DNA of 64,000 nt from Patescibacteria group bacterium (GTDB taxonomy: Bacteria; Patescibacteriota; Minisyncoccia; Phycocordibacterales; Phycocordibacteraceae). Below are positions 1 to 64,000 of the stretch, one piece after another. Location of the stretch: positions 4,777 through 68,776 of the forward strand of contig SCTS01000006.1 in assembly GCA_004322365.1 (NCBI GenBank). The letters are read 5' to 3'. The notes below the pieces were generated by a model, which was not told the DNA's origin, did not search any database, and was given only the letters and a program-made list of their open reading frames with translations. A program made the translations under genes and the position numbers. Every line of letters starts with the position of its first letter. Within the stretch, counting starts at the first letter, position 1.

Positions 1-190
1 CATGGTATGAAAAAAGCATTTCAGGACTCATGTACTGCTATACACTTGGACTCCCTTTCCTTCGAAATATGCTTCTCGGAGATATTTCATATGCACTTGC
101 CCTCTTTGGAGCATTTGAAGGAATTAAAATACTTCGGACAAGGAAGCACATCACGCTTAAAAGTGCGTGGGAATTTACACCCACCAAATA

Positions 191-595
191 CTAATCAAAT
201 TCTTGAGGTGCGGGTTTGAAGTGTTCGCCTTCATCGGCCTCAGCATCAGCCTTTGTTTTGTGAACTGTATCTCTTTTGTGATTGGGCGGAGCATAAAGCG
301 TATACAATTTCAGAGGATTCACTGAAGATGTGTTTACAATATTATGACGGGTACCAGCTGGGATAATTACAGCAAACCCATCAGCAAGGGTGCGTGCTTC
401 GCCGTCCAAAACTGATTTCCCTTCTCCTTTCTCGACTCGTATAAATTGATCGAGCGTATGTACCTCTTCCCCAATATCTTCATTGGGTTTCAAACTCATC
501 ACCACTAATTGCACTCGCTCATCGGTATACAAAACAGTGCGAAAATTTTCATTCTTCAGTGACTCCTCTTCAATATTGGCAACATATCCATTCAT
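191..595 (-). CDS. cupin domain protein
   Basis: 134-aa ORF with cupin-like beta-barrel region (GFAVIIPAGTRHNIVN); no informative neighbours. Confidence 0.5.
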   Translation of the reverse strand: MNGYVANIEEESLKNENFRTVLYTDERVQLVVMSLKPNEDIGEEVHTLDQFIRVEKGEGKSVLDGEARTLADGFAVIIPAGTRHNIVNTSSVNPLKLYTLYAPPNHKRDTVHKTKADAEADEGEHFKPAPQEFD

Positions 596-645
596 AGAAG
601 TGTGAAGTTACTAGTAACTCTATCTCCATTATATACTGCACACTC

Positions 646-1347
646 ATGGAAATAAGACCCTCTTATCCGTTACGCATCAACAAATACCTTGCACACAAGG
701 GTTATGCGACACGAAAAGATGCAGATACTCTCATAACGCAAGGATTGGTGTTCATTAATGGCAGGCAGGCAGTTCTTGGAGATAAGGTAGAAGAAAAAGA
801 TGTGGTTGAGGTAAAGGGCATACGAAAAGAATACCGATACTTCGCATACAACAAGCCTGAGGGCGTTGTTACCCATTCACCTCAAGAGGGAGAGAAAGAT
901 ATTTTAATGACAACATCCCTCAAGGAAGTGTTCCCTGTCGGCAGGCTTGATAAAAAATCAACAGGACTCATCATTCTTACCAATGACGGTCGCGTTACTG
1001 ACAAACTTCTGAATCCTGACTATGCACACGAAAAAGAGTACCGAGTTACCACAACCGATGAGCTACCAAAGAATTTTAAAAAACGAATGGAGACAGGCGT
1101 TGATATTGAAGGCTATGTAACAAAACCATGCACCATCGAAATTGAAGACGATTTTGAATTTACTATTACTTTAACTGAAGGAAAGAAACATCAAATTCGC
1201 AGGATGTGCGTTGCATGCGGAGTGAACATTGAAACATTGGAGCGCGTGCGTGTAATGAATATAGAGCTTGGCACATTAAAACCAGGGGCTCACCGACCTA
1301 TTGTTGGCACTGAACTAAAAGAACTTCTTACAGCGCTCGGGTTGTAA
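646..1347 (+). CDS. RNA pseudouridine synthase, RsuA/RluB family
   Basis: N-terminal S4-like RNA-binding motif (RINKYLAHKGYATRKDADTLI..NG) followed by the catalytic GRLDKKSTGLIILTNDG motif typical of the RsuA/RluB family. Confidence 0.8.
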   Translation: MEIRPSYPLRINKYLAHKGYATRKDADTLITQGLVFINGRQAVLGDKVEEKDVVEVKGIRKEYRYFAYNKPEGVVTHSPQEGEKDILMTTSLKEVFPVGRLDKKSTGLIILTNDGRVTDKLLNPDYAHEKEYRVTTTDELPKNFKKRMETGVDIEGYVTKPCTIEIEDDFEFTITLTEGKKHQIRRMCVACGVNIETLERVRVMNIELGTLKPGAHRPIVGTELKELLTALGL

Positions 1348-1356
1348 AAACTCGGG

Positions 1357-2064
1357 TTATATTCCATCAACTACTCCAATTATTTTTCCAATACCAAAAG
1401 TGATTACCATGGCGAGTATGCCACCAAACATCACACGAAATGTTGCCTTTGTTTTATTTGCCCCTCCAGCGTAGGCGCTGAGCATGCCTGTAACTGCAAG
1501 TGCGACAACAACGGCAATGAGCATTACAGGCATACGAAGCGATGCAGGCGGCAACCCAACAGCAATAAGAGGAATAAGTGCTCCCGCAAAAAAAGATCCA
1601 GCCGACGCAAATGCCGCATGCCAAGGATTTGTTAAACGATTAGGATCAATACCTAATTCCACATCCACATGTGCTGCGAATGCACCGTGGGCAGTCAGCT
1701 CTTTAGCAACTATGCGTGCCGTTGTACTCGTCACACCTTTCGCTTCATACATCGACACAAGTTCTTCAAACTCTTGCTCGGGCATGGTTTCAAGTTCAAA
1801 TCTTTCTTTTTCCAATAGAGCTCGCTCGGTGTCCCTTTGAGTACTTACAGAAATATATTCTCCAACAGCCATCGAAAGTGCACCTGCAACTAAGCCCGCC
1901 GTACCTGCAGTCAAAATAAATACTGATGAACCAGAAGCGCCAGCAACACCAGCAACTATTGAAGCCACTGAAACAATGCCATCGTTTGCACCCAAAACCG
2001 ATGCACGAAGCCAATTTAGCTTTGCGCCCGCGCCTTTCGAATGCCATTCGTGATGTAGCGACAT
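1357..2064 (-). CDS. VIT1/CCC1 family iron/manganese transporter
   Basis: Cytoplasmic N-terminal region then membrane helices; LGANDGIVSVASIVAGVAGA and C-terminal hydrophobic repeats match the VIT family. Confidence 0.7.
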   Translation of the reverse strand: MSLHHEWHSKGAGAKLNWLRASVLGANDGIVSVASIVAGVAGASGSSVFILTAGTAGLVAGALSMAVGEYISVSTQRDTERALLEKERFELETMPEQEFEELVSMYEAKGVTSTTARIVAKELTAHGAFAAHVDVELGIDPNRLTNPWHAAFASAGSFFAGALIPLIAVGLPPASLRMPVMLIAVVVALAVTGMLSAYAGGANKTKATFRVMFGGILAMVITFGIGKIIGVVDGI

Positions 2065-2091
2065 GCTACATGCATTCTACTATAGCCACTC

Positions 2092-2646
2092 CTAAGCTCC
2101 GATTTCTTTAAACGTAACGCCTGGCGGCAGTGTAAATTTTGACTCATCAACTGTCCACGGCTGACAATCATAGTCGCCAATTGTCTCAGCATTAAAGCCA
2201 ATCTGACCTGATGCGGGAGCTACATTTGTTCCTTCAGGTGCCACCGCCTTTACCTTAAAGCCCATGCTTGGTGCCGCTGAAGTCCATGTATAGGTGTAAC
2301 CGTCGCGAAGTATGAAATCAGTCTGAATAGTTTTGCCGTAGGCTTCAGTCTTAAAATCCCCATTCATCATTCCTTTATATGCATACACAGTCCCCTTCGT
2401 CTCAAGATCACTTACATTTTGGACAACCGTACACTTACTTGCCTCACCACTCTTCAGAAATTCCGAGAACGCCATTTTCTTACCGCTCGGCTGTGCGAGA
2501 GCATTTGCTGTCTCAGTTTTTGAAACTGCACCCTTGTTTGAGGTAATCGCAAAGTATCCTCCTCCAACTACAACGGCACCAACGACAATCCAAAGTATTA
2601 TTTTTTGCATACGATTTAGCGAAATTATGTGAATCAGCAGATTCAT
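2092..2646 (-). CDS. hypothetical membrane-anchored/secreted protein
   Basis: N-terminal hydrophobic helix (likely true start at internal M, MQKIILWIVVGAVVVGGG). Lies directly downstream of an ArsR-type palindrome. No recognisable family. Confidence 0.4.
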   Translation of the reverse strand: MNLLIHIISLNRMQKIILWIVVGAVVVGGGYFAITSNKGAVSKTETANALAQPSGKKMAFSEFLKSGEASKCTVVQNVSDLETKGTVYAYKGMMNGDFKTEAYGKTIQTDFILRDGYTYTWTSAAPSMGFKVKAVAPEGTNVAPASGQIGFNAETIGDYDCQPWTVDESKFTLPPGVTFKEIGA

Positions 2647-2759
2647 GCCGGGCAGTGTCCATTGAAGCCCGGCCGGACGTCCATTAAGGGTCGACTAAAA
2701 ATTATCTTAATAGCTACACTCCTCAGTATACAAGAGACTTACATACCCACCACACAAAA

Positions 2760-2789
2760 CATTCCAACATTCTCAAGAATGTTGGAATG
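2760..2789. promoter_or_regulatory. 30-bp palindrome (14-bp arms, 2-bp spacer) CATTCCAACATTCT-CA-AGAATGTTGGAATG; putative ArsR operator
   Basis: Perfect inverted repeat read from sequence. A second copy lies at 3076-3105. This one sits between the arsR stop and the next gene. Confidence 0.6.
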
Positions 2790-3057
2790 TGGTGATGAAT
2801 CCAACCAGCATACGACCGTACGGAGAGAGCGAGTGTGCCACAGTTCTTCCTTGATACTTTTTATTCAGCAAACCTGCTTGCACCAAACGACGCGTATGTT
2901 CAGAAATTGTTTTTATATTAGAACCGAGACTTTGCGCTATGCCCTCAACCGTAATCTGATCATCAGTATTCACAAGAAGCAAAATCTCAATCCGATGATG
3001 ATTTGCGATCCCTTTAAAATGTCGCTCAAGTTGTTTACTTGTTTTTCCTTTCTTCAT
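2773..3057 (-). CDS. ArsR/SmtB family metalloregulator
   Basis: 94 aa with a winged HTH (HHRIEILLLV..ITVEGIAQSLGSNIKTISEHTRRLVQAGLL), typical of ArsR/SmtB. Confidence 0.8.
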   Translation of the reverse strand: MKKGKTSKQLERHFKGIANHHRIEILLLVNTDDQITVEGIAQSLGSNIKTISEHTRRLVQAGLLNKKYQGRTVAHSLSPYGRMLVGFITTFQHS

Positions 3058-3075
3058 ATATACACAGTACTACAT

Positions 3076-3105
3076 CATTCCAACATTCTTGAGAATGTTG
3101 GAATG
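3076..3105. promoter_or_regulatory. second copy of the 30-bp ArsR-type palindrome, 19-48 bp upstream of the arsR start
   Basis: CATTCCAACATTCT-TG-AGAATGTTGGAATG. Same arms as 2760-2789 with the spacer inverted. Confidence 0.6.
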
Positions 3106-3166
3106 TAAAAGTGAATTAGAGTATCTGAGTGATTTTTTCAAATATTCCTCTCTCTTTGTGAGTAAA

Positions 3167-3469
3167 CTACGCTTGGATTTCTATAGAAAAAGAGATCGAT
3201 TCCTCTGCATACACACCCTCCTTTTTTCGTACCTCAGCTTTAAGTGGGAGAAGATACGAACCAGCTTTTGTATCAGGAAAAATCGAAGTCTTCCAGACTG
3301 TTTTGCCAAGCGTCACCATTACTGGAAGTGAGCCCCATCCTCTTTTCATACCACCAAATTTCTTTTTAATTTCTTCTGATTGTTTTTTATCAATTGATAC
3401 AAAATGCCATCCAGACATTCCTGGATATAGCCGCACCTTGCTCACAACTTTGTACTTTCTTGATTTCAT
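3167..3469 (-). CDS. DUF1905-like small protein
   Basis: MSGWHFVSI core resembles the DUF1905 family. The ORF-track N-terminus probably over-extends; the internal start MKSRKYK avoids overlap with the upstream gene. Confidence 0.35.
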   Translation of the reverse strand: MKSRKYKVVSKVRLYPGMSGWHFVSIDKKQSEEIKKKFGGMKRGWGSLPVMVTLGKTVWKTSIFPDTKAGSYLLPLKAEVRKKEGVYAEESISFSIEIQA

Positions 3470-3497
3470 ATGGCAATTGAATAAAATTACTATTTTC

Positions 3498-4022
3498 CTA
3501 AATATTTGATAGAAAATTCTTCGCTTCTTTAGGAGAAGCAAGTTTGATTATTTTAGTTTGGTCTTTCAGTTGAGCGAGAAATTTATTGAGTGAAGCGGTC
3601 TCCCCCTTTGTCCAGACTAACTTGAGAAACTTCCAGCTAAATTTTTCAGGACTACCTTCAAGCTCAGAGCGAGGATTTTTCTTATGCATCCACCACCGCT
3701 GTATGTAGCGAAGTGACGCAACGAGAGGATGATAATCCAAATAAATTATTGACTCAGCACGCTCAAAAACAAAAGAGCGTGCCCCCTTAGCTATGTAGCC
3801 TTCAATAATCCACCGAGGCTTGGCACTTTCCTCATTAAGCTTTTTAACAGTCTCTTCATCTCCAATATAGTTCCATCCAGGCTTCCACATAATGGCATCC
3901 ATAAAGACAATTGGCAGATTCACTTTCGTAGCCAGCCTTCTTGCGAAAACTGATTTGCCTGAGGCACTGACACCAACTACGACAATTTTATTTCTCAGTT
4001 CTAAAGGATACAAAGGTAACAC
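3498..4022 (-). CDS. P-loop NTPase, topology-modulation/adenylate-kinase-like
   Basis: Walker A motif GVSASGKS near the N-terminus; size about 170 aa; resembles FlaR/YqaC-type kinases. Confidence 0.5.
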   Translation of the reverse strand: MLPLYPLELRNKIVVVGVSASGKSVFARRLATKVNLPIVFMDAIMWKPGWNYIGDEETVKKLNEESAKPRWIIEGYIAKGARSFVFERAESIIYLDYHPLVASLRYIQRWWMHKKNPRSELEGSPEKFSWKFLKLVWTKGETASLNKFLAQLKDQTKIIKLASPKEAKNFLSNI

Positions 4023-4030
4023 TTGGATTA

Positions 4031-4429
4031 CTAGCTAACCTCTATTTGAAAGTTATACATCCCCATGCCACATACCCCTTGTATTTTTTCGCCAGACTTA
4101 GAAATACCTAAATCAATCACCTCTTCACCAGTTGGTTGGAGTATCTTTTGGAAACCGACCGAACGGACAACGAGCGATGCAGAACAATCGTAGGTGCCGT
4201 CGGTTTTCACTACCAACTTTGTCGGTAGTCCTCCCTTGATTTGACTGACGCTCGGAGAATAACCACCCTTTGCGGTTATCGTTACGTACTGTACGCCATC
4301 TCTAATCTCTACATTCTGAGAATCCACCACTTCGTCACCTGAAGATGCTGGTCTGTCAGAAACGAAATACAGCATTCCCCCAATGAGTACAAGACTGATG
4401 ATTACGGATATGAGTATGTTCTTTTGCAT
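4031..4429 (-). CDS. membrane-anchored protein with Cys/Met-rich C-terminus (putative metal-binding)
   Basis: N-terminal TM helix. C-terminal YDCSAS..GVCGMGMY has Cys/Met residues suggestive of Cu(I) ligands. Sits in a metal-resistance context. Confidence 0.4.
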   Translation of the reverse strand: MQKNILISVIISLVLIGGMLYFVSDRPASSGDEVVDSQNVEIRDGVQYVTITAKGGYSPSVSQIKGGLPTKLVVKTDGTYDCSASLVVRSVGFQKILQPTGEEVIDLGISKSGEKIQGVCGMGMYNFQIEVS

Positions 4430-4445
4430 ATATTAACTAGTAAGA

Positions 4446-5453
4446 TTATATGTTAAATAAAGGATCAATAATACCGAGTCCGGCAAGTCCTGCGAGTAGT
4501 GCGAATGCTCCAAGGCCAATCACTAGAACTCCAGCAGATTTGAAAAAGAGCGGGGCGTGCTTTGACCCTGCAAATGAAGCAGAGCCAAAGGACAAAAGCG
4601 CGAGCATCGGGAGTGTGCCAAGGGCAAATGCAGTCATTATTAGAAATCCCGAGAGAAACGAACCGCTTGAGAGCGCAGCAATCTGCATTGTTTGAGTAAA
4701 CCCACAAGGCAAGAAAAATGTACCAACACCAATCAAGAACGGGGCTATCGTCTTATGTTCCACCTTGCGGAAGAAACTGAAAAATCCCGAGGGGAGAGCA
4801 ATCATATTTTTCTCAAATACTCCTACGAGATTAAGCCCAAGCAGAATCATCACTGTTGAAGCAATTATTCCCAGTATTGCAGTGAGAGTAAAACTAATTC
4901 CGATAGCGCTACCAATGGCACCGAGCACACCACCGAGTACAGCAAAACTAATAAGCCTGCCTCCGTGGAAAAGCATCATCGGCTTTACGTCACTAACCTT
5001 GTCCTGAGAGACTGTTGCGGAAAGGGAGAGCACTAATCCTCCAACAACCGCAAGACAACTTGAAACAGAAGCGACTAGTCCGATGATAAAACTTGTCACT
5101 GGTGTCACGGTCCCACCTAAACCAAAATTTAGGATTCCTGATTTTTGCACAATGAAAAACAGTGCGAGAAACGCTAGCCCGATGGGCAATGCCAGCCAAA
5201 TGACTCCACTGTTCTTGTTTTCCTTTGCTCGCTTCTCTATAGAGAGCTGGTAGCCATTCTGTTTAATTTGCTCGGTCAAAACTTCAGCAAGCATATGCTG
5301 CGAATCATCAAGATCGGTATCAAAAGAAACTGTCTCGTGCTTGAGATCAACTTGTGTATTTTTAATACCAATGTGCTCGTTCAGTGCATCCTCAATAAAG
5401 ATTTTGCAGGAGGCGCAGTGCGTGCCGGAAACGTGTAATGTGATAGTTTTCAT
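4446..5453 (-). CDS. HMA-domain fused to a polytopic permease (DsbD_2/UreH-like family)
   Basis: N-terminal heavy-metal-associated fold with GTHCASC (MxCxxC-type) motif, then about 6 TM helices. Start chosen at MKTITLHVSG. Confidence 0.6.
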   Translation of the reverse strand: MKTITLHVSGTHCASCKIFIEDALNEHIGIKNTQVDLKHETVSFDTDLDDSQHMLAEVLTEQIKQNGYQLSIEKRAKENKNSGVIWLALPIGLAFLALFFIVQKSGILNFGLGGTVTPVTSFIIGLVASVSSCLAVVGGLVLSLSATVSQDKVSDVKPMMLFHGGRLISFAVLGGVLGAIGSAIGISFTLTAILGIIASTVMILLGLNLVGVFEKNMIALPSGFFSFFRKVEHKTIAPFLIGVGTFFLPCGFTQTMQIAALSSGSFLSGFLIMTAFALGTLPMLALLSFGSASFAGSKHAPLFFKSAGVLVIGLGAFALLAGLAGLGIIDPLFNI

Positions 5454-5475
5454 AATTGATACTATTTCTCTGGAT

Positions 5476-5697
5476 TTATACAATCTCTCCTTTTTTCTCA
5501 AGCGTCATGTGATGGAGCGTCGCAAGTTGAAGCCAAATGGCAATCAATATTCTAATACCAGCATCAATAAAAAGATGGTTCTGATTCAAACCAAAGACCG
5601 TTCCGCTTGGACCGGCAATATACGCCCCGACAAGCGCTACAATTCCCGCTACGCCTACAATGACGCTCACCACATGCAATATTTTTGATATCTTCAT
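5476..5697 (-). CDS. small 2-TM membrane protein with conserved HHM motif
   Basis: 73 aa. Clear paralog of the ORF at 60601-60819; both end in ..LIAIWL..T.HHM.LEK.GEI. Both are adjacent to metal-transport genes. Confidence 0.5.
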   Translation of the reverse strand: MKISKILHVVSVIVGVAGIVALVGAYIAGPSGTVFGLNQNHLFIDAGIRILIAIWLQLATLHHMTLEKKGEIV

Positions 5698-5729
5698 ATA
5701 TTTTTACTTTTAATTAATTTTTAATAAGA

Positions 5730-6350
5730 TTATTTGTACCAACTTTCATACCAGCCCTGCATTTGCTGAATCTCTTTGGCTTGAGAGTCAATAATATTTC
5801 TTGCGAGCTGTTGCATTTCTGGCTGTGCAGTTCCAGATTCAAGCATGCGAGCCATCATGATTGCCATTTGATGATGCGGAATCATAGCCTCGATAAATGC
5901 CTTGTCGAAATCAGGTGCATTTTTTAAAGCTTCAATATCCTGTGCACCTCCCATGTGCATGCCGCCCTGTGACATCATTCCGCCAATCATGGCACTGCCT
6001 TTTGATACTTCTTTTCCAAACCAATCTTTGTACCAGCTTTTCATCTGCTGATTTTCAGATTCTTGTGCGCTTACGATGGCTTGGGCAAGCGTCTTTATTT
6101 CAGGTCTTTTTGCTTTCTCGAGCGCAAGATTTGCCATAGCAATTGCTCCATCATGATGAGATATCATCTGTTCGATGAAGTGTTTATCAATCGAACTCAC
6201 ATTTGCTGACTGAGGGGTTTGATTTTGGTTGTTTCCCCATGACATCATTCCACCATATCTCATCATGGGAAAGAATATTGCCGCAAAAATGAGACCGATA
6301 ACAATTCCGCTTACTCCGTACATGACGCTATTATTTTGATTGTTGTTCAT
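5730..6350 (-). CDS. DUF305 family protein (copper-resistance-associated, Met/His-rich)
   Basis: Duplicated HH-containing helices (ISHHDGAIAMA.., IPHHQMAIMMA..) after an N-terminal TM segment. Hallmark of DUF305. Confidence 0.7.
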   Translation of the reverse strand: MNNNQNNSVMYGVSGIVIGLIFAAIFFPMMRYGGMMSWGNNQNQTPQSANVSSIDKHFIEQMISHHDGAIAMANLALEKAKRPEIKTLAQAIVSAQESENQQMKSWYKDWFGKEVSKGSAMIGGMMSQGGMHMGGAQDIEALKNAPDFDKAFIEAMIPHHQMAIMMARMLESGTAQPEMQQLARNIIDSQAKEIQQMQGWYESWYK

Positions 6351-6393
6351 AGTTTTGTAGTTACTGTAATAATGACCTTTCTAATAGAAATAG

Positions 6394-7524
6394 TTATGGG
6401 GTGCCACCCATATCCTTATTCCACATACTAATACCATTTGGCATTTCACCAATTTTTATTCGAGCAACTTCTTTGTTTGATAGCGCGTCTATTACAGACA
6501 TATCCTTACTCAACAGGTTTGTTACATACACGAACCGTCCAGCTTTATCTACTACGATGCCGTGCGGTCCGTCCCCTGCAGGTATGACCTGATCAACTTT
6601 TTTTTGGCCAATATCAATTCGATACACTGTATTCCCGATAGGCTGATCAAAGTAGTACCCCTGGTTTACAACATAGAGATATTTTGAATCAGGAGTTGCG
6701 TACAATTGGACTGATCCTTTAGCGTCCTCTGGGAGGTCAATGTATCCTTGTTCTTCTGTCTGCGTCTTAATCCATGCTACTTTTTTTGTGTTGTAAACGG
6801 AACCGAAGACATAGTTTCCATCGGAGGTTACCGCCGTCTGAATTACCGCGCCCGACAGTGGATATTCTAGTACTGAGTAATTTTTAAGGCTGACTTCAGC
6901 AATTGCCTTTCCGCCAATCAATGCAACATATAGTTTTGAATTATCAGGTGAGAGGCGCAGACCGTGAGGTTCACTTTTTTCACCAATAGAAATTGATTTT
7001 TCTATTTTTTTGTTGGTTAAGTCAATGCTATATAAAATCCCTTTCTCTTGCGACATAACATAGGCGCGGGTGCCCGCATCATTGATGACAACGTGCGCAA
7101 GATGCGAGTCTATTTCAATCGGTAATGATCCCGTCACAGTGTCAGTCTTCGGATCAATGAAGAATACTTTGTCGTAGAGGTCGTCCGAGACATCTTCATT
7201 ATTTGATTCACTCTCTCCCATGACACCTCGCTTCACATTAGCGGTGACAAGAACAATTTTTCCATTCGGAGCCACTTGCACATTGTGAGTGGTGTACCCC
7301 ACAAACTTGCCATTCTGGACTTCGGAGAGGTCAATTGATTTAATAACCTTACGCGAAGCGGTATCAACGACGCCCACTCTTCCCTCCTCTTCTATCGCGA
7401 CATACACTTTCTCAGTGTAGTTTTGAGCACCACCAATGTTGCTTTGAGACGAGAAAAGAAATGCTGCGATGAAAAAGGGTGACAATGCAAGAGCTATGGC
7501 TGCTATGAGTGATATTTTTTTCAT
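6394..7524 (-). CDS. secreted YVTN-type beta-propeller repeat protein
   Basis: Signal peptide then repeated about 40-aa units (..YVALIGG.., ..FVYVTNLLSKDMSVID..) typical of YVTN propellers. Confidence 0.55.
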   Translation of the reverse strand: MKKISLIAAIALALSPFFIAAFLFSSQSNIGGAQNYTEKVYVAIEEEGRVGVVDTASRKVIKSIDLSEVQNGKFVGYTTHNVQVAPNGKIVLVTANVKRGVMGESESNNEDVSDDLYDKVFFIDPKTDTVTGSLPIEIDSHLAHVVINDAGTRAYVMSQEKGILYSIDLTNKKIEKSISIGEKSEPHGLRLSPDNSKLYVALIGGKAIAEVSLKNYSVLEYPLSGAVIQTAVTSDGNYVFGSVYNTKKVAWIKTQTEEQGYIDLPEDAKGSVQLYATPDSKYLYVVNQGYYFDQPIGNTVYRIDIGQKKVDQVIPAGDGPHGIVVDKAGRFVYVTNLLSKDMSVIDALSNKEVARIKIGEMPNGISMWNKDMGGTP

Positions 7525-7528
7525 ACCG

Positions 7529-9823
7529 TTATAGTTTCTTTACTTTTAGACGGAGTGAGTTCGTGACCACCGAAACACTCGACATAGCCATCGCAAATCC
7601 CGCAAAGACAGGCGACAACAACCAACCAAAGAACGGAAAGAATATTCCGCTCGCCAGTGGTATGCCAACGATGTTGTATATAAATGCCCAGAACAAATTT
7701 TGTTTGATTCCGCGCATTGTTAACTTTGAGAGGCGAATCGCTTTCACTATTTTAGAAACATCTCCATGAAGAAGCGTAATCCCCGCGCTTTCAATGGCCA
7801 CGTCTGTTCCTGTCGCCATTGCAATACCAACGTCAGCTTGCGCGAGCGCTGGCGCGTCATTCACCCCGTCCCCTGCCATTGCGACGACATACCCCTTGCT
7901 TTGTAACTCCTTAATTTTTGCCAGCTTATCAGCAGGCATGACCTCTGCCACAACCTCATCAATACCAACTTGATCGGCAATATAGCGTGCGGTGTTTTTG
8001 TTATCACCGGTAAGCATTACCACCTTAATCCCAAGCTTGTGCAGATTCTTTACCGCCTCAATGGCTTCCGGCTTTATCGCATCCGCAACCATAAACACCC
8101 CGAGCAACTTTTCTTTTGTTGCAAGCAAGACGGGTGTTTTACCTTCAGTGGTTTCTTTTGTTATTGACTCCGTGTCGAAACTGAGCCCTAGGTCTTGTAT
8201 TAATTTTGTATTACCTGCGAAGTATTCAACACCATCAATTAACCCCTTCACTCCTTTGCCTTTGATCGCTTCAAAACCAGTAACAGTAGGAATATCTATT
8301 TTTCTTTCTTTGGCGGAGGAAGCAATGGCGTGGGCGATTGGATGTTCAGATTTATTTTCAAGTCCTGCCAATACCGAAATAATGTTACTCTCCGATTTCT
8401 CTGAAAGATTTTTAATGGATACTAACTCAGGCTTCCCTCGAGTGAGGGTACCTGTCTTGTCGACCACGACAGTAGTCACCTTGTGAAGTTTTTCCAAAGT
8501 AGCAGCATCTTTCACTAAAATTCCTTCACGAGCGCCTTTGCCTACTCCCACAATAATCGCAGTGGGCGTAGCGAGCCCCAATGCACATGGACATGCAATT
8601 ACCAGAATTCCTACGAAAGAAACAAGTCCGTACGAAAGTGCTTGAGAGAACCCTAGGTACGGTGTACCTATCAAGAGCCATAGGTCGAGAGCAATGACTG
8701 CCAATACCAAAACTACTGGGACAAAAACAGACGAAATTTTGTCAGCCAACGCTTGAATGGGCGCCTTACTTCCTTGAGCGTCTTCAACCATTCTAATAAT
8801 CTGAGACAGGAAAGTCTGTGACCCAATTTTTGTTGCTCTAAACGTAAATACGCCTGAGGTGTTAATAGTTCCGGCCACTATCGAATCACCAAATTCTTTC
8901 TTCACTGGCATTGGCTCACCAGTAACCATAGATTCATCAACAAAAGACTCCCCTTCAGTTATTTCGCCATCAACTGGAATCTTTGCGCCAGGCTTTACGA
9001 TGATAAACTCGCCTACTTTCACTTGGTCTATGGGTATTTCTATCTCCTTTCCATCCCGTATGACGAGCGCGGTCTTTGCCTGAAGATTCAATAGCTTTTC
9101 AATCGCGTCACCTGTTTTAATCTTCGATTTTGCTTCCAGATATTTACCAAGCGTAATGAATGCAATCACCACGATAGTCACGTCGTAATAACTTTGATCA
9201 ACATTCAAATATGGGCGGAGCGATGTCTCGAGAGCCGCTATCATTAAGCTGTATGTGTACGCGGCAAGTGTTCCAATCCCTATAAGGGTGTCCATATTTG
9301 CTTTGCCATAGCGAATGAAGCGATACACACCAAGAAGATACGGTTTACCGACTACAAAAAGCACATACGTTGCAAATGCCGGTAATAGGTGATGAAAAAA
9401 TTCAGACCAAACATAGGGCATCGCCGAAATGATTTTAAATTGGGCGAGAATGTCCCACCCCATGATGAAAGCGGCAAAAATGGCAATGGGAATTGCTGAG
9501 AGTACCTTTATACGCATATCTGCAACCTCCGCTAACTTTTCCTTCTTTGTTTGATTGAGCCCGAGGTGTGCGGCATGATCTTCCGGAGACATACCCATTT
9601 CTAGAGCCGTAGCAGGGATATCTAGAGAATATCCGAGAGGCTCAATATGTTTTGATAGTTCGTGTGCGTTCGTTTTAGCGGGGTCAAAAGAGACCTTCGC
9701 TTTTTCAGTCCCATAGTTTACTTCTGCAGAATGCACGCCTTCAACTTTCTTAAATGTCTTCTCGATAGTCGAGGAGCACGAAGCACAGTGCATTCCTTTA
9801 ATGTTATACGTTTGTGTTTGCAT
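7529..9823 (-). CDS. copA: copper-translocating P1B-type ATPase
   Basis: N-terminal HMA (GMHCASC), CPC motif ([11 protein letters not shown]), DKTGT phosphorylation site, GDGVNDAP hinge. 764 aa. Confidence 0.9.
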
Positions 9824-9847
9824 ATTACTTGTAGTGAGTCTGTCGAA

Positions 9848-10123
9848 CTATTTCCTCTTTAATTTATACACCTTGAGAATTTCTTCTTTTGCCTTGTCTA
9901 TTTTGCCTGACTTCACTTGATTTAAGATGCAGCCACCAAGATGATTCTCGAGGAGAAGATCTTCAACATTCGAAAGCCCCTGTTTTACTGCAGATGTCTG
10001 GGTAATTACATCAATGCAATAGATATCACTCTCAACCATCTTTTGAAGCCCTCGAACTTGACCTTCTAAAAGTTTGAGTCGGCGAATGACTTTCGCTTTA
10101 CTAGTATCATCCATGTATTTCAT
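9848..10123 (-). CDS. csoR: CsoR/RcnR family metal-sensing repressor
   Basis: About 90 aa after trimming to the internal Met (the ORF-track start is GTG at 10165). RRLKLLEGQVRGLQKMVE..YC..H..C is the CsoR signature. Confidence 0.8.
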   Translation of the reverse strand: MKYMDDTSKAKVIRRLKLLEGQVRGLQKMVESDIYCIDVITQTSAVKQGLSNVEDLLLENHLGGCILNQVKSGKIDKAKEEILKVYKLKRK

Positions 10124-10128
10124 ACAAA

Positions 10129-10156
10129 CAAGTATACCCCCTAGGGGGTATACTTG
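10129..10156. promoter_or_regulatory. perfect 28-bp palindrome CAAGTATACCCCCTAGGGGGTATACTTG; CsoR-type operator
   Basis: Read directly from sequence. GC-tract pseudo-palindrome of the ATACCC..GGGTAT type, 5 bp upstream of the csoR start codon. Confidence 0.7.
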
Positions 10157-10163
10157 CAAGTCC

Positions 10164-10191
10164 ACATACCCACATTTGAGTGTGGGTATGT
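10164..10191. promoter_or_regulatory. second palindrome ACATACCCACA-TTTGAG-TGTGGGTATGT between the cusA stop and csoR
   Basis: 11-bp arms with ends related to the CsoR box (TACCC..GGGTA). Could be a second operator or a T-run-less terminator of cusBA. Confidence 0.45.
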
Positions 10192-13100
10192 TACTGATCT
10201 GCCACTTTCTGAAATTTCTTCAGAATATTCTCAAGCTTCGGCATATCGTGATGCCTGAAGTGATAGAACACTGATGGTGTGAAGATGAGTGACACTATCG
10301 TTGAGCTGATAAGTCCTCCAAAAATCACAACCGCGAGTGGGTGTAGAAGCTCTTTGCCTGGCTCTTCTGCTCCGATAAGAAGTGGTACAAGCGCGAGCGC
10401 GGTGACAAGTGAGGTCATAAGAACGGGAACGACACGGTCAAGTGTTGCCTTAAGAACTATCTCCTTCGTTACTCCGTCTCTACTCTCTTTACCTACTAAG
10501 TTGAGCGTGTGACTAATAAGGATGATTCCGTTTCTCGATACGATACCCGCGAGCGATATGAATCCAACGAGGTGTGCGAGATTTATTTCGCCTCCAGTAA
10601 CCCACACTGCAACCATGCCGCCGAATATGGCTGACGGAATATTGAGCATTATCTGGAGCGCAATTGGAATTGACTTGAAGGTCTGATACAGAACCCAAAG
10701 AATAAGCAGAAGTCCTACCGCAAAGAGAATACCGAGTCGCTGGCTGTTTTCTTTCTGACTCTTATAAGTACCTTCATACGAGATGGACTGTCCCTGTGGT
10801 AGTTTTTCTTTGTCCATTGTTTGCTTAACCACCTCAACAGCACCAACAATATTTCCACCTTCATAGTTAGCGCTCACCACAAGAACGCGTTTCCCGCCTT
10901 CATGACTAAATTTATTTCGCCCAGCATCAAGGCGGAGTTCCGCTACATTGCCGAGAGACTCTACTCCATCAAAAGGAAGCGAGAGATCTCGTATGCCGTC
11001 ACTGTTGCCACGCCATGAAGGGTCATACCGAAGAACGACATCAGTACGAGCGGCACCTTCTTGAATCTGACCAATTTTGACTCCAAGAAGACCTTCTTCA
11101 AGTTCTTCTGCAACTTCGCCACTCGATACGCCGTAGTCTGCTAGCCGATTGCGGTCTGGGTAAATACGAAGTTCCGGAAGAAGCACTTCTTTTTGTACTT
11201 GTGGATTTTTTACCCCTTCTTGTTTTGCGAGCTCTGCACGAATCATATCTCCTGTCTGCTTAAGCTCGGATAGATTGTCTCCATACACTTTAACCACTAT
11301 AGGAGCACGAACTCCGGATAGTAGTTCTTCAACACGGTGAGTTATTGGCTGACCTATCGAGAAGTCTGCACCAGGGAATCTATCGACTACTTTCTGTATT
11401 TCGGCGAATAGTTTTTCGCGTTCACCTTCAAGGCCTTGCTCGAAGGTTACCTGGATCTCGCTCGTGTTTGCTCCACTGTCGTGAGGATCTGCACCCGCAC
11501 GACCAGTAATGTGTCCTGCGCGTGCGACACCATCTATTTTTCCTATCTCTTTTTCGACACGAGATGCAAAAGCATTTGACGTTCCAAGATCTGTCCCGAC
11601 AGGCATAACCACAGAGATAGTTGCGGAACCTTCATTGAACGGTGGTATGCCTTCCTTACCTGCAAGCATATACATACCAACAGTGATGAGTATTCCAACG
11701 CCTGTGGCCATCATAAGTGGGCGCACATGATCAATGCCCCACATAATGACAGGGGTCATTTTTGTTTTTATGAAGCGCACGAATTTCGTATCACCTTCAT
11801 GTCCTGTTAGATGTTTTGGTGTGAGCAATAATGCGCACAGCGCGGGGGTTATGGTCACTGACACCACGAGTGACGCGAGCAGTGCAATTAGGTATGCACT
11901 TCCAAGAGACGCCAAAAGACGACCTTCAACTCCCGGAATAAAGAATACGGGCAAGAACACTATCACCACGAGAACAGTCGCAACGACAATCGAACTCAGA
12001 ACTTCGCGAGTGCCCTCATACACAACAGACTGTATTGACTCTGTTGATCCTGATGCTTTCCATTCTCTAAGTCTTCTGAAAACATTCTCAACGCCCACGA
12101 TGGCATTGTCGACCAACTCACCGACTGCAACCGCAATGCCACCTAAAGTCATCACGTTCACAGAGAATCCCAGCAACTTGAAGACAATCAAGGTGACGAG
12201 AATGCTGAATGGAATAGATACAAGAGTGATGAAAGTCACCCTTCGATGCATCAAAAACAGCGCGAGAATAATAGCGACCACAACAACACCTTCGAGGAGC
12301 GCTTTGTAGACGTTATTAAGCCCCGCATCAATAAACCATTCTTGACGAAACAAGTCGTTCTGTAAGGTCACTCCTTCAGGAAGGGATTGCTTGATACCGT
12401 TTAATGCATCATCGACGGAAGCCGTTACCGCGAGTGTCTCCGCTTCCGGCTGTTTTGCAATACGAAGAATGACTCCGGGCTTGCCATCTATAGTTGCACT
12501 GCCACGCACTGGACTCACACCAGAAACTACTGTTCCGATGTCTGCGAGACGTACACCACGGCCATTCCATGTCGTAATGCCAATTTCTTCGATTTCGGCC
12601 ATGTCTTGGGGAGAAACAAGAATGCGAAGTGGGTATTCCTTACCACCCTGCACCAAAAGTCCGCCACTCTTGTTCGTGATTGCAGAGCCAAGCTTCTCTT
12701 CAACATCAGAGATTTTGAGACCGTAGCGTCGCATCGCCTCGGGATTAAGATTGACCTGCCACTCCTTCACATCACCGCCAAGTACGATAATATCGCTCAC
12801 ACCTGGGACGCGCAGAAGCGCTGGTCGCACTGTCCAATCGGCAAGTGTGCGCAACTCTTTACTGTCGGATGTTTCGTCACTCGAGGTAAGTCCAACCCAC
12901 ATAATCTCGCCCATGATGGAGCTCACTGGGCCGAGTACGGGGCGAACATTTGGCGGAAGATCAAGACGTGAAATCCGCTCTTGAATGATTTGTCGATTAC
13001 GATATATATCTGACCCCCAATCAAACTCCGCTTGCACAATGGCGAGTCCAAACGATGCGGTTCCGCGCACGCGTGTGACACCTGGTGCGCCAGCAACCGC

Positions 13101-13343
13101 ATTTTCAACTTGAGAGAGAATTAAACGCTCAACCTCTTCAGGCGCAAACCCCTCAGCTTCGGTAAATACCGCGACCGTTGGTTTGTTAATGTCTGGAAGC
13201 ACGTCGACTTTCATAGTCACGAAGCTCCACGTTCCAAGTAGAATGAGCGCGACAAATACTGCCACAGTCCGCCACTGATGTTTGAGAGAAAGTGAAATAA
13301 TACGATTCAACATACTATTCGTCGTGAGCATGGCCATGCCCAT
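10191..13343 (-). CDS. cusA: heavy-metal-efflux RND permease (CusA/CzcA family)
   Basis: 1050 aa, 12-TM RND architecture with two large periplasmic loops; sequence style of HME-RND. Confidence 0.85.
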   Translation of the reverse strand: MGMAMLTTNSMLNRIISLSLKHQWRTVAVFVALILLGTWSFVTMKVDVLPDINKPTVAVFTEAEGFAPEEVERLILSQVENAVAGAPGVTRVRGTASFGLAIVQAEFDWGSDIYRNRQIIQERISRLDLPPNVRPVLGPVSSIMGEIMWVGLTSSDETSDSKELRTLADWTVRPALLRVPGVSDIIVLGGDVKEWQVNLNPEAMRRYGLKISDVEEKLGSAITNKSGGLLVQGGKEYPLRILVSPQDMAEIEEIGITTWNGRGVRLADIGTVVSGVSPVRGSATIDGKPGVILRIAKQPEAETLAVTASVDDALNGIKQSLPEGVTLQNDLFRQEWFIDAGLNNVYKALLEGVVVVAIILALFLMHRRVTFITLVSIPFSILVTLIVFKLLGFSVNVMTLGGIAVAVGELVDNAIVGVENVFRRLREWKASGSTESIQSVVYEGTREVLSSIVVATVLVVIVFLPVFFIPGVEGRLLASLGSAYLIALLASLVVSVTITPALCALLLTPKHLTGHEGDTKFVRFIKTKMTPVIMWGIDHVRPLMMATGVGILITVGMYMLAGKEGIPPFNEGSATISVVMPVGTDLGTSNAFASRVEKEIGKIDGVARAGHITGRAGADPHDSGANTSEIQVTFEQGLEGEREKLFAEIQKVVDRFPGADFSIGQPITHRVEELLSGVRAPIVVKVYGDNLSELKQTGDMIRAELAKQEGVKNPQVQKEVLLPELRIYPDRNRLADYGVSSGEVAEELEEGLLGVKIGQIQEGAARTDVVLRYDPSWRGNSDGIRDLSLPFDGVESLGNVAELRLDAGRNKFSHEGGKRVLVVSANYEGGNIVGAVEVVKQTMDKEKLPQGQSISYEGTYKSQKENSQRLGILFAVGLLLILWVLYQTFKSIPIALQIMLNIPSAIFGGMVAVWVTGGEINLAHLVGFISLAGIVSRNGIILISHTLNLVGKESRDGVTKEIVLKATLDRVVPVLMTSLVTALALVPLLIGAEEPGKELLHPLAVVIFGGLISSTIVSLIFTPSVFYHFRHHDMPKLENILKKFQKVADQ

Positions 13344-15015
13344 CTCCTCCCGGAGCTGTAGCAGGTTGCTCAGTTATGGCAGCGTCCTCGATTCGCATGC
13401 CTTCAGTAATAGTGTCTGACGCTTCTCTAATGTAGGTATCGCCGAGTGTGAGACCCTCAAGTATTTCGACTGCATCTCCGAACGTCCTACCAGTTTTGAC
13501 TGCCTGAGACGTTACGAGACCTCCCTCTTTCACCATCCATACATGTGGATGATTTACTTCGTCCCAGAACACAGCATCAAATGGGACTACAATAGTTTGA
13601 CTGGTCCGCTTTTCAGGCACTATTCGCACTGATAGGTGTGCAGGCCATTCGAGCTCGCCTTCTACTCGTGCATCGGCCATGAATGCGCCGTTACCATCGA
13701 GCGCTGTACCAACTCCGATTATCGTTGCCGTGCGTACATCCTTCGCAAATCCAGGTCGAATTACTTTTACCGTCTCTCCCTTTTTCGGCACTTCGACATT
13801 GCTTGGGATTCTGAAACGAATAAGCTTATTGATTTGTACCCCTGAGCTTATAGATGCAACTGTTTTCCCTGGTTCTACAAATTCACCGATTTGCCCGAGG
13901 ATAGCAGATACATATCCGCTTTTTGGTGCAATAATCGCCGTGCCGCCGGTGATTGCTCTAGATGCCGCGCCGTATGCTGCTTGTGCCGCTTCGTATTCTG
14001 CTTCTGCGGTTAATTGATCGCGATCGAGTTCAGTATTTTTGTTTGCATTATCACGATTTCGCTCCGCGAATTCTTTTTCCTTTTCAGAAACAGTCAGAAG
14101 CGCTTCACGGTACTTTCCAACCGCCTCATTGAAGCTGGCTTGATGCTCACTGATAAGTTCTCGTAAGTCATTGAGTTCTGCTTGGGTGAATCCCTCTCCT
14201 GAAGAAATGCTTGCAGCTGCCAATTGAGTCGCAACAAGAAAGTACGCAAGACCCTCCTGTTGTGACACTGAGTCTTTTTCAAGAGCGGAAACTACTTTCG
14301 CAGTCGCCGTGAGATATTTATCACGAAGACTGGAATTTGTGACTCCGAACCACCACGGAAGAGTTGTTAAGAATGTGGCATCCTTTGAACTCAAAATATC
14401 CCTATTGTTTCCAGAAAATTCGGAGAACTCCTTAACTACCGATTGTCTTAGGACACCTTTCGCCGTTTCCCCGGCTGCTATTGCCGCTTGCTTTGCTTCA
14501 CTAATTGCTCGCTCTGCTGTGTCGTTTGTTGTGAAGATAGTAAGTTGGGTTTTGGACTGTCCGACGAAACTCTGAGTTGAAGAAAGTTTCGATTTAGCTC
14601 GCGCCACTTCTCCAGCACGCTCCGCGAGAGTGGTTGCGAGTTCCGGTGTAAGTGGCGCAGCCGATAACCGTCCGAGAACCTCTCCAGCGTTCACATATTC
14701 GCCAATAGTGACATTCCACGAAACAACAGTGCCTTGTCGTGGTGGTTGCACATCAGCGTCGTTAGGAGAAATGATTTCTCCCGGCCACGAGGCGAAGGTG
14801 GCGAATGCTTCGCTTTCTGCGCCAACAGTTTGCGTCGCAAGATTTACTTTCTGAAATTCTGTTATTGTGTTTGCCGGTTCTAAAGATGAAGGAAAGTTTA
14901 GCACTCCCAATGTAACCACAAGAACCGTAAACACTCCTGATGCTGCCTGTGTAGTTAAAGGAAGTTGCTTAAACGAACCCCATACGCCTAAGAAAGCGTT
15001 GAGTAATTTTTGCAT
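13315..15015 (-). CDS. RND membrane-fusion (periplasmic adaptor) protein, CusB-like, with C-terminal His-rich tail
   Basis: N-terminal TM, coiled-coil and lipoyl/beta-barrel regions, C-terminus GGDGHGHAHDE. Unusually long at 566 aa. Confidence 0.7.
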   Translation of the reverse strand: MQKLLNAFLGVWGSFKQLPLTTQAASGVFTVLVVTLGVLNFPSSLEPANTITEFQKVNLATQTVGAESEAFATFASWPGEIISPNDADVQPPRQGTVVSWNVTIGEYVNAGEVLGRLSAAPLTPELATTLAERAGEVARAKSKLSSTQSFVGQSKTQLTIFTTNDTAERAISEAKQAAIAAGETAKGVLRQSVVKEFSEFSGNNRDILSSKDATFLTTLPWWFGVTNSSLRDKYLTATAKVVSALEKDSVSQQEGLAYFLVATQLAAASISSGEGFTQAELNDLRELISEHQASFNEAVGKYREALLTVSEKEKEFAERNRDNANKNTELDRDQLTAEAEYEAAQAAYGAASRAITGGTAIIAPKSGYVSAILGQIGEFVEPGKTVASISSGVQINKLIRFRIPSNVEVPKKGETVKVIRPGFAKDVRTATIIGVGTALDGNGAFMADARVEGELEWPAHLSVRIVPEKRTSQTIVVPFDAVFWDEVNHPHVWMVKEGGLVTSQAVKTGRTFGDAVEILEGLTLGDTYIREASDTITEGMRIEDAAITEQPATAPGGDGHGHAHDE

Positions 15016-15029
15016 AATGGTATGTGAGA

Positions 15030-15263
15030 TTAGTCGTTATGTGGCGCTGCTCCCGTGTCATCGTGAGGTACCGCAGTAGTGTCGTTGTGTGGAGCGGTAC
15101 CAGTATCATCATGCGGTGCAATATTTACCGTTTTTTGTTGAGTTGTTGTAGTGTCGCCGGTCTTCGCGTTACCGTCTGATGCTGATTTTCCAAGAACTGT
15201 ATAACCGATAAGGCCACCAACGATAACAATGCCCGCAATAAGAATCAATACTGTTTTGTTCAT
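15030..15263 (-). CDS. small membrane-anchored protein with tandem APH(D/N)DT repeats
   Basis: N-terminal TM then four PH[DN]DT repeat units. The DNA shows the matching tandem 24-bp repeats. Immediately upstream of cusB. Confidence 0.45.
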   Translation of the reverse strand: MNKTVLILIAGIVIVGGLIGYTVLGKSASDGNAKTGDTTTTQQKTVNIAPHDDTGTAPHNDTTAVPHDDTGAAPHND

Positions 15264-15336
15264 AGTTGTTTTAGATTAGAGTCGAAAGTAATAGAAAAAA
15301 TCGTGCAAAAATATGCCACGAATTGTAACGATTCTT

Positions 15337-15717
15337 CTAAAACAGCAGTTGAGTTTTTTGTTGTAGCGGGAGACGCGGTGGGAGTTTTTCTTTCGCGAGA
15401 TGTGTGGAAATTAGATAGTCGTCAAAGTGTACAAAGCTTGAGTTGACGACGACAGATATGCAATAACCCAGACCACCAGTAGAATGCTGATTATCGTCAG
15501 AAACTGTTCGATTGCTTATTATCTGATGAAGTTCTGTTAGACACGGAGAATGGTTATCAGAGTCGGGTGCATGGGGCACTTTGTCCTGATGGGTCTGATC
15601 ATTTGCAAAAGCGACAGAGGGCGATAGGAGTGTATGTCCAAATGTGAAAAAGACGGCAGCAAGGAGCAACGCGACACCAAAAAGTTTTCTCTTCGAATCC
15701 TTACGCTTTGGAAACAT
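15337..15717 (-). CDS. hypothetical secreted His-rich protein
   Basis: Signal/TM segment then HQDKVPHAPDSDNHSP. First gene of the co-directional metal block. Confidence 0.35.
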   Translation of the reverse strand: MFPKRKDSKRKLFGVALLLAAVFFTFGHTLLSPSVAFANDQTHQDKVPHAPDSDNHSPCLTELHQIISNRTVSDDNQHSTGGLGYCISVVVNSSFVHFDDYLISTHLAKEKLPPRLPLQQKTQLLF

Positions 15718-15875
15718 GATGCTATTTTAACACATTTGTAAATTGAGGAGTACAGATGAAGATATTCAAGAATCGCACCAAAAAGAGATTTATAAAAATT
15801 AAACGTTTCTTCTGTGTTACGAGGAAAATTTAGATAGGTGCTTACTCGTGCCAGGTTTTACTCTATTATCTTTAA

Positions 15876-17012
15876 TTATTCTACCATCATTTCAATCGCA
15901 TCAGGGAATGAGTTATAGCCCTTTGCGCGCATGCTGGCACAATAGGCGCCTGTGTCATATATCCGTACCTCATCACCAATTTTCGCCTCTTTTAATGTCC
16001 GTGTCTCAATCTCTTCTGGGTTATCAGCGCCAGGAGAAAGAATATCGCCAGACTCACAATTGTGCCCCACCACTACATATTTTTTTGTAATACTACTTTC
16101 ATTCACCACCTCAATGAGGTGGCGCGAACCATACAAGGTGGCGCGTAAAAAATCATTCATCCCCGTATTAAGACGAAGAAATGTATACCCACCACTCCCT
16201 GTATCAACAATGTCATCTACAGACGCAACTAAAGTCCCTGCGTGCGCAATAAGGTATGTCCCCGGTTCAATCTCTAAAGCAATCTTCCGATTTGTTTTTT
16301 CATAAAACAACTGTAACTTTTTACCAAACATTGCCACAATTTCCACCATGTCAGCCTCCTTCTCATCACCATAGCGATGAATTTTGTATCCACCTCCAAT
16401 GTCGAGCACTGTTACATCAGGCATTTTTTCTACAACACCGAGTGATCGCTCCATTACCTCTCCCCACAGTGCAGGGTCAGTTCCTGAACCAATATGAATA
16501 TGTAGCCTGTTGATGGTTACTTGTTCTGACTGAGCAAGTGCCAGCGCTTCGTCTACATACTCATGCCAGATACCAAAGCTCGCGCTCGTACCTCCAGTGC
16601 TTGTTCTATTGTTATGGCCAGCACCGAACGCTGGGTTAATCCGTACACCAACAACAGAAGGATGATTGGAACAATCTAAAAATAGTTTCAATTGATTAAG
16701 AGATGTTGCCGTAAAGAGCACCCCTGCATTGAGTAGTACTTCAAGATTATGTGGTGACTGCTGTGAGGAAAGGGAAATTTTATTTCCTTCAATTCCTTGG
16801 TTCAATAATTCTTCTGCTTCGTAGCTTGAGCTCGCGTCAAAGTACACTCCTCTTTCATTCATCATTTTAATAATTTCAGGATGAGGATTCGCTTTTATTG
16901 CATACCGAACAGTAAGTCCATATGGTGACGACAAACTAAGAAGTAGTTTGATTGTTTTCTCTATTGCCGAGCGACCATATTCAAAACGAGGTGTGTTCAT
17001 TTTTATGCGCAA
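15876..17012 (-). CDS. PLP-dependent decarboxylase, Orn/DAP/Arg decarboxylase family 2 (diaminopimelate decarboxylase-like)
   Basis: YAIKANPHPEI (PLP-lysine region) and C-terminal GAYCASM-type motifs. 378 aa. Confidence 0.7.
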   Translation of the reverse strand: MRIKMNTPRFEYGRSAIEKTIKLLLSLSSPYGLTVRYAIKANPHPEIIKMMNERGVYFDASSSYEAEELLNQGIEGNKISLSSQQSPHNLEVLLNAGVLFTATSLNQLKLFLDCSNHPSVVGVRINPAFGAGHNNRTSTGGTSASFGIWHEYVDEALALAQSEQVTINRLHIHIGSGTDPALWGEVMERSLGVVEKMPDVTVLDIGGGYKIHRYGDEKEADMVEIVAMFGKKLQLFYEKTNRKIALEIEPGTYLIAHAGTLVASVDDIVDTGSGGYTFLRLNTGMNDFLRATLYGSRHLIEVVNESSITKKYVVVGHNCESGDILSPGADNPEEIETRTLKEAKIGDEVRIYDTGAYCASMRAKGYNSFPDAIEMMVE

Positions 17013-17385
17013 CTTTTTTGATTAGCGTCATTCTATCATTTTGCCCCCCTTTGAACGGGCATTCGCATGGCTTCTGTTTAAGTATTGCATCCTGTTCTTT
17101 GAGAGTACTAATAAATACCCTCTGAATACCAGACCCTTTTGCCAACTGTTTATTGAGAGGCGTGTGATGTTTATAACCACGACGAGTAAATTCCTTAACT
17201 AATACCTCATGCCGATTATAGAGCGCTTTTTGTTTTCCTACCCAGCGCAGTGTCTCCGGATGGCGTGAGTATCCCCCTGTGCCTTTATGTTTTGTAAGGA
17301 TATTCCAGAGTCCATGAAGCTCTCGATGTTCAGCAAGCAAATGCTTTCTGCATAAATGTTTTGGATGAATGTCCCATACACGCAT
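16981..17385 (-). CDS. pyrimidine-dimer DNA glycosylase (T4 endonuclease V / DenV family)
   Basis: N-terminus MRVWDIHPKHLCRKHLLAEHRELHGLW aligns with the DenV DQHLMAEYRELPR region. 134 aa. Confidence 0.7.
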   Translation of the reverse strand: MRVWDIHPKHLCRKHLLAEHRELHGLWNILTKHKGTGGYSRHPETLRWVGKQKALYNRHEVLVKEFTRRGYKHHTPLNKQLAKGSGIQRVFISTLKEQDAILKQKPCECPFKGGQNDRMTLIKKVAHKNEHTSF

Positions 17386-17388
17386 AGA

Positions 17389-17793
17389 TTACCTATTCAA
17401 AAATGTAATGGTTAATTGTAGAAAAGTGGCAAATATTCCCCACAGAAGATACGGGATATTGGCATACACAACCCAACGCAATTCTGGTGACGCATGCCAA
17501 ATGGCTATGAGTGCCCACACAAGCGTGCCAATGACAAGTAGGATATCAATCGATGCAAGGAGATTATTTTTGAGCCCAAACTGAATCGGCGTAAAAGCAA
17601 AGTTAAAAAAGAGATTAAGTGCAAAAGGCACAGCCACTATCCACGGATTTTGTTTAGTGAATACTTTGTAAAATACGGTTCCAAAAGTTACCGCAATAAT
17701 TGCATACAGCACCGTCCACACTAGCCCAAAGAGCCATGATGGCGGAGCCCATGTCGGCTTAATTAATTGTGAGTACCAACTGTAAGTTTCCAT
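17389..17793 (-). CDS. tspO: TspO/MBR tryptophan-rich sensory protein
   Basis: Five TM helices; W-rich N-terminus (SWYSQLIKPTWAPPSWLFGLVWTVLY) characteristic of TspO. Confidence 0.8.
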   Translation of the reverse strand: METYSWYSQLIKPTWAPPSWLFGLVWTVLYAIIAVTFGTVFYKVFTKQNPWIVAVPFALNLFFNFAFTPIQFGLKNNLLASIDILLVIGTLVWALIAIWHASPELRWVVYANIPYLLWGIFATFLQLTITFLNR

Positions 17794-17851
17794 CTATACC
17801 TCATTGTACCTCAATGACCCTCCTCGGAATCGAAACATCTATATAGACCCC

Positions 17852-19600
17852 TTACCCGAAAGTAAAAGTAAATGCTTGTAATCCAGCCCTTGGTATTACG
17901 ATACGAAGGATATGCTTTCCATACTCTGCATCTTGGATGAGTGAATAGAGAGTTTCGTCCTTAATCACCATCTTTTTGACTAATACATCATCTTTATATA
18001 TCTCAATCTCAACTCCTTTAGCTGAGCCAGCTGTCATATAGACATTTTTTGATTCATAGCTGAAGACAATACTTCCTCCGCTTTTATTTTCTGCATATTC
18101 GGGAGTCATGCTCCATGTGCCGCCAAGGTAGAGCTGATTGAAAGAGGCCTTAGAAGGAACGCTCAGCGTCTGCTCGCCAGTCTGACCAGCAGTGCCATTT
18201 GCAAGATAGTGATTACGAGATGACCCAAAATATACTTCAGGACTCTTCACCTTACTCGAGTCAACAGTTACAACCGTTGAAGGTTGTGATGTACCTGTAG
18301 ACACCGTGTCTTCCATCCCCATACGAGATGCGCGTTCTTTGAGAGCATTTTGAATTGCTTTCTCTGTTTCTTCGTACTCACCTTCACCAATATGGTCGTA
18401 AATGATATACCCATCGATATCAATAAGATATTTGCGTGGCCAGAACTGATTACCGAGCGCATTCCATGTCGAGTAATCGTTGTCGAGAACAACAGGATAT
18501 TGTATGCTAAAGCCTTTTACTGCTTTCTCAACATTGACCTGCACCTTTTCAAATGCAAATTCTGGAGTGTGAAGTCCTACTACCTCCAACCCTTGATCTT
18601 TATATTTTGTATACCACTCGTTAATGTACGGAATGGTGCGCTGACAATTGATACAGCTGTATGTCCAAATATCGAGGAGCACTACCTTTCCTCTGAGTGA
18701 TGCGAGGGTAATTGGTTTTCCCTCCGTATTAACATAGCCATCAATCGAGCTCAGTTCTGGAACCTTTTTATATTTTGCCTGTTTCTGTTCCATAGTGAGG
18801 TATCCACTCACATCCTTTTTCACAGAGCTTTCTTTCGCTGATACATCAGTTGTTCGGGCTGGAGCATTATTCTTCTCCAAAAGTTTCTGCTCTATTTTTG
18901 TGACGTCAAAAAATCCGGCATCAAGCAAAAACAGTTGAGTTTTCTTGTCGAACCCACCAATAATAGCGATGCCGACAATAAGGAAAATAACTCCAAGCGT
19001 TCGCTTAAACCATCCCTTTGGATCTGCAGCAACACCAAGTTTGTTCATTATTTTTTGACCAACAATTGACACCACCAAAAGCGAAAGACAAAGTCCTATG
19101 GTGTAGGCAAATAGGTAGAGCATCCCGAGTGCAGGGCTTACTGGGAGTACTGTGGCAAGGACAATGAAGTAAGTTGGACTACAGGTCGAGAACACGGGGC
19201 CAAGCGCACTACCTACAATGACATCGCCCCAGAAACTATTTTGTTTGTTACCTTTGCCAAGAAGAATATTAGACTTTGTGCTGAGCCTTGCAATAAACTG
19301 ACCTTCCCAAAGCGACGGGAAAAGAGTGACGAGACCGAGAAAGATGATGATGCCTCCTGAAATCCATTTCCACACATATTCCGGAATATCAATAAACAAT
19401 GTACTTGCTTTGAGTAACAGCGTGAATCCGATAACAGACACGCCGAGGGCTATGATGATAGTGAAGGCTTTCTTTTTATTGAACACTCCTACACCTCCAT
19501 TTGAAAGCGAGCCGCCAATAATGACAGGAAGCAACGGCAAGATACACGGCGCAAGCACCGTCAAAGCTCCCGCAATAAATGAGATGAGGAGGAGAATCAT
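17852..19600 (-). CDS. CcdA/DsbD-type membrane thiol-disulfide transporter fused to TlpA-like thioredoxin domain plus a C-terminal domain of unknown function
   Basis: N-terminal 6-TM region with the two conserved Cys (APC.., STCSP), periplasmic thioredoxin CxxC (WTYSCINCQ), and a further 150-aa domain of unknown function. Confidence 0.75.
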   Translation of the reverse strand: MILLLISFIAGALTVLAPCILPLLPVIIGGSLSNGGVGVFNKKKAFTIIIALGVSVIGFTLLLKASTLFIDIPEYVWKWISGGIIIFLGLVTLFPSLWEGQFIARLSTKSNILLGKGNKQNSFWGDVIVGSALGPVFSTCSPTYFIVLATVLPVSPALGMLYLFAYTIGLCLSLLVVSIVGQKIMNKLGVAADPKGWFKRTLGVIFLIVGIAIIGGFDKKTQLFLLDAGFFDVTKIEQKLLEKNNAPARTTDVSAKESSVKKDVSGYLTMEQKQAKYKKVPELSSIDGYVNTEGKPITLASLRGKVVLLDIWTYSCINCQRTIPYINEWYTKYKDQGLEVVGLHTPEFAFEKVQVNVEKAVKGFSIQYPVVLDNDYSTWNALGNQFWPRKYLIDIDGYIIYDHIGEGEYEETEKAIQNALKERASRMGMEDTVSTGTSQPSTVVTVDSSKVKSPEVYFGSSRNHYLANGTAGQTGEQTLSVPSKASFNQLYLGGTWSMTPEYAENKSGGSIVFSYESKNVYMTAGSAKGVEIEIYKDDVLVKKMVIKDETLYSLIQDAEYGKHILRIVIPRAGLQAFTFTFG

Positions 19601-19601
19601 G

Positions 19602-20132
19602 TTATTTTACTTCTGCCACGAGCGCTCCGAGAGTCGGGCTACCACTCCACTTTTTAATAAGGTTTCCGTCTTTATCAACCTGCACAAAAGTGTGCTGATA
19701 TGTCACGCCGTACTTTTGTTTAAGCGCAGTAGAGGTATCGTAGTTCACATCTAATATCGAAAGACCTGGAGGAATCTTTGAAAGATTAGCTTTAATATCG
19801 GCATCTATTGTTCTACACGTTGGACACCAGCTGGCTTGGAAAAACAACACTACATCATGGGTAGCCGAAGCTACTGCTACTTTTTCAGGTGCATATGCTT
19901 CATATGATCCCGCTTTCATCATAGTATCGCTCGTATCCATCATGCTATCGGTCTGAGTGGTGTCGGCTTTCATCATTTCTTCCCCCTCTTTCGGTGTATC
20001 TTTCATCATTGCTGAATCAGCCTTTTTAGTATCCATCATTGTGTCATCCTTACTGTTGAGGAATGCATACACCCCTCCAGCAATCACCACTAACGCTATA
20101 ACTCCGATAATAATTCCTATGTTTTTGTTCAT
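19602..20132 (-). CDS. membrane-anchored thioredoxin-like protein with Met-rich linker
   Basis: TM helix, MM-rich segment (MMDTKKADSAMMKD..EEMMKAD..SMMDTSDTMMK), WCPTC active site. Confidence 0.65.
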   Translation of the reverse strand: MNKNIGIIIGVIALVVIAGGVYAFLNSKDDTMMDTKKADSAMMKDTPKEGEEMMKADTTQTDSMMDTSDTMMKAGSYEAYAPEKVAVASATHDVVLFFQASWCPTCRTIDADIKANLSKIPPGLSILDVNYDTSTALKQKYGVTYQHTFVQVDKDGNLIKKWSGSPTLGALVAEVK

Positions 20133-20185
20133 AAAAAATAGTGATATTTATTAATTACTTCTGTACCTAGTACTATAAATAAAAG

Positions 20186-20221
20186 AAAAACAGATGTAAA
20201 GTAGACTTTACATCTGTTTTT
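20186..20221. terminator. bidirectional rho-independent terminator
   Basis: AAAAA-CAGATGTAAAG-taga-CTTTACATCTG-TTTTT. 11-bp perfect stem flanked by an A-run and a T-run. Confidence 0.7.
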
Positions 20222-20245
20222 GGGGAAAACTTACACATGTAGCCT

Positions 20246-20608
20246 CTAGAGGTTTGTATCGCTCCATGTTCGAGTACCAATCTTGACCACCACCATTGCA
20301 ATGAGAGCAATAACGAGCCATGGATCTACCGCGTGTGTATAGCCTTGAATCACTATGCCAAGGGTAAGTACGCCTGATCCTGCAAGAAATGCGTTTCTTC
20401 CAGCAAGGGCACGGTGCTGGGCATCACGCTCGTCAACCAAACTTTCTCGAAGAATGAAGCTGGCAAATATCCCGAAAAGTCCTAACGTTAGCGCCAGCAT
20501 GCCCATCACCATCATGTCTGGCATCCAGAAATGAAATGGATTAAGTAGCAAAATTGCAATTGCAATCAAAGCTACGGTAACAATGATTTCTTTAAGATTA
20601 TTTTTCAT
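20246..20608 (-). CDS. small polytopic membrane protein, cotranscribed partner of the XRE regulator
   Basis: 4 TM helices; overlaps the XRE gene by 11 nt. Confidence 0.4.
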   Translation of the reverse strand: MKNNLKEIIVTVALIAIAILLLNPFHFWMPDMMVMGMLALTLGLFGIFASFILRESLVDERDAQHRALAGRNAFLAGSGVLTLGIVIQGYTHAVDPWLVIALIAMVVVKIGTRTWSDTNL

Positions 20609-20810
20609 AGGATATTTTAAATATTTTCTCGACAGGTATCTTAAAGAAACCGGCGATTTTTAAAGCGAGTAAAATAGATGGCGTGTAGTTCCCTTTTTCC
20701 AAGGCAATGATAGTTTGTCGACTAACATTCACTTTGGAAGCAAGATCCTCCTGCGTCATACCCATCTCCGCTCTGTATGTACTTACCTCATTTTTTATCT
20801 TTTCCTCCAT
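20598..20810 (-). CDS. XRE-family HTH transcriptional regulator
   Basis: 70 aa; MTQEDLASKVNVSRQTIIALEKG is a canonical XRE HTH. Confidence 0.75.
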   Translation of the reverse strand: MEEKIKNEVSTYRAEMGMTQEDLASKVNVSRQTIIALEKGNYTPSILLALKIAGFFKIPVEKIFKISYEK

Positions 20811-20843
20811 ATGTAATGATAATTCAATTGTACCTATCAGCCT

Positions 20844-20873
20844 ATGCTATGTAAAGAGGACTTTACATAGCAT
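20844..20873. promoter_or_regulatory. perfect 13-bp-arm palindrome ATGCTATGTAAAG-agga-CTTTACATAGCAT upstream of the XRE gene; putative operator
   Basis: Read from sequence. Shares the TGTAAAG..CTTTACA core with the terminator stem at 20191-20216. Confidence 0.55.
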
Positions 20874-21168
20874 GACTGACCGCAATAATCATATCGAGGT
20901 TATACATCTCGACTGAACGAACCACAGCTCTTTTGCCTTCAGTTTGAACTAGTTCCAATTTGGAACTAGTTGCTGTTTTGATAAGCTCTTTCTCCTTGTA
21001 GATATTTTGAATATGCTTTGAGATCGCCTGCGGATTAACTCCGAACATTTTAGCCATCTGCATACGGTTTGCCCAAATAGTCTCGCGCACTGAATCCCCA
21101 CGAAGCTCAATGGCACCGTTCTTTGCTTGATACACAACTACGTTATTTTTTACTTGCTTATTTTTCAT
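20863..21168 (-). pseudogene. RhuM-family protein, N-terminal about 100 aa only (truncated)
   Basis: ETIWANRMQMAKMFG..AISKHIQNIYKEKEL..YNLDMIIAV matches the RhuM N-terminal region. Full-length family members are about 330 aa; the remainder is absent. Confidence 0.55.
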
Positions 21169-21256
21169 ACTTTAAAAAATTATACCACATCTAGGCGAAC
21201 GTTCGTTCGCCTTGGTGTGGATATTCCTGTCCCATCTATTTCGAGTAGCGATTCGA

Positions 21257-22264
21257 TCACCACTCTTGCTGTACATCAGAGAATTCTTCCTGCTTCAAAA
21301 GATAGTTTAAGCCACCCACGATAGCGGCGATCTGAGCATTGACGCAGATTTCATCGGTAACCCTAGGGCTATCGGGATACACTTCTGTGGTCGTGGTATA
21401 TACGGCGTCTGAAAAGCCAGCGCACAACTTGGACTCTTTGAAATCATAGTTAACCACTCCTTCTTGCTCGAGCGGAGTTCCGATAATGTTGCCATTTTCA
21501 TCAGCTTGAGCGATGTGGGTTACCTCTCTAACCGACTCGATGATAGCTTTCTGAAAATCCGCCTGCGGATTCTTGGTATCGCCGACAGCGTAAAATCCGT
21601 CGGGGATCTCCGACCACTCCTCGGCTTTTCCATCCCGCTCGCCTTTCGCTGGTCGGAAAACGGTGTTGTCGGTGTCGGTCGTCTCGTGAAGATCAAAATG
21701 TGCAAAGGGCTTGATGTCCTTCATCGCACGCAAGAAAAGCTGGCACTCCTCAACCGGACTCCCATCACGGAACGAACGATTCGGATCGAACGCCTGTGCA
21801 TTCCAACGATTAATCGTCTCGTAAGCCCAGGGACTAACACAAGGCACGCACACAAAATTAAACTTGCCGTCAAACTGTCCAGCCGCGCGTTCCAGAAATC
21901 CGAGCGCGCCTTGAACACCGCTGGTTTCATAACCGTGTACGCCACCAGTGATTAAAATCGTTTTTTTGTCGGGAGAAAAATTTGGAGATTTTAGAAGATA
22001 GAGCGGGTAACGCTTTGGATCCTGCGAGAGCGCTCCGTATTGCTGAACTTCGAATCTGCCCCTCAGCTCTAAGACTCTGCCAACAACTTCTTCGTTATAA
22101 GAGCGCTTAGGTGTTTGCTCTCGAGACCAGCGGTCGACATCCGTCTTCGTCCACTTCCAATCTTCCATTCCGGTCAGGCTGACTTTGGAGCGGGTTTCCT
22201 TAGACAATTCGGCTGCCATAGTTCTTCTACCGTACAATTTAGATACTCTCTTGTCAAACTCCAC
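21257..22264 (-). CDS. M14-family zinc carboxypeptidase-like protein
   Basis: HGYE (HxxE) and downstream DLHE His motifs. The DNA is locally GC-rich (about 50%) relative to its neighbours. Confidence 0.5.
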   Translation of the reverse strand: MEFDKRVSKLYGRRTMAAELSKETRSKVSLTGMEDWKWTKTDVDRWSREQTPKRSYNEEVVGRVLELRGRFEVQQYGALSQDPKRYPLYLLKSPNFSPDKKTILITGGVHGYETSGVQGALGFLERAAGQFDGKFNFVCVPCVSPWAYETINRWNAQAFDPNRSFRDGSPVEECQLFLRAMKDIKPFAHFDLHETTDTDNTVFRPAKGERDGKAEEWSEIPDGFYAVGDTKNPQADFQKAIIESVREVTHIAQADENGNIIGTPLEQEGVVNYDFKESKLCAGFSDAVYTTTTEVYPDSPRVTDEICVNAQIAAIVGGLNYLLKQEEFSDVQQEW

Positions 22265-22314
22265 TTCATTTGAATCCGTAAGAAATCCTTACAAGTTGCC
22301 CTTCACCTCACTAC

Positions 22315-23820
22315 TCAACTAACCATGTCTCGGAGGTGCTTCCAAATTTGGTACATAGCGTAGGTATCAAGGGCGCAGTATGTTCTCAGGTCTTTGGCAA
22401 TCTTCGCCCGCTCTTGTTCTGTAATAGTTGGAGAAATCATTTGCCACCACGCATCTGATGCCGCACCACCTTCAGAAATATCTAAGTCAGCGTGGCGAAC
22501 TCCTTCCACAAGCGCAGGGAGTACTTTCTTAATAGAAGTCTTTCCACGAAAATCGGGATGCACATAATACTGCTTTTGAAATACATCTCGAAGATCGTAC
22601 ATCTGTGTATTTATACGCTCCAAAGCAATACGCTCATCAGGTTGCCTGAGAGCTAGTTCCCTATTCACTCCCTGCTCAAAGCTCTTATTCCACGAAATTA
22701 CACTACCCTCCGGAAGAATATGTTCCGCCAACATTTCAGCTACTTTCTCGGAAGGGTCAGAGCACTCTTCGTGAAGATACTCCACATGTCGAACTTCACC
22801 GGCAGGAGTATCCAAAATATGAAGTGAAAATTGAAACGGAATTCGCTTGTATGGGCTGTAGCCCGTAAACATAGGTATGGCTGGGGCAAAAGTTTCGTAG
22901 TCCAAAAAGTAGAGAGGAAATATGAGTGCCTCTATCTCCGCGCGAATAGCATCAAGGTCAATAATAGGTTTCTGATTTCTATACACGAGGAGCTGATTCA
23001 ATTGAATATCACTCAAATCTACATCCGCAGGAACATCATCCAAACTAAACACTTCTCGCTCCACCAGCGTTGCTAGTTTCTTCTTACTACTGCCAATCCG
23101 TGCCAAGTCGTGAATAGAATATTCAGGAACCTGCGGATTAGAATGTTTGAATGTTGAGCAATGAGCGCTCCGTCCTGAAAAGATACAGTCACATCCTTTC
23201 ATGGGCTCTTCTGTTTGTGTCAGGTGATATTTGGCCGCCTCCATCTGCTCTTCAACCTGAGGCATGCGTGCAATAACCTTCTCGGTCATATCTTCTACTC
23301 TAAACAACTCCTCCGGAACAAGGTCACCCATGCGTACATATTCTTTATTAAGGTGAATGATGAAAAATTTTCCTGTCTGAACTTTTGCGCGCTTCAAAAC
23401 AGATGCTTGAAAAGTAAGGTCGTCTATATGATCACGAGTCTTCCCCTCCTCCTTAATTGAGTTTGTGCCTTTTATTTCATACAGATCGAAGCACGCATTC
23501 TTTTTGTCGTACGCAAGCGCATCGTTTTTTGCAATAAACCCGTCAACAACAAATGTTGCTTGAAATATCGCAGGTATTTCTGCAAGCATAAACCGCTCTG
23601 TTTCTCGTACCGCTTCATCTCCGGTTTCAGTAACGAGCACACCTCCAGGGAAAAGATTTCGGGCATACGCTTCAACTTCATTTCCCTGCTCAGCTAATTG
23701 AAGTTCAAACGCTGAAAGTGAAAAAAGCTTCATAAGCTCAGGCCTATGAAGCTTGAGCCAGATGTTCTTTGGACACATCAGGAATTCGAGGAAAGTTGTT
23801 TTGGAGATGAGGGTGGACAC
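22315..23820 (-). CDS. DUF2779-type nuclease (Cas4/RecB-like PD-(D/E)xK region with Cys cluster plus C-terminal DxE exonuclease-like region)
   Basis: DLYEIKGT (E-x-K), CDCIFSGRSAHC cluster, YFLDYETF motif. 501 aa. Confidence 0.5.
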   Translation of the reverse strand: MSTLISKTTFLEFLMCPKNIWLKLHRPELMKLFSLSAFELQLAEQGNEVEAYARNLFPGGVLVTETGDEAVRETERFMLAEIPAIFQATFVVDGFIAKNDALAYDKKNACFDLYEIKGTNSIKEEGKTRDHIDDLTFQASVLKRAKVQTGKFFIIHLNKEYVRMGDLVPEELFRVEDMTEKVIARMPQVEEQMEAAKYHLTQTEEPMKGCDCIFSGRSAHCSTFKHSNPQVPEYSIHDLARIGSSKKKLATLVEREVFSLDDVPADVDLSDIQLNQLLVYRNQKPIIDLDAIRAEIEALIFPLYFLDYETFAPAIPMFTGYSPYKRIPFQFSLHILDTPAGEVRHVEYLHEECSDPSEKVAEMLAEHILPEGSVISWNKSFEQGVNRELALRQPDERIALERINTQMYDLRDVFQKQYYVHPDFRGKTSIKKVLPALVEGVRHADLDISEGGAASDAWWQMISPTITEQERAKIAKDLRTYCALDTYAMYQIWKHLRDMVS

Positions 23821-23846
23821 GAGATGTACCCAATACTATATAGTGT

Positions 23847-24602
23847 TTATGGAAGTTTCTGAAACACAAACAAATGCTCGTGCATTATCAATAAGAAATT
23901 CGCCTCTTTAGATTTAGTAACCCAAAATCCAGTGGCTTTGCAGTTAAACTGCCTCTTTATAATGTCTTCCTTTAAAACAAAACCGACTTTCAAAAATCTA
24001 TCCATCACCTTAAATGCAAGGGGTTGATACATTTTATTTCTGCGTGTATCTCCCATCAAAATGGCACAAAATTTTCCTGGCTTTAAAACCCTATAAAGCT
24101 CCTGTGCGACTTTCTCAATTTCATCAACAAAAGCATCTATATTATGTATCCCTGACAAATCCTCTTCTATTTTCCCCTCACTATATTTAATAATGTCTGC
24201 GTATGGAGGATGAGTTAAAACAAAATCAATTTCATTATCTTTAATAAAACTCATATCCCTCGCATCACATTTCACTACTCGCTGTTTTGCCTTATTATCA
24301 ACTTCAAATTCGAGAGATTTTTTCGTTCTCTCCAATGCCACCTCATTTACATCAATGCAAGTAATATGGCGATTTAATATCTTTGCTTCAATTGCTGTCG
24401 TACCCCCACCGATCATGCAATCGAGTAAATGATCCTTTTCTTTTGAATACCGCAAAATAAGGTTGCGAACAACCTCGGGTGCCCAATTACCTCGCCAATC
24501 TGACTTATGTGTTGCCCAATTACCTCTCCGTGGAAATGCCCAGACCGTGGTACATTCCAGTTCAAAATCGTCGGGATGAAGTTTGAAATCTTTTGTAGGC
24601 AT
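23847..24602 (-). CDS. DNA methyltransferase, N6-adenine/N4-cytosine class (second methylase of R-M cassette)
   Basis: AdoMet motif LLDCMIGGGTTAIEA, acidic motif II, HPPY catalytic motif. Confidence 0.65.
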   Translation of the reverse strand: MPTKDFKLHPDDFELECTTVWAFPRRGNWATHKSDWRGNWAPEVVRNLILRYSKEKDHLLDCMIGGGTTAIEAKILNRHITCIDVNEVALERTKKSLEFEVDNKAKQRVVKCDARDMSFIKDNEIDFVLTHPPYADIIKYSEGKIEEDLSGIHNIDAFVDEIEKVAQELYRVLKPGKFCAILMGDTRRNKMYQPLAFKVMDRFLKVGFVLKEDIIKRQFNCKATGFWVTKSKEANFLLIMHEHLFVFQKLP

Positions 24603-25411
24603 TATTTTACTTGTAGAATATATTTTTTACTTTTAGATACACTCATCCCGATACTAGATTCTGAGGTATCCTCAATCAAATCATAAGCCCAATACTCAAC
24701 ACCTATTTTATTTGTCACTGCCAATAAAACTAACGAATGCACTTTTTTATTCTGTAGCAATTTTTTCCACTTAAGCATCGGGAGTAAAGCCTGATTAACA
24801 TCAAATTTCGTTTGAGTAAACGAACTCTTCATTTCTACAATTACAACAGTCTCTGGCCACTCAAAACCTCCATCTATTTCAATTTGTGCTTTAGTCATAT
24901 CAACGCTCTTACCACCAACAATAAGATGAATATCTGCTTTTTGACGACCTCCTGTAAACAACACTCCATTTTCACTTAAACTATAAAAATCAGAAATGAT
25001 ACCAGCATGGTTTGCGATCGCCAAAAGAGTGGTCTCCCCAGGGTTTGAGTTTAAAGCCAGCGTTTCCTTGATTCCCGCAAGCATCCCTTCAGTTAATTCA
25101 TTTTTTATCTTAAAAATTCCACCAACTGTCGGCTCTTGAAAATCAATACCCGGTGGACTTTTAACAATTTTCCATGAACTACGACTTATGGGAATTTTCA
25201 CTATCCCTCTTTTCTGAACAGCATTCACATGTTTTGAACTTGAATGAAATATACGGATTTCTCCTTGCCCTGATTTCGTATATTTTGATAAAATAGGTTC
25301 TAAATCCGATTTATCATATTCAACAACATCAACACCTTTCGGTCTTTTGTCCCATTTTTTCTTTAAAAGAATCTCCCAAGCCTCCTCTTTCCATGAATCC
25401 TTCTTGGGCAT
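24602..25411 (-). CDS. putative Type II restriction endonuclease (middle gene of M1-R-M2 cassette)
   Basis: Assigned by its position between the two methylases, as in mboA-mboB-mboC. Possible PD..(E)xK region VVIVEMKSS. No direct family recognition. Confidence 0.4.
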   Translation of the reverse strand: MPKKDSWKEEAWEILLKKKWDKRPKGVDVVEYDKSDLEPILSKYTKSGQGEIRIFHSSSKHVNAVQKRGIVKIPISRSSWKIVKSPPGIDFQEPTVGGIFKIKNELTEGMLAGIKETLALNSNPGETTLLAIANHAGIISDFYSLSENGVLFTGGRQKADIHLIVGGKSVDMTKAQIEIDGGFEWPETVVIVEMKSSFTQTKFDVNQALLPMLKWKKLLQNKKVHSLVLLAVTNKIGVEYWAYDLIEDTSESSIGMSVSKSKKYILQVK

Positions 25412-25416
25412 AAATA

Positions 25417-26400
25417 TTAATAATTCGTTACCAAAACCTCATTGATTTTTCCTCTTTTCGAGGCATCTGAATTGATCATTCTTCCTGCTTTTATTTTGTG
25501 AATATTTATTTTTCTATCCTTAATTTCTGTATAGATTTTGTTTATGAAGGGAGTGTCAGAATTTGAAAGCATCACAAAACACCCACGCTTATGCAATTCT
25601 AAAAAAGTATCGCGAAGTTCAATTTGTTCTTTTTCTAAAAACTCTTCTGCAGTGTACGCAGTAAACGAAGCGGTTTTGCTAACTGGGTAATAAGGGGGGT
25701 CAAGGTAGATGAAGTCACCTTTTTGGGCGTATCGAAGAACCTTCTTGTAATCAGCAACCTTTATTTCCGTGTGTTGAAGTGTCTCTGACACTTTACGCAA
25801 ATTTTCTACATCACAAATGAGAGGATTAGAGTGCCTTCCAAAAGGTATATTGAACTTTCCACTTTTATTCACGCGATACATGCCGTTAAAACCTGCACGA
25901 TTCAAAAAGATAAAACGAGAAGCTACTTCCACGTCTGACAAAGAAACTGGATCCTGTGCACGCACTTTGTAATAATATTTTTCTTCGTACCGATGTTTTT
26001 TTAGAGACTTTATGAGCGATCCAACATCATCACGAATCACTTTATATGTGGTAACAAGTTCAGCGTTGCTATCAGAAAGGTAGGCCTTCTCTGGCTCAAG
26101 ATCAAAAAAAACTGCACCGCCTCCAACAAATGGTTCGAAATATCTATGTCGCACAGGATCAAACCCATCGGGAGGATAAAGCCCCAACTCCTTAAATTGT
26201 TTTAGTAGTTGTCTTTTACCGCCAACCCACTTTATAAAGGGCTTTGCCTTATGAGCGATTGCATGCGATGGCCCTAGAGGGAGCTTTCCTGTGACGTTTT
26301 TTACCGCAAGAACATGGGCATAGATACGATTGATGCCAAATTCAGCCTGATAGACCTTAGCAGCCTTTTTTATTACGGCGTCGTTTGTTACAGCGCTCAT
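25417..26400 (-). CDS. Dam-family (D12 class) N6-adenine DNA methyltransferase
   Basis: KWVGGKRQLL AdoMet motif and DPPY catalytic motif. 327 aa. Confidence 0.8.
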   Translation of the reverse strand: MSAVTNDAVIKKAAKVYQAEFGINRIYAHVLAVKNVTGKLPLGPSHAIAHKAKPFIKWVGGKRQLLKQFKELGLYPPDGFDPVRHRYFEPFVGGGAVFFDLEPEKAYLSDSNAELVTTYKVIRDDVGSLIKSLKKHRYEEKYYYKVRAQDPVSLSDVEVASRFIFLNRAGFNGMYRVNKSGKFNIPFGRHSNPLICDVENLRKVSETLQHTEIKVADYKKVLRYAQKGDFIYLDPPYYPVSKTASFTAYTAEEFLEKEQIELRDTFLELHKRGCFVMLSNSDTPFINKIYTEIKDRKINIHKIKAGRMINSDASKRGKINEVLVTNY

Positions 26401-26479
26401 AGAAGTTAATTATTAACCATATTGTAACATCCCATTTATTGGTGCGACTGCGCTAGGAACTTGGTACGAAGTTGGAACC

Positions 26480-27052
26480 TTATTGAGTAAAGCCTTCCGG
26501 TAATTCCATGTCAGAAGGTAGGCCCATTTGAGCTAAAGGGTTTTTAGTAAGATTAACTTCAGAAAAATGAGCGTTGCCTGAAAGGAACTCCTGCTGGAGT
26601 TTATCGGGCATGTATATTTTATTTGAGGGGGATTTTATGTTGTGCAGGTATATATTTCTCAAATTGAAGGTGAGTTCATCGACTGAGTTGATAATTTCTT
26701 GGCAATTGGAATTTGCTCCCGCTTCTCCGTATCGGTGAATCAAATAACCTTCCGACAATTGTTTTAAGAATTCAACCTTGTGCGGATCACCAAGGATTGT
26801 AGAAAAGTAGGGGTCTCTACTTTTGTACTTTATCAAAAGTTTAATTAAGTCGTGTCCTCGCTCTTTTTCGTAATTTAGTCTGAGTATAGCTTTGACGTAC
26901 AATTCGATTGCTTGATGGGCATTTGAACAGCCCACCGACACCCAACCATACGAGAGAGCGCGGCGTGCACTTATATAAAATGCGTCGGCGTTAGAAAATA
27001 AAAAAATAAAATCTAAGGCCCCATTTTTAATTAGTTCAAAAGGTTTATCCAT
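26480..27052 (-). CDS. HEPN-like helical protein
   Basis: All-helical; R-x4-H motif (RNIYLH) near the C-terminal region, consistent with HEPN. No closer family call is possible. Confidence 0.35.
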   Translation of the reverse strand: MDKPFELIKNGALDFIFLFSNADAFYISARRALSYGWVSVGCSNAHQAIELYVKAILRLNYEKERGHDLIKLLIKYKSRDPYFSTILGDPHKVEFLKQLSEGYLIHRYGEAGANSNCQEIINSVDELTFNLRNIYLHNIKSPSNKIYMPDKLQQEFLSGNAHFSEVNLTKNPLAQMGLPSDMELPEGFTQ

Positions 27053-27150
27053 AATTTGCTGGGAAATAGGGATTCGGATAATTTTCAGTCAAGCCCCATA
27101 AGGTTTTTAGCCGGTTTTTTGACTCAGACTCAAGCTCTTCGGAATGGAGA

Positions 27151-28038
27151 TCATGCCTTTAAATTTGCCTGAATTTCTCCAATAAGATCGTATATATAAT
27201 CGACCGGTAGTGCTACGGAATAACCCGAGTTTTGTAAATTTGTATTATATAACTCTGGAAATCGAACGTTCCTCCATTGATCAACAAAGGGAACGAACTG
27301 AACAACTACCCCAATGAGATGGATGTCTCCATTTCCTAACCCTGTTGCGTTCATTTCTAATACAAGCCCCCCGCTATTTCCACCATACACAGGACAGTCA
27401 AGAATCAAGGATTTATTTATATTATTTTTCCCAGCGATTATTCCTTTTCTAACCAAAGGGGAATCGTAATCTATCTGATTCATTTCGGGCGTACTGAGTG
27501 ACACTGGGTAGCCAAGGATAAATATATCGTTAGTGATTACCACGTCGTCGAATCGCCTGGACCCTGTCATATCATAATGTACAATCATTCCTTCGGATTT
27601 TTGAATGATTTGTATAGTTTCAAGAAAATCGATATTGCCATCTTCACTTCTCACTTCTGCCAATTTAATAACAACAATGTCTCCGCTCGCATGTGCTTTT
27701 AAATCATTTGAATCTGAGAGTGCTTCTATATTGAGCTCGAACATCTGTGGTTTGGTAGATACCTTTCCCGAAACTACAGGATAAGCAATCATCTTCATTT
27801 TCTTATCAAGTAGATTAAAAGCCTTAGTGACTTGATCTTGCTGATAGAGAACATGCTTTGCTGTCACCAAATATAACTGGTTACCATGTCTAATAATAAA
27901 ACCCGAGCCTGAACTGCCACCGACTAAAAGCTTTACTGGGTAGCTCAAGTTATCTGTAGGTAATTTCATATCAAGTTTTTTATACTTCTTGGACTTCAAA
28001 CCTATCGCAAGTTTGCTAGAAAACAGGGATTCGGTCAC
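27151..28038 (-). CDS. cytoplasmic trypsin-like (S1 family) serine peptidase
   Basis: Catalytic triad regions TAKHV (His), GDIVVIKL (Asp), GNSGGLV (Ser). No signal peptide. GTG start. Confidence 0.7.
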   Translation of the reverse strand: MTESLFSSKLAIGLKSKKYKKLDMKLPTDNLSYPVKLLVGGSSGSGFIIRHGNQLYLVTAKHVLYQQDQVTKAFNLLDKKMKMIAYPVVSGKVSTKPQMFELNIEALSDSNDLKAHASGDIVVIKLAEVRSEDGNIDFLETIQIIQKSEGMIVHYDMTGSRRFDDVVITNDIFILGYPVSLSTPEMNQIDYDSPLVRKGIIAGKNNINKSLILDCPVYGGNSGGLVLEMNATGLGNGDIHLIGVVVQFVPFVDQWRNVRFPELYNTNLQNSGYSVALPVDYIYDLIGEIQANLKA

Positions 28039-28202
28039 CCGTCACTAAGTATTTTACTCCTCAAATTCGTAAAATACTAAGTGCGCTCAATCTCGTTCTA
28101 TTTTTTTACCCCAATTAGCTTCTTGTGTTGCTATCCGCAACATCCGCGAAGTGAATTCGAGCTTTTTTGTAATGGATCGCTTCGCTCGCAAAAAACTCTA
28201 AT

Positions 28203-28245
28203 TCAAGGCTTCAAAGGCCTCTGTCCTACTGTCTAGCGAATGAGG
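28203..28245. repeat. partial degenerate copy of tRNA-Gln (D-arm to anticodon region)
   Basis: 25 nt identical to 28307-28331 of the intact tRNA-Gln, then decays. Confidence 0.55.
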
Positions 28246-28277
28246 GGAATGAAAAAGTGTTCAATTCGTGTGCACTG

Positions 28278-28348
28278 CTGGGGAACAGGGATTCGAACCC
28301 CAATTAAAGGCTTCAAAGGCCTCTGTCCTACCATTAGACGATTCCCCA
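28278..28348 (-). tRNA. tRNA-Gln (anticodon TTG)
   Basis: Manual cloverleaf: acceptor TGGGGAA/TTCCCCA, anticodon loop CTTTGAA, T-loop TTCGAAT, discriminator G. Confidence 0.8.
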
Positions 28349-28420
28349 GCGGTGAACGCGAATACTAAGATTTAAAAGAACACTTTTTCATTTCCGAGGG
28401 AGCGCTGACAGAAAGCTTTG

Positions 28421-28441
28421 CTTACCATTAGACGATTCCCC
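28421..28441. repeat. 19-nt exact copy of the 5' end of tRNA-Gln
   Basis: ACCATTAGACGATTCCCCA is identical to 28330-28348. Confidence 0.5.
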
Positions 28442-28505
28442 ATTACCTAACTTCTAGCTTACAGGTGACAGCTTATAGGTTTTAGCTTTAAACTTCAACC
28501 TTTAT

Positions 28506-28541
28506 AACAAAAAACACCCTGCGGGAAGCAGGGTGTTTTTT
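28506..28541. terminator. bidirectional rho-independent terminator
   Basis: AAAAAA-CACCCTGC-ggga-AGCAGGGTG-TTTTTT. Confidence 0.75.
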
Positions 28542-28551
28542 AGAGTAAGAG

Positions 28552-29181
28552 TTAGTTTGCTTTTGCGGATGCCTCTGCATTCAAGGATGCAATAATGGCA
28601 TTTACTATTTGTGCTCGGGTTTCGTTTGAAACCTGAGCGCCAGCACCTGCTTTAATTTGAGCATTAGCTTTGAGTGAGGTTTCAATGTCGTTTTCAACTT
28701 TTGATACGCCACCAACAAGGAAGCTCCACCATGGCAACTTAACCGTTACCGTTACATTGCCATCAGCGTCACTCTTCACTTTTGTGTGAGATGTAATTTT
28801 CATTGGAATAAATCCCAAGAATCGCACCTTATGCTGGTATGCCACCTCTACACTACCGTCTTCATTGGCCTCAACGGCTTCAACGTTTTCATTCTTTGAT
28901 TCAACATCATCAGAGAATGATTTGAACTCAGTATCTACATCACCTGACATCTCTTCTTGATCATCAGAAACGTCAACTTTTACATTAGCAATTGTTTCAT
29001 TTTTTTCAGAGTCAGTTTCTATTCCAGTCGAACTCTTCACGTCTCCACGCACACCGACATCTACTGAGACACCGGAACCTGAGTTAGCCATAACTTCAGT
29101 GTTTCCATATAGAGACGCTGCTCCTACAGAAAGAGGAAGTACGAGAAGTGCGATAGGCAATAATTTTATAGCTGTTTTCAT
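28552..29181 (-). CDS. secreted acidic protein of unknown function
   Basis: Clear signal peptide (MKTAIKLLPIALLVLPLSVGAASLYG). No family recognised. Confidence 0.4.
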   Translation of the reverse strand: MKTAIKLLPIALLVLPLSVGAASLYGNTEVMANSGSGVSVDVGVRGDVKSSTGIETDSEKNETIANVKVDVSDDQEEMSGDVDTEFKSFSDDVESKNENVEAVEANEDGSVEVAYQHKVRFLGFIPMKITSHTKVKSDADGNVTVTVKLPWWSFLVGGVSKVENDIETSLKANAQIKAGAGAQVSNETRAQIVNAIIASLNAEASAKAN

Positions 29182-29298
29182 TTTATTAAATTACTTAAAA
29201 GACTTTTTAAATACCCCAAGACCTAGGGCACTAAAAGTATAAGACGGCTGTAGTAATGAACACTTACAGTGTTCCCGAATGCAATTTCTAGTTTTAAT

Positions 29299-29340
29299 TC
29301 CTGAAAGCTGAAAGCTGGAACCTGGAACCTGACACCTAGC
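29299..29340. repeat. degenerate heptamer tandem array (GCTGAAA GCTGAAA GCTGGAA CCTGGAA CCTGACA CCTAGCT)
   Basis: Read from sequence. Member of the leader-associated heptamer family (see findings). Confidence 0.6.
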
Positions 29341-30367
29341 TTTGAGCCAGTTCCATTATCGCGAGCTCTAAAGGCAACTGCGGAACGGGAGAACGAGGAA
29401 TTTCTATGGAAGCGAGGATGAACTTTCTGAGAGTTTCAGAATTTATTTTTGATTTTGTATCTTTAGCGAGAGCTTCCAAGAATGCTCGATCAGTATCAGC
29501 AAGATCGCTTGCGAGTTCTTTACCAAATTCAGGTGAGTAGCGAAGCATCAAAAGTACACGCAAGCGTTGAAGAAGAAGCATTGCAAACACATTCATGTCT
29601 GCATTCGCCTTCGTTGCCTCCCCTATTGCCTGAAGTGCGCCATCAGATTTCCCTTCACTTAAATCCATAATAACTTTCTCCACGAGCTCAAGGCGAGGCG
29701 CCCCAGTAACAAGCACTGCTTCTTCGACGCTTACTTTCTTATCCGAAGAGGACGCAAGGATTTTTTGAAGTGTTCCGTGTGCATCTCGAAATGATCCATC
29801 AGCAAGAAGTGAAATTAATTCTGCCGCTGCAGGTTCCAAGCTGAAGCCTTCAGCTTTTGCCACCCTTGTTACCATTTCCACCAAAACTTTCTGTGTAGGT
29901 TTTTTAAAAGTAAATACTTGGCAACGCGACTGAATAGTTTCAGGAACTTTTTCCAGCTCAGTAGTTGCGAGAATAAACACCACATGTGAAGGAGGCTCTT
30001 CAAGAATTTTCAAGAACGCATTGAAGGCACCTTTCGAGAGCATGTGCACTTCATCAATGATGTATACCTTCCGTGGTGACTCAAACGGCATCACAAACGC
30101 TTCTTCACGAAGCTGGCGAATATTATCAACACCTGTGTTTGAAGCGGCATCCATTTCATAGATATCACGCTCGCTTGCACCAAGCTCACGAGCAAGAATT
30201 CGAGCAACAGAAGTCTTCCCTGTTCCTCGAGAACCTATAAACAAATATGCATGCGCAGGATGTTTTTCTTTAAGCGCTCCTTCAAGCACTTTAACCACAT
30301 GATCTTGCCCCAAAACATCCTTGAATGTTGTAGGTCGGTATTTCCTGTAGAGAGAAAGATCTGACAT
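29336..30367 (-). CDS. dnaX: DNA polymerase III subunit gamma/tau (short form)
   Basis: YRKYRPTTFKDVLGQ, Walker A GSRGTGKTS, DEVHML box. Start trimmed to MSDLSLYRKY. Confidence 0.8.
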   Translation of the reverse strand: MSDLSLYRKYRPTTFKDVLGQDHVVKVLEGALKEKHPAHAYLFIGSRGTGKTSVARILARELGASERDIYEMDAASNTGVDNIRQLREEAFVMPFESPRKVYIIDEVHMLSKGAFNAFLKILEEPPSHVVFILATTELEKVPETIQSRCQVFTFKKPTQKVLVEMVTRVAKAEGFSLEPAAAELISLLADGSFRDAHGTLQKILASSSDKKVSVEEAVLVTGAPRLELVEKVIMDLSEGKSDGALQAIGEATKANADMNVFAMLLLQRLRVLLMLRYSPEFGKELASDLADTDRAFLEALAKDTKSKINSETLRKFILASIEIPRSPVPQLPLELAIMELAQS

Positions 30368-30750
30368 TTGCCCAAAGTATAACAGAATACCCAGTTGGGT
30401 TTTCAACTCAAATGTTTCCTCTATTTCCCAGTCTCGCTAACTCAGCTTCTGCACCCTTCCAGCCCGCTTCATCCTTTTCTTTCAAGTTACCCCCAATTCT
30501 CCCGTTACGAAAAATGCCGTTCGGGCCAATAATAAAACGATAAAACACACCTCCGAGCTGTATATTTCTTGCTATCTCTTTTCCTGGCTCATTCATAGAC
30601 GAATAATGGATTAATCAATACAAAAGGTCAAATTACCGTATTTTAATTACGACCCCACTTCCCTCTGCCTCTCACTCATTCTCACAACACACATATATAC
30701 CCCTTATTCGCACTAATAAGGGGTATATATTCAAAAAAGTTTTCCGTGAG

Positions 30751-31074
30751 TTATTGCGACTTAACAATTTTCTTGGCGACCGCTCCAACAAAAAGACGAT
30801 ACGCTGGCCGGTCCTCCTTTTTGTATGTAATGAGTGCACCAAGAACTCTTTCACAGTGTTCACAAACTAACTGCTTCGCGGTTCGAGTAGATTCTGGAAT
30901 CATCCTATCGGTATACAGACGCTTCAACATTCCCGGTCCATCTTTTTGATAGAGACAAATCACAGCCTTGCAACCCTCACACGAAAGCTCTAGCAAGCGT
31001 GAATACCCACCTCTCGTACGCCGATAGGCATCCTTTTTGAATACAATCGATTTCTTTACACTTTTTCTTTTCAT
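30751..31074 (-). CDS. zinc-ribbon-like protein, paralog 1 of 33201-33533
   Basis: Two CxxC pairs (CEGC..CEHC). Shares ELSCxxC..YQKDG.G.L.R.Y..R ... AYRL with the paralog. Confidence 0.4.
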   Translation of the reverse strand: MKRKSVKKSIVFKKDAYRRTRGGYSRLLELSCEGCKAVICLYQKDGPGMLKRLYTDRMIPESTRTAKQLVCEHCERVLGALITYKKEDRPAYRLFVGAVAKKIVKSQ

Positions 31075-31098
31075 ACTGTATATCCAAGGTACCACGCA

Positions 31099-31656
31099 CT
31101 ATTCCTTTGACTCTTTCGTTAGACTCTCCAAGTACCCCCTATAGATTGTTTCCGCGACTTCCTTAGTGTGCCCCTCATGATTAACGACAGAAAGTTCAAA
31201 TGTCTCCTTACTCTCGCCCATTCTTTCTATCTCCTCTTCACTCTCCCTCATTCTCTCTGGTCTACTCTTCAAGCGTTCCCGTAATATTTCTAGAGAAGGT
31301 GGGTATACATACACTATATAGAGTTGACCGGGAAATATTTTTTTTACTACATCAAGTCGAGAAATAGGAAAATCAAGAACAGGAAAATTACCAGAATCAA
31401 AAGCATCTACTATAGGTTCATATGGTGTACCGTAGCTAATCCCATACAATTCATTAACTATAACGAATTTACCTGCATCTTCTAATTCTTTAAAAGTCTC
31501 CTTGTCCACACTTACCTTCTCATCCTCTCCTTCCCGCAACGGGCGAGTCATAAAAGGAGAAATGTATACGAAGCGAGGGTCTAATTTTTTCAATTCATTT
31601 ATTATGGTGCTTTTCCCAACCCCCGATGCACCAAGTAGAAGCAAGAATTTACTCAT
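31099..31656 (-). CDS. guanylate-kinase-like P-loop nucleoside-monophosphate kinase
   Basis: GASGVGKST Walker A, TRPLREGE (compare Gmk TRxPRxGE), ..YGISYGTP. Divergent. Confidence 0.5.
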   Translation of the reverse strand: MSKFLLLLGASGVGKSTIINELKKLDPRFVYISPFMTRPLREGEDEKVSVDKETFKELEDAGKFVIVNELYGISYGTPYEPIVDAFDSGNFPVLDFPISRLDVVKKIFPGQLYIVYVYPPSLEILRERLKSRPERMRESEEEIERMGESKETFELSVVNHEGHTKEVAETIYRGYLESLTKESKE

Positions 31657-32488
31657 TTCGAAATTTATTAACCTCATCTTTCATTCGATTCAATTCAACA
31701 GCAACATTATCGCGCCAATTTTTATCTTCTGTGCTATACGGATACAGAATTTTTCGAGATGAATTAATGAATACACCTCTTTTTTTACTGTCTAAAAAAT
31801 CAGTAATGTTCGTTGCATCCCCACCCTGTGCGCCGTATCCAGCTAACAAAATAGGTATATCGTCCGGGATACTAGAGCGTGGGCTTGTAGAATACTCCGC
31901 AAGCGAAGAAAGCACCGGGATAAGATTCTGAGCAGTATTCCATTCATTCACAGTTAAATCGAGTACATGTTCCCACATTTTTCTCCCGTCGAGCGCTGGT
32001 AAATCTTGAACGGAACTATCATTACTTGTCTTTACAAGAACAATGCCTGCTTTCTCGGGCCGATTTCTCACAATGTTTAAAACGTCTTCTCCCATATATG
32101 GGTTCAAGACAACTCCGTCAGCATCCAACTCATCAAAAATAAGTGACCCGTATGCTTCCATCGTATTATCAATGTCGCCAATTTTACAATCTACAAAAAC
32201 AGGTATGTCAGAATACTTTAGGTGTATATATTGAATAATATTTTTTAAAAGTGAGTGCCCCTGTGGATACAAATCAAAAAATGCTTTCTGAATTTTATAC
32301 GAGCACACACCTTCGCCTGTAATGTCGACAATGGTTGTCAAAAAACTATAGATTTTCTCTTCGCGATTTTCGATAGCAGAATCACGTGTGTATTCCTCTG
32401 GCATTTTTGACCAATCAGGGTCAAGACCTACACAAATAAGCGAATCGTTCTTCACCATTGCTCTGTCAAGCTTTTCAAGAGTACTCAT
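31649..32488 (-). CDS. pyrF: orotidine-5'-phosphate decarboxylase (long type 2 form)
   Basis: LICVGLDPD and FVDCKIGDIDNTM (K-x-x-D-I-x-x-T) motifs. Confidence 0.8.
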   Translation of the reverse strand: MSTLEKLDRAMVKNDSLICVGLDPDWSKMPEEYTRDSAIENREEKIYSFLTTIVDITGEGVCSYKIQKAFFDLYPQGHSLLKNIIQYIHLKYSDIPVFVDCKIGDIDNTMEAYGSLIFDELDADGVVLNPYMGEDVLNIVRNRPEKAGIVLVKTSNDSSVQDLPALDGRKMWEHVLDLTVNEWNTAQNLIPVLSSLAEYSTSPRSSIPDDIPILLAGYGAQGGDATNITDFLDSKKRGVFINSSRKILYPYSTEDKNWRDNVAVELNRMKDEVNKFRNE

Positions 32489-33204
32489 ACAAGATTGAGA
32501 TGTCCTAATTTGTCTTGCTTGGCACGCAAATGTGGCTCCGTAAGCTCGGTAGGCTGAATAACCACTGGCATTACCTCATGAATCGTATAACCGTTCTCAG
32601 CAAAAACTTGCATTTTCTTTGGGTTATTTGTAGCCAACTCAATCTTCGTTGATGTTGGTATATTGAAAAATTTCAAAATTGCAATTACACCACGGTAACT
32701 TCTAACATCTATTTCGCCATGAGTTAAAGAATGTGCGGCATCAACGGTATCTAAGCCGAGATCGTGCTGCAGTAATAATGTAGCAAGTTTAAATGCCAAA
32801 CCTTTACCGCGTCCATCTTGCTGAGGTATGTGTACAATCATACCCTCTCCCTTTGCCTGTATATCTTCCATTGTTTTGTGAAGCTGATCTTTGCAGTCAC
32901 ATGTTCTATCCCCAAAAACCTGACCAGTCTCACAGCCGGAGTCTATACGAATCGTTAATAAGTCTCTATTTCTAAAAACAGGAGAAAGAGATTGATCTAA
33001 TTCTGCATTAATAAGCACAGAATATTTCTGCCACTTATCACTTACTCTAAATAAAAACTGATGAAACATACCCTCCTCAGGCTTAATTATGCCCACCCCC
33101 TCTCTTTTGACTGTAATGTTGTGCACTTTACCAGCCTCAGTAACAGACACACGCCTCTTGATTGGGCGCATGCTTAATTTTGCTCTTTCAAGTGATTCAC
33201 TCAT
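32485..33204 (-). CDS. GTP cyclohydrolase II (RibA)-like enzyme
   Basis: Zinc motif C-x2-G-x8-C-x-C (SGCETGQVFGDRTCDCKDQL) with RibA spacing. Embedded in the pyrimidine cluster. Confidence 0.6.
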   Translation of the reverse strand: MSESLERAKLSMRPIKRRVSVTEAGKVHNITVKREGVGIIKPEEGMFHQFLFRVSDKWQKYSVLINAELDQSLSPVFRNRDLLTIRIDSGCETGQVFGDRTCDCKDQLHKTMEDIQAKGEGMIVHIPQQDGRGKGLAFKLATLLLQHDLGLDTVDAAHSLTHGEIDVRSYRGVIAILKFFNIPTSTKIELATNNPKKMQVFAENGYTIHEVMPVVIQPTELTEPHLRAKQDKLGHLNLV

Positions 33205-33533
33205 GATATATGGTTCTTTTTTGAAAATCGTCCTCGAATAAGGCGATATGCCAATCTGTCGTCTATATGTCGCATAGGTAGCCCAATAATGGAATCGCAA
33301 GAAATACAAGAAAAATTTGGCATATCTCGCTGGTCGACTATATCAGCGTCATATTGAAGGTTGGCATATGTATCGGGCCAAAAAATACGATTTAAGTAGC
33401 AACGGAACAAACTACCGCTACCGTCTTTTTGATAAACAAGCGTCTTTTCTTGACATGCAGTGCAAGACAATTCAATAAATTTTCCAAAACCCTCCCTAGC
33501 TCTGAAATACTTATCTTTTTTTAATTCGAAGCT
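33201..33533 (-). CDS. zinc-ribbon-like protein, paralog 2
   Basis: CTAC..CISC pairs; conserved blocks shared with 30751-31074. Start at MSFELKKDKYF. Confidence 0.4.
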   Translation of the reverse strand, partial: SFELKKDKYFRAREGFGKFIELSCTACQEKTLVYQKDGSGSLFRCYLNRIFWPDTYANLQYDADIVDQRDMPNFSCISCDSIIGLPMRHIDDRLAYRLIRGRFSKKNHIS

Positions 33534-33666
33534 CATTTTGTTTGAATGTAATATTCTGCTCTTTTTTTGAATACTGTCAAGTCTCACCAATTCCACACTA
33601 TCTTGGCGCTTTAATAACGATTCGTTTAAACAGAGCAAGATGGGAGGTGATGGTAGAATATCTGGA

Positions 33667-34737
33667 ATGGATTCAATAACCATCCGCAAACCCGACGATT
33701 GGCATGTGCACCTCCGAGACGGTGCAATGCTTGAAGCCGTTCTGCCATTTACTGCTCGTACCTTTGGACGAGCCATTGTAATGCCAAACCTCTCACCAAA
33801 CCCCGTCACCACAACTCTTGAGCTACAAGCATACAGAGAACGAATTGCTGAAGTAATTAAAGCGTATCCAAAATTCACACCTTTGATGACCTACTACCTC
33901 ACCGATAATTCTTCGGCGGAAGAAATCGCAAGCGGTTTTACGAATGGCATCGCTTCAGCAGTAAAGGCGTACCCAGCCGGTGCAACTACCAACTCAGCGC
34001 AAGGCGTTACCGACATTCGAAAAGTATATGAGGTACTTGAAGCCATGCAAAAAATTGGCATGCCCATTCTTATGCATGGAGAGACACTAAAAGATGAGAA
34101 TGGAAATATTATTGACCCATTTGATCGTGAGAAGGTATTTCTCGACACCACCCTTCCCACAATTCTCAAAAATTTTCCAGAATTGAAAATAGTTTTAGAG
34201 CACGCAACCACAAAAGATGCCGTGGACTTTGTACGAAATGAAAACAGTAACCGCCTTGGCTCAACAGTGACCATCCACCACCTCATGGAAAACAAAGCGG
34301 ATGTAGAGCATAGCGAGGAACCTGCATACCTTCACTGTATGCCAGTTATAAAAAACGAAGCGAACCAAAAGGCACTTCGGGAAGCCGTAACATCGGGTGA
34401 TTCACACTTCTTCCTCGGTACTGACTCAGCGCCACATCCAGTGTCTTCAAAAGAAAAAACTCCACCAGCGGCCGGTATCTTTACTGTTCCTTCAGCAATA
34501 GAGCTCTATACACAAGTGTTTGAAGAGATGGGAAAACTTGAAAACTTAGAAACATTTGCATCACTCAACGGCGCACAGTTTTATGGCCTTCCACCGAACG
34601 AAGAAACCATCACTCTTACTAAAAACCCTTGGACTATTGATTCACTGGTACACGTTTCAAACGGCGAAACCATTCGCCCTTTTGGCTACACCGAAGACCC
34701 AACGAAGCGCCTTCAAATCCAATGGAAGATTTCCTAA
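33667..34737 (+). CDS. pyrC: dihydroorotase (class II, E. coli type)
   Basis: IRKPDDWHVHLRDG N-terminal metal-binding motif; size about 355 aa. Confidence 0.85.
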   Translation: MDSITIRKPDDWHVHLRDGAMLEAVLPFTARTFGRAIVMPNLSPNPVTTTLELQAYRERIAEVIKAYPKFTPLMTYYLTDNSSAEEIASGFTNGIASAVKAYPAGATTNSAQGVTDIRKVYEVLEAMQKIGMPILMHGETLKDENGNIIDPFDREKVFLDTTLPTILKNFPELKIVLEHATTKDAVDFVRNENSNRLGSTVTIHHLMENKADVEHSEEPAYLHCMPVIKNEANQKALREAVTSGDSHFFLGTDSAPHPVSSKEKTPPAAGIFTVPSAIELYTQVFEEMGKLENLETFASLNGAQFYGLPPNEETITLTKNPWTIDSLVHVSNGETIRPFGYTEDPTKRLQIQWKIS

Positions 34738-34741
34738 GCGC

Positions 34742-35641
34742 TTAACCAAGCAACAATTTCAAAAGTGCCATGCGCACAAGAACACCGTACTCTGCTTGCT
34801 TGAAATAGACTGCGTGCGGTGAGTCATCAACTTCAGGAGTTATCTCACCTGCCCGTGGAAGTGGATGAATGAGTATAGAGCCTTCTTTCATCTGATCAAC
34901 CAATGCGCGATCAATAACATACTTACCGCGAAGCTTTTCATACTGATCGTGATCGGGAATCCACTCTTCCGCAATACGTGTTTGATAGACAACATCGGCC
35001 TCGCGCATTGCTCCTACTAAATCATCTGTTTCAGTAAACTGAACACCTCTCTCTTTCAAATACTCTTTCACATCGTCTTTCATAGCAAGCTCGGGGCCAG
35101 ACACGAATGTCATTTTTACATTGTTGTATTTGGCGAGAAGATATGCGAGCGAACGAGCGGCACGATAATACGCGAGATTGCCGACGAATGCGATGTGAAA
35201 ATCATCAGTGCGACCTATCTCACGAAAAATAGTATACAAATCAAGAAAGGCCTGTGTTGGATGCTGACCGATACCATCTCCACCATTAATGACGGAGACT
35301 TCCGAAACAGCACCAGCCCTCGCGAGCATTCCCACTTCTGGATGACGAAGAACAATCACATCGGCGTAGTTGTCTACGATACGAACAGTGTCTTCAATAG
35401 TCTCCCCTTTGGTTGAAGAGGACGACTCACTTGCATTCTCCATTGAAATAACATGACCGCCGAGCCGATACATTGCTGATTCAAAACTTAAACGAGTGCG
35501 GGTGGATGGCGCAAAAAATAACGACGCCATTATCTTTCCATCAAGATCCTTTGTGCGCCTCCCTTCAAGAGAAGTCGCAACCTGAAAAAGATTATTTAGT
35601 GCTTCGCGATCAAACTGCTGAGTTTCGAGTATATGTTGCAT
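34742..35641 (-). CDS. pyrB: aspartate carbamoyltransferase catalytic subunit
   Basis: STRTR carbamoyl-phosphate motif (FFAPSTRTRLSFE), HPLPR motif. Confidence 0.9.
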   Translation of the reverse strand: MQHILETQQFDREALNNLFQVATSLEGRRTKDLDGKIMASLFFAPSTRTRLSFESAMYRLGGHVISMENASESSSSTKGETIEDTVRIVDNYADVIVLRHPEVGMLARAGAVSEVSVINGGDGIGQHPTQAFLDLYTIFREIGRTDDFHIAFVGNLAYYRAARSLAYLLAKYNNVKMTFVSGPELAMKDDVKEYLKERGVQFTETDDLVGAMREADVVYQTRIAEEWIPDHDQYEKLRGKYVIDRALVDQMKEGSILIHPLPRAGEITPEVDDSPHAVYFKQAEYGVLVRMALLKLLLG

Positions 35642-35644
35642 AAA

Positions 35645-35698
35645 CTAGGTGTTAGGGGTTAGCGTTTAGGCGATGCTTCATCGGATCCGTAGGGATCA
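35645..35698. repeat. leader element: heptamer array plus conserved 33-bp two-hairpin block (TGATCCCTACGGATCCGATGAAGCATCGCCTAA in gene sense)
   Basis: Near-identical 33-bp block recurs inverted at 42827-42859. Confidence 0.6.
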
Positions 35699-35712
35699 CT
35701 TAGAAATAAAAA

Positions 35713-36789
35713 CTACGAGGTTTCGGGAAACTTAATCTCTTTTGCTAAGTTTGTATTCCACATGGCGCCAGTTGCACTCATGACAATGTCAGCTCCAGCG
35801 TGCAAGTACTCAGCATAGTCAGCGGGGGTAGTCACACCACCAACGCCGCAAATTTTAAATGTACCCCCACTAGAATCTCGAGCACTTTTCAGGCGCTGCA
35901 CCATCTCGAGCCCTGCCCATTTGATGGATGCGCCACATACACCTGAGCGTGAACGATTTGGCCCTGGGAGTGCCTGCTCGCCTTTTTCATCTACAATAGT
36001 TGCCTGCACTGTGTTGATAGCGGAAACACCGTTTGCATATTTTTCAGCAATTTCAGCGAGACGCACAACGTCTTCATTGTTTTTGTAATAGCCAACTTTG
36101 AGCATCAGCGGTGTTGAACCAATGACGGCACGCAATCCTTCACAGACTTTTTCCGTAACATCCAAGTTGTAGCAAACCAAGCCTTCGTTGCCGATGTTAG
36201 GACATGAAAGATTCACTTCCAAAACTTTTGCTCCTGTCTTCGCCGCAAGAGATCCTGCAAGAACATAGTCATCAATAAATTCATTTTGGCTTTGATCTGC
36301 TTTCACGGTACCCATAAAACTAAGTACAGCGAGCTGACCTTTTTTCTCATAGACAATAGCTTTCTTAAAATCATCCTGCCACACAGGTGTTTCTTTTGAG
36401 GGGACGCCAAATGAGTTGGTGATGGAAATAGGCTCAGTGTAATTAACATCTGCCACCAAGGCTTCTGCTTGCGCACGCTCTAGCGTGAGGTGTTCCCCCG
36501 GATGTACCGCAAGTACATTAGGAAATGGATGGCACGGGTAAGCGCCACTTCGTATTGTTTTATAAACTGCGATATCAAAACCAGTATCAAACGCACCCTT
36601 CATGAATGCGCTATTTAAAAGTGGGCCAGCAGGAATACCGAATGGTGTGTAGACTTTATACCCAAAAACATCATGCATTGGCTCGCCTTTCTCTTCATAA
36701 GCTGGAGCGTTTTTAAATCCTCCAAACGGACCATCTGTATAGTTTTCTTCGTATGACTTCGTGGGATCATAAAAGCTCGTAGTGGTCAT
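35713..36789 (-). CDS. pyrD: dihydroorotate dehydrogenase
   Basis: NLSCPN active-site motif, FMN-binding TIM-barrel pattern, N-terminal extension. Start trimmed to avoid overlap with pyrE. Confidence 0.8.
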   Translation of the reverse strand: MTTTSFYDPTKSYEENYTDGPFGGFKNAPAYEEKGEPMHDVFGYKVYTPFGIPAGPLLNSAFMKGAFDTGFDIAVYKTIRSGAYPCHPFPNVLAVHPGEHLTLERAQAEALVADVNYTEPISITNSFGVPSKETPVWQDDFKKAIVYEKKGQLAVLSFMGTVKADQSQNEFIDDYVLAGSLAAKTGAKVLEVNLSCPNIGNEGLVCYNLDVTEKVCEGLRAVIGSTPLMLKVGYYKNNEDVVRLAEIAEKYANGVSAINTVQATIVDEKGEQALPGPNRSRSGVCGASIKWAGLEMVQRLKSARDSSGGTFKICGVGGVTTPADYAEYLHAGADIVMSATGAMWNTNLAKEIKFPETS

Positions 36790-36790
36790 A

Positions 36791-37429
36791 TTATTGAGTG
36801 TACTCTTTAAGGTATTTCGCACCGTGACCAAGTTCAGTATTGATAGGAATTTTTTTCAACCATTCTGGAACCTCGTTTTCCGCATACGCATCAAGGGGCA
36901 TAAGTGAGAGAGAGTGGAATGGAACCCCAAGCAATTCTTGAATCAGTGTATCGGTTGAATTTCTGTTTATGAGTGCAACTGCCCCCACCACCTCACCACC
37001 TACTGCCTGCACCGCCTGAACAACCCCGTTGATTGATTTTCCAGTGTTGACGACATCTTCAATCACCACAACCCTCTTTCCTTTAACCACTGCGTCGTAC
37101 CCGCGCTTTGTAATAGACTGAATTCCATCAATTGATTCTGTGTAGGCACTCAAAACCTCTCTTCCTAAAAGCGCACTCATATGAAATGCCATCCACTGCG
37201 AGAGTGCTATGCCGCCAGTTGCAGGAGCTACGATGACATCGGGATTCCAATCAACGACCTTCTTTGCAAGTACTTCACACAGGCGTGAGGTAAGAGCAAC
37301 GTGGATAAGAATTTTATTTTTATTTATGTATACAGACAAATGCTTTCCTGACGTACCGATAAAATGGCCTTCAGTGATAGCTCCCGCCTCTTTTAGTATG
37401 TGAGTAATGTCGTCCATATTCCTCACCAT
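36791..37429 (-). CDS. pyrE: orotate phosphoribosyltransferase
   Basis: PRPP-binding motif VVVIEDVVNTGKS. Confidence 0.85.
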   Translation of the reverse strand: MVRNMDDITHILKEAGAITEGHFIGTSGKHLSVYINKNKILIHVALTSRLCEVLAKKVVDWNPDVIVAPATGGIALSQWMAFHMSALLGREVLSAYTESIDGIQSITKRGYDAVVKGKRVVVIEDVVNTGKSINGVVQAVQAVGGEVVGAVALINRNSTDTLIQELLGVPFHSLSLMPLDAYAENEVPEWLKKIPINTELGHGAKYLKEYTQ

Positions 37430-40400
37430 TTAAGCATCTTTCTTATACGCATCCCATGCTTTTGACTCTAATCCTTTCTTTCCTACTTCTGAGAGTGCCA
37501 TGGCAAATGCTTCTGCTAGCTGACGGTTAGTGATGAGCGGGATATTAAGGTCAACTGCCTTGCGACGAATAATAAAGCCGTCTGACGGATTATTCCCTCC
37601 GTTACCTTCTCGCACGAGCCCTCGATTTGCGAGATTGATAATGAGCTCAAGTTTTCCTGAATCAAGTAATGTCCCTACGTTCTCTTTCTTGCCGCTCTTA
37701 ATTTTATGCACGAGCTCTGAAGCAATACCGTGGGTTTTCAAAAACTCTGCAGTGTGTTCAGTCGCAAAAAAATTAAATCCTAACACTTTAAGTTTTTCTA
37801 TTGCAGGAAGAAGCTTTACTTTATTTTCCTCACCTCCAAGAGAAATCAAAATATTTTTCTTGGGCAATCGAAAACCAGCGGACATCATGGATTTCAACAA
37901 GGCTTCTGGATATGAATCACCAAACGCAGCCACCTCACCTGTTGATGCCATCTCTACATACCCAAGTGGATCAGCGCCTTTAATTCGACTGTATGAAAAC
38001 TGTGGCGACTTCACCGCAACATAGTCAAGTTCGAGCGTTTGATAGTGCCCACTAATGTCTTTGCCGAGCATTGCTTTTGTAGCGAGCTCAATAAAATTGT
38101 ACCCAGTGACTTTTGAAACGAATGGAAAACTACGCGACGCACGAACATTGGTTTCAATAACCTGTAATTTATTTTCTTTCGCCAAAAACTGAATGTTGAA
38201 TGGGCCAGTGATTTTCAACTCTTTGACTACTTTCTTTGCAATACGCTTTGCACGGCGAATCGTTTCAAGATAGGTGCGCTGTGGAGGTAATACTACTGTT
38301 GCGTCACCCGAATGTGTTCCTGCATTCTCAACGTGCTCTGTAATAGCGTAAATTTCGAGCTTGCCCTTTGAAGCCACGCCATCTATTTCAATTTCCCGTG
38401 CATTTTCAATAAATTTTGAAATAACTATTGGATGTTCTGATGACACATCAACTGCTCGCTCCAAAAATCGCATGAGTGATTTCTCGTCGGACGCAATTGC
38501 CATGGCCGAGCCTGAAAGAACATAGGAAGGGCGCACGAGAACAGGGTACCCAAGCCTCATAGCTGCTTCACCTGCAGCTTTTCGTGTAGTGAGCTCTGCC
38601 CATCCTGGTTGATCAATATTGAGCTTATCTAAAAGCTTTGAAAATGTGTGGCGATCTTCTGCGCGGTCAATGTTTTCAGGCGTGGTGCCTAAAATCTTCA
38701 CACCGTTTTTATGGAGTGGAAGTGCAAGATTGTTTGACACTTGTCCGCCCGTTGAAATGACAACTCCTTTTATTTTTTCAAATTGCACAATGTCGAGTAC
38801 ACGCTCAAGAGAAAGTTCTTCAAAGTACAATCTGTCTGACATGTCGTAGTCAGTCGACACTGTTTCGGGATTGTAGTTAATCATCACCGTCTCCTTGCCT
38901 TCGGCTTGGAGTGTTTTTAGCACCTGCACACTCGACCAATCAAACTCCACCGATGAGCCGATGGAATATGGCCCACTTCCAAGAACCGCAATTCCTTTCT
39001 TTCCAGGAGTCACATCGTGTTCAGTGCCGTGGTACGTCACATAAAGATAGTTTGTTTTTGCTGGAAACTCCCCCGCCAGCGTATCGATTTGCTTCACTAC
39101 TGGAGTGACATTCTTTTTTCCACGAAGTGCACGCACCGCCACTTCAGTCTTATCCGTAATTGTTCCAATTTGCTTGTCTGAAAATCCCGCCTGCTTTACT
39201 TGGCGTAACAATTCCACCGTGAGTGTTTCTTTCTTTAAGCGCTTTTCAAGCTCGATGATATTTTTCATCTTATCCAAAAACCATGTGGTGATACCTGAGA
39301 GCTTGTGAATCTCCTCAACAGAAACGCCCCGATGCAGTGCCTCTGCCACAGCAAAAACACGCCTCGTTGTTGGATCTTTAATTTCAGCTAGATATTTTTC
39401 TATATGAAATGCCTCGCCTTTATTTGCAGTAAATCCATCTGCTCCGATCATGAGCATACGAATTGCTTTCTGAAGCACCTCCTCAAAAGAGCGTCCTATC
39501 GCCATTACCTCTCCCACTGATTTCATTTCTGTTCCAATGGAGGTAACGGCACTATCAAATTTATTCAAATCCCATCGTGGCATTTTCAGTACCAAGTAGT
39601 CGAGTGCCGGCTCAAAACATGCGATTGTCTTTTGGGTAACAGCATTTTTAATAGTGAGAAGTGATTGTCCAAGGGCGAGCTTCGCAGCAATAAATGCCAG
39701 AGGATATCCAGTTGCCTTTGAAGCAAGTGCAGAAGAACGAGAGAGGCGTGCGTTTACTTCAATCACACGGTACTCACCCGTCGTGGGGTGGAGCGCATAT
39801 TGAATGTTGCACTCACCCACCACGCCAAGGTGTCGAATCGTTTTAATCGCCACTTCACGCAAACGGTGATATTCCTCATTCGTTAATGTTTGCGACGGCG
39901 CAACCACCATAGATTCACCAGTGTGAACACCCATTGGGTCAAAGTTTTCCATGTTGCAAACCACAATGCAGTTGTCATAGGCATCGCGAACAACTTCATA
40001 TTCCACCTCTTTCCACCCTGCAAGATATTCTTCAATCAATACCTGCGGGCTACGATGAAATGCTTCCGCAAGTCGAGTACGCAGTTCTGACTCAGAACGC
40101 ACTAACCCAGAACCTTCACCACCGAGCGCAAAGCCCATGCGAATCATCACTGGGTACTTCAGTTTTGCGGCGGCCTTTACCGCATCTTTAATATTTTCTG
40201 CAGCAAAACTTCTTGCAGTCACCACACCGATTTCCGAAAGACGCTTAATAAAAAGCTCTCTGTCTTCAGTGTCTCGAATAACAGACACGGGCGTACCCAA
40301 AACTTCAACGCCATATTTTTTAAGCACCCCACTCTTATCAAGCGCGAGGCCCAAGTTCAATGCGGTTTGCCCACCAAAGCCAAGAAGTATCGCATCAGGG

Positions 40401-40639
40401 CGTTCTTTCTCTATTACCTCTTTTGCAAAATGTTCAGTGAGTGGCAAAAAGTATACGGTGTCCGCAAGTCCTTTATCTGTCTGCACCGTTGCAATATTTG
40501 GGTTCATCAAAACAGTTCGAATACCTTCTTCTTTGAGTGCTTTGATTGCTTGAGAGCCCGAGTAATCAAACTCGCCAGCTTGCCCAATGCGCAAACCTCC
40601 AGAGCCGAGAATAAGAACTTTTTTGGGTTTTTTAGGCAT
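37430..40639 (-). CDS. carB: carbamoyl-phosphate synthase large subunit
   Basis: Duplicated ATP-grasp halves, oligomerisation and MGS-like domains. About 1070 aa. Confidence 0.95.
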   Translation of the reverse strand: MPKKPKKVLILGSGGLRIGQAGEFDYSGSQAIKALKEEGIRTVLMNPNIATVQTDKGLADTVYFLPLTEHFAKEVIEKERPDAILLGFGGQTALNLGLALDKSGVLKKYGVEVLGTPVSVIRDTEDRELFIKRLSEIGVVTARSFAAENIKDAVKAAAKLKYPVMIRMGFALGGEGSGLVRSESELRTRLAEAFHRSPQVLIEEYLAGWKEVEYEVVRDAYDNCIVVCNMENFDPMGVHTGESMVVAPSQTLTNEEYHRLREVAIKTIRHLGVVGECNIQYALHPTTGEYRVIEVNARLSRSSALASKATGYPLAFIAAKLALGQSLLTIKNAVTQKTIACFEPALDYLVLKMPRWDLNKFDSAVTSIGTEMKSVGEVMAIGRSFEEVLQKAIRMLMIGADGFTANKGEAFHIEKYLAEIKDPTTRRVFAVAEALHRGVSVEEIHKLSGITTWFLDKMKNIIELEKRLKKETLTVELLRQVKQAGFSDKQIGTITDKTEVAVRALRGKKNVTPVVKQIDTLAGEFPAKTNYLYVTYHGTEHDVTPGKKGIAVLGSGPYSIGSSVEFDWSSVQVLKTLQAEGKETVMINYNPETVSTDYDMSDRLYFEELSLERVLDIVQFEKIKGVVISTGGQVSNNLALPLHKNGVKILGTTPENIDRAEDRHTFSKLLDKLNIDQPGWAELTTRKAAGEAAMRLGYPVLVRPSYVLSGSAMAIASDEKSLMRFLERAVDVSSEHPIVISKFIENAREIEIDGVASKGKLEIYAITEHVENAGTHSGDATVVLPPQRTYLETIRRAKRIAKKVVKELKITGPFNIQFLAKENKLQVIETNVRASRSFPFVSKVTGYNFIELATKAMLGKDISGHYQTLELDYVAVKSPQFSYSRIKGADPLGYVEMASTGEVAAFGDSYPEALLKSMMSAGFRLPKKNILISLGGEENKVKLLPAIEKLKVLGFNFFATEHTAEFLKTHGIASELVHKIKSGKKENVGTLLDSGKLELIINLANRGLVREGNGGNNPSDGFIIRRKAVDLNIPLITNRQLAEAFAMALSEVGKKGLESKAWDAYKKDA

Positions 40640-41687
40640 GATTCTTTTTATACAAAGCAACAGAGGCTAAAAACTCATCGAAAACCCATGCGGTATCGGT
40701 AGGTCCAGGGGATGCTTCGGGATGAAACTGTACTGCAGACCACGGTTTAGAGCTGTGTTTAATACCCTCAATAGAACCATCATTCGCATTTTCAAACCAC
40801 ACCTTCCATTCTTTGGGTAATGTTTTTCGATTGATCGCGAATCCGTGATTTTGAGAAGTGATGTAACAACGAGTGCCGACAGTCACATCAGTACATGGCT
40901 GATTTTGAGAGCGATGTCCGTATTTTAGTTTGTAGGTTGATGCACCTGCGGCGAGAGCCATGAGTTGTGTACCGAGACAGATCCCAAGGATAGGAATATC
41001 TTTCTTGAATGCATTTTTTATATTTTGAATTGTGGCGTCACACATCGTTGGGTCCCCCGGACCATTTGAAAGAAAGAGTCCGTCATACTCCTCTTTTGTA
41101 AAATCGTAGTCCCAAGGAACACGAAGCACGGTGATACCAGGGCGCGTGAGTGAGCGGACAATATTTTCCTTCATCCCACAGTCAACTGCAATAATTTTTG
41201 TTGGGCCACTTCCGTACACACGCTTTTCTTTGATACTCACTTCTGCTACAAGGTTTCTTTTATTTGGATCCTCAAGAGCAATTGTGTTTCCCTTAGCTGA
41301 GAGTCCACCAAGCATGACGCCTTTTTCACGGAGCTTCTTTGTAAGCGCACGCGTATCAACACCGGAAATTGCAGGAATGCCAGATTTTTTCAACCACGAA
41401 GCGAGCGACTGCTTTGCAGATGCACTTGAGTAGGTCTCGCTGTACTCACTCACCACAAGCCCTGAAATATGAATACCTGTTGATTCAAAAAATTCAGGGT
41501 CAGGAACACCATAATTACCTACAAGTGGATAGGTCAGAACTAAAATTTGTCCTTGGTACGACGGATCAGTGAGTGTCTCAACATACCCAACCATCCCAGT
41601 ATTGAAAACAACTTCACCTGTTGCAGAAGTCTCTGCTCCAAAGCTTTTCCCTTCTATAACGGTTTTGTCTGCAAGGATTAATTTCAT
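40632..41687 (-). CDS. carA: carbamoyl-phosphate synthase small (glutaminase) subunit
   Basis: Class I GATase triad region (GICLGTQ, H..E). Confidence 0.9.
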   Translation of the reverse strand: MKLILADKTVIEGKSFGAETSATGEVVFNTGMVGYVETLTDPSYQGQILVLTYPLVGNYGVPDPEFFESTGIHISGLVVSEYSETYSSASAKQSLASWLKKSGIPAISGVDTRALTKKLREKGVMLGGLSAKGNTIALEDPNKRNLVAEVSIKEKRVYGSGPTKIIAVDCGMKENIVRSLTRPGITVLRVPWDYDFTKEEYDGLFLSNGPGDPTMCDATIQNIKNAFKKDIPILGICLGTQLMALAAGASTYKLKYGHRSQNQPCTDVTVGTRCYITSQNHGFAINRKTLPKEWKVWFENANDGSIEGIKHSSKPWSAVQFHPEASPGPTDTAWVFDEFLASVALYKKNHA

Positions 41688-41802
41688 AGATTAAAAAAAA
41701 GCCCCCAATAAATGGAGGTTTTTGAGGAATTAATTCCCTGTCTGTGGAGAGAGCGAAGCTTGAAGTGATTCTGCATACTCAAATTAAAAGTAGTCTACAT
41801 GG

Positions 41803-42780
41803 CTAACGCACTGAAGTAAAGAACCTGTCCACAGCATCCGCTACTTCTGTAGCATTTTCTGCCCTCATAAGTTCCCCCCGAAGCTCTGCGGCACCATCAA
41901 AACCATTCACATACGCTTTATAGTGTTTTTTCATAATGGCAAAAGATTTGTGAGGCAGTAATTCCTCAAAAAGCTTTGTGTGTTCCACCATGACTCGTAA
42001 TTGCTCTCGAATAGCAATGTAGGGTTTCGTAAACCCTACATTGGCGAATAGCCATGGGTTACCGAAGATGGCACGGCCCAGCATGGCGCCATCAGCACCA
42101 GACTCTTCAATTTTTGCTCGAGCATCTTCAGTGTCCACAATGTCCCCATTACCCAAAATAAATGCATCGGGGTTTTCGCGATTGCGGATGCCCACTGCGT
42201 GAGCAACTTCTTCCCACCGTGCAGGGACACTCGACATTTCCTTTCGTGTACGCGCATGAATGGTAATTGCAGAAACATCAGTTTCAAGTAGGTATGGTAA
42301 CCACTCCTCAAGTTCGTTTTTGTTGTACCCAATTCTTGTCTTTACCGAAACAGGCAATCCCCCACCGCCCCTAATTGCAGCTTCAACAACAGCCTTCGCG
42401 CGCATAGGGTCCCTCATCATTGCAGCTCCCGCTTTTTGCTTCTCAATTGATTTGTCGGGGCATCCCATGTTGAGGTCGATACCATCGAAACCAAGCTCCC
42501 TCGCAAGCTCGGCAGTTTTTTCCATGTGGTCAGGATTGCCTGTAAAAAACTGAGCAACTATTGGACGCTCTTCTTCGGAATAAATTAAATCCGCAAGCAG
42601 TTTCTTCTTTCCTATCTCTGGTGCACGCACCAAGCCGTCTGCCGAAACGAATTCCGTCCACATCACATCTGGTTTGCCATACTTTGCGATTACTCGACGA
42701 AATGCCGCATCCGTTACATCCGCCATTGGTGCAAGAACCAAAAACGGCTTAGGTAGTCTGTCCCAAAATCCTCTGTTCAT
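41803..42780 (-). CDS. dus: tRNA-dihydrouridine synthase
   Basis: LVLAPMADVTD, DLNMGCP, FMN TIM-barrel. Confidence 0.85.
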   Translation of the reverse strand: MNRGFWDRLPKPFLVLAPMADVTDAAFRRVIAKYGKPDVMWTEFVSADGLVRAPEIGKKKLLADLIYSEEERPIVAQFFTGNPDHMEKTAELARELGFDGIDLNMGCPDKSIEKQKAGAAMMRDPMRAKAVVEAAIRGGGGLPVSVKTRIGYNKNELEEWLPYLLETDVSAITIHARTRKEMSSVPARWEEVAHAVGIRNRENPDAFILGNGDIVDTEDARAKIEESGADGAMLGRAIFGNPWLFANVGFTKPYIAIREQLRVMVEHTKLFEELLPHKSFAIMKKHYKAYVNGFDGAAELRGELMRAENATEVADAVDRFFTSVR

Positions 42781-42826
42781 AGGGCGAGCCTACCACACAA
42801 CTTAACTTACGTGCGACTTGTTCCTA

Positions 42827-42888
42827 TGATCCCTTCGGATCCGATGAAGCATCGCCTAAAAGCTAGAAGCTATAACCTAGAACCTTCC
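42827..42888. repeat. leader element upstream of dus: 33-bp two-hairpin block plus heptamer array (AGCTAGA AGCTATA ACCTAGA ACCT)
   Basis: Block TGATCCCTTCGGATCCGATGAAGCATCGCCTAA is 32/33 identical to the reverse complement of 35666-35698. Confidence 0.6.
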
Positions 42889-42890
42889 TG

Positions 42891-43697
42891 TTATTCCCCT
42901 TTAAACTTTATATATACTTTGTCGCCAAAACGGAAATCTGCGTATTCAAACTCCTTGTTTTTTTTGAAGCTTTGGGATGCAAAAACTGATGCAATGTTTT
43001 CAAGGGTAGCCTGCTGGTTTGATGTAGTGCGAACAAACTTCAATACCCCACCGTCCGCAAACGCAAGCTCAACATCATTTGAAGTGCCATCAACAATAAC
43101 GGTCTCTGGAATGCGATGTATAGATGAAGCAATGCCAGTAACTAATGTATTGAGAGAAGCAAAACCGCCATCAAGGTATGTGCTACCAATAGGCACACTT
43201 GAAAGCGCCCCATAAAAACGAATCATCGGCGGTACATCCGTCACGGAAGCAAAAATAAATCCGTTTTTGTCGACACTGTAACAAGCTTCCTCTGCAGCAC
43301 CATCGCACCACAGAGCAGTCGCCCCTCGCTCTTCGGCAGTTACAGTGAGCACATTAAAACCATTTCGAGAGATGGTAATTTTTGCCAGTGGAGGAAAGGC
43401 AGTGGCTACGGCATTCTCTATATTTCTTTTTGGAAACAATAAGGAGTTTCTGTAGGGAATCCAATATGCGTATGAGCCATCCAATTTTTCTTCGACAAGT
43501 TTTTTAACTTCATCAGCTGAAACTATTGAAGTTCCTTTCACTTCAATTGAAGCAATTGTGGTTGCTGGAATACGCGCAAGAAACCACACAGCTATCAGCG
43601 ACAGAGCGACAACTGCACTGCCCGCAGCCACCTTCACCCACACTAATCGGCGTCGCCTATCTCGAAGACTAAGTTTTGGCTGTTGCGAATTTGGCAT
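42891..43697 (-). CDS. FtsQ/DivIB-like cell-division protein (TM + POTRA)
   Basis: Basic N-terminus, single TM, extracellular domain; in a division-site neighbourhood. Confidence 0.45.
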   Translation of the reverse strand: MPNSQQPKLSLRDRRRRLVWVKVAAGSAVVALSLIAVWFLARIPATTIASIEVKGTSIVSADEVKKLVEEKLDGSYAYWIPYRNSLLFPKRNIENAVATAFPPLAKITISRNGFNVLTVTAEERGATALWCDGAAEEACYSVDKNGFIFASVTDVPPMIRFYGALSSVPIGSTYLDGGFASLNTLVTGIASSIHRIPETVIVDGTSNDVELAFADGGVLKFVRTTSNQQATLENIASVFASQSFKKNKEFEYADFRFGDKVYIKFKGE

Positions 43698-43704
43698 AGG
43701 GACC

Positions 43705-44988
43705 TTAGGCCTTCAGTATATCCTTCCCTACATATTGCTGAAGAACTTTTGGAACACGGACTGTGCCATTTGATTCCTGATAATTTTCAAGAATAGCCGC
43801 GAGTGTGCGTCCCATAGCCACAAGCGTTGCGTCGTTCATATGTACAAATTCCATAGCACCGTCAGCGCGCTTTGTTCTGGTATTCAAACGACGAGCTTGG
43901 AACCCCCCCATGTAGTCTGAGGTATGTGTTTCGCGGTATGCGCCCTGCCCTGGCATCCAGGTGTTCATATCAAACTGTCTTTGATCTGGGAACCCCATAT
44001 CCGCGGTGCAAATTGAAATTACCTGATACGGCAAACCGAGGAGTTGTAAAAAATGTTCCTGAAGTGCCACCATAAAATCCTGCTCTTGATACCCTTCCTC
44101 TGGTTTCGTGAAGGTCTCCATTTCTACCTTATCAAAGTGGTGCATGCGAATTAATCCGCGCGTATCTTTACCGTATGAACCAGCTTCACGGCGAAATGAC
44201 GGTGAGTATCCAACATAGCGAATAGGTAGCATCTCTTCGGGAATAACCTCGTCCATGTGGATAGGTCCCAAAGTATGCTCTGCACTTCCAATCAACACTT
44301 CATCATCTTTTTCAAAATAGTACCGCTCATCTATAGGGTCGAGTCGTGCCATTCTATTCATCACGGCTGAACGCACCATATAAGGAGGGATAACGGGAAT
44401 GAAAGGCTTCGAAGAGACCTTTAGGCCAGAGCGCTCAATGACCCCCTTTAAAATGTCTTCGTCTGTAAGAACCTTCATTGCAAGATTGAGGAGTCCAAAT
44501 TGCATGAGTGCAAGATCTCCCATGAGGTATGCAAAACGAGCACCAGAAACCACCCCTGCCTTCTCAGAATTTATAATTCCTAAATCACTCCCTATTTCAA
44601 AATGTTGCCGTGGAGAAAAAGGGCCGAAGCTTCGTTTCTCACCCACTTCACGGAGCACCACATTCTCGTCCTCGCTAGCACCAATAGGTGTATCGGGTGA
44701 AGGAATGTTAGGAATCTTCAAAAGGAGTGCAACCAAATCTTTCTCTAGTGCTCCATGGCGAGCTTCAAGTGCCTGCAATTCTTCCTTAAGGAGTTTACCG
44801 GTTTCTATATCTCTCGTTGCAGCTGCTTCATTTCTTTTACGATTCACTTCTTCGATCCTTTGCTTCACGCCTTTACGCTCTTCGTGCAACTTCAATACTT
44901 CATCAATATCAACAGGCTTCCCTTTTTTATTTACAATCGCTGCGCGAACTATATCGGGATTATCTTGAATGAATTTGATGTCTAACAT
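43705..44988 (-). CDS. serS: seryl-tRNA synthetase
   Basis: N-terminal coiled-coil arm (MLDIKFIQDNPD..), class II motifs. Confidence 0.9.
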   Translation of the reverse strand: MLDIKFIQDNPDIVRAAIVNKKGKPVDIDEVLKLHEERKGVKQRIEEVNRKRNEAAATRDIETGKLLKEELQALEARHGALEKDLVALLLKIPNIPSPDTPIGASEDENVVLREVGEKRSFGPFSPRQHFEIGSDLGIINSEKAGVVSGARFAYLMGDLALMQFGLLNLAMKVLTDEDILKGVIERSGLKVSSKPFIPVIPPYMVRSAVMNRMARLDPIDERYYFEKDDEVLIGSAEHTLGPIHMDEVIPEEMLPIRYVGYSPSFRREAGSYGKDTRGLIRMHHFDKVEMETFTKPEEGYQEQDFMVALQEHFLQLLGLPYQVISICTADMGFPDQRQFDMNTWMPGQGAYRETHTSDYMGGFQARRLNTRTKRADGAMEFVHMNDATLVAMGRTLAAILENYQESNGTVRVPKVLQQYVGKDILKA

Positions 44989-44995
44989 AAAAAAC

Positions 44996-45042
44996 AGGTT
45001 ATAGGTTACAGGTTACAGGTTACAGGTTTTAGCTTTAACAGC
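44996..45042. repeat. heptamer array AGGTTAT AGGTTAC AGGTTAC AGGTTAC AGGTTTT AGCTTTA in the serS/dprA divergent region
   Basis: Read from sequence; cleanest member of the family. Confidence 0.7.
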
Positions 45043-45081
45043 AAATCAGAAGTGCACAATACCACGAGCTATACTTGAACC

Positions 45082-45936
45082 ATGCCAGTAGAAATACGAA
45101 AGCTCTCAAAAAATAACTTCCCAGCACTTCTTTCTGAAATCAACGACCCGCCAAGCACACTCTACTTACGAGGGGTATTGCCGCCACCCGAAACAAAGCT
45201 TCTAGCAGTTGTGGGGTCACGGCGTATGAGCAGATATGGGCAAGATGCTTGTGAACATTTAATTGCCGGACTTGCTGGATACCCTATTTCTATAGTTTCA
45301 GGTTTAGCCCTTGGCATTGATGGTGTTGCCCACAAGGCGGCGCTCGCGGCAGGCTTACACACTATTGCGGTTCCTGGCTCTGGGTTATCTGAAGAAGTTC
45401 TCTATCCGCGAGCGCACCTCACACTCTCAAGAGATATTCTTGATGCTGGCGGAGCACTTCTCTCGGAAATGGAACCAGATGAACACGCAGCTCCCTACAC
45501 ATTTCCTAAGCGTAATCGCATCATGGCAGGGATGAGCCACGCCGTCCTTATAATAGAAGCGGGCTTGAAATCAGGAACACTCATAACGGCACGGCTCGCT
45601 ACTGAATATAACCGTGAACTCCTCATTGTCCCCCACTCTATTTTTTCCGAGGGAGGCGCCGGCGGGCATCTCTTTATGGGTCTTGGAGCAAAACCGGTAC
45701 GGAATGCGGACGACATCCTTGATGTCTTTGATATGAAAAAAGAAGAGACTAAAAAAAGTGTTGAGCTTACTCCCGAAGAAGAGCGTGTGTTTGAAATTCT
45801 TTCTGCCCCCATACCACGCGACGAATTAATCCGTGCATTAGGAGTCTCTACTGGAAGTGCAAATGTGCTTCTTACACAAATGGAAATTCGTGGAATTATT
45901 ACAGAATCGATGGGAGAAATTAGGAAAAATATCTAG
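45082..45936 (+). CDS. dprA: DNA-processing protein DprA (SMF family)
   Basis: LLAVVGSRR..GLALGIDGVAHKAALAAG Rossmann-like DprA core. Confidence 0.8.
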   Translation: MPVEIRKLSKNNFPALLSEINDPPSTLYLRGVLPPPETKLLAVVGSRRMSRYGQDACEHLIAGLAGYPISIVSGLALGIDGVAHKAALAAGLHTIAVPGSGLSEEVLYPRAHLTLSRDILDAGGALLSEMEPDEHAAPYTFPKRNRIMAGMSHAVLIIEAGLKSGTLITARLATEYNRELLIVPHSIFSEGGAGGHLFMGLGAKPVRNADDILDVFDMKKEETKKSVELTPEEERVFEILSAPIPRDELIRALGVSTGSANVLLTQMEIRGIITESMGEIRKNI

Positions 45937-45982
45937 CAGTATGGTTGACACGATTCAATTCATGCCGTACTAGTGTCTCGTA

Positions 45983-48373
45983 ATGGCAACAAAAAGTGCA
46001 AGCGCAAAGAATACGCTCGTTATCGTTGAGTCGCCCGCAAAGGCAAAGACGATAGAAAAATACTTAGGACCTGGCTACAAGGTGCTTGCTTCCGTTGGGC
46101 ATGTTCGTGATTTACCAAAATCTAGCAAAGACGCTATTGATATTGAGGCTGGATTTATACCTCGCTATGTCACTGTTCCAGGAAAAGGAGATGTCATAAA
46201 AAAAATTGTAGAGGCTGCAGAAAAAGCTGATGAGGTGCTTCTTGCAACCGACCCTGACCGTGAAGGAGAAGCTATTGCGTGGCACCTAAATGAAGCGGCA
46301 CATCTCAAAGGGGCAAAGCGTGTCGTTTTTCATGAGATTACAAAAGACGCCGTAACAGAGGCAATTGCGCATCCACGAAAAATTGACCAAGACCTTCGAA
46401 AAGCACAGGAAGCGAGGCGCGTACTTGACCGACTTGTGGGGTACGACCTTTCAGGACTCATTTGGAAAAAAGTTCGCTATGGCCTTTCAGCAGGAAGAGT
46501 GCAATCGCCGGCACTTCGCATTCTCGTAGAAAAGGAACGAGAAATCCGTGCGTTCAACCCCGTTCAATATTTCGTTATCACCGCAGATTTGCAAACTCCT
46601 CGGGGCGATACATTTACTGCTACCTGCTCAACTGAGCCAGCAACAATTGCTGAAGCAGAAGAAATAGTAAAGAACGGCACCAAAGGTGCATGGGTAGTTG
46701 CTGATGTTACCTCTTCTCCAGTGAAGCGTTCCCCAAAAGCACCATTCACTACTTCAACGCTCCAGCAGTCAGCAAGCTCTCGTCTTGGCTTCTCACCTTC
46801 ACGCACTATGCGTACCGCACAAAGACTCTATGAAGCTGGCCACATAACCTACATGCGCACTGACAGCACGAGTCTTGCTGAAGTTGCGGTGAGTGCAATC
46901 GCCAGCCATGTAAAAAAAGAATATGGCGCGAACTACCTTGAAACCCGTACTTACAAAACAAAAAGTAAAAACGCTCAAGAAGCTCACGAAGCAGTACGCC
47001 CTACAGATATAACGGTCGCGAGAGCAGGAGCAACCGAGGAAGAAGAGCGTTTGTATGCACTCATATACACTCGCACTGTCGCCTCACAAATGTCAGATGC
47101 AATAATGACCCGTTCAAAAATTACTGCCATCACTGAAGGAGTTCCTGAATTTGGTGTCACTGGTTCCACTATGCAATTTGATGGATGGCTTGCTGCAGAT
47201 GTTGAAGCTAAAGGTGAGGAAACAATTCTCCCTGAAGCAAAAAAGGGAGAGAAACTAAAATTAGAGAAGATAGAATCGCAGGAAAAATATACCCAACCTC
47301 CGGCACGCTACACCGAGGCAGGCCTCGTGAAAGAGCTCGAAAAACGCGGTATCGGCCGACCATCTACCTACGCATCAATCATCAAGACTGTTGTCGACCG
47401 TGGCTATGTCGAAAAAATTGGAAGAGCTTTGCATCCAACAACTACAGGTGAAGTAGTCTCAACATTTCTAGAGGAAAACTTTGAAAAATACATCAGCGAT
47501 TCATTTACTGCTGAAATGGAAAACGAACTCGACCAGATTGCTTCAGGCGAGCGCGAGTATACAAAAACCTTGAAGAATTTTTACGGACCATTTTCAAAAG
47601 ATGTAGCGTCAAAAGAAGATATTCCAAAGCTCACTACTCTCGGTGATGTTCCTAAAGAATTCCCCTGCCCTTTGTGCGGACATGCAATGGTTATGAAACT
47701 TTCACGCACTGGTGTCTTCATGAGCTGTGCACGATTTCCTGACTGCAAAGGTTCTCGTACTGAAAAAGGAGAAGTTATTAAAGAGACTGAATCCATTGGT
47801 GATCATCCAGAAACCGGACACCCAATTCATGTGCGTGTCGGTCGTTTTGGTCCGTACCTAGAAATGGGTCCAAAAATGGAACCGGTACCAGAACCTGTGG
47901 ATGGAAAAAAGAAAAAGAAAGCAAAAAAACCTGACACAAGAAAAGCGAGTATCCCTCCAGAAATAATTCCTGAATCAATCACGATGGAACAGGCGGTTAA
48001 GCTTCTTTCGCTTCCACGAGAATTAGGTGTCCACCCTGACTCGAGCATGCCTATAACTTCAGCCATAGGAAAATTCGGTCCGTTCATCGTACATAACGGA
48101 GATTTTCGTTCACTCAAAGGAGCTGATGAGCCGTACAGTATCACCTACGAGCGAGCTCTCGAAATTCTCAAAGAGCCTAAGAAAGGACGCCCCGGCATTG
48201 CTATCGCACGCGAAGTTGGAACGCATCCACGCACAAAGAAAAAAATATATCTCTATAAATCAAAGAGTGGTTTCTTTTTGAAAAAAGGCTTCAAGCATGT
48301 GCGAATTCCCGATGGCATGGATCCAGAGAAACTCACCGTGCCAGAAGCACTTGAATTATTAAAGGCGTCTTAG
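45983..48373 (+). CDS. topA: DNA topoisomerase I
   Basis: Toprim (LVIVESPAKAKTI), catalytic Tyr domain, C-terminal zinc ribbons (CPLCGH..C..C), Lys-rich tail. Confidence 0.95.
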   Translation: MATKSASAKNTLVIVESPAKAKTIEKYLGPGYKVLASVGHVRDLPKSSKDAIDIEAGFIPRYVTVPGKGDVIKKIVEAAEKADEVLLATDPDREGEAIAWHLNEAAHLKGAKRVVFHEITKDAVTEAIAHPRKIDQDLRKAQEARRVLDRLVGYDLSGLIWKKVRYGLSAGRVQSPALRILVEKEREIRAFNPVQYFVITADLQTPRGDTFTATCSTEPATIAEAEEIVKNGTKGAWVVADVTSSPVKRSPKAPFTTSTLQQSASSRLGFSPSRTMRTAQRLYEAGHITYMRTDSTSLAEVAVSAIASHVKKEYGANYLETRTYKTKSKNAQEAHEAVRPTDITVARAGATEEEERLYALIYTRTVASQMSDAIMTRSKITAITEGVPEFGVTGSTMQFDGWLAADVEAKGEETILPEAKKGEKLKLEKIESQEKYTQPPARYTEAGLVKELEKRGIGRPSTYASIIKTVVDRGYVEKIGRALHPTTTGEVVSTFLEENFEKYISDSFTAEMENELDQIASGEREYTKTLKNFYGPFSKDVASKEDIPKLTTLGDVPKEFPCPLCGHAMVMKLSRTGVFMSCARFPDCKGSRTEKGEVIKETESIGDHPETGHPIHVRVGRFGPYLEMGPKMEPVPEPVDGKKKKKAKKPDTRKASIPPEIIPESITMEQAVKLLSLPRELGVHPDSSMPITSAIGKFGPFIVHNGDFRSLKGADEPYSITYERALEILKEPKKGRPGIAIAREVGTHPRTKKKIYLYKSKSGFFLKKGFKHVRIPDGMDPEKLTVPEALELLKAS

Positions 48374-48620
48374 ACGAGAGGCGTCGGCAAATCCAGTGCG
48401 AGCAACATCACGAAATAAAGGCGCGTGTGGTGAACGGTAATTAATCAAGACTGCTGTAGCAAGATTCCAAGCAGCTAATTCTAAGTTAGTAGCTCTACGA
48501 GCTATTCTTGCAGGACTCATACGGCGAATCCTTCTCGGAGGTAAACTTTCGCGTGTAGTCATTTAAAAATTTTATATCAAATTTTGAGCCTATTGTCAAC
48601 GATAATGCCGAGATAACTTC

Positions 48621-48669
48621 ATAGGTTTTTGCTTTGAAAGCTAGCCCCTAAACACTAAACGCTATACAC
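48621..48669. repeat. heptamer-family leader element immediately upstream of the rsh start (..CTAGCCCCTAAACACTAAACGCTATACAC)
   Basis: Resembles the reverse complement of the pyrB leader array. Confidence 0.5.
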
Positions 48670-48676
48670 TATTCAC

Positions 48677-50209
48677 ATGCCTCATGCTACAGACGACATC
48701 ATCCGTGCGATGCAGTCCCCTTCCTCGGAAGATCAGAAAGCAATTCAGGTGGCGTATGAATTTGCAAAAGTAGCCCACGGTGAAGAAAAAAGAAAATCAG
48801 GTGAGCCATACATCATCCACCCAACTGCAATTGCAGTGACACTCGCCAAGCTCGGGATGGACCGCGAAACAATTGTTGCGGGAATTCTTCATGACACAGT
48901 TGAGGACACGCCCGTTACCATCGAAGAAATAGAAGAAAAATTTGGTGCAACAGTGCGATTTTTGGTTGAGGGGGTCACGAAGCTTTCGAAATTAAAATAT
49001 CGCGGAGTAGAGAGGCACGTGGAAAGTTTACGGCGTCTACTCGTTGCAACTGCAAACGATATTCGCGTCATCATCATCAAGCTTGCTGATAGGCTCCACA
49101 ACATGGAGACAATTAACTTCGTTGAACCTATTGAAAAACGAATGCGCATTGCGCTCGAAACGAAGGAAATATATGTCCCTATCGCCGAAAGACTTGGTAT
49201 CGGTTTAATAAAATCACAACTCGAAGATTTAGCATTTAAAACACTAGAACCTGAACGATACAAAAAAATTCACCAATTCTTGGAAGAGCGTGGAGAAACG
49301 GAAAAAGAAGCACTCGACAGAGCGCTTAATGACCTGCGCAAAGCACTTGCTGAAGCAGGTATACGCAACTTTAGAACAGAATCACGCGTAAAAAATGTTC
49401 ATAGTTTTGCCACGAAGCTCATTCGCAAAGGCAACGACCCCGACAAGGTATACGACATATTTGCGATTCGCATTATTGTTCCAACACTTGAGGACTGCTA
49501 TCGATCATTTGGAGTTATTCACAATATCTGGAGACCAATCCCAGGACGCATTAAAGATTACATCGCAAGCCCAAAGCCGAACGGCTACCGTACTCTCCAC
49601 ACCACAATCATCACTCCTCATAAGCTGATTATTGAAATTCAGATACGCTCTGAAGAGATGCAACAGGAAAGTAAGTTTGGGGTGATGGCACATTTCATAT
49701 ACAAAAACAAAAGTCAGGGCAGCGAGCCTGGAAAAGATTCAAAAATAGGATGGGTAGGACGCTTTGTTCCATCGCTCATGAAAATGACGCGCGCAGAAAA
49801 ATCTCTCACGCAAACCAGTACACCAACACCGCGTTGGCTCACAGACTTGAATACCGCAGCAGAAGATTTTGAGGGGGAGGAAGCATTTCACGATGCACTT
49901 CGTGAAGACTTTTTTGCACGAAGAATGTTTGTGTTCACTCCAAAAGGTGATGTTATCGACTTACCTATTGGCGCAACGCCGATAGATTTTGCATACGCAG
50001 TACACACAAATCTTGTTGACCTTATGTCTGGTGCTAGGGTAAATGGAAAAATGGTTGGTCTTGATACAGAGTTACACAAAGGGGATATTGTTGAAATACA
50101 AACAAAAAAAATAGGAGTGCCTAATAAAAAATGGCTTGAGTATACAAAAACTGCATCGGCTCGTCGCTACATCCGCGCAACATTAAAGAAGAAAGAAAAT
50201 AAATCCTAG
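48677..50209 (+). CDS. bifunctional (p)ppGpp synthetase/hydrolase, short RelA/SpoT homolog
   Basis: HD motif HDTVEDT, RelA_SpoT synthetase region, TGS domain. 510 aa, with no ACT-like C-terminal region visible. Confidence 0.85.
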   Translation: MPHATDDIIRAMQSPSSEDQKAIQVAYEFAKVAHGEEKRKSGEPYIIHPTAIAVTLAKLGMDRETIVAGILHDTVEDTPVTIEEIEEKFGATVRFLVEGVTKLSKLKYRGVERHVESLRRLLVATANDIRVIIIKLADRLHNMETINFVEPIEKRMRIALETKEIYVPIAERLGIGLIKSQLEDLAFKTLEPERYKKIHQFLEERGETEKEALDRALNDLRKALAEAGIRNFRTESRVKNVHSFATKLIRKGNDPDKVYDIFAIRIIVPTLEDCYRSFGVIHNIWRPIPGRIKDYIASPKPNGYRTLHTTIITPHKLIIEIQIRSEEMQQESKFGVMAHFIYKNKSQGSEPGKDSKIGWVGRFVPSLMKMTRAEKSLTQTSTPTPRWLTDLNTAAEDFEGEEAFHDALREDFFARRMFVFTPKGDVIDLPIGATPIDFAYAVHTNLVDLMSGARVNGKMVGLDTELHKGDIVEIQTKKIGVPNKKWLEYTKTASARRYIRATLKKKENKS

Positions 50210-50261
50210 CTCTACGCCGACCACTCCAAAGGATTTCAAGTTAAAAGATTAAAAATTTTCT

Positions 50262-50298
50262 CTTAGAAAAAATTCACCCATATATGGGTGAATTTTTT
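50262..50298. terminator. bidirectional rho-independent terminator
   Basis: AAAAAA-TTCACCCATATATGGGTGAA-TTTTTT. Confidence 0.7.
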
Positions 50299-50321
50299 AA
50301 AGATATACTGCGGAGGATTTT

Positions 50322-50345
50322 CCAGTGACTTGATATCAAGTCACT
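50322..50345. promoter_or_regulatory. perfect 24-bp palindrome CAGTGACTTGATATCAAGTCACTG
   Basis: Read from sequence; 75 bp past the parB stop; no adjacent T-run. Confidence 0.4.
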
Positions 50346-50420
50346 GCCACCCTCTTTAAAATAAAATACCCCAAGATGAAACATTGGGATATTTTATCTA
50401 TTCTGTTATACAGACGGAAA

Positions 50421-51385
50421 CTAGATAGAGAAATGTTTCAAAGAAAAGTCATCATCATTCGAAGGAGGTGGAGGTACGGAAGCGAGTGTTGAAGGCACAT
50501 CTACCATATCATTTCTTTGTTCTTGAACCTCTGAGATAGGGCTCTCCACTTGAGGCGAAATACCACGGCGCTCCATATGCGCGAGCATACCTTCCAAATC
50601 TTCTGTTGAGAAAAAATCAATGATGAGCTTTCCTCCCTTTTCCTGCGCTTTAATTTCAACCTTTGTTCCTAACGACTCTGCGAATGCTCGTTCAAGTGCC
50701 TCGATTTGAGGAGTAACATCACGCTTTCGTGCTTTCTCCACAGCAATCTCACGCGTAATTTTTTCAACATCACGCACTGATAATTTGCGAATCATAATGT
50801 CACGAAAGACTGTCTTTTGTTCTTCGGGTCTGTCGGAGAGCATGAGTAATGCTCGAGCATGACCTTCGTAAATAGCACCACCAATAACCGCTTGTTGCAT
50901 TTCAGCAGGCAATGCAAGAAGGCGAATTGAGTTTGAAACATACTCGCGACTCTTCCCCACCTTCACAGCAATTTCTGAATTGTTTAAACTAAATTCTTTC
51001 TGCAAACGATCAAAGGCGCGCGCACGGTCAATGGCATTCAGATCTTCTCGTTGTAAGTTTTCAATGATAGCGAGCTCCAAGCGTACACGGCTCTGTTCTT
51101 CAGTGGAGCGAATAATAACAGGCACCTGAGAGAGGCCGGCAAGCTTTGATGCACGGAGCCGGCGCTCCCCCGCAATGAGTTCATAGTAGGTTGAAAGTCC
51201 GCCATCTTCACGCGACTCTTCGTATCGTGTGACCATAAGTGGCTGTAACACTCCGTATTGGCGAATAGAACCAGCAAGGTCTTTCAATTTTGCTTCATCG
51301 AACTCGGTACGTGGTTGATATTGGTTTGGCCGTATTTTTTCAACCTCGACCCAAAAAATTGCATCTCCTTGGAACTGTGACATGG
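50421..51385 (-). CDS. parB: ParB/Spo0J family partition protein
   Basis: ParB box (GERRLRASKLAGL..VPVII), HTH, C-terminal dimerisation region. Start trimmed to MSQFQGD. Confidence 0.8.
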
Positions 51386-51499
51386 GAAAATTGTAACACG
51401 AACACAAAAGAAGCGTGAGATAAAAAACCATCCTGTTTCTCAAAAATTGAGAAAATTCAAAAAAAATCAACCATCTAACCTACTCCCTACCACTCTTTA

Positions 51500-51543
51500 C
51501 CTGTATAGTATAATTTAACGGTCGTTAAATTATACTATACAGG
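51500..51543. promoter_or_regulatory. 44-bp perfect palindrome CCTGTATAGTATAATTTAACG-GT-CGTTAAATTATACTATACAGG (copy 1)
   Basis: 21-bp arms; contains TATAAT on both strands; second copy at 56610-56651. Confidence 0.6.
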
Positions 51544-51701
51544 TGGAATGGCGCGGGGGTTTTAGTTTTTTAAAGTATCGAACATGAATCTCTGATGCAG
51601 GTCATTCATCTAGCCTAGTATTGAATACAGCACGGCAACTAGACCTCACTGCTCCTTTCGGGTACTCTACACGGAGCAACGCACGAGTCCTAGTTGCACA
51701 G

Positions 51702-51782
51702 GCCGGAGTGGTGGAATGGTATACACGCACGACTCAAAATCGTGTCTCGCAAGGGATGAGGGTTCGAGTCCCTCCTCCGGCA
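51702..51782 (+). tRNA. tRNA-Leu (anticodon CAA)
   Basis: Manual fold: acceptor GCCGGAG/CTCCGGC, anticodon stem CACGA/TCGTG with loop CTCAAAA, long variable arm, T-loop TTCGAGT. Confidence 0.8.
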
Positions 51783-51833
51783 CTTGCCAAGCAAGAAGAC
51801 GGAGCACACTGCATTTCTGCAGTGTGGGAGAGG

Positions 51834-51875
51834 GGCTCGAAAAGCGGAAGACGCCTCGTCTCCCTATCGAGGGCC
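51834..51875. repeat. inverted copy (D) of the tRNA-associated repeat body (GGAAGACGCCTCGTCTCC hairpin core)
   Basis: Reverse complement matches ..CCCTCAAAGGGAGACGAGGCGTCTTGAGCTCGAAA of repeat A. Confidence 0.5.
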
Positions 51876-52000
51876 AGTGTTTTTTGCAACAAAAAACCGT
51901 GAGGCGGCGATTAGAAAATCGTGCCGAGAGGCTCTGCGACTTAAGGTGAACATGGGTGAACCTTAAAGTTCTAGGTGTGTTCCCCTTCCTTCTGGCACAC

Positions 52001-52450
52001 CTATATTTTTCTTGAATTGGTTGTAATAATATTCCAATCGTCCTTTTCTATAATCAAAAGACAATCAACAGGCTCATCCCATGGTTCACGGCTTAATTTC
52101 TCTTCAGAAAGTTGAGCTGGGCTCAAAACACCAATGCGTATCCAGTCTTGCGGTAACTCCTTGAGAAATCTATCGTACCAGCCTCCGCCACGCCCATGAC
52201 GTGTTCCAAAATGATCAAATTCCCTCCCGGGAATAAGAATACAAACTTTTTCATCCGCATGTGCCTCTAAAAGCGACAGTGCAAAATCATGCGGAGAAAT
52301 ATCCTTGTCTGCAAGAATGGAGCGCCCGGAGTTAAAAATTTTATTTTTAACTAGAAACTCATGTGGATTAGGCTCATCGCCCATCGGTGAATACCCAATG
52401 ATGGCATCCGCCTCACGAAGTTTTTCAAGAAGTTCTTCCTTGTCATTCAT
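52001..52450 (-). CDS. 5-formyltetrahydrofolate cyclo-ligase
   Basis: PGREFDHFGTRHGRGGGWYDRFL is the MTHFS signature. Start trimmed to MNDKEE. Confidence 0.75.
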   Translation of the reverse strand: MNDKEELLEKLREADAIIGYSPMGDEPNPHEFLVKNKIFNSGRSILADKDISPHDFALSLLEAHADEKVCILIPGREFDHFGTRHGRGGGWYDRFLKELPQDWIRIGVLSPAQLSEEKLSREPWDEPVDCLLIIEKDDWNIITTNSRKI

Positions 52451-52458
52451 CGATCCAA

Positions 52459-52495
52459 AAGCTGAAAGCTGTAACCTGACACCTGAAAGCTGGTC
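52459..52495. repeat. heptamer array GCTGAAA GCTGTAA CCTGACA CCTGAAA GCTGG between prx and 5-FCL
   Basis: Read from sequence. Confidence 0.6.
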
Positions 52496-53138
52496 AAATC
52501 TTTCCAACCAAATCCAAATCCCCTCCTTTCAGTGTATCGTCACCTGGTTTCCATGCAGCAGGACACACTTGACCTCCGTGAGATCGAACAAATTGAGCAG
52601 CTTGAAGCTTGCGAATAAGTTCTTGTGCAGAACGGCCAATTGAATTGTCATTGATTTCCATCGTAGAAAGAATGCCATCTGGATCAATGATGAATGTACC
52701 GCGGAGCGATAACCCTTCATCTTCCATGTGTTCAAGTCCATCATTTTCAATATAGGTCCCGAAAGCTCGAGCAAGTCTACCTGCAGTATCTGACGCCATA
52801 GGGAATTCAATTTTGGCTATTGCTGGCGATGTATCGTGCCATGCTTTATGCACAAACACTGTGTCAGCACTTACGCTGACAATTTCGGTATCTAAATTTG
52901 TAAAAACCTTATGAGAATCTGCTAGTTCTTCAAGCTCCGTAGGACACACAAAGGTGAAATCTGCTGGATAGAAAAACAACACGAGCCACTTGCCTTTATA
53001 GTCAGAAAGTCGAATTTTCTTGATTTTTTCGTTGTGAAATACCTCACATTCTAGGTCAGGAATCTGATGTCCAATGCGCACCATACTCACAAATCCTTCT
53101 GCTGTATCCTCGCTGTTGTCTTTTTTTTCTTTTGCCAT
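52494..53138 (-). CDS. peroxiredoxin (1-Cys/Prx6-like, AhpC/TSA family)
   Basis: Peroxidatic Cys motif FTFVCPTE. 214 aa. Confidence 0.85.
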   Translation of the reverse strand: MAKEKKDNSEDTAEGFVSMVRIGHQIPDLECEVFHNEKIKKIRLSDYKGKWLVLFFYPADFTFVCPTELEELADSHKVFTNLDTEIVSVSADTVFVHKAWHDTSPAIAKIEFPMASDTAGRLARAFGTYIENDGLEHMEDEGLSLRGTFIIDPDGILSTMEINDNSIGRSAQELIRKLQAAQFVRSHGGQVCPAAWKPGDDTLKGGDLDLVGKI

Positions 53139-53140
53139 TG

Positions 53141-53166
53141 CAGTTCTAATGAAGCTAGTTCTAACG
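53141..53166. repeat. short heptamer-family element (AGTTCTA ATGAAGC TAGTTCTA) abutting the prx start codon
   Basis: Similar to the reverse complement of the dus leader array. Confidence 0.45.
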
Positions 53167-53192
53167 ATTATTATGATAGCATACCAGCCACA

Positions 53193-54119
53193 ATGAAAGA
53201 GAAAGTACTAGTCGTCCTTGGACCCACTGCAGTGGGTAAAACAAGCATTTCTATTGAAATCACTAAAGCACTCGGTGGTGAGGTTGTGTCTGCGGACTCA
53301 CGGCAAGTCTATAGAGGACTTGATATTGGGAGTGGCAAAGTTACATCATCTGAGATGAATGGAGTTCCCCATCATCTCATTGATATCGCAAACCCGGAGG
53401 AGATATTTTCTGTGTCTGATTATCTACACCTAGGAAGACAAGCATTGAGCGACATACTCACTCGCAAAAAAGTTCCTGTCGTCGTCGGAGGCACAGGATT
53501 CTATATTGATGCGCTCTTGGGAAATATTTCACTTCCTAATGTACCGGCAGACCCAAGCTTAAGGTTTCAGCTGTCAGGTTTCAGCTTGGAGGAACTGAAT
53601 GAAGAGTTGGAAAAACTGGATCCTGAGAGAATTAAAACTATAGATACAAAAAATCCAGTGCGCTTAATACGAGCCATAGAAATAGCACGGGCACTTGGTG
53701 CAACCCCTCAATCCGCACCAGAGGCACCCTACAATGTTTTATATATTGGACTCACTTTGCCACTCACTCAATTGCAGGAAAAAATACGCACTCGTCTTCT
53801 CGCTCGTCTAGAGTTAGGAATGCTTGATGAAGCAATTCGACTCCACGCACACGGACTCTCATGGGAGAGGATGGAAAGCTTGGGACTTGAGTATCGGTAT
53901 ATGGCACGACACCTTCAGGGACATATTTCGTATGAAGAAATGGTAGCCCAATTGGAACTAGAAATTCGACACTATGCAAAGCGCCAAATGACGTGGTTTA
54001 AGCGAAACAAAGATATTCAGTGGTTTACCCCGAACGCAGTTGATGGGTTTAATCCAGAACAGAAAAAAGAAATCCTCGCACTAACAAAAAACTTTATGTC
54101 TCCCAACTACTCCAATTAA
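53193..54119 (+). CDS. miaA: tRNA dimethylallyltransferase
   Basis: P-loop GPTAVGKTS, SADSRQVYRGLDIGSGK. Start trimmed to MKEKVLVV. Confidence 0.85.
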   Translation: MKEKVLVVLGPTAVGKTSISIEITKALGGEVVSADSRQVYRGLDIGSGKVTSSEMNGVPHHLIDIANPEEIFSVSDYLHLGRQALSDILTRKKVPVVVGGTGFYIDALLGNISLPNVPADPSLRFQLSGFSLEELNEELEKLDPERIKTIDTKNPVRLIRAIEIARALGATPQSAPEAPYNVLYIGLTLPLTQLQEKIRTRLLARLELGMLDEAIRLHAHGLSWERMESLGLEYRYMARHLQGHISYEEMVAQLELEIRHYAKRQMTWFKRNKDIQWFTPNAVDGFNPEQKKEILALTKNFMSPNYSN

Positions 54120-54145
54120 TCGGAGTAGTTGTTCCAAATATGAAG

Positions 54146-54745
54146 CTAGTCACCTTGAAATTTCACTGAACCAGGACAACCCGGTAAGCCAAGGTTCTTA
54201 TCGGCGTAATATTCATTTACCCAACGAGGCGTTTGAACTGTAGCAACAATTGAGCATAATTCTTTTGGAGATAGACCGGTTCTCTTAGCTAAATCATCAG
54301 CTGCTTTTCTTCTTACCTCAGCAAGGGGCTCTCCTGCTAAGACCAAGGAGAAAGAACGATCTGAGGGAAAGTAGTTAATCTCATAATCAAATTCGGATGG
54401 ATTGGTGCTTGTAACACTGGAATACAAAACATAAAAAACTCGATTGTCTGGTTCGGCAATAATATCAGGGCCTTTAGTAAAATCTTCTACGAACAAAATG
54501 TCTCCAGTAACTGTACGCACCTCTAAGGTGTTTGAACTCTGCACCGGCACCCCCTGTGAAGTAGCAGAAACAGGCCTTCGATCATCTTTCGTTCCAAAAA
54601 ATGGCAATGTGGCTGAGAAAGGATCTTCATTAACAATAGTTGTCTTAGTGGCGTTTGACCCGAAAGAAAAGAAATACAATATGCCCAATCCGAGAATGAG
54701 CAATAAGGCCCCGAAGGCAACTATGAGAGTTGGAGATAATTTCAT
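54146..54745 (-). CDS. hypothetical membrane-anchored protein
   Basis: Single N-terminal TM (internal start MKLSPTLIVAF..); extracellular domain of unknown function. Confidence 0.35.
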   Translation of the reverse strand: MKLSPTLIVAFGALLLILGLGILYFFSFGSNATKTTIVNEDPFSATLPFFGTKDDRRPVSATSQGVPVQSSNTLEVRTVTGDILFVEDFTKGPDIIAEPDNRVFYVLYSSVTSTNPSEFDYEINYFPSDRSFSLVLAGEPLAEVRRKAADDLAKRTGLSPKELCSIVATVQTPRWVNEYYADKNLGLPGCPGSVKFQGD

Positions 54746-54761
54746 ACGGAATAGGTATTCA

Positions 54762-55640
54762 TTAACCATTAGGATAGACCGCGCGGGGTAACTGAAAATG
54801 CATCGCATCGTAACACCTGTTTTGCATGAAGGTTGGACTACTACCCCCCCACTGATAAGGAATACCGGTCTGCCGACTGCCACAAGCAAATGCGTCATTT
54901 ATTGCTCGATAATTTGCATTGGGGACTGCACATGAACCTCCTGTATAGCTCACTATACTTCTAATGATAGGGTGCGCGTCTACAGCCATACCCTGGATAT
55001 GCCGTGAATCTGTAGCGGTGCTAGACCTCTGACGAAAACCACTCGTCACCTGAAATTGAATAGGAGAACAGGCATGAGCCGCATTGACGAGTCGGACAAG
55101 GTCAGGGTGAACTCCCGCAAGATTATCATTACGATTTGTTGGAGCAACGGGAGTTCCAGTACCGGTCACTCGAGGACGAGGGGTAGGTGCACCTGGTGCA
55201 TCAGGAAATGCGGCACTAGTTGGATTTCCCACACATGAAATGTCTGTCCATATAGCAAGACCTCTTCCGGTAAGCACCGAAAAAGTAACATTCACCAAAA
55301 GCCATGCAGTGAGGACGATACATAAGCCAACGAATACATTAATGAACACCCCGTGTGCTTTCTTTACTTGGTCTGGTTTGCTGGCTGCGGTTACATACAG
55401 GATGCCTGCATAAGCAAACATGAGTGTGGCAATAATTACTGAAAATGCAATAGCAAAGTTGATAACATTGCTCGAAAGCTCAATAAGATCGCACGCTCTG
55501 CAGAGTGCTCCCTCACACTGAGGAACTAATCCCCCACCACTCCCACTTAAGAGTGCTGAAGGGTCTTGTTGAACTGCAGCAAATGCCACGAGTGGCATGA
55601 AGAACAGTATCGGAAGGAGAAGTATCAGTATCTTTCTCAT
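54762..55640 (-). CDS. pilin-like (TrbC/VirB2-type two-helix) N-terminal domain fused to M15-family zinc peptidase (VanY/DD-carboxypeptidase-like)
   Basis: Signal peptide then two hydrophobic helices. C-terminal S-x-H-x2-G-x-A-x-D-x-H (DSRHIQGMAVDAH) zinc motif of peptidase M15. Confidence 0.5.
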   Translation of the reverse strand: MRKILILLLPILFFMPLVAFAAVQQDPSALLSGSGGGLVPQCEGALCRACDLIELSSNVINFAIAFSVIIATLMFAYAGILYVTAASKPDQVKKAHGVFINVFVGLCIVLTAWLLVNVTFSVLTGRGLAIWTDISCVGNPTSAAFPDAPGAPTPRPRVTGTGTPVAPTNRNDNLAGVHPDLVRLVNAAHACSPIQFQVTSGFRQRSSTATDSRHIQGMAVDAHPIIRSIVSYTGGSCAVPNANYRAINDAFACGSRQTGIPYQWGGSSPTFMQNRCYDAMHFQLPRAVYPNG

Positions 55641-55794
55641 CACACAATGAGTATACCCTTGAAAAGCGGCTTTCGGCCTGTATATGAGACCTTTCCACAC
55701 CTCGAAGAACCACATATTGACTTTCCTCATAGGAAGCACATGATTTAGAGAGATAGCGCATGATTATTGGTTTTCTAAACAGAAACTGAAACAT

Positions 55795-56217
55795 ATGGGA
55801 TCGCAATACGAAGGCCGACATCGTACTCAAAAGAAACCTTGGGGTGCAGCGCTACTCGCAGCCGTCACTCTTGGCTTTGCTGGTGATGCGGGAGCGCAGA
55901 GTCAACCTGACCGAAGCTTCTACTTTAATCGTGACCCTGAGCTTCCCCTAGCGGAAAACATTAGGAGATTTAATCTAATGCAAGCAAGACGGAGGAGTGG
56001 AGAGATATCAGATGACTGCATGGAAATTATAGCTATTACAGAAAGACAGCTACGAGCAGGTCAATATCCAGAATACTTAGAAGAAGATGTCTCATCCTGC
56101 AGTGATAACGAATATAATAGATTATCAGCTCTCGACAGAGCAAACGCTAGGCGTAGAGGCTTAGCAGGGATGGCAGATTTGCCAGCAGATCGTCGAGGTA
56201 GCGGAGGAAATCCTTAA
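55795..56217 (+). CDS. hypothetical secreted protein
   Basis: Signal peptide (AALLAAVTLGFAGDAGAQS); Arg-rich; no family. Confidence 0.35.
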   Translation: MGSQYEGRHRTQKKPWGAALLAAVTLGFAGDAGAQSQPDRSFYFNRDPELPLAENIRRFNLMQARRRSGEISDDCMEIIAITERQLRAGQYPEYLEEDVSSCSDNEYNRLSALDRANARRRGLAGMADLPADRRGSGGNP

Positions 56218-56240
56218 TTACCCATGCTATGAAGTGATAA

Positions 56241-56272
56241 AAACCCGCCCACATTTAACTGGCGGGTTTTTA
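56241..56272. terminator. bidirectional rho-independent terminator
   Basis: AAAA-CCCGCC-cacatttaact-GGCGGG-TTTTT between convergent genes. Confidence 0.65.
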
Positions 56273-56566
56273 TTTATGATTCTGAATCCACCACTTTTTT
56301 ACTAGCGGAAGTGATTGCGTAGAGAGGAGGTATCCAACAGCTGGTACTAATGCGTTGAATATGAAATTACTGATGCCTAAGATCGCAAGAATAAAACACG
56401 CGACAACATAGGTGATGATAGTAATAGTGAGGATGCGAAACCAGCTTACTTCCCAAGCTTTTTCGGCTTCTACCTTCAGGTTTCGTTCCCGAATAAGCTG
56501 TACTTCCCTTTCCAATTTTTGTATACGATCTTCTGTCATAGAATCAGTGTAACTCACCCATTTCAA
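56270..56566 (-). CDS. small coiled-coil plus 2-TM membrane protein
   Basis: 98 aa; N-terminal charged helix then two TM helices. Confidence 0.4.
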   Translation of the reverse strand: MKWVSYTDSMTEDRIQKLEREVQLIRERNLKVEAEKAWEVSWFRILTITIITYVVACFILAILGISNFIFNALVPAVGYLLSTQSLPLVKKWWIQNHK

Positions 56567-56609
56567 AAAATACTACCAAACCTTTTTCCATCTTTCAGAT
56601 TTAAAATCA

Positions 56610-56651
56610 CAATATAGTATAATCTAACGGTCGTTAAATTATACTATATTG
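56610..56651. promoter_or_regulatory. second copy of the 44-bp TATAAT-containing palindrome (one arm mismatch)
   Basis: CAATATAGTATAATCTAACG-GT-CGTTAAATTATACTATATTG. Confidence 0.6.
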
Positions 56652-56764
56652 TGCATTGAGGCTCGGAAGTTAGTTCTAATGTTGATTTGAACTGTGACCT
56701 CGCTTTTCTAATGCGCTACAGAGCAAAAACCAATCAGTGTATGGAAATGTTAGGATTGTAATCG

Positions 56765-57850
56765 ATGCCTATAGATATTCTCAACCCAGTTTCTTCAACA
56801 TACATCTTCGCAGTACTGCTGTTCGTGGGGCTGTTGTTTTCGTTGAAGAAAAAAGAAAGTACGGAACTCCTCCCCCCAACCCTTTCACAAGAACTTAAGG
56901 GGTTTGCGATGCTTGCGATTATTTTGGCGCACATTGGATATTTTTTAGTAAACGACCATCGGTTTCTTTTTCCTTTATCAATTTTCGCAGGTGTGGGGGT
57001 AGACCTCTTTCTTTTTCTCTCTGGTTTCGGACTTGCACTGTCTGCTCTCAGAAAGAAGCTTTCGCCAAGAGATTTTTATCGACGACACCTTCCTAAGCTG
57101 TATATCCCTTTTTGGATAGTACTTACAGTGCTTTTCGTTGCTGACTTTCTGTTACTCAACACCACCCGCTCTTGGAGCTACATAGTGCAATCGTTTTTCG
57201 GCTTCTTTCCTCATGCGAATCTCTTTACTGATATCAACTCACCTCTTTGGTATTTCACCTTCATACTTTTTTTCTATCTTATATTTCCTATTCTGTTCTT
57301 CAAACAAAGACCACTACTTTCAGCAGTTCTGATGTATGTCGGGGTGCAAAGTGTCATGTTTTTACACCTACCTATTCTAAAAAACGTTGAACATCTCTAC
57401 CTACTCCATACCGTTGCGTTTCCATTAGGTGTAGCTGTTGCGGGGCTCTATCAGAGATATTCAAAAAACCGTGAGTACATAGAGAGTCAAATTAAAAAAG
57501 TGAGTATGTGGATCCTGGTTCCAAGCATGTTGTGCATTACAGGAATCTTTTCTTATTTTGCGTATTTCTCTGGCGTCGGTACACCATCACAGCAATATAT
57601 AAGCCTCTTGGTGACACTCTTACTTCTTATTCTTTTCATTCTCAAACCTTTTCGTATCAGCTTTTTCTATCTTTTGGGAATATACTCCTACGAGCTCTAC
57701 CTCATACACTGGCCTCTTATGTCACGGTACGACATTCTCTATTCACACCTCCCTGCATGGCTAGCCACTACGCTGTATATCCCTCTGCTTTTGGGATTAG
57801 CTTGGTTGTTGCACAAAGCGGTTGAAGTTATGTTGAAAAAGAAAAATTAG
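56765..57850 (+). CDS. acyltransferase family 3 (OafA-like) membrane protein
   Basis: About 10 TM helices; conserved His-containing N-terminal helix (ILAHIGYF); 361 aa. Confidence 0.7.
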   Translation: MPIDILNPVSSTYIFAVLLFVGLLFSLKKKESTELLPPTLSQELKGFAMLAIILAHIGYFLVNDHRFLFPLSIFAGVGVDLFLFLSGFGLALSALRKKLSPRDFYRRHLPKLYIPFWIVLTVLFVADFLLLNTTRSWSYIVQSFFGFFPHANLFTDINSPLWYFTFILFFYLIFPILFFKQRPLLSAVLMYVGVQSVMFLHLPILKNVEHLYLLHTVAFPLGVAVAGLYQRYSKNREYIESQIKKVSMWILVPSMLCITGIFSYFAYFSGVGTPSQQYISLLVTLLLLILFILKPFRISFFYLLGIYSYELYLIHWPLMSRYDILYSHLPAWLATTLYIPLLLGLAWLLHKAVEVMLKKKN

Positions 57851-57884
57851 TTAGGTGTTGTGCAAAAATAGCTAAGATTGACTC

Positions 57885-58382
57885 TTACATTTTTCCTTTA
57901 CCGAACGCATTCCAAGGAAGCTTGATATTTGATTCTGGAAAACTGCTCAACACCCACTGCACGTAGGTATTGCTGTTAGGACCTAAAAGCGAGTAATAAT
58001 CTCGATGTGGATACGAGGTAATGGAATTTTCAATGTAGGTGGCCATACGCTCAGCAACCGAACCCGCACCGCCTTCTACTACACCTACAATTACCCCTTT
58101 CCAATGCGTGTGATGTATAGAGGGAAATATTTCTAAGCCTTCGAAAGGAGGTTTTGCATTTTTATGTAGACGACCAGAACACTCCTCGCACGAGTGTGTT
58201 CCAAAAAATCTTCTACTTTCTTCGGTATTGTAACGGCCGATTCCAAATCGTGACACTATTCCCCTTTGATTTATGACAAGCCACGGGTGTACAGCGAACG
58301 AAAATGGCATCGTTGCTGGGCACACCATGACAAAGACTTGATAGATATCTTTTCGTACCAAAGAGACTAGAGGTTCGTGCAT
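57885..58382 (-). CDS. hypothetical protein
   Basis: 165 aa; no recognisable motifs beyond a CEEC pair. Confidence 0.3.
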   Translation of the reverse strand: MHEPLVSLVRKDIYQVFVMVCPATMPFSFAVHPWLVINQRGIVSRFGIGRYNTEESRRFFGTHSCEECSGRLHKNAKPPFEGLEIFPSIHHTHWKGVIVGVVEGGAGSVAERMATYIENSITSYPHRDYYSLLGPNSNTYVQWVLSSFPESNIKLPWNAFGKGKM

Positions 58383-58486
58383 AAAAAATTAGTTGCGAAA
58401 GGGAAATTTATTTTAGCAAAGTTACCTGAGTATATGAAGATACGTGGATATAGAACACAGACAAAATATTAGATAATTGCATGCAA

Positions 58487-59074
58487 TTAAAGAATCTTCT
58501 CTCGAAAAAGAATTAACTCACTAGACTCAGGTATTGCTTCATCGCCAGTCAGTCGGAACCCAAACTCTTCGTACATGTCTTGCGCAACGACCTCTTCAGG
58601 TGCAGTAGTTGTCCATAGTCGTAATTTCTCAAAACCAATTAAGCGAGCCTTGGAAATAGTTTTTTTAAGCAATGACCGCCCATACCCCTTCCCGCGATAC
58701 TGAGGAGTAACCCCAAACCACCCAAGCCATGCTACATCATTCGTATCCTCCATTTTTGTTTCAAGACCAGTGATTCCTGCCACATCGTGTGACTTTTTTG
58801 ATTTCGTGGCAACCCAATACTTCTGGGTTTTTATACCATTCGCGAGCATCTCCTCATTAAATCTTTCAGGTTCCAAACTCATTCGATAATCCCGTTCAAC
58901 TGCGATTTGATCTTTTGGATTACCAAATATTTCAAAAGCAGAACCGAGGGCGCGTGAAAATATTGAAGGGGAAATCCCATGCAACTTTATACGCGCACTT
59001 TTATGGTGATGTTCTTGGATCCTTTCATCACCATAGGAAACATAGGAAACACCTTGAGGAGACTCAAAACTCAT
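58487..59074 (-). CDS. GNAT family N-acetyltransferase
   Basis: Motif A region VAWLGWFGVTPQYRGKGYGRSLL (Q/RxxGxG/A). Confidence 0.75.
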   Translation of the reverse strand: MSFESPQGVSYVSYGDERIQEHHHKSARIKLHGISPSIFSRALGSAFEIFGNPKDQIAVERDYRMSLEPERFNEEMLANGIKTQKYWVATKSKKSHDVAGITGLETKMEDTNDVAWLGWFGVTPQYRGKGYGRSLLKKTISKARLIGFEKLRLWTTTAPEEVVAQDMYEEFGFRLTGDEAIPESSELILFREKIL

Positions 59075-59162
59075 ACCTTATAAAATATACTCTTCTGTTC
59101 GAAGTAAGTAAAAAAGTATCTTTTGTATACAAGCAACTATAGTCGCTTCGCTCGTTATTTTT

Positions 59163-59220
59163 GCGGGGCCACAAGGATTCGCCTCTCGTCGCTGCTGCAA
59201 CTCGAAACCTACGGCCGCTC
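59163..59220. repeat. repeat C: tRNA-Trp 3'-end-like fragment (GGCCACAAGGATTCG) joined to the conserved repeat body (CTCTCG..CTCGAAACCTACGGCCGCTC)
   Basis: 16/17 match to 59546-59562 of tRNA-Trp. Body shared with repeat A. Confidence 0.55.
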
Positions 59221-59223
59221 AAA

Positions 59224-59457
59224 TCAAGATAGATGCCTTTTTATGAAAGCTCTTCCGGAACCTGATTTGAGATATTTTTCAAACTCAAATGCTTTGTATT
59301 TATCTGCGATAGCAACATAGAATTCCAAAGCTACAGGTAGACGCTCTCTCGTGGCAAGAACTTGACCTTTCATATGCCTACTCATTCTATCTTTCAAATC
59401 AGTAGTACATCCAATATAGAATCCGTCTTTGCACTTTAAGCTATATACATACCACAT
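59224..59457 (-). CDS. GIY-YIG nuclease family protein (small)
   Basis: YVYSLKCKDGFYIGCTTDLKDRMSRH carries the GIY..YIG and catalytic Arg motifs. 77 aa. Confidence 0.7.
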   Translation of the reverse strand: MWYVYSLKCKDGFYIGCTTDLKDRMSRHMKGQVLATRERLPVALEFYVAIADKYKAFEFEKYLKSGSGRAFIKRHLS

Positions 59458-59543
59458 AAAATTTCACTTCAGCGGGTTTCACCACGCCGAAGCCATGACG
59501 AATCCCACCTTCGTCTCGAGACGGGACTTCGGCGTGGCAAAGG

Positions 59544-59614
59544 CGGGCCCACAAGGATTCGAACCTTGATCGACGGTTTTGGAGACCGTAATTCTACCAT
59601 TGAACTATAGGCCC
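59544..59614 (-). tRNA. tRNA-Trp (anticodon CCA)
   Basis: Manual fold: acceptor GGGCCTA/TGGGCCC, anticodon stem ACGGT/ACCGT with loop CTCCAAA, T-arm CAAGG-TTCGAAT-CCTTG. Confidence 0.8.
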
Positions 59615-59685
59615 TATTGAGTCACCAGTATAAATGAAAAAAGGGAAAAAGTATTTCCCTTTCAAACATCAAAAATAAGCAATGC

Positions 59686-59844
59686 TTACTTTTTAGCTTC
59701 TTTGAAGGTCACGCGCTTCCTGACCACTGGGTCGTACTTTTTGAGCGCCATTTTTGTATTCGCAAGCTTCTTTTTGTTTTTGGTAGTCCAAATAACATGG
59801 CCAGAAGCCGAGGATTTCATCTTGATGAGGTTATCTTGTGACAT
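59686..59844 (-). CDS. rpmG: 50S ribosomal protein L33
   Basis: 52-aa ORF, below the 60-aa threshold of the ORF track: [52 protein letters not shown]. Matches L33 (..[28 protein letters not shown]). Confidence 0.8.
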
Positions 59845-59895
59845 GCCGTGTACTATACCTCAGGTTCTACTATGGGTCAAAATCCGAGAATCTCC

Positions 59896-60417
59896 TTATA
59901 CTCCCTGCCCCAAAGACCCACTTGCTCGCTTAACAAGCTCATCTCTCAAAACCTCTGCATCTGCTTTTGATACTCCAGGTAATCTTCCTTCTGCGCTGAT
60001 ACCTGCCATCCCATATCGGCTTATCGAAGCACTCGCCCCTGCCGTTTGAATATGCAAATCTGAAAGACCTAGTAAGCGCGCCAGAATGCCACGATTAATA
60101 TCAACATTTTGGATTCGTGCATAAGGTATGGTGACGTATTTTTTCCAAATTACTCCAGATTCCTTACGAAACCCTAAATCGGTTAACTCGTAGCGATAGT
60201 AGTGATATGAGAGCTTTGCCCAAATAAATGATAATGCTATCAAAACGAGGAATATCAGCACGAGCCATGTTACGAGGGTAATAATCCAATTTCCATCGAA
60301 GATCCCTTCAATCGCAATCAACACTACCCATCCGGTAAACATCATACTGAGTACGAATGACCCGAATACGGAGCTAAGAAAAAATAACCACACTGCTTTT
60401 TTGTCTAGTTGTTTCAT
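59896..60417 (-). CDS. bacterial PH-domain (bPH_2/YdbS-like) membrane protein
   Basis: Two N-terminal TM helices then PH-like domain (YRYELTDLGFRKESGVIWKKYVTIPYARIQNVDI..). Confidence 0.6.
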   Translation of the reverse strand: MKQLDKKAVWLFFLSSVFGSFVLSMMFTGWVVLIAIEGIFDGNWIITLVTWLVLIFLVLIALSFIWAKLSYHYYRYELTDLGFRKESGVIWKKYVTIPYARIQNVDINRGILARLLGLSDLHIQTAGASASISRYGMAGISAEGRLPGVSKADAEVLRDELVKRASGSLGQGV

Positions 60418-60465
60418 AGAAAATATATAAATAAGTGAACTCCTTTCAGTATATAACAAATCTCG

Positions 60466-60550
60466 GGTTGGATTCGCTTCTCGCGTTTGACCCTCAAAGG
60501 GAGACGAGGCGTCTTGAGCTCGAAACCTACGGTCGCTGTGCGGACAACAG
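60466..60550. repeat. repeat A: tRNA-Tyr T-arm-like fragment (GGGTTGGATTCG) joined to repeat body with GGAGACGAGGCGTCTTG hairpin and CTCGAAACCTACGGTCGCTGTGCGGACAAC
   Basis: 12/12 identity to 63354-63365 of tRNA-Tyr. Same orientation as repeat B on the other side of the copper cassette. Confidence 0.6.
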
Positions 60551-60600
60551 TTCCAACTGCAACTATTCAGAATAGATGAAGAAACTTGTTGTTCATATGA

Positions 60601-60819
60601 TTAGATAATTTCCCCTGTCTTCTCAAGCATCATGTGATGGATGGTGCTGATGGCAAGCCAGATTGCAATAAGCATGAGGACAGCTGAGCACATGAGTGCA
60701 TCCATTTTCGTGATTCCGAACACGTCCTCAGAATTACCGAAAACACTAATCAAGAAAGATACAACTCCAATAAATCCGGCAACTACACTGCCTACATGTA
60801 TTGCTTTTGATAGTTTCAT
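60601..60819 (-). CDS. small 2-TM HHM-motif membrane protein (paralog of 5476-5697)
   Basis: 72 aa; about 45% identical to the locus-1 paralog; 24 bp downstream of the copB-type ATPase. Confidence 0.5.
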   Translation of the reverse strand: MKLSKAIHVGSVVAGFIGVVSFLISVFGNSEDVFGITKMDALMCSAVLMLIAIWLAISTIHHMMLEKTGEII

Positions 60820-60842
60820 AATTTTATTTTATTTTTTAATAT

Positions 60843-62762
60843 TTATAAAGTTCTTCTTCCCAGCAGAACCGCATTGATCGCCACAATGACAGTTGAAAGA
60901 GACATGAACACCGCCGCTAACCACGGTTGCAATATAATACCCCAAGGCGCGAGTACTCCAGCAGCCAATGGAATAGCGACGACGTTATAGCCGGTTGCCC
61001 AGAAGAGATTCTGGATCATTTTATTGTAGGTAAGACGGGAGAGATTAAAAATTTTCGGAATATCTCTCGGGTCATTTTTAACAAGTATTATTCCCGCAGA
61101 TTCAATGGCCACGTTTGTACCTGCGCCAATTGCGATACCTAGGTTTGCTTGAGCAAGAGCGGGGGCATCATTTACTCCGTCGCCAACCATTGCAACTCTG
61201 CGACCATTACTTTGGAGCAACTTTACTTTTTCAGATTTTTCTTCAGGTCGAACGCACGCAAAATACTCATCAATACCAAGCTCGTTGGCAACTTCTTTCG
61301 CTACGTCCTCGGAATCTCCCGTAATCATCGAGACTAAAATGCCTGCTTCTTTCAAATGTGCCACTGCTTCCTTTGCTTCAGGGCGAACAGAATCGGCTAC
61401 TACGATCGTGCCAATAACCTCACCATCTTTTTCAACGACAATATCCTTACCACCTCGATGACCAACAAAAATAGTAATGCCGTCCACTTTTGCTTCTACT
61501 CCAGTACCCGCGATAGTTTTAAACTCTCTTACTTCTCCAATGTGTAGATTTCTCTTTTGAGCTTCTTTCAGAATTGCCTTGCCGATTGGGTGCTCGGAGT
61601 TTGTTTCCACTGCGGCTGCGAGTGCAAGTACCTCATCTGAGGTTACTGAAACGACACCAAATTCTCCTTTGGTGAGCGTACCCGTTTTATCGAACAAGAC
61701 CGTATCAATCTTCCGAGCTTCTTCAAGTGCGATTCTTTGGCGGATTAACAAACCATTTCTTGCTGCCATTGTTGTTGATATCGCAGCAACTAGCGGTACT
61801 GCCAGACCTAGTGCATGAGGGCAGGCAATTACGAGAACGGCGACAAAACGCTCGACAGCGGTGAGAGTGCCGGCGCCTAGAGCGATCCATGCTGTAAACG
61901 TAATGCCCCCACCAACGATAGCTACAATGGTGAGATAGAACGCAGCTTGATCTGAAAGCACCTGTAATCGCGACTTTGACGCCTGTGCCTCAGCTACCAG
62001 GCGCATTACTCCTGCAAGAAACGTTTTCTCTCCAATGGTACTAATCTCAACTGTGAGGCTACCATCTCCATTTATTGAACCAGCGATGACCTCGGCGCCT
62101 ACAGTTTTTCGCACTGGCTTCGATTCTCCTGTAAGAATGGATTCATTTACATTTGATAGCCCCTCAATTACTTTGCCATCAGCAGGGATTTTTGAGCCCG
62201 GCTTTATCAAAACAACATCGCCAACCTTAAGTTCAGAAATTGAGATCGTTATCGTAGAGCCACCACGAATAACATCTGCAGTATCAGGGAGCAGTTTTGA
62301 TAACTCTTTGAGTGCCCCTTGTGCGTTGGTGACAGATTTCATCTCAATCCAATGACCAAGAAGCATAATTGTTATTAGAGACGCGAGTTCAAACATCAGA
62401 TCATGCATCCCGCCTGAGAGTATTGAGAAGGTGCTATACGCGTAAGCGGCAGTAACTGCAATGGCAATGAGCGTCATCATGCCGGGCAATCTGTCTTTTA
62501 GCTCCCGGTATGCACTTTGGAGAAATACCCAACCACAGTAAAAGTAGGTAACCGAGCCGAGTAGAAGCAAAAGGTATTGCCACCCGATGAACTCGGGACC
62601 ACGAATATTAAAAACCTCCATAGCCATTTCTGAGTAGAAGAAAATGGGGACGGAAAGTACCAAAGAAATCCAGAACTTCTTTAAGAAGTCGGCAGTGTGA
62701 TGCCCGGCGTGTTTGTCATGCTGTGCCTCATGCTGGTGATGAGGCGAGTGGTTGTGGTCCAT
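60843..62762 (-). CDS. P1B-type heavy-metal ATPase, CopB-like (CPH motif, His-rich N-terminus, no HMA domain)
   Basis: MDHNHSPHHQHEAQHDKHAGHH N-terminus, [26 protein letters not shown]. Confidence 0.85.
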   Translation of the reverse strand: MDHNHSPHHQHEAQHDKHAGHHTADFLKKFWISLVLSVPIFFYSEMAMEVFNIRGPEFIGWQYLLLLLGSVTYFYCGWVFLQSAYRELKDRLPGMMTLIAIAVTAAYAYSTFSILSGGMHDLMFELASLITIMLLGHWIEMKSVTNAQGALKELSKLLPDTADVIRGGSTITISISELKVGDVVLIKPGSKIPADGKVIEGLSNVNESILTGESKPVRKTVGAEVIAGSINGDGSLTVEISTIGEKTFLAGVMRLVAEAQASKSRLQVLSDQAAFYLTIVAIVGGGITFTAWIALGAGTLTAVERFVAVLVIACPHALGLAVPLVAAISTTMAARNGLLIRQRIALEEARKIDTVLFDKTGTLTKGEFGVVSVTSDEVLALAAAVETNSEHPIGKAILKEAQKRNLHIGEVREFKTIAGTGVEAKVDGITIFVGHRGGKDIVVEKDGEVIGTIVVADSVRPEAKEAVAHLKEAGILVSMITGDSEDVAKEVANELGIDEYFACVRPEEKSEKVKLLQSNGRRVAMVGDGVNDAPALAQANLGIAIGAGTNVAIESAGIILVKNDPRDIPKIFNLSRLTYNKMIQNLFWATGYNVVAIPLAAGVLAPWGIILQPWLAAVFMSLSTVIVAINAVLLGRRTL

Positions 62763-62795
62763 ATTATTTTTTCTTTTGAATTAGCTTGTACACTT

Positions 62796-63035
62796 TCAAC
62801 ATCTCATCGATAGCTTTTTTTCTTTACCGATCTTCATCTGATGTAATACGTGAGTAGATAGGTGGTTTTCAAGCATAAGATTTTCCACTCCGGAAAGCGC
62901 CTCCTTGATTGCATTCGACTGCGTAATAATCTCAATACAGTATTTTTCGTCTTCAATCATCTTCATCAGGCCCTTTAGCTGACCTTGTACAATTTGGAGA
63001 CGACGAACAATTTTTTTCTTAGTATCAGACTTCAT
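62796..63035 (-). CDS. CsoR/RcnR family repressor (second copy)
   Basis: RRLQIVQGQLKGLMKMIE..YC..H..C. Start trimmed to MKSDTKKK. Confidence 0.75.
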   Translation of the reverse strand: MKSDTKKKIVRRLQIVQGQLKGLMKMIEDEKYCIEIITQSNAIKEALSGVENLMLENHLSTHVLHQMKIGKEKKLSMRC

Positions 63036-63042
63036 TATAGTA

Positions 63043-63062
63043 TTATACCCCCTAGGGGTATT
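63043..63062. promoter_or_regulatory. CsoR-type box TATACCCCCTAGGGGTATTA (one G shorter than the locus-1 box), 8 bp upstream of the csoR-2 start
   Basis: Same ATACCCCC-TA-GGGGTAT core as 10129-10156. Confidence 0.6.
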
Positions 63063-63140
63063 AGACACAAACAAAACACCCCTTATTTTTCGAATCCAGC
63101 AAAAAAGTCATTTGTGCGGACATGGGTAAATCTAGACGAA

Positions 63141-63212
63141 TTGGATTCGGTTCTTACATTTGACCCTCAGAGGAAGACAAAGCGTCTTCCGTCCGCGCAC
63201 TTGTGCGGACAC
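63141..63212. repeat. repeat B: TTGGATTCG fragment joined to repeat body (TTTGACCCTCAGAGGAAGACAAAGCGTCTTCC..TGTGCGGACA)
   Basis: About 75% identical to repeat A over 55 nt; lies 135 bp from the tRNA-Tyr 3' end. Confidence 0.6.
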
Positions 63213-63347
63213 GGATAAATCTCCTGACGGAGATTTTCCGCGATCCCCGCCTCGGTATTTTTGCCTTTCGCTTCGCTCAAACAAAAATATACCTGCGGCC
63301 GCGCACAAAGCAGAAAACCTCCCGCAGGGGAGGTATTTCTAGCTTTG

Positions 63348-63430
63348 TGCGCCGGGTTGGATTCGAACCAACGAAGACCGAAGTCAGGAGATTTACAGTC
63401 TCCCCTCGTTGACCACTTGAGTACCGACGC
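63348..63430 (-). tRNA. tRNA-Tyr (anticodon GTA)
   Basis: Manual fold: acceptor GCGTCGG/CCGGCGC (one G-T pair), anticodon loop CTGTAAA, long variable hairpin TGACTTCGGTCTTCG, T-arm GTTGG-TTCGAAT-CCAAC. Confidence 0.8.
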
Positions 63431-63475
63431 AACTAACTAGCCAGTTATGGCTAGTTGCTACAGTAACACTTTTCT

Positions 63476-64000
63476 TTAGTTTTTTGAACTCGCCGCTCCG
63501 ACTTTCGCACGGTGTGACTTAGTAGCACGGGCACTCTTCACAACATCAAAAACAAACTCATTCCCCTTCATGCTGACGCTCACGGTACCTCCCTGCATCA
63601 CGCCACGGGACACCATAAACGATGCTACCGGCGTGAGAATCTTAGATTGAATCAAGCGTTTCAATGGTCTAGCGCCGTACTGAGGGCTATAGCCTTCTTT
63701 AGCAAGGTACGCATACACTTCAGGATGTATTGCGAGCTTAATGTCTTTCGTAGCGAGTCTATCTTCCACAATCTTCACCTGCATATCAACAATGTTCTTT
63801 ATTGCTTCTACCGAGAGAATGTTAAAGACAATAATCTCATCGAGACGGTTCAAGAATTCTGGTCTGAAGTAATCTTTCAGACGACCCATGACTTTCTCTT
63901 TGGCAATGGCATATTCAGCAACATCACTGCCATTTGCTGAGCTAAATCCGAAGCTCGACATCTTATCGATGAACTCAGCTCCGATGTTTGAAGTCAAAAT
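63476..64000 (-). CDS. Clp ATPase (ClpB/ClpC-type), C-terminal portion; gene continues past window end
   Basis: D2 small-domain region (..YGARPLKRLIQ..). ORF open to the window edge. Confidence 0.7.
   Translation of the reverse strand: MLTSNIGAEFIDKMSSFGFSSANGSDVAEYAIAKEKVMGRLKDYFRPEFLNRLDEIIVFNILSVEAIKNIVDMQVKIVEDRLATKDIKLAIHPEVYAYLAKEGYSPQYGARPLKRLIQSKILTPVASFMVSRGVMQGGTVSVSMKGNEFVFDVVKSARATKSHRAKVGAASSKN

Follow-up and report, generated by a model that had tools for sequence, protein, structure and literature searches.

Gene content and limits of the variable segment

The window, the whole 64,000-nt stretch of DNA that was analysed, comes from a small Paceibacteria/Parcubacteria (CPR) genome, and the relatives of its dnaX gene are Paceibacteria/Parcubacteria MAGs without exception. 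Between tRNA-Gln(UUG) on one side and a conserved XRE gene, a 120-aa protein, thioredoxin and DsbD on the other lies the variable central part of a hotspot of gene exchange (Table 1), where defence genes are swapped in the DNA adjoining tRNA-Gln. Comparison was made with 136 related loci (1.69 Mb in total). Relatives having both conserved flanks in common with the window, dnaX-p209-tRNA on the right and XRE-Trx-DsbD on the left, delimit the variable segment as 20893-28014; two of these, L133 and L134, hold 2.8 kb of unrelated cargo versus 7.1 kb in the window. The arrangement occupies this locus throughout the clade, the cargo is different in every relative, and 487 ORFs found 3' of tRNA-Gln form 421 clusters. 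Inspection of the annotated cargo of four relatives (L002, L003, L004 and L007) reveals mostly R-M, toxin-antitoxin or defence-type genes that differ among the four, which bears out the claim of an earlier sequence-only reading that the segment adjoining tRNA-Gln is accessory.

That reading had set the left edge of the block at a strong terminator at 20186-20221. The terminator is real, with a stem of 16 bp, but it belongs together with the XRE and 120-aa genes to the conserved flank, which shows 88-90% identity and synteny with Trx-DsbD in L133 and L136 (87.7% for window 17394-20892 versus L133; 89.9% for 20034-20867 versus L136). The supposed XRE pair is a single XRE gene, its neighbour encoding the 120-aa protein with a weak, sub-threshold Pfam match; the other gene calls agree with Pfam, PADLOC and NCBIfam. 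Among these, the truncated RhuM gene is the N-terminal remnant of a RhuM-Fic gene that is whole in L002 and of which the Fic end alone is left in L133. Since the M14 peptidase (a cassette flanked by tRNA tail copies in L007) and the DUF2779 protein (95% identity in L002 and L136) recur in relatives, they are not strain-specific. No homologue of the restriction enzyme, Dam, the HEPN protein or the S1 protease (probable ATG start at 27969) was found in the 136 related loci, where the N4/N6 methylase has one weak partial match at 32% identity. The compositional patchiness described earlier persists in a computed GC profile but is modest, with most genes within 2 sd: GC is 0.498 for M14 (z = +2.0), 0.373 for the N4/N6 methylase (z = -2.1), 0.357 for the restriction gene (z = -2.6) and 0.393 for Dam (z = -1.4), and the remaining genes lie less than 2 sd from the mean.

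Table 1. Features of the locus, in window coordinates
Feature	Position	Strand	Evidence or remark
XRE gene, 120-aa gene and terminator	20186-20892	-	conserved flank contiguous with Trx-DsbD-TspO, outside island
RhuM-Fic N-terminal remnant	20863-21168	-	Pfam, PADLOC, relatives
Third tail copy, remnant CGAATCGCT	21247-21255	-	immediately 3' of M14 stop codon
M14/AstE-like peptidase gene, GC-rich	21257-22264	-	Pfam; cassette
DUF2779 nuclease-like gene	22315-23820	-	Pfam; semi-conserved
AT-rich strain-specific cargo block	23847-27052	-	Pfam, PADLOC, NCBIfam; GC 0.357-0.393
N4/N6 methylase	23847-24602	-	in AT-rich block
DUF6997 type II restriction enzyme	24602-25411	-	in AT-rich block
Dam methylase	25417-26400	-	in AT-rich block
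HEPN protein	26480-27052	-	in AT-rich block
Second downstream tail copy, 19 nt	27058-27076	-	2 mismatches; context AATTATC common to L007 14463-14481
Trypsin-like (S1) protease ORF	27151-28038	-	Pfam Trypsin_2; PADLOC PDC-S45, weak
Old tRNA-Gln tail, positions 53-72	28015-28034	-	4 mismatches; cargo starts beyond
Insert 3, 73 nt	28035-28107	-	in T loop of old tRNA
Old tRNA-Gln positions 43-52	28108-28117	-	10-nt exact match and reconstruction
Insert 2, 87 nt	28118-28204	-	clean insertion; splits tRNA between positions 42 and 43
Old tRNA-Gln positions 21-42	28205-28226	-	exact match and gene reconstruction
Insert 1, 196 nt	28227-28422	-	hairpin-repeat element split by live tRNA
Insert 1 arms	left 28349-28422; right 28227-28276	-	either side of live tRNA
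Insert 1 hairpin stem, 3' strand	28247-28262	-	sequence and fold
Acceptor-stem extension, 3' strand	28268-28276	-	pairs with 28349-28357
Live tRNA-Gln, anticodon UUG	28277-28348	-	ARAGORN; Rfam tRNA model, 61.5 bits
Acceptor-stem extension, 5' strand	28349-28357	-	pairs with 28268-28276, 7/9 pairs
Insert 1 hairpin stem, 5' strand	28378-28394	-	pairs with 28247-28262
Old tRNA-Gln head, positions 1-20	28423-28442	-	exact 20-nt match to live tRNA

An older tRNA-Gln gene split by three inserts

The tRNA-Gln called earlier at 28278-28348 was recovered by ARAGORN and Rfam with the extent given in Table 1. The four tRNA-Gln fragments around it are colinear pieces of one older tRNA-Gln gene: with three inserts (196, 87 and 73 nt) taken out, the rebuilt old tRNA equals the live tRNA at 68 of 72 positions, three of the mismatches lying in the acceptor strand of the old tail. 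The head fragment occupies the site of the intact tRNA in relatives, and alignments with L002, L003, L004 and L007 run from dnaX and end exactly at 28423. The exact match of the second piece runs on to 28229, so that GTA is duplicated across insert 1. The fragments are not due to chance: exact matches of 25 and 20 nt to the tRNA are present, whereas none in 100 shuffles reached 15 nt. Their earlier descriptions needed trimming or extending: the 25-nt copy placed at 28203-28245 is real but occupies 28205-28229, the 5'-end copy given as 19 nt at 28421-28441 is an exact 20 nt at the site of the old head, and the 12-nt T-arm match at 28022-28033 lies in a longer tail copy of 19 nt (28015-28033, 3 mismatches). 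The 10-nt piece at 28108-28117 and the tail remnant at 21247-21255 had gone unreported. The fragments had been taken for debris of repeated integrations and excisions; those around the tRNA are instead ordered pieces of one old gene, interrupted by three small structured inserts.

The live tRNA-Gln sits nested in the tip of insert 1, a member of a dispersed family of 73-nt hairpin repeats. The nested fold of this insert has an energy of -78.4 kcal/mol (z = -4.95), and a covariance model of the element matches at 28346-28422; the element comprises 21 pairs, 92% paired, 12 of them with compensatory changes, and none of 500 shuffles was as good. The 16-bp inverted repeat reported to bracket the tRNA is real and is the stem of this hairpin; the equivalent stem covaries in short-form elements and in L012, L015 and L089. 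Full-length copies of the element were found by the covariance model at non-tRNA sites. The junction of insert 1, GGTA/AGCARAGCTT, is the same in relatives and in about 43 metagenome contigs, a frequency that is a biased estimate because the pattern used to pick these contigs itself requires the junction, and the same D-loop junction occurs, with tandem units, at tRNA-Lys and at one other tRNA. Insert 2 shares 99% identity with its counterpart in L003 and 93% with that in L008, with neighbouring genes at 73-88%, and the hairpin of insert 3 together with GGGTGA recurs in relatives as the 3' half of "element A".

REP, MITE and Correia sequences are types of dispersed hairpin repeat. The element resembles them in its length of about 73 nt, its imperfect hairpin with compensatory changes, its many intergenic copies in related genomes and the duplication of TA or GTA at its insertion junction. 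In contrast to them, it targets one conserved D-loop position of tRNA genes, its structure includes an unpaired leader of 11 nt and a CG ladder that contains pyrimidine mismatches, and its tip can accommodate an entire tRNA gene; the analysis found no cognate transposase.

The live tRNA has an acceptor stem extended by about 9 bp. Such extensions are present in 18 of 103 distinct tRNA-Gln genes versus 0 of 36 other tRNAs, and their sequence varies from locus to locus with pairing kept. Nested tRNAs occur in at least nine other contigs, including L009, L012, L015, L083, L089, L109, L112 and L127. The old and live tRNAs of the window hardly differ; only other contigs (L081, L083 and L012), where inner and outer tRNAs have compensatory differences, show import of a live copy.

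Polarity of the tRNA copies

Deeper in the segment, two more copies of the final 19 nt of the tRNA each mark the end of a single-gene cassette, that of the protease, which stands between two tail copies, and that of the M14 peptidase. The 10-mer noted at 27068-27077 falls within the copy at 27058-27076 but is exact to the tRNA over 9 nt only; by our own estimate, about 7e-4 such copies are expected in the window. At the place equivalent to the third copy, L007 has a full one (15579-15597). The deeper copies have the GTGAC context of insert 3, unlike the context of the live tRNA, and they bound cassettes in L004, L007 and L089. Across 111 tRNA-Gln genes, tail copies lie downstream at 18 and upstream at none, whereas head copies lie upstream at 42 and downstream at none. 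Some repeat-to-repeat units are merely 190 nt or one gene in length.

Searches with a few query sequences, covering the window and the 136 related loci, found no tyrosine or serine recombinase in the window, as the earlier reading had said of integrases, or in those loci, and the annotated cargo of L002, L003, L004 and L007 holds no integrase. The suggestion that an integrase had merely been lost is strained, as no related locus was found to have one in the roughly 10 kb next to tRNA-Gln. From this we infer that the enzyme acts in trans.

Explanations for the arrangement

The explanation that we favour, and hold to be probable as a whole, joins a hotspot, a split old tRNA, a nested live tRNA, polar arrival of DNA and an enzyme supplied in trans. 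DNA would land again and again, in a polar fashion, inside the tRNA gene or at its end; each arrival would carry the displaced tRNA part or a whole tRNA, such that a working tRNA-Gln is retained and the displaced piece stays alongside. Defence cargo would then build up and turn over 3' of the old gene.

The earlier reading implied instead that tyrosine-integrase elements entered the 3' end of tRNA-Gln serially and left att repeats, their integrase genes later being deleted in a streamlined genome. The 19-nt repeat from the T loop to the tRNA 3' end is a canonical integrase sublocation, as quoted from Williams 2002 in PMC9897764, and the PYG1 island of Pyrococcus yayanosii, a tRNA-anchored island with partial tRNA duplication, is flanked by a partial and a complete tRNA-Gln (PMC9897764). 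Like such islands, the locus has accessory DNA by a tRNA gene, cargo that varies among relatives and is defence-type and partly AT-rich, and cassettes bounded by T loop-to-end direct repeats here and in three relatives. Unlike them, it has yielded no integrase in the window or the related loci searched, and its units can be as small as one gene or 190 nt. The position of the head fragment, upstream of the live tRNA, is not one that 3'-end integration can produce, nor could such integration have nested a complete tRNA in an older one; moreover, the closest of the tail copies belongs to the old tRNA gene and is no att scar. We therefore regard serial integration as unlikely, though it is the strongest competitor. 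Less likely still is the absence of any site-specific mobility, whereby tRNA-Gln was duplicated in tandem, one copy decayed with dispersed hairpins, and cargo came to differ by deletion and by illegitimate or homologous recombination after DNA uptake. The dispersal of the hairpin to non-tRNA sites, the near-identity of the two tRNAs in the window, the clade-wide position of the arrangement and the direct repeats, by which inserts could easily have been lost in L002-L007, would all suit such a history. It sits poorly with the strict polarity of head and tail copies, the D-loop junction with tandem units at other tRNAs, the compensatory differences in L081, L083 and L012, the insert 3 context of the deeper tail copies and the incongruence of GIY-YIG and dnaX identities described below.

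Archaea have split or intron-bearing tRNA genes. That the inserts here are introns or processing elements, with the split old gene functional after their removal at the RNA level, is very improbable. They are structured and covarying, they interrupt tRNA loops in a reduced genome, and group I introns are known in tRNA genes of Patescibacteria (PMC13011429). However, at 73-196 nt they are too small for group I introns, match no intron or ribozyme in Rfam and show no group I or bulge-helix-bulge features; their sites in the D loop, variable region and T loop, although suggestive of introns, are unlike those of group I introns and archaeal split tRNAs. The interrupted copy is decaying, with three acceptor-strand mismatches here and, in most contigs, an outer copy that has no acceptor 3' strand or a broken anticodon arm, and it is dispensable given the intact copy beside or inside it. 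Defence islands and hotspots between core genes are another known parallel: Patescibacteria genomic islands with R-M systems have been reported (PMC12455944), and like them the locus has conserved flanks and a middle that varies per relative and is rich in R-M, toxin-antitoxin and nuclease genes. In contrast, the present hotspot is linked to one particular tRNA gene and has cassettes bounded by repeats, and that paper contains 0 occurrences of tRNA.

As for the enzyme that polar arrival would call for, our leading guess, still unproven, is break repair or homing triggered by small UPF0213-type GIY-YIG nucleases encoded beside tRNA genes of the clade; the chief alternative is an integrase acting in trans. 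Sixteen ORFs gave strong GIY-YIG matches; 11 of them have a tRNA no more than 300 nt away, and 15 share the strand of the tRNA. In L022, L045, L055 and L081 the order is head fragment, small GIY-YIG gene, live tRNA; in L022, L045 and L081 that tRNA carries an acceptor-stem extension, and in L081 the old 3' part comes next. The L081 protein is 70% identical to that of L045 (dnaX 55%) but 44% identical to that of L055 (dnaX 74%). These proteins are 77-95 aa long and comprise no more than the catalytic domain, without a known target, and we know of no cleavage activity for them. A nuclease cutting tRNA-Gln would also endanger the live copy, and a tail repeat from T loop to 3' end is the classic tyrosine integrase footprint; both points speak against the idea. 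A known parallel is SegB of phage T4, a free-standing GIY-YIG homing endonuclease in a tRNA gene cluster (PMC2988022, PMC13096335). As there, small genes are wedged by tRNA genes, occur patchily, follow a phylogeny at odds with that of the host and are associated with duplicated DNA of the tRNA locus. Unlike SegB, the UPF0213-like proteins do not have the DNA-binding domain of Seg and I-TevI, their genes are cellular rather than phage-borne, and in at least three contigs they accompany a whole replacement tRNA with an extended acceptor stem. The tRNA-Gln locus of the window itself has no GIY-YIG gene, so the link rests on analogy with the other contigs; elsewhere in the window, tRNA-Trp and a copy of its tail enclose a GIY-YIG ORF.

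A split tRNA-Gln gene around the live tRNA

ARAGORN and Rfam place an intact tRNA-Gln(UUG), hereafter the live tRNA, at 28277-28348 on the minus strand. Comparison of its k-mers with the whole window returned four nearby matches, all on the same strand, and 100 Markov shuffles gave no match of at least 15 nt and an average of 0.41 matches of at least 12 nt per window. A mismatch-tolerant search showed the 12-mer to belong to a 19-nt copy of the tRNA tail (its last 19 nt) at 28015-28033, with 3 mismatches. Read in tRNA order, the fragments make up a second, older tRNA-Gln, and removal of the three inserts that interrupt it yields a 72-nt tRNA identical to the live tRNA at 68 of 72 positions. 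That is to say, an old tRNA-Gln has been split by three inserts. Alignments of four related loci from other contigs (L002, L003, L004 and L007) extend from dnaX to exactly 28423, the edge of the fragment carrying the tRNA head, or 5' start, and the intact tRNA of these loci occupies the head-fragment position.

Coordinates of tRNA-derived features and inserts in the window
Feature	Coordinates	Strand	Length	Remarks
Exact 25-mer	28205-28229	same as tRNA		k-mer match
Exact 20-mer	28423-28442	same as tRNA		k-mer match
12-mer	28022-28033	same as tRNA		k-mer match
10-mer	28108-28117	same as tRNA		k-mer match
Old tRNA positions 1-20	28442→28423	tRNA strand		in tRNA order
Old tRNA positions 21-42	28226→28205	tRNA strand		in tRNA order
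Old tRNA positions 43-52	28117→28108	tRNA strand		in tRNA order
Old tRNA positions 53-72	28034→28015	tRNA strand		in tRNA order
Insert 1	28227-28422		196 nt	holds live tRNA
Insert 2	28118-28204		87 nt	
Insert 3	28035-28107		73 nt	
tRNA-Trp	59542-59614	minus		then long hairpin
GIY-YIG ORF	59224-59457		77 aa	between tRNA-Trp and tRNA-Trp tail copy
tRNA-Trp tail copy	59163-59181		19 nt	1 mismatch

A sequence-only reading of the window had described these fragments as the debris of repeated integration and excision. The fragments are real, and the shuffles together with the ordered rebuild rule out a chance origin; they are ordered pieces of a single gene, however, rather than debris. The matches it listed are likewise present with altered extents: the copy of the 5' end is the 20-mer at 28423-28442, and the T-arm matches are parts of 19-nt tail copies, the 10-mer at 27068-27077 sitting within one at 27058-27076 (2 mismatches). 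Group I introns are known from Patescibacteria tRNAs (PMC13011429), and a tRNA intron of that or the bulge-helix-bulge type was rejected, given the lack of an Rfam match and the mismatched acceptor 3' strand of the rebuilt tRNA (3 mismatches; outer copies elsewhere are truncated). For bulge-helix-bulge introns, the bulge geometry, judged by sequence anatomy, also does not fit. Permissive Rfam thresholds yielded no family other than tRNA for the window, L003, L012 and 13 further loci. Insert 2, which contains GCGAGCGAAGCGATCC..., is 93-99% identical across the window, L003 (12297-12404) and L008 (11424-11524), where the adjoining genes are only 73-88% identical, a pattern that would reflect either recent spread or strong constraint.

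Insert 1 was followed through a metagenome scan for its junction, with a pattern that joined tRNA positions 8-20 to the initial 7 nt of the insert. The scan returned 50 contigs, about 43 of them genuine, with lineage-specific acceptor stems and three arrangements. In one, a short insert of ~73 nt precedes the remainder of a decaying outer tRNA, with an intact tRNA beyond it. The nested arrangement occurs in the window and in L009, L012, L015, L083, L089, L109, L112 and L127. The third, also short, consists of the head fragment, then AGCAAAGCTTGG and the local D arm in reverse complement; it is seen also at a tRNA-Lys (L094, 5347-5410) and at another tRNA. Since such units occur at other tRNAs in L093 and L094, the D-loop event is not specific to tRNA-Gln. 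Each of two L093 tRNAs carries the short unit as a tandem pair (478-600 and 13355-13460).

The short insert folds into an 11-nt leader and a rod-like hairpin. Across nine natural copies, 92% of positions are paired and 12 of 21 pairs show compensatory changes, statistics that required a subfamily alignment and a hand-set structure; a plain MAFFT alignment of the element gave no structure with RNAalifold. None of 500 shuffles did as well, and shifted pairing reached 31-54%. A covariance model built from the nine copies found full-length matches at non-tRNA, intergenic sites in L004, L008 (two), L009, L012, L019, L101, L132 and L133, and in the window a single split copy only. Because copies lie at non-tRNA sites, insert 1 belongs to a dispersed REP- or MITE-like family, with which it shares a compensatory hairpin and multiple unrelated locations. 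The junction duplication is GTA or TA at the tRNA site, with repeats of 7-11 nt at some other hairpin copies, and an approximate query found no IS200-type TnpA in the window or related loci. The inverted repeat reported to bracket the tRNA is present (28247-28262 with 28378-28394) and is the stem of this hairpin family, so that the live tRNA is nested within a dispersed hairpin repeat. Its acceptor stem is lengthened by ~9 bp, an extension found in 18 of 103 distinct tRNA-Gln genes versus 0 of 36 other tRNAs, with sequences that vary by locus. The fold of the full 222-nt region has an energy of -78.4 kcal/mol (z = -4.95).

Other identities were considered and dropped. A T-box-style glutamine codon (CAA/CAG) in the leader is contradicted by the tRNA-Lys copy, which has GTA there, and the leader purine was imposed by the search pattern itself. 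For integron attC sites and IS200/IS605 ends, the crossover position and hairpin number, as read from sequence anatomy, do not fit. A 73-nt hairpin copy abuts a tRNA-Met in L019 (12932-13001), and the opening 5-7 nt of that tRNA serve as the 3' strand of the hairpin's basal stem; on this account the basal stem may pair with target sequence.

A defence-gene hotspot with tail-bounded cassettes

A dnaX search of the genome collection yielded 80 loci, all from Paceibacteria, Parcubacteria or Patescibacteria MAGs, with best matches at 98%, 96% and 95% protein identity; by sequence, the window host is a CPR bacterium. The order dnaX then tRNA-Gln is widely conserved among related loci, and the content 3' of the tRNA is not. 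An exact-protein look-up with two flanking proteins found only a 1.5-kb Logan contig of the same strain, and contigs with both flanks were found through homologues of the window DsbD. In two of these, L133 and L134, dnaX, p209, tRNA-Gln and a short structured element are followed by a 202-aa ORF, an ECF sigma factor, a 248-aa ORF and a Fic fragment, and then by XRE, a 120-aa gene, Trx, DsbD and TspO. The variable segment of the window is 20893-28014 (7.1 kb), and its L133 counterpart is 2.8 kb of unrelated genes. With both flanks common to the window, L133 and L134 and the intervening genes differing, the locus is a hotspot of defence cargo bounded by conserved flanks. No truly empty site was found among the relatives compared, the L133 position being occupied by other cargo. 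The terminator at 20186-20221, where the sequence-only reading drew the left boundary, is present (16-bp stem). The boundary itself moves: because window 17394-20892 aligns to L133 (87.7%) and 20034-20867 to L136 (89.9%), the terminator belongs to the conserved flank, together with the XRE and 120-aa genes.

On the other side of the tRNA, gmk, pyrF and one further ORF (31099-33646) are absent where synteny would place them in L002-L005 and L133, whose alignments skip from ~30585 or 31098 to 33644. The block is present in L008, and on these alignments it is a second indel adjoining dnaX.

Inspection of the gene content bore out most of the earlier calls, although the supposed XRE pair is one XRE regulator only. 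The other genes encode an N-terminal RhuM fragment, an M14/AstE-like peptidase and DUF2779, N4/N6 and Dam methylases with a DUF6997 type II restriction enzyme, a HEPN protein and a trypsin-like protease. Defence content comprises a type II R-M system with two methylases, the RhuM (PDC-S05) remnant, the HEPN protein and a Cas4-like DUF2779. A GC profile gave 0.436 ± 0.030 per gene outside the block and extremes of 0.498 (M14), 0.373 (N4/N6 methylase) and 0.357 (restriction gene) inside it; the claimed compositional patchiness is therefore real but modest.

Pfam scans of relatives covered 9 kb 3' of the tRNA. They revealed DUF4238, a Bsp6I restriction enzyme, a LexA-S24-C5 methylase fusion, DUF2779 and RhuM-Fic in L002; HigB, an M78 peptidase, Beta protein, a MazG-like protein, an SLFN helicase-S24 fusion and an HNH nuclease in L003; DUF2726 and DUF4145 in L004; and a D12 methylase and M14 in L007. 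Relatives carry defence genes as well (HigB, the SLFN helicase, the Bsp6I R-M system, DUF4145). Across all loci, 487 ORFs downstream of tRNA-Gln fall into 421 clusters. None of the 136 loci has a homologue of the window protease, HEPN, Dam or restriction gene, and for the N4/N6 methylase there is one weak partial match. Cargo differs among relatives, though not throughout: DUF2779 recurs in L002 and L136 (95% protein identity) and M14 in L007 and L011. The RhuM fragment of the window and the Fic fragment of L133 are different remnants of the RhuM-Fic gene intact in L002. Two fusions are unusual in themselves, one joining a LexA DNA-binding domain, an S24 peptidase and a C5 cytosine methylase (L002 16685-18262), the other a Schlafen-type helicase and an S24 peptidase (L003 17526-19802).

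Cargo begins directly after the old tRNA-Gln tail, at 28015, and direct repeats of the tRNA 3' part lie at 28015-28033 and 27058-27076, with a remnant at 21247-21255. Tail copies delimit single genes: the window protease lies between those at 28015 and 27058, the L007 M14 gene between 14463-14481 and 15579-15597, and the window remnant follows M14. Deeper tail copies bound blocks of 3-4.5 kb in L004, L007 and L089. Tail copies occur downstream of 18 of 111 tRNA-Gln genes and upstream of none; head copies occur upstream of 42 of 111 and downstream of none. In several genomes a conserved trailer of ~25 nt, (C)AGYTTGAGATAGGTT..GTCC, follows the tail whichever gene comes next (window 28014-27985; from 12497 in L003, 15772 in L004 and 11167 in L016).

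In close relatives, tRNA-Gln is directly followed by a ~190-nt element, element A, composed of a terminator hairpin, an inverted tRNA-tail copy, a three-way junction with a covarying second stem (GAC/GTC, AGC/GCT, GCC/GGC, GGC/GCC), a hairpin, and GTGAC plus a perfect repeat of the 19-nt tRNA tail. It has no Rfam match, and its 3' half corresponds to window insert 3 plus the old tail. A phage attP identity was rejected after a scan of viral contigs gave one chance coding match and nothing more. A reading of the inverted tail copy as a primer-binding site was also dropped, since the copy lacks a TGG complementary to CCA and its complementarity tracks the genomic flank.

Nucleases beside tRNAs and possible routes of insertion

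Approximate query sequences for XerD, Cre, lambda Int, gamma-delta resolvase and IS608 TnpA and a small tyrosine-recombinase HMM (phmmer/hmmsearch) found nothing in the window or the 136 loci (1.69 Mb), the sole recombinase match being to an unrelated viral contig, L082. Pfam scans found no integrase among the window island genes or the 9-kb cargo of relatives. No recombinase was thus found in cis, in agreement with the sequence-only reading, and the window locus lacks the integrase of a tRNA-targeting element.

One nuclease alone recurs, a UPF0213-like GIY-YIG protein of 77-95 aa (PDB 1zg2, E = 4.5e-6), whose closest solved proteins are UPF0213 domains. Among 16 strong matches, 15 share the strand of the tRNA, and 11 have a tRNA within 300 nt. 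In L022, L045, L055 and L081, a head fragment peppered with GC-rich hairpins precedes the GIY-YIG ORF and an intact tRNA-Gln, whose acceptor stem is extended in L022, L045 and L081. The 3' part of the outer tRNA comes next in L081 and differs from the inner tRNA by compensatory changes. The distribution is sporadic and incongruent with host phylogeny: L081 and L045 share 70% GIY-YIG and 55% dnaX identity, L081 and L055 44% and 74%. No GIY-YIG ORF lies at the window tRNA-Gln; one lies at the window tRNA-Trp, where 59163-59614 looks like a single-gene nuclease cassette bounded by a tRNA tail.

We infer that polar insertions restore the tRNA and that an enzyme acting in trans would make them. Repair of breaks triggered by the GIY-YIG nuclease is the leading candidate, tentative as it is. 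The locus shares an incongruent GIY-YIG distribution (in relatives) with free-standing GIY-YIG homing cassettes, a comparison weakened by the lack of such an ORF at the window tRNA-Gln, and T4 Seg endonucleases have been described (PMC2988022, PMC13096335). An integrase acting in trans ranks next. Here the locus resembles a tRNA-anchored island in that cargo adjoins a tRNA gene with tail repeats, and tRNA fragments are known as leftovers of integration (PMC9897764), but unlike such islands it has no integrase. Genomic islands with R-M systems occur in Patescibacteria (PMC12455944), and the locus works in the same way as a defence hotspot, with conserved flanks and defence-type cargo that differs by relative.

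Cleavage by the GIY-YIG nuclease also underlies a broader reading, which we consider unlikely as a whole: that Paceibacteria tRNA genes are colonised by selfish, integrase-less cassettes of a "cleave and rescue" kind, pairing a nuclease with a replacement tRNA and making hotspots through breaks. A minimal GIY-YIG nuclease would travel together with a replacement tRNA-Gln that has a lengthened acceptor stem, and would land within the resident tRNA-Gln, leaving a decaying shell that later gathers hairpin repeats. Nuclease breaks would then turn the tRNA 3' flank into a hotspot of defence-gene gain and loss. The window tRNA-Gln would be a nuclease-less end state, and its tRNA-Trp a nuclease-bearing cassette.

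The genomes of CPR bacteria are very small, and few mobile elements have been recognised in them. At this locus a hotspot of defence genes is tied to one particular tRNA gene, and no integrase is evident. If the nuclease link is true, it would represent a new route of gene flow in CPR bacteria and a natural analogue of cleave-and-rescue drives. Annotation of tRNAs and island predictors that rely on integrases will overlook or misread such loci. No description of this repeatable architecture was found in Rfam 15 or in the literature open to searching: a working tRNA in a hairpin repeat in an older tRNA gene, single-gene cassettes bounded by tail repeats, and small GIY-YIG genes by tRNAs. It is undescribed in PMC13011429, PMC12455944, PMC9897764, PMC2988022 and PMC13096335.

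Further structured repeats accompany the GIY-YIG genes. In L025 (11110-11330), tandem repeats of ~95 nt between tRNA-Gln and the GIY-YIG ORF carry CTGATGAG...CGAA cores that resemble hammerhead ribozymes, without an Rfam match. Perfect GC-rich hairpins of 17-40 nt lie in the D stem or D loop of the tRNA-Gln heads upstream of GIY-YIG genes (L022 11040-11090 and 11470-11515; L055 11075-11115; L081 15275-15340; L045 6140-6180), and in L081 the same GC-rich hairpin occurs on both sides of the cassette.

Follow-up and report, generated by a model that had tools for sequence, protein, structure and literature searches.

What are the short tandem arrays of a 7-nt unit that stand between unrelated genes of a Patescibacteria group bacterium, and what might they do there? 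We addressed this question on a stretch of 64,000 nucleotides (SCTS01000006.1:4777-68776; hereafter the window) and on related loci of candidate-phyla-radiation (CPR) bacteria. A sequence-only reading of the window had listed eight array sites and named the genes pyrB, dus, serS, dprA, rsh, 5-FCL, prx and miaA, all of which were confirmed by Pfam.

The heptamer unit and the arrays of the window

The heptamer arrays are a real family, and low-complexity composition is excluded as their explanation. Three consecutive copies of AGSTKNY are found 14 times in the window with 0.00 expected from 100 dinucleotide shuffles, and position-weight scores over four units reach 25-37 for the arrays as compared to a maximum of 20.6 in 100 Markov-2 randomisations. 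A sample of 149 kb, made up of the window and four syntenic relatives, holds 34 runs of at least four AGNNNNN units (3.0 expected); in-phase AG at periods 5, 6 and 8-11 is at or near background, and only period 7 is enriched. The repeat unit is a degenerate heptanucleotide, (T/C)AG-(G/C)-T-(T/G)-N, in which only YAG-S-T is held. About six of its seven positions are constrained; A and G at unit positions 1 and 2 are invariant in 38/38 window units, whereas other positions vary. Arrays comprise 3-6 units, mostly 4-5: runs of three, four, five and six units were observed 9, 8, 11 and 1 times with 1.8, 0.15, 0 and 0 expected, two-unit runs show no excess (128 observed, 121 expected) and runs of at least seven units are absent. 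As previously stated, the arrays are not CRISPR. In this Patescibacteria (Paceibacteria) lineage the repeats occur as a class throughout the genome, with about one array every 4-5 kb, and the class to which they belong is widespread in CPR bacteria and has apparently not been described before. The genome scan also matched Moorena, Okeania and Trichodesmium, with mixed AGCT/AGGT units.

The window contains eight arrays. Seven of them are intergenic, as had been claimed, though ORFs take up 92% of the window (p=2e-7), and its accessory, island-like thirds contain none. Seven of the sites listed earlier are true arrays. The remaining one, 53141-53166, lies below every threshold and consists merely of two AGTTCTA copies 14 nt apart, and a run within miaA had been missed.

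Array 1 (28449-28504, AG strand plus, core of five units at 28456-28490) reads AACTTCT AGCTTAC AGGTGAC AGCTTAT AGGTTTT AGCTTTA AACTTCA. Its AG-5' end points to a tRNA-Gln 5' fragment (28424-28446, minus strand), and its counterpart in the relatives L001 and L171 lies 13 nt before an intact tRNA-Gln. The only other leader-side arrays of the window are those of pyrB, serS and rsh, each with its units on the antisense strand of the gene. Array 3, in the pyrB leader (35647-35674, plus strand), has four units (AGGTGTT AGGGGTT AGCGTTT AGGCGAT) and, read on the pyrB sense strand, stops 5 nt short of the ATG (35639-35641). Read likewise on the sense strand, the serS leader array (44996-45037, plus strand; six units, AGGTTAT, three times AGGTTAC, AGGTTTT, AGCTTTA) stops 7 nt short of the serS ATG (44986-44988), with no Shine-Dalgarno sequence, and the rsh leader array (48636-48670, minus strand; five units, AGTGTAT AGCGTTT AGTGTTT AGGGGCT AGCTTTC) stops 6 nt short of the rsh ATG at 48677.

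The other intergenic arrays begin at stop codons. A trailer array of 5-6 units (29296-29337, minus strand; AGGTGTC AGGTTCC AGGTTCC AGCTTTC AGCTTTC AGGAATT) overlaps with its first AG the TAG stop (29336-29338) of a DNA polymerase III delta'/gamma-like gene (29336-30406). Array 4 (42851-42885, minus strand; five units, AGGTTCT AGGTTAT AGCTTCT AGCTTTT AGGCGAT) begins 5 nt past the stop of an FtsQ-like ORF (42891-43697) and is placed upstream of the dus promoter. An intercistronic array (52457-52491, minus strand; five units, AGCTTTC AGGTGTC AGGTTAC AGCTTTC AGCTTTT) begins 2 nt past the prx stop (52494), stops 6 nt before the 5-FCL ATG (52448-52450) and occupies the entire gap, with 40/41 nt matching L001. 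The assignment of the arrays to 5' leaders in the sequence-only reading thus stands for pyrB, serS, rsh and the tRNA-Gln fragment, and several arrays do abut start codons; the first two trailer arrays, however, adjoin an upstream stop, and the third fills an intercistronic gap.

The array-like run in the miaA coding sequence (53562-53589, plus strand; four units, AGGTTTC AGCTGTC AGGTTTC AGCTTGG) encodes LRFQLSGFSLE, without insertion relative to solved MiaA structures, and its 7-nt AG phase is kept in L001, L003 and L006. The location of one array inside a coding sequence speaks against a reading of the arrays as RNA modules.

Strand polarity, promoters and terminators

Orientation relative to the gene had been described as not fixed. 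On the contrary, the AG strand has its 5' end directly at the adjoining gene, be it a coding sequence or a tRNA gene. All seven intergenic arrays of the window follow this rule. Of 102 CPR arrays, 61 have their AG-5' end no more than 10 nt from the boundary of a long ORF and 15 their 3' end (p=1e-7); at non-CPR loci the respective counts are 19 and 4. The rule is obeyed by tRNA genes as well (L152, the window, L001, L171). ATG-side arrays stand at a distance of 5-10 nt in 27/30 cases and never at 1-4 nt, and stop-side arrays, which across CPR loci number 42 vs 30 on the start side, begin in 34/42 cases at -2 to +6 nt relative to a stop codon of the same direction. Where two arrays share a spacer, 32 pairs converge and one diverges (p=8e-9).

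That a protein can bind DNA with a 7-bp period is shown by the precedent of the omega repressor of plasmid pSM19035, which cooperatively recognises contiguous 7-bp heptads (WATCACW) in direct and convergent orientation, its dimers preferring both over divergent heptads. Period, contiguity and orientations are those of the CPR arrays; the omega arrays comprise 7-10 units on three plasmid promoters, are not genome-wide and are not tied to start or stop codons. It seems improbable, nevertheless, that the CPR arrays are double-stranded DNA operators bound cooperatively in 7-bp steps by a global regulator or nucleoid protein and acting as operator, roadblock or insulator. The scarcity of divergent pairs, the constraint on most unit positions, the size cap at 4-5 units, the conservation of arrays, genome-specific flavours compatible with protein co-evolution and a rule that holds at tRNA and protein-coding genes alike would agree with such operators. 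The fit is poor because it is start and stop codons and the ends of tRNAs that placement follows, with a precision of a few nucleotides, as at the stop-side arrays above, and not promoters. Moreover, an intrinsic terminator (hairpin plus T-run) is found within 90 nt after 11/50 stop-type arrays as compared to 32/600 random windows, a duplex-binding protein gives no reason for strand polarity away from the gene, and no candidate binding or reader protein was found in the window. The arrays are hardly operators positioned on promoters.

Promoter motifs are nevertheless close by. A TAnnnT hexamer precedes the ATG of many window genes by 6-9 nt. A putative extended -10 element of dus, TGGTAGGCT (42787-42792, minus strand), predicted from sequence, would lie 6 nt before the ATG, a leaderless-type spacing. 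Between serS and dprA, motif conservation points to back-to-back -10 elements (45056-45075): a serS-directed extended -10, TGGTATTGT (hexamer 45056-45061, minus strand), which is kept upstream of the array in 5/5 relatives, and a dprA-directed TATACT (45070-45075, plus strand) 6 nt before the dprA ATG. In L001 about 95 nt of arrays are inserted between the miaA promoter motif and the ATG; in L005 the same promoter motif without the inserted arrays makes miaA a leaderless gene. Some arrays (L001 prx, L135) lie upstream of the neighbour's promoter, outside its untranslated region.

Could the units themselves be tandem -10-like promoter elements, the last sense-strand unit, nAA(G/C)CT, lying 5-8 nt from the ATG? 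This is the -10-to-start spacing of the leaderless genes of the genome, and many window genes carry the hexamer mentioned above; the unit GTAACCT resembles the genuine element TGTAACAT at L005 miaA, and 4-5 units approximate the length of a core promoter. We consider this very unlikely all the same: it leaves the 42 stop-type arrays unexplained, a conserved -10 element already lies upstream of the array at serS, rsh and L001 miaA, the base that would give T at -12 in the gene-proximal unit occurs in 12/36 vs 10/50 (p=0.21), and a generic promoter scan gave no excess of sites.

Hairpins accompany several arrays. A bidirectional intrinsic terminator hairpin (28505-28545), AAAAAACACCCTGC-gggaa-GCAGGGTGTTTTTT, sits between the ORF 28552-29181 and array 1 (fold of 28420-28548, z = -3.2). 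Attached to array 3 is the hairpin module GCTTCATCGGATCCGTAGGGATCA (35675-35698, plus strand) with two small stems, GATG-ctt-CATC and GATCC-gtag-GGATC; a second copy (42827-42850, minus strand) lies downstream of array 4 on the minus strand, and the module occurs in L005, L003 and L135 too. With 42827-42880 the module at array 3 forms a 54-nt inverted repeat (85% complementary), of which it is one arm.

The 24 close array pairs fold arm to arm, with on average 55% of arm bases paired and a mean z of -4.6. These hairpins show no co-evolution, because arms of one pair are hardly more complementary than arms from different loci (-0.825 vs -0.766 kcal/mol per nt, p=0.049). Specific pairing with the own gene was found neither between trailers and the gene's end (p=0.11) nor between leaders and the gene's start (p=0.6). 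In their real orientation 36 leaders are less structured than when flipped (-14.9 vs -19.9 kcal/mol, p=1e-6) and 50 trailers more so (-21.5 vs -18.5 kcal/mol, p=9e-6), differences that follow automatically from G/U-rich vs A/C-rich composition. The serS leader has a minimum free energy of -2.5 kcal/mol, and 198/200 shuffles fold at least as well.

Conservation and variation of the arrays

Orthologous arrays of the window and L001 match at 153/174 positions (88%), including 45/60 variable positions, whereas identity at four-fold synonymous sites is 0.41, near saturation. Conservation in related genomes does not extend to the syntenic relatives at 63-69% SerRS identity, which have serS/dprA spacers of 23-69 nt and no arrays; any function of the arrays is therefore dispensable and lineage-specific. 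Across lineages their distribution is patchy. Units of one array are more alike than units across arrays (2.02 vs 1.41 of 3), gene-proximal units are more alike than distal ones (2.13 vs 1.67 of 3, p=1.6e-6), and the variable tail positions carry a genome-specific flavour (1.71 vs 1.38 matches of 3, p=1e-5).

This likeness within arrays, greatest in the gene-proximal pair, together with the genome-specific flavours and the patchy lineages, would be consistent with selfish or neutral repeats, functionless products of local tandem duplication or of copy-paste of ~30-bp modules that would spread through a genome. So would the insertion of arrays between an otherwise adjacent promoter and ATG (miaA in L001 vs L005), their absence from the island-like thirds and the one array within miaA. 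Heptamers are, moreover, the commonest long simple-sequence-repeat class in prokaryotes according to Mrazek (2007), as cited in PMC4679880. Directional growth or insertion against coding sequences, until stopped by selection, would turn any RNA-level rule into a by-product; at the DNA level, the contact of the AG end with the left neighbour is one single fact, for which directional growth or targeted placement could suffice without RNA-level selection. On balance we regard functionless repeats as rather unlikely, since orthologous arrays are far better conserved than synonymous sites, A and G are invariant next to varying positions, and the size distribution, with its peak at 4-5 units, no two-unit excess and no long tail, is not as slippage would give. 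We also know of no mutational process that yields the required strand polarity relative to whichever gene adjoins.

Orthologous arrays can differ by one unit (six units at serS in the window, five in L001), and heptamer repeats drive phase variation in Haemophilus (PMC12721329). Contingency repeats whose unit number switches neighbouring genes on and off are, however, scarcely credible here: slippage works poorly on degenerate units, array length is small, housekeeping genes (serS, pyrB, rsh, prx) flank the arrays, and the sequence is conserved across species.

A possible RNA-level role and related systems

With less than even confidence, we propose that the arrays work at the RNA level, as modules of the untranslated regions that lie at the boundaries of cistrons. 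Promoter and terminator motifs suggest that they are transcribed. Leader RNA would then carry the complementary, G-poor 'CU(A/G)' form, ending 5-10 nt before the AUG and leaving no room for a Shine-Dalgarno sequence. It may keep the approach to the start codon open, without G, upstream starts or Shine-Dalgarno-like motifs; other genes of the lineage look largely leaderless. In RNA that follows a stop codon or the 3' end of a tRNA one would find the G/U-rich 'YAG' form, beginning within -2 to +6 nt of the stop, possibly a pairing-prone 3' or intercistronic strip ahead of terminators or the next promoter. Both forms in one spacer would yield a hairpin whose base coincides with two cistron boundaries. 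Given that the YAG register never varies, that size is capped and that the variable positions have a flavour specific to each genome, something, a protein or a ribonuclease, may read the arrays in 7-nt steps.

An RNA with NAG every 7 nt is known from the HutP antiterminator site of Bacillus subtilis, UAG-N4-UAG-N4-UAG, a single locus that has two triplets of UAG and needs HutP. Like many CPR trailer arrays, it lies between an upstream gene and a terminator, but HutP cannot read the complementary form of the CPR leaders.

The literature yielded nothing on such arrays in CPR bacteria or on this unit, so that the view of the arrays as undescribed holds to this extent; heptamers at start codons have been described, however, in Beggiatoaceae, cyanobacteria and Bacteroidetes (PMC4679880; bioRxiv 10.1101/2022.06.06.494920). 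Most similar among known systems are the TAACTGA arrays of Beggiatoaceae and the heptamer repeats of cyanobacteria. TAACTGA direct repeats occur in marine Beggiatoaceae and some cyanobacteria and Bacteroidetes, with 2-6 copies per set and ~170 sets per genome; as to their function, S1, Csp and CsrA have been put forward as candidates (MacGregor 2015, PMC4679880). Like the CPR arrays they have a 7-nt unit in few copies per set, are overwhelmingly intergenic with a few copies inside ORFs, are phylogenetically patchy and stand, in one preferred orientation, a few nucleotides upstream of starts without ribosome-binding site. On the other strand TAACTGA reads AGTTATC, with the YAG-T phase of the CPR unit. 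The TAACTGA unit, however, is exact and the CPR unit degenerate, 132/170 TAACTGA sets lie toward a start codon and 12 toward a stop whereas stop-side arrays in CPR are no rarer than start-side ones, the commonest distance to the ATG is 1 nt instead of 5-10 nt, convergent pairs are frequent among CPR arrays, and the host phyla differ.

Cyanobacterial STRR heptamer families were reportedly described by Mazel et al. in 1990. In Nostoc PCC 7120 heptamer repeats lie near start codons and promoters (bioRxiv 10.1101/2022.06.06.494920). They too are intergenic tandem heptanucleotides, often <100 nt from a start codon or -10 element, for which a partner protein is suspected, but they comprise many unrelated units (TTTTGAA, GACYAAT, CCCCAGT, others), can be long and nearly perfect, and have no reported gene-boundary polarity rule. 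REP/REPIN elements are ~30 bp extragenic modules at gene ends, often in hairpin-capable inverted pairs (PMC3116915). With the CPR arrays they share gene-end position, inverted pairs, genome-specific families and patchiness across lineages; every single REP, however, is a palindrome rather than a heptamer tandem, and depends on a RAYT transposase.

Heptamer arrays and their distribution

A sequence-only reading had listed eight intergenic sites with degenerate heptamer arrays. Seven of these are clear arrays and one, 53141-53166, passes no test. The seven are found at 28449-28504 (+), 29296-29337 (-), 35647-35674 (+), 42851-42885 (-), 44996-45037 (+), 48636-48670 (-) and 52457-52491 (-), and every unit in them begins with AG. 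An additional array, absent from that list, lies inside miaA (53562-53589, +). The intergenic location was confirmed, since seven of these eight arrays are outside ORFs although ORFs make up 92% of the window (p=2e-7). The consensus of the 38 window units reads A (38/38), G (38/38), G/C (36/38), T (31/38), T/G (38/38), any base, and C/T (35/38). Three consecutive AGSTKNY units were observed 14 times (0.00 expected), and the position-weight scores of the arrays over four units range from 25 to 37, as compared to a maximum of 20.6 in 100 Markov-2 randomisations. A chance origin of the arrays is excluded.

For an unbiased test set, the window was combined with four syntenic loci from other genomes, L001, L003, L005 and L006 (149 kb in total), which were retrieved via SerRS, independent of the motif. 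Relatives' loci were reached via the proteins P0003, P0004, P0007 and P0009. In-phase AG over at least four units occurs 34 times at period 7 (3.0 expected), as compared to 0-9 matches at periods 5, 6 and 8-11 (2.5-4.5 expected). The sole other strong in-phase signal in the 149 kb is TA (26 versus 1.9 expected), which is the unit junction, T followed by A, so that the core is (T/C)AG. Runs of two units are found 128 times (121 expected), of three 9 times (1.8), of four 8 times (0.15), of five 11 times (0) and of six once (0), and the census contains none of seven or more. The preferred array size is thus about 28-35 bp, and the shape of the distribution is unlike a slippage tail. The arrays do not fit a simple sequence repeat, given the degenerate units, the length peak at four to five units, the missing excess of two-unit runs, the lack of runs of seven or more and the 88% conservation of orthologous arrays. 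Between orthologous arrays a single one-unit length difference was seen; phase-variation repeats are an unlikely explanation. The earlier rejection of CRISPR stands, as the units are contiguous 7-nt repeats without spacers whereas CRISPR has repeats of 24-48 nt and unique spacers. Rfam 15 matched tRNAs alone, both in a scan at gathering thresholds and in a scan of 28-54 kb at E-value<=1, and nothing at the arrays or at the hairpin module described below.

Concerning the distribution of the arrays, a scan of 185,579 species genomes with a pattern demanding mixed AGGT/AGCT units gave at least 118 loci. Among the matches listed, 62 loci are labelled candidate phyla radiation (CPR) or Patescibacteria, including Paceibacterota, Parcubacteria, Nomura-, Kaiser-, Uhr-, Doudna- and Peribacteria among others. 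By bases, CPR genomes account for no more than a few percent of a collection of this kind, and CPR are therefore strongly enriched among the matches listed. The non-CPR matches listed include nine Selenomonadales, seven mostly filamentous cyanobacteria, six Verrucomicrobia, six Chloroflexi and some Bacteroidota. On viral contigs, a loose five-unit pattern found mostly monotonous near-perfect heptamer microsatellites, which differ from the arrays, and the tightened mixed AGGT/AGCT pattern matched seven contigs. The syntenic relatives L248-L251 (63-69% SerRS identity) carry no arrays, and their serS/dprA spacers measure merely 23-69 nt.

Polarity and conservation of the arrays

Arrays were oriented by their AG strand and long ORFs were mapped mechanically. 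Orientation relative to the gene had previously been described as not fixed; it has to be replaced by a rule, according to which the sense strand carries the CT form before a gene and the AG form after it. Among the matches listed, 61 of 102 CPR arrays have their AG-5' end no more than 10 nt away from an ORF boundary, versus 15 with the 3' end so placed (p=1e-7), and in the non-CPR loci listed the counts are 19 and 4 (p=0.003). Two kinds of boundary occur, the ATG of a gene in divergent orientation and the stop of a co-directional one, with 42 arrays anchored at stops and 30 at starts among the matches listed. That arrays abut start codons proved correct: 27 of 30 start-type arrays lie 5-10 nt from the ATG and none lies 1-4 nt from it, and the CT form is always on the sense strand. 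Of the 42 stop-type arrays, 34 have a gap between -2 and +6 nt to the stop, TAG often overlapping the first AG. All seven intergenic window arrays keep the rule, and so do arrays at tRNA genes: in locus L152 one array begins 5 nt past a tRNA and a complementary array ends 8 nt before the next, and in L001 and L171 an array is found 13 nt ahead of tRNA-Gln. Spacers with two arrays hold them convergently in 32 cases and divergently in one. The distal array end has no tight position, being 2-250 nt away from the following gene, and usually fades into AG and then A-rich sequence. The arrays are thus a period-7-specific, size-capped and strand-polar class abutting the ends of coding sequences and tRNAs.

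The sequence-only reading had suggested a binding array for a regulator, i.e. a duplex-DNA operator array. Such an operator accounts for the size of the arrays, the convergent pairs and the genome-specific choice of bases at the variable tail positions of the units (flavour). However, it fails on codon anchoring and strand polarity, and it needs promoter placement, whereas the arrays are anchored to starts, stops and tRNA ends, many of them between a stop and a terminator. Within the window no candidate for a heptad-binding protein was seen. We regard an operator array as rather improbable. From reading of the sequence alone, clusters of primase start sites (CTG/CTA on the complementary strand) were dropped since the eight window arrays alternate in orientation and convergent pairs lie within 150 bp; likewise six-frame stop cassettes, as several window arrays have no stop codon, and parS half-sites, the 16S rRNA 3' end and Rho loading sites, for which most genomes show a partial match or none.

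Conservation in related genomes, proposed earlier as a check, was found. Orthologous array positions are present at serS/dprA, prx/5-FCL, rsh, tRNA-Gln, the pol III trailer and inside miaA. Arrays of the window and L001 match at 153 of 174 positions (88%) and at 45 of 60 variable positions, and the four-fold synonymous identity between the two is 0.41; their prx/5-FCL spacers match at 40 of 41 positions. L003 is closer to the window (91% nucleotide identity, four-fold identity 0.79) and has another flavour at serS and a hairpin module in place of the window's prx/5-FCL array. The view that the arrays are hypervariable is wrong, as those common to the window and L001 are strongly conserved and L003 is only 91% identical. 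The arrays are conserved beyond neutral expectation and lineage-patchy. The run inside miaA, which has counterparts in L001 (1520-1554) and L006 (1955-1982 and 1824-1851), does not represent an insertion when compared with solved MiaA structures, and its AG recurs every 7 nt despite changes in the encoded residues. The second array-like run in L006 miaA is on the opposite strand and at a different offset in the gene.

Units are more alike within an array than between arrays (2.02 versus 1.41 of 3), the gene-proximal unit pair is more alike than the distal one (2.13 versus 1.67 of 3, p=1.6e-6), and arrays at different loci of one genome share their tail flavour (1.71 versus 1.38, p=1e-5). A selfish or neutral repeat growing or inserting towards genes, the main rival explanation, accounts for this similarity gradient and also for polarity, patchiness and insertions, but fails on conservation, the size cap and the invariant AG; we hold it to be somewhat less likely than the RNA-level reading below.

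A possible role in RNA

Promoter and terminator motifs suggest that the arrays are transcribed. An extended -10 element (TGnTAYTNT) beside the dprA start points to serS upstream of the array in five of five relatives; its position predicts a serS leader of about 60 nt, mostly array, without a Shine-Dalgarno sequence. The rsh array is downstream of the symmetric partner of a TTGACA-17-TATAAA promoter. In L005, miaA shows leaderless spacing (TAACAT, 7 nt, ATG), and in L001 an AG and CT array pair of about 95 nt is inserted between an L005-type promoter motif and the ATG of miaA. Among the window genes, TAnnnT at 6-9 nt ahead of the ATG, a spacing of the leaderless type, is common and a Shine-Dalgarno sequence is rare, none being found at serS, pyrB and rsh. 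A hairpin and T-run within 90 nt downstream is found for 11 of 50 stop-type arrays, 1 of 34 start-type arrays and 32 of 600 random windows. A generic sigma-70 promoter/terminator scan was uninformative (26 promoter-like sites, 29 expected). Tandem -10 elements as an identity of the arrays were examined and set aside as unlikely. Hexamers resembling -10 elements are often back to back for divergent genes (45056-45075, 48571-48599, 42787-42792, and in the miaA-prx spacers of L001 and L005).

Fold predictions differ between the two forms. The serS leader has a minimum free energy of -2.5 kcal/mol and 198 of 200 shuffles fold as well or better; in the rsh and pyrB leaders the array parts are predicted to be unpaired. 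In 36 leaders, the real orientation folds less stably than the flipped one (-14.9 versus -19.9 kcal/mol, p=1e-6) and leaves the start region more open (unpaired probability 0.57 versus 0.50), and 50 trailers are more structured in the real orientation (-21.5 versus -18.5 kcal/mol flipped, p=9e-6). Little structure is predicted for a single array (means of -5.9 kcal/mol in the AG form and -3.5 in the CT form), and close pairs fold arm to arm, with a mean of 55% of arm bases paired (z = -4.6). Arm complementarity within pairs is barely higher than for arms across loci (p=0.049), so evidence for co-evolution is marginal. There was no support for specific pairing between a trailer and the end of its gene, or between a leader and the start of its gene, except that the prx 3' end is predicted to pair with the prx/5-FCL array (-23 to -29 kcal/mol in three orthologues).

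We tentatively favour the reading that the arrays act at the RNA level as modules of the cistron boundary, which some factor may read in a 7-nt register. In leaders, the array would keep open the approach to a start codon lacking a Shine-Dalgarno sequence. In trailers it would be G/U-rich and pairing-prone, and spacers with both forms would give hairpins. A bolder proposal, to which we give only a small chance, is a lineage-specific 'cistron punctuation' system, in which the arrays would be the cis half and a 7-nt-register reader would cut or mark RNA. This reader, a ribonuclease or a single-strand-binding oligomer, would recognise YAG/CUR arrays or the stem of an AG and a CT array. Transcripts would be cut or marked at the gene-proximal array edge, after stops and tRNA 3' ends and 5-10 nt before starts, by which polycistronic or read-through RNA would become near-leaderless mRNAs, in a host with promoters 6-9 nt before the ATG.

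Heptamer arrays near starts are already known in other bacteria, though unexplained there. Cyanobacterial heptamer repeats have been known since about 1990. In Nostoc PCC 7120, assorted heptamer repeats occur near start codons and promoters and their partner was not identified (bioRxiv 10.1101/2022.06.06.494920). The nearest described phenomenon are the TAACTGA arrays of marine Beggiatoaceae, an exact unit in 2-6 copies with about 170 sets per genome and no assigned function, mostly one to few nt upstream of start codons without a ribosome-binding site (PMC4679880). The arrays described here resemble them in having 3-6 units, in being intergenic and in their single orientation before starts without a Shine-Dalgarno sequence (serS, pyrB, rsh), and the opposite strand, AGTTATC, has the YAG-T phase in common. 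However, the unit differs, as window arrays follow AGSTKNY and none has TAACTGA or TCAGTTA units, and TAACTGA sets are mostly start-associated with few at stops, in contrast to 42 stop- and 30 start-anchored arrays here. Compared with a HutP-type site (NAG with 4-nt spacers on the transcribed strand), trailers show YAG every 7 nt on the sense strand and leaders carry the complement. In REP/REPIN each element is an imperfect palindrome, whereas here single arrays fold weakly and only pairs form hairpins. We found no literature linking CPR bacteria with heptamer repeats or naming these units. What is new is the degenerate, YAG-cored unit, together with a polarity at gene boundaries that is two-sided, the convergent pairing, the capped size and the wide occurrence across CPR lineages.

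CPR/Patescibacteria constitute a large share of bacterial diversity, almost all of it uncultured, and their gene-expression signals are barely known. At a density of about one per 4-5 kb, the arrays represent either an important level of untranslated-region architecture that has gone unrecognised, or a genomic parasite of a highly unusual kind. Polarity rule, size cap and flavours are concrete and testable and may bear on the cyanobacterial and TAACTGA repeats, both unexplained; the punctuation logic, if true, could also account for both. In practice, arrays flag true gene starts and ends, and they suggest that several housekeeping genes of this lineage are translated without a Shine-Dalgarno sequence.

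Genomic surroundings and associated repeats

SerRS (43705-44988) is identical to a protein of a 'Patescibacteria group bacterium' MAG, its nearest relatives being Paceibacterota and Kaiserbacteria-like. Pfam agrees with the earlier gene names (pyrB, Dus, DprA, RelA/SpoT, 5-FCL, peroxiredoxin and MiaA), and also finds a DHO dehydrogenase and assigns the gene at 29336-30406 as DNA pol III delta'/gamma-like. Window arrays are confined to 28.4-53.6 kb, a housekeeping block syntenic in relatives, with none at 1-28 kb and 54-64 kb; this clustering is significant given the available intergenic space (p=0.003). In the 1-28 kb block, which adjoins tRNA-Gln fragments, there are genes for an RND pump, a P-type ATPase, DsbD, a D12 methyltransferase and a HEPN protein. 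Those of the 54-64 kb block include genes for a T4SS pilin, a P-type ATPase and a GIY-YIG protein.

A hairpin module, AGGCGATGCTTCATCGGATCCGWAGGGATC, is located at 35675-35698 and 42827-42850, each time next to an array. It is a double hairpin of 24-30 nt, GATGCTTCATC followed by GGATCCGWAGGGATC, at the distal end of some arrays, and further copies are found in L005 (about 9915-9958), L003 (about 2630-2660) and L135 (about 4450-4480). Module and array copies form a 54-nt inverted repeat 7.1 kb apart, and the two inverted window copies of the module bracket the dus-carAB-pyrED block. A perfect or near-perfect palindrome of 44-46 nt, cTGTATAGTATAATTTAACGGTCGTTAAATTATACTATACAg, is present at 51499-51544 and 56608-56653 as well as in further Paceibacteria MAGs (loci L213 and L135), in some cases with heptamer arrays on either side. 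As TATAAT occurs in it in both directions, it may be a dispersed bidirectional promoter or mobile element. The rsh genes of the window (48677-50209) and L003 (4790-6322) have 99% nucleotide identity and a four-fold identity of 0.96, compared with 0.68-0.85 for neighbour genes, which indicates a putative recent recombination tract between the two lineages.

The tRNA-Gln gene (28277-28348, minus strand) is flanked by partial self-copies, of its 3' part at 27057-27076, 28014-28033 and 28194-28229 and of its 5' part at 28424-28446, and L171 has sequence in common with the window only down to about 28022. Judged by sequence, mobile DNA seems to have integrated repeatedly at tRNA-Gln, with the 1-28 kb accessory block as cargo. 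Dispersed repeats are also found beside tRNA-Tyr, tRNA-Leu and tRNA-Trp (60468-60515/63141-63188, 51843-51865/60498-60520 and 59163-59181/59543-59561); among them, a copy of the tRNA-Trp 3' end lies beside the GIY-YIG gene (59224-59457). The two P-type ATPase genes (7529-9823 and 60843-62762), paralogues located one in each accessory flank of the window, have a 117-nt stretch in common (7769-7885 and 61080-61196) with 74% identity.

Follow-up and report, generated by a model that had tools for sequence, protein, structure and literature searches.

What is a RibA-like cyclohydrolase doing, with a Gmk-like kinase and two small zinc proteins, beside the pyrimidine biosynthesis genes of a member of the Patescibacteria? 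The locus is in a 64,000-nucleotide stretch (hereafter the window) of contig SCTS01000006.1, assembly GCA_004322365.1, positions 4,777 to 68,776 of the forward strand. The nucleotide metabolism of Patescibacteria and DPANN archaea is mostly inferred from annotation, and host dependence for nucleotides is assumed. Annotation pipelines would call three genes of this locus RibA, Gmk and PyrF, and two of the three fail the residue tests for those names.

The five-gene unit and its recurrence

The unit occupies 30693-33580 of the minus strand, from a promoter-like site to a terminator-like hairpin. The predicted promoter-like site (33553..33580, minus strand; TTGACA-16-CAGAAT, 10/12 matches, a consensus match only) is located upstream of ZR2, within the divergent intergenic region between ZR2 and pyrC. 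The minus-strand genes are, in order, ZR2 (33536-33201; 111 aa, basic, with a beta-tent fold and two CxxC knuckles), the RibA-like or GCH2-like protein (33204-32485; 239 aa, a paralogue of the RibA fold), a type-2 OMP decarboxylase (OMPDC, PyrF; 32488-31649; 279 aa, with all catalytic motifs), a guanylate-kinase-fold (GK-fold) P-loop NMP kinase (31656-31099; 185 aa) and ZR1 (31074-30751; 107 aa, pI 10, a paralogue of ZR2), and the intrinsic-terminator-like hairpin of 16 pairs (30730-30693, minus strand) is found at the downstream end. The kinase reading frame also allows a start at 31677, and MSKF at 31656 is the probable start. ATGA stop/start overlaps join ZR2 to the RibA-like gene and the RibA-like gene to OMPDC, and an 8-nt overlap joins OMPDC to the kinase. 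Because a promoter-like site stands upstream and a hairpin terminator downstream, the five genes were taken as one transcription unit. An earlier note on this DNA had described the same minus-strand order between pyrC/pyrB and dnaX; all five reading frames were confirmed in place with these neighbours, and the end of the extent it gave, 30751-33533, omitted the ZR2 ATG at 33536-33534. The best Pfam domains of the three enzymes were GTP_cyclohydro2 (97 bits), OMPdecase (60 bits) and Guanylate_kin (56 bits).

The unit is flanked on one side by dnaX and on the other by pyrC (33640-34737, plus strand), pyrB (34742-35641), a pyrD-like gene (35713-36831), pyrE (36791-37429), carB (37430-40660) and carA (40632-41687). 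No pyrF was found among these adjacent de novo genes (33640..41687 overall), and the OMPDC of the unit is the sole pyrF of the pyr cluster. The pyr genes adjoin the cassette only in this lineage, the same arrangement being seen in two close relatives (L005 and L049) and in no other locus.

Sixty-six genome loci were collected with the GCH2-like profile, and partners were counted within 3.5 kb. A ZR gene was present in 55/66 loci, OMPDC in 51/66 and a kinase in 47/66; all three occurred together in 42/66, and the gene order ZR-GCH2-OMPDC-kinase(-ZR) recurs in 42/66, with median gaps of -4 nt (GCH2-OMPDC) and -6 nt (OMPDC-GK). The loci belong to many Patescibacteria classes, Micrarchaeota, Nanobdellota, Marsarchaeota, Mucilaginibacter and others. 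The constant core is composed of the RibA-fold cyclohydrolase paralogue, a P-loop NMP kinase and one or two ZR proteins; OMPDC is present in most cassettes and absent from about a fifth. The cassette proteins are small and soluble-looking. Nothing else was conserved in the flanks of the loci, and no rib genes recurred there. We conclude that these genes represent a single copy of an autonomous, undescribed cassette for nucleotide metabolism that has spread horizontally, and that its adjacency to the pyr genes is incidental; full-text literature searches did not find a description of it.

Variant cassettes exist. A bona fide cytidylate kinase (CMK) replaces OMPDC and the GK-fold kinase in L045, L046, L067, a phage and 7 metagenome loci, and an NTPase_1 protein takes the kinase's place in some others. 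A methanogen-type thymidylate synthase (ThyA) adjoins 7 loci (~10%) and lies inside the operon in L055, L064 and L066, and a cytidine-deaminase-like gene adjoins the cassette in L088. The Mucilaginibacter contig is a conjugative element with ArdC, TrwB and an integrase. The phage, which was the single one found (on two contigs) among 2.9 million viral contigs of IMG/VR, carries the reduced form GCH2-ZR-CMK beside an AT-rich replication/repair module. GenBank phages gave canonical RibA/RibBA matches only and no cassette, and one candidate among them (H1) was rejected as RibBA; the PHROGs and BFVD fold searches were negative for a phage origin. PLSDB plasmids yielded canonical RibA only and no ZR, and the plasmid paralogues H63 and H65 were unrelated to the cassette.

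The cyclohydrolase, the kinase and the decarboxylase

The GCH2-like protein of the window keeps the zinc cysteines C91, C102 and C104, the phosphate-binding residues and R168, the equivalent of Arg128. The earlier note was right about the cysteines of this zinc site and wrong about their spacing, which is C-x2-G-x7-C-x-C and not x8. As compared to RibA, the window protein carries His51->Asp, Asp58->Gln, Arg64->Thr, Asn100->Phe, Tyr105->Leu and Asn118->Ala. These six residues are replaced in all ~65 aligned clade members, and Cys54/65/67, Arg49, Arg94, Lys101, Arg128 and Lys154 are retained across them; in the canonical RibA controls aligned with them, the His, Tyr and Asn are intact. Since the six RibA residues are replaced throughout, the clade is not canonical RibA. 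Tyr105 is said, in work by Ren et al. from 2005, to position the zinc-bound water of RibA for attack on guanine C8. At position 105 the clade has mostly Leu, with Met in L027, L030 and L048, and Met, Glu or Gln in side branches. An invariant carboxylate new to the clade, Asp (Glu in the phage), is located three residues before the first zinc cysteine.

The window protein scored below the NCBIfam cut-offs for RibA (NF001591, 117.5 bits vs 148; TIGR00505, 103.6 bits vs 205.85), and the URC1-type model NF005536 gave 16 bits vs a cut-off of 403. Its AF2 model matched RibA 2bz0 in Foldseek (E = 3e-13, TM 0.84) and also UTP cyclohydrolase 7eev/7ej3 (E = 1e-6), and the clade profile reached 81-85 bits on RibA vs 15.6 bits on the 7EEV/7EJ3 sequences. 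The clade proteins have 239-285 aa with an extra N-terminal segment. That the window holds no other riboflavin gene, as had been claimed, was borne out by tblastn with RibD, RibH, RibC and the RibB domain, which found nothing within it.

The window kinase has lost its guanine contacts through S34->P, E69->I, D100->P and Y50->K (yeast numbering). Among 40 cassette kinases, S34 and D100 are each replaced by Pro in 39/40 and E69 by Val, Ala, Ile, Thr or Leu; the P-loop GxSGxGKS, R38, R41, E44, Y78 and R146, which include the NMP-phosphate arginines, are kept in 40/40. The Gmk model TIGR03263 gave 80.5 bits vs a cut-off of 160.45. Judged by these residues, the kinase is a guanylate kinase in fold only, and the 'gmk-like' label of the earlier note applies to the fold and not to the guanine contacts or the Gmk cut-off. 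The OMPDC passes the PyrF cut-off (TIGR02127, 148.7 bits vs 110.6), and the Lys, DxKxxD, TSN and GAQGG motifs and the phosphate-binding Arg are kept in 40 cassette OMPDCs.

The paired zinc proteins

ZR1 and ZR2 share 36% identity (E = 8e-19) and, by this sequence comparison, are true paralogues, as had been proposed. They had also been said to fit no nameable family, and this still holds apart from the fold that can now be assigned. No Pfam model exceeded its threshold (RIG-I_C-RD 19.6 bits vs 25.6, Yippee-Mis18 18.1 vs 26.6), no precomputed Pfam domain appeared among the 120 ZR homologues listed, and there was no PHROG match. The idea that the pair might belong to a known ribosomal family failed: full-length similarity to the ribosomal zinc-ribbon proteins S27e and L33 was not found. 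The ZR proteins have the beta-tent arrangement of two CxxC knuckles and one predicted zinc between two beta-sheets, and we regard them as a new, Pfam-less family with this fold.

The family is small in size and very basic, with a median pI of 9.9. The ZR2 type usually adjoins the cyclohydrolase or the kinase and is generally the first gene of the unit; the ZR1 type usually follows the kinase in cassettes and is also found solitary in other genomes. ZR is fused to the kinase as GK-ZR (6 clusters full-length, 2 truncated), to the cyclohydrolase as ZR-GCH2, and to the NTPase as NTPase_1-ZR, with GCH2 as the next gene. Loci carry a second ZR solely in the presence of the GK-fold kinase (23/44 loci vs 0/22, Fisher p = 6e-6). 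Since many ZR genes stand alone without a conserved neighbour, ZR is not exclusively a cassette subunit; genes seen beside solitary ZR copies include those for NUDIX, Ham1, YfbR 5'-nucleotidase and NrdD. A role of ZR as a PyrI-like regulatory chain of ATCase was considered and rejected, most cassettes being without pyrB.

A possible pyrimidine module, its rivals and known systems

Our leading reading, a tentative one, is that the cassette may be a pyrimidine-nucleotide module, not one of GTP or riboflavin, whose central NTP cyclohydrolase would be an analogue of UTP cyclohydrolase (URC1). That the GCH2-like protein hydrolyses a pyrimidine NTP is suggested indirectly by the context of OMPDC, CMK, ThyA and pyr genes. 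The lost guanine contacts of the kinase and the cytidine-deaminase-like neighbour in L088 also speak for pyrimidines, and the fusions and the restriction of a second ZR to loci with the GK-fold kinase speak for a partnership of ZR with the enzymes. In the order of steps that we infer, UMP would be made by OMPDC, which in this lineage would also supply the pyrF function for the adjacent de novo genes; the GK-fold kinase would phosphorylate a pyrimidine NMP of the UMP or CMP type to the NDP, and a general NDP kinase would give the NTP. The Arg nucleophile and triphosphate site of the RibA-like protein would then release pyrophosphate, and the zinc-bound water would hydrolyse the base, in parallel to URC1-type action on UTP with a remodelled pocket (Asp for His51, Leu for Tyr105). 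ZR would assist both the kinase and the cyclohydrolase as an accessory subunit and would probably bind the phosphates or the base of the nucleotide. Several points stand against this pyrimidine module. The clade is much closer to RibA in sequence than to UTP cyclohydrolase; the source of OMP in genomes without the de novo pathway is not accounted for; and it is not obvious what physiological purpose a UTP- or CTP-destroying hydrolase would serve next to a biosynthetic operon. The kinase could instead follow the cyclohydrolase and re-phosphorylate an NMP-level product. Some cassettes lack OMPDC, and the frequent solitary ZR genes argue against an exclusive cassette role for ZR. The earlier note had taken this locus for a pyrimidine operon that could encode an unrecognised nucleotide-modifying or salvage step, or regulation. 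That interpretation is supported in part, and its framing is best reversed: the cassette is autonomous, and the pyr genes are its chance neighbours here.

It is unlikely, in our judgement, that the cassette serves deoxypyrimidine supply, with the RibA-like protein as an analogue of the bifunctional dCTP deaminase/dUTPase giving dUMP for thymidylate synthase, either from dCTP by zinc-water deamination and PPi release or from dUTP by PPi release alone, and with OMPDC, the kinase and CMK feeding UDP or CDP to ribonucleotide reductase. GCH II intrinsically carries out NTP -> NMP + PPi as a half-reaction (PMC10366380), and the clade-specific Asp/Glu before the first zinc cysteine could be a deaminase-style proton shuttle. 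ThyA beside or inside the operon, the CMK variants (one of them in the AT-rich phage replication module) and the neighbours of the solitary ZR genes point the same way. However, ThyA adjoins only ~10% of the loci, one cassette already has a cytidine-deaminase-like neighbour, and no sequence signal separates deoxyribo from ribo substrates.

We are also doubtful that the cassette makes and activates a nucleotide outside textbook metabolism. Here the RibA-like protein would turn an NTP into an unusual NMP, which the kinase would re-phosphorylate, with ZR supplying base recognition in trans, to give a metabolite, a signal or a nucleic-acid precursor. One candidate reaction would be GTP to a formamidopyrimidine nucleotide in the manner of GCH III; Tyr->Met RibA homologues of Streptomyces coelicolor have this GCH-III-like outcome. 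The loss of Tyr105 with retention of the zinc site, and the Met found there in three loci, are consistent with it, and the apolar base pocket of the kinase would suit an odd base. The kinase type is interchangeable (GK-like, CMK or NTPase_1) while ZR is constant, and the cassette occurs in a phage by a replication/repair module and on a conjugative element. Such a pathway would also run in the order of the genes, GCH2 -> OMPDC -> kinase. A purine-to-pyrimidine conversion, GTP -> OMP-like -> UMP, was considered for this order and rejected, as hydrolysis offers no way to bring the glycosidic nitrogen into a six-membered ring; more generally, no plausible hydrolytic route was found from a purine NTP to an OMP-like compound. 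The fully canonical OMPDC site, evidently serving as PyrF here, and the rarity of the module among viral contigs also count against an unusual nucleotide. If this reading were true, the ultra-small CPR/DPANN symbionts and at least one phage of theirs would gain a new nucleotide metabolite or nucleic-acid precursor, and ZR would represent a novel kind of subunit, shared by several enzymes, that presents nucleotides to them.

That ZR1 and ZR2 are nucleic-acid-binding regulators (cf. the NrdR zinc ribbon and PyrR) and not enzyme subunits, the enzymes being ordinary housekeeping ones, seems improbable, and such a role for ZR would be compatible with the pyrimidine module. Small size, high pI, the first-gene position of most ZR2 genes and the many solitary copies agree with regulators, and beta-tent domains of the RIG-I type bind RNA ends. 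Against this, each operon has two paralogues, ZR fusions involve three different nucleotide enzymes, and the same family is found in bacteria, archaea and a phage despite their differing transcription machineries; moreover, Rfam found three tRNAs only, and no leader RNA or riboswitch, in the window.

Anti-phage defence or counter-defence through nucleotide depletion or modification is very unlikely: the patchy distribution and the conjugative-element and phage copies would fit it, but PADLOC gave nothing except weak P-loop matches to the kinase, the cassette is missing from GenBank phages and PLSDB plasmids, and here it is embedded in a biosynthetic operon whose pathway PyrF completes. Least credible is that a riboflavin RibA, Gmk and PyrF have clustered by chance with two small genes for hypothetical proteins; the best Pfam/NCBIfam matches and the RibA fold match would favour this, but residues and context already contradict it, namely the same order in 42/66 loci of two domains of life, the lost RibA invariants and guanine contacts, two enzymes under curated cut-offs and no rib genes nearby.

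Should the unit be confirmed, RibA and UTP cyclohydrolase would be joined by a third functional clade of the GTP cyclohydrolase II fold, nucleotide enzymes would have a newly defined beta-tent family as partner, and hundreds of metagenome-assembled genomes would contain 'riboflavin' and 'guanylate kinase' calls in need of correction.

Among known systems, UTP cyclohydrolase (URC1/UrcA; 7EEV, 7EJ3; Zhang et al., ACS Catal 2021, as cited in PMC12507026), an enzyme of the URC pathway of uracil catabolism, shares with the clade the GTP cyclohydrolase II fold, the proposed pyrimidine NTP substrate and a UMP-producing enzyme encoded alongside (UPRT in URC clusters, OMPDC in the cassette). In work by Andersen et al. 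from 2008, URC1 reportedly clusters with URC4 and UPRT. The URC1-type proteins have ~420 aa and keep the His51/Tyr105 equivalents, whereas the clade has Asp/Leu there and is accompanied by a kinase and a beta-tent zinc protein. The analogy is thus one of logic and not of active-site detail, because UTP cyclohydrolase keeps the two residues that the clade has lost. RibA (2BZ0) is the closest in sequence and fold (81 bits, TM 0.84), with the zinc site, the Arg128 nucleophile and the triphosphate-binding residues in common, and differs in Tyr105 and the five further residues, the cut-offs, the N-terminal segment and the rib context. The T4-type deoxynucleotide pathway (dCTPase, dCMP hydroxymethylase, dNMP kinase) and the bifunctional dCTP deaminase/dUTPase show a shared logic of NTP pyrophosphatase to NMP, a possible ThyA-family step and a dedicated NMP kinase, and one phage does carry GCH2-ZR-CMK. 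However, the pyrophosphatase step involves unrelated folds, the cassette has no constant base-modifying enzyme, and it is overwhelmingly cellular. For ZR, comparable beta-tent zinc domains are those of MsrB, Yippee/Mis18, cereblon CULT, GFA/CENP-V and the C-terminal domains of RIG-I/LGP2/MDA5, and further comparators are NadR/NrdR-type regulators and the zinc modules of kinases (the TK1 lasso and the Zn-lid of Gram-positive adenylate kinase). In the latter, too, a four-cysteine zinc module is attached to or works with a P-loop nucleotide kinase, and the GK-ZR fusions resemble TK1 in domain order, the zinc domain standing C-terminal to the kinase.

The five-gene unit as a conserved cassette

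The five minus-strand ORFs described in the earlier note were all found in the window, namely ZR2 (33536-33201, 111 aa), a RibA-like protein assigned to GTP_cyclohydro2 by Pfam/NCBIfam (GCH2-like; 33204-32485, 239 aa), an OMP decarboxylase (OMPDC; 32488-31649, 279 aa; OMPdecase), a guanylate-kinase-fold kinase (GK; 31656-31099, 185 aa; Guanylate_kin), for which a start at 31677 is also possible, and ZR1 (31074-30751, 107 aa). Genes overlap at three junctions, in an ATGA at two of them and by 8 nt at the other. Given these overlaps, a promoter-like site at 33580-33553 and a hairpin terminator of 16 bp at 30730-30693, the five genes form a single compact transcription unit that diverges from pyrC. 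The closest named relatives were Patescibacteria/Paceibacterota MAGs.

A profile of the GCH2-like clade was searched against one-genome-per-species contigs, which gave 66 loci, and the genes at each locus were counted by tblastn with the window proteins at a distance limit of 3.5 kb. ZR was counted at 55 loci, OMPDC at 51 and a kinase at 47; all three occurred together in 42, and in 32 of the 47 loci with sufficient flanking sequence. The most frequent order was ZR2-GCH2-OMPDC-GK, often with ZR1 next, and the median intergenic gaps were 58 nt (ZR2-GCH2), -4 nt (GCH2-OMPDC) and -6 nt (OMPDC-GK). The bacterial hosts include many Patescibacteria classes, Zixibacteria, Gemmatimonadetes, Babeliaceae and MAGs labelled Gammaproteobacteria, and the archaeal hosts are Micrarchaeota, Nanobdellota and Marsarchaeota. 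The four-gene cassette of a Mucilaginibacter contig adjoins ArdC, TrwB and an integrase, and clustering of all flanking ORFs revealed no other gene kept in more than six loci. Our results showed that the unit is a conserved, mobile cassette in its own right and no mere addition to a pyr operon.

Beside the unit in the window, PyrC, PyrB and CarA each exceed their own NCBIfam cut-off and PyrE reaches 146.7 bits (cut-off 150.25); the other neighbours are a divergent PyrD-like protein, CarB and DnaX. The 'pyrD' (35713-36831) reaches 75 bits where the cut-off is 269, does equally well with the model for PreA dihydropyrimidine dehydrogenase and carries about 130 additional N-terminal residues, and its ORF overlaps that of pyrE by 41 nt. 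Besides the window, pyr genes adjoin the cassette in only two of the 66 genome loci (L005, 98% identity; L049, 74%). None of these three pyr clusters has a pyrF of its own, and therefore the cassette OMPDC completes the pathway; this is the strongest indication that the enzyme functions as a PyrF. Every type-2 OMPDC motif is kept across 40 cassette members and the window protein exceeds the TIGR02127 cut-off; the cassette OMPDC was shown to be canonical.

Another stretch of the window (23847-28038) has a low GC of 0.37-0.40, compared with about 0.43-0.45 elsewhere, and encodes two methylases (an N6/N4 DNA methylase and one of the Dam class) together with a DUF6997 protein, a HEPN protein and a trypsin-like peptidase. 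It adjoins a tRNA gene (28278-28348) and resembles an islet of restriction-modification or defence genes.

Several variants of the cassette were found. Cytidylate kinase (Cmk; PF02224, 111-115 bits; TIGR00017) substitutes for OMPDC and GK together in three genome loci (L045, L046, L067), and likewise in one 59.7-kb phage contig and seven metagenome loci. Three further metagenome loci have GCH2-GK-ZR without OMPDC, and on one contig GCH2 follows an NTPase_1-ZR fusion. What stays constant is therefore a core of a GCH2-like protein, ZR and a P-loop nucleotide kinase or NTPase, with OMPDC in most copies. On the AT-rich phage contig L074 (IMGVR_UViG_3300033143_004977, 4201-6506), overlapping genes for GCH2-like, ZR, CMK and an RlaP-family nucleotidyltransferase follow one another in that order, between terminase and SNF2/DnaB replication genes. 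No further phage with the module was found in 2.9 million viral contigs, GenBank phages or PHROGs.

The RibA-like protein and the kinase

More than 400 clusters (90% identity level) are over 50% identical to the window RibA-like protein, whose AF2 model has a pLDDT of 91 and resembles 2bz0, the RibA of E. coli (E = 3e-13, TM 0.84). About 65 cassette members were aligned with E. coli RibA, whose numbering is used here, and two canonical controls. The zinc cysteines, Arg49, Gln70, Arg94, Lys101, Asp126, Arg128, Thr149, Asn150/151 and Lys154 are conserved. Changed in all members are His51 to Asp (Glu in the phage), Glu53 to Gly, Asp58 to Gln/Met, Arg64 to Thr/Gly, Asn100 to Phe, Asn118 to Ala and Tyr105 to Leu (Met, Glu or Gln in side branches). 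Ren and colleagues reportedly found in 2005 that Tyr105 keeps the water on the zinc in place to attack C8 of guanine, and Streptomyces homologues with Tyr changed to Met are said, from work of Spoonamore and Bandarian in 2008, to halt at the formamide stage. Our results showed that the RibA-like protein is a non-canonical RibA paralogue. In GTP cyclohydrolase II zinc is required for ring opening and not for pyrophosphate release, and Arg128 touches the alpha-phosphate (review PMC10366380). Judged from its residues, the cassette protein has the RibA fold and keeps both the zinc and the machinery for PPi release intact, but its base/water pocket is remodelled. Ti plasmids (L085, Agrobacterium pTi, NZ_KY000044.1, 4806-5387) encode a further uncharacterised paralogue of this fold, a short GTP-cyclohydrolase-II-like 'hypothetical protein' distinct from the cassette protein, and its gene adjoins a sulfatase-like gene and an MFS transporter.

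Forty cassette kinases were aligned to yeast Guk1 and E. coli Gmk (yeast numbering). The P-loop, Arg38, Arg41, Glu44, Tyr78 and Arg146 are conserved and Tyr50 is changed to Lys; the guanine contacts are lost, with Pro at Ser34 and at Asp100 (39/40 each) and Val, Ala, Ile, Thr or Leu at Glu69. The kinase was thus shown to be of GK fold but non-guanylate, and by fold and phosphate site it is an NMP kinase. Its replacement by Cmk points to a pyrimidine-type substrate. Johnston and colleagues reportedly described in PNAS in 2011 that with Ser34 to Pro alone guanylate kinase becomes the GK domain of MAGUKs, which binds proteins. The cassette family (window 31099-31656 and 39 homologues) has this change and keeps the P-loop, and the hinge change could relate to ZR docking.

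The zinc proteins ZR1 and ZR2

The earlier note had regarded the two zinc proteins as paralogues of no nameable family, and this was borne out, as ZR1 and ZR2 share 36% identity (E = 8e-19) and neither is above threshold in Pfam/NCBIfam. A word-indexed search gave 423 homologues and an exhaustive search 664 representative clusters; the homologues listed have no precomputed Pfam domain and only spurious automated names at source. Four cysteines are invariant, as is the signature YQKDGxGxLxRxYxxR...RxAYRL, and the family is basic (median pI 9.9). GK-ZR fusions occur in six full-length clusters (P0249, P0252, P0262, P0286, P0292, P0331) and two truncated ones (P0254, P0255), in addition to one ZR-GCH2 fusion (P0256), directly followed by another short gene, and the NTPase_1-ZR fusion (P0347). 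P0249 lies in an operon GCH2-OMPDC-[GK-ZR] on an archaeal-looking contig. ZR2-type genes are mostly upstream of GCH2 (44 cases) and ZR1-type genes mostly downstream of the kinase (21 cases), and a second ZR is found solely in loci with GK (23/44 vs 0/22 without, p = 6e-6). Our results showed that ZR is a new beta-tent family linked to the cassette enzymes by fusion and gene order. That ZR is a regulator, which would be compatible with the other readings, is rather unlikely; the fusions tie ZR to the cassette enzymes.

ZR is frequent away from cassettes as well. The neighbours of some stand-alone copies are nucleotide house-cleaning or salvage genes (Ham1, NUDIX, PRTase, NrdD/G, ASCH, YfbR), and other copies have no conserved neighbour. 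In L077, L078 and L080, ZR1-type genes stand beside NUDIX, ASCH (three tandem copies in L078), LigT/2H phosphoesterase, YfbR-type HD nucleotidase, Ham1 and NrdD/NrdG, which hints at a wider ZR role in nucleotide house-cleaning or RNA-end metabolism. A sub-clade unrelated to the cassette (P0355-P0387; L073 7809-8297; L075) has the motif YDxYTxRRGxPxML and long N-terminal hydrophobic/low-complexity extensions, which look like signal or effector-type leaders. One ZR-like match comes from the contig of a giant-virus MAG. The window also encodes a T4SS-pilin-like protein (PF18895; 54762-55739), and the same family occurs near the stand-alone ZR gene in L001.

Proposed function and comparison with UTP cyclohydrolase

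As a plausible, still tentative reading, we propose a pyrimidine-nucleotide cassette, in which OMPDC would supply UMP, the kinase (or Cmk) would convert pyrimidine NMP to NDP, the RibA-like protein would hydrolyse the resulting NTP with PPi release as an analogue of UTP cyclohydrolase, and ZR would serve as an accessory nucleotide-binding subunit. The recurring optional neighbours are pyrimidine enzymes in every case; a short methanogen-type thymidylate synthase adjoins the cassette in 7 genome loci, being inside the operon in L055, and a cytidine-deaminase-like gene adjoins it in L088. A conversion of dCTP/dUTP to dUMP, feeding ThyA, is improbable as the function, and it is similarly doubtful that a non-canonical nucleotide is made and then re-phosphorylated. 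A defence function is very unlikely. The components are members of known superfamilies. However, Pfam, NCBIfam, PADLOC and PHROGs have no entry for the cassette, the RibA-like clade or the ZR family as such, and no description of them was found in the literature searched. Plain RibA and Gmk can practically be dismissed, with the RibA-like clade under the RibA cut-offs, the window kinase at 80.5 bits vs a Gmk cut-off of 160.45, and no RibD, RibH, RibC or RibB-domain match in the window, in agreement with the earlier note on riboflavin genes.

For the proposed hydrolysis of a pyrimidine NTP, the fold search with the RibA-like model also matched the 'UTP cyclohydrolase' 7eev/7ej3 (E = 1e-6), the URC1-type enzyme (Zhang et al., ACS Catal 2021, as cited in PMC12507026), which shows that a pyrimidine NTP can be a substrate for this fold. 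No URC1 orthology holds for the cassette clade, which scores 15.6 bits on 7eev vs 81-85 bits on RibA, and URC1, in a weak alignment anchored on the zinc motif, retains the His51 and Tyr105 equivalents, unlike the cassette clade. The active site of the cassette protein is unlike those of both RibA and URC1. The URC pathway is a precedent for an operon centred on an NTP cyclohydrolase.
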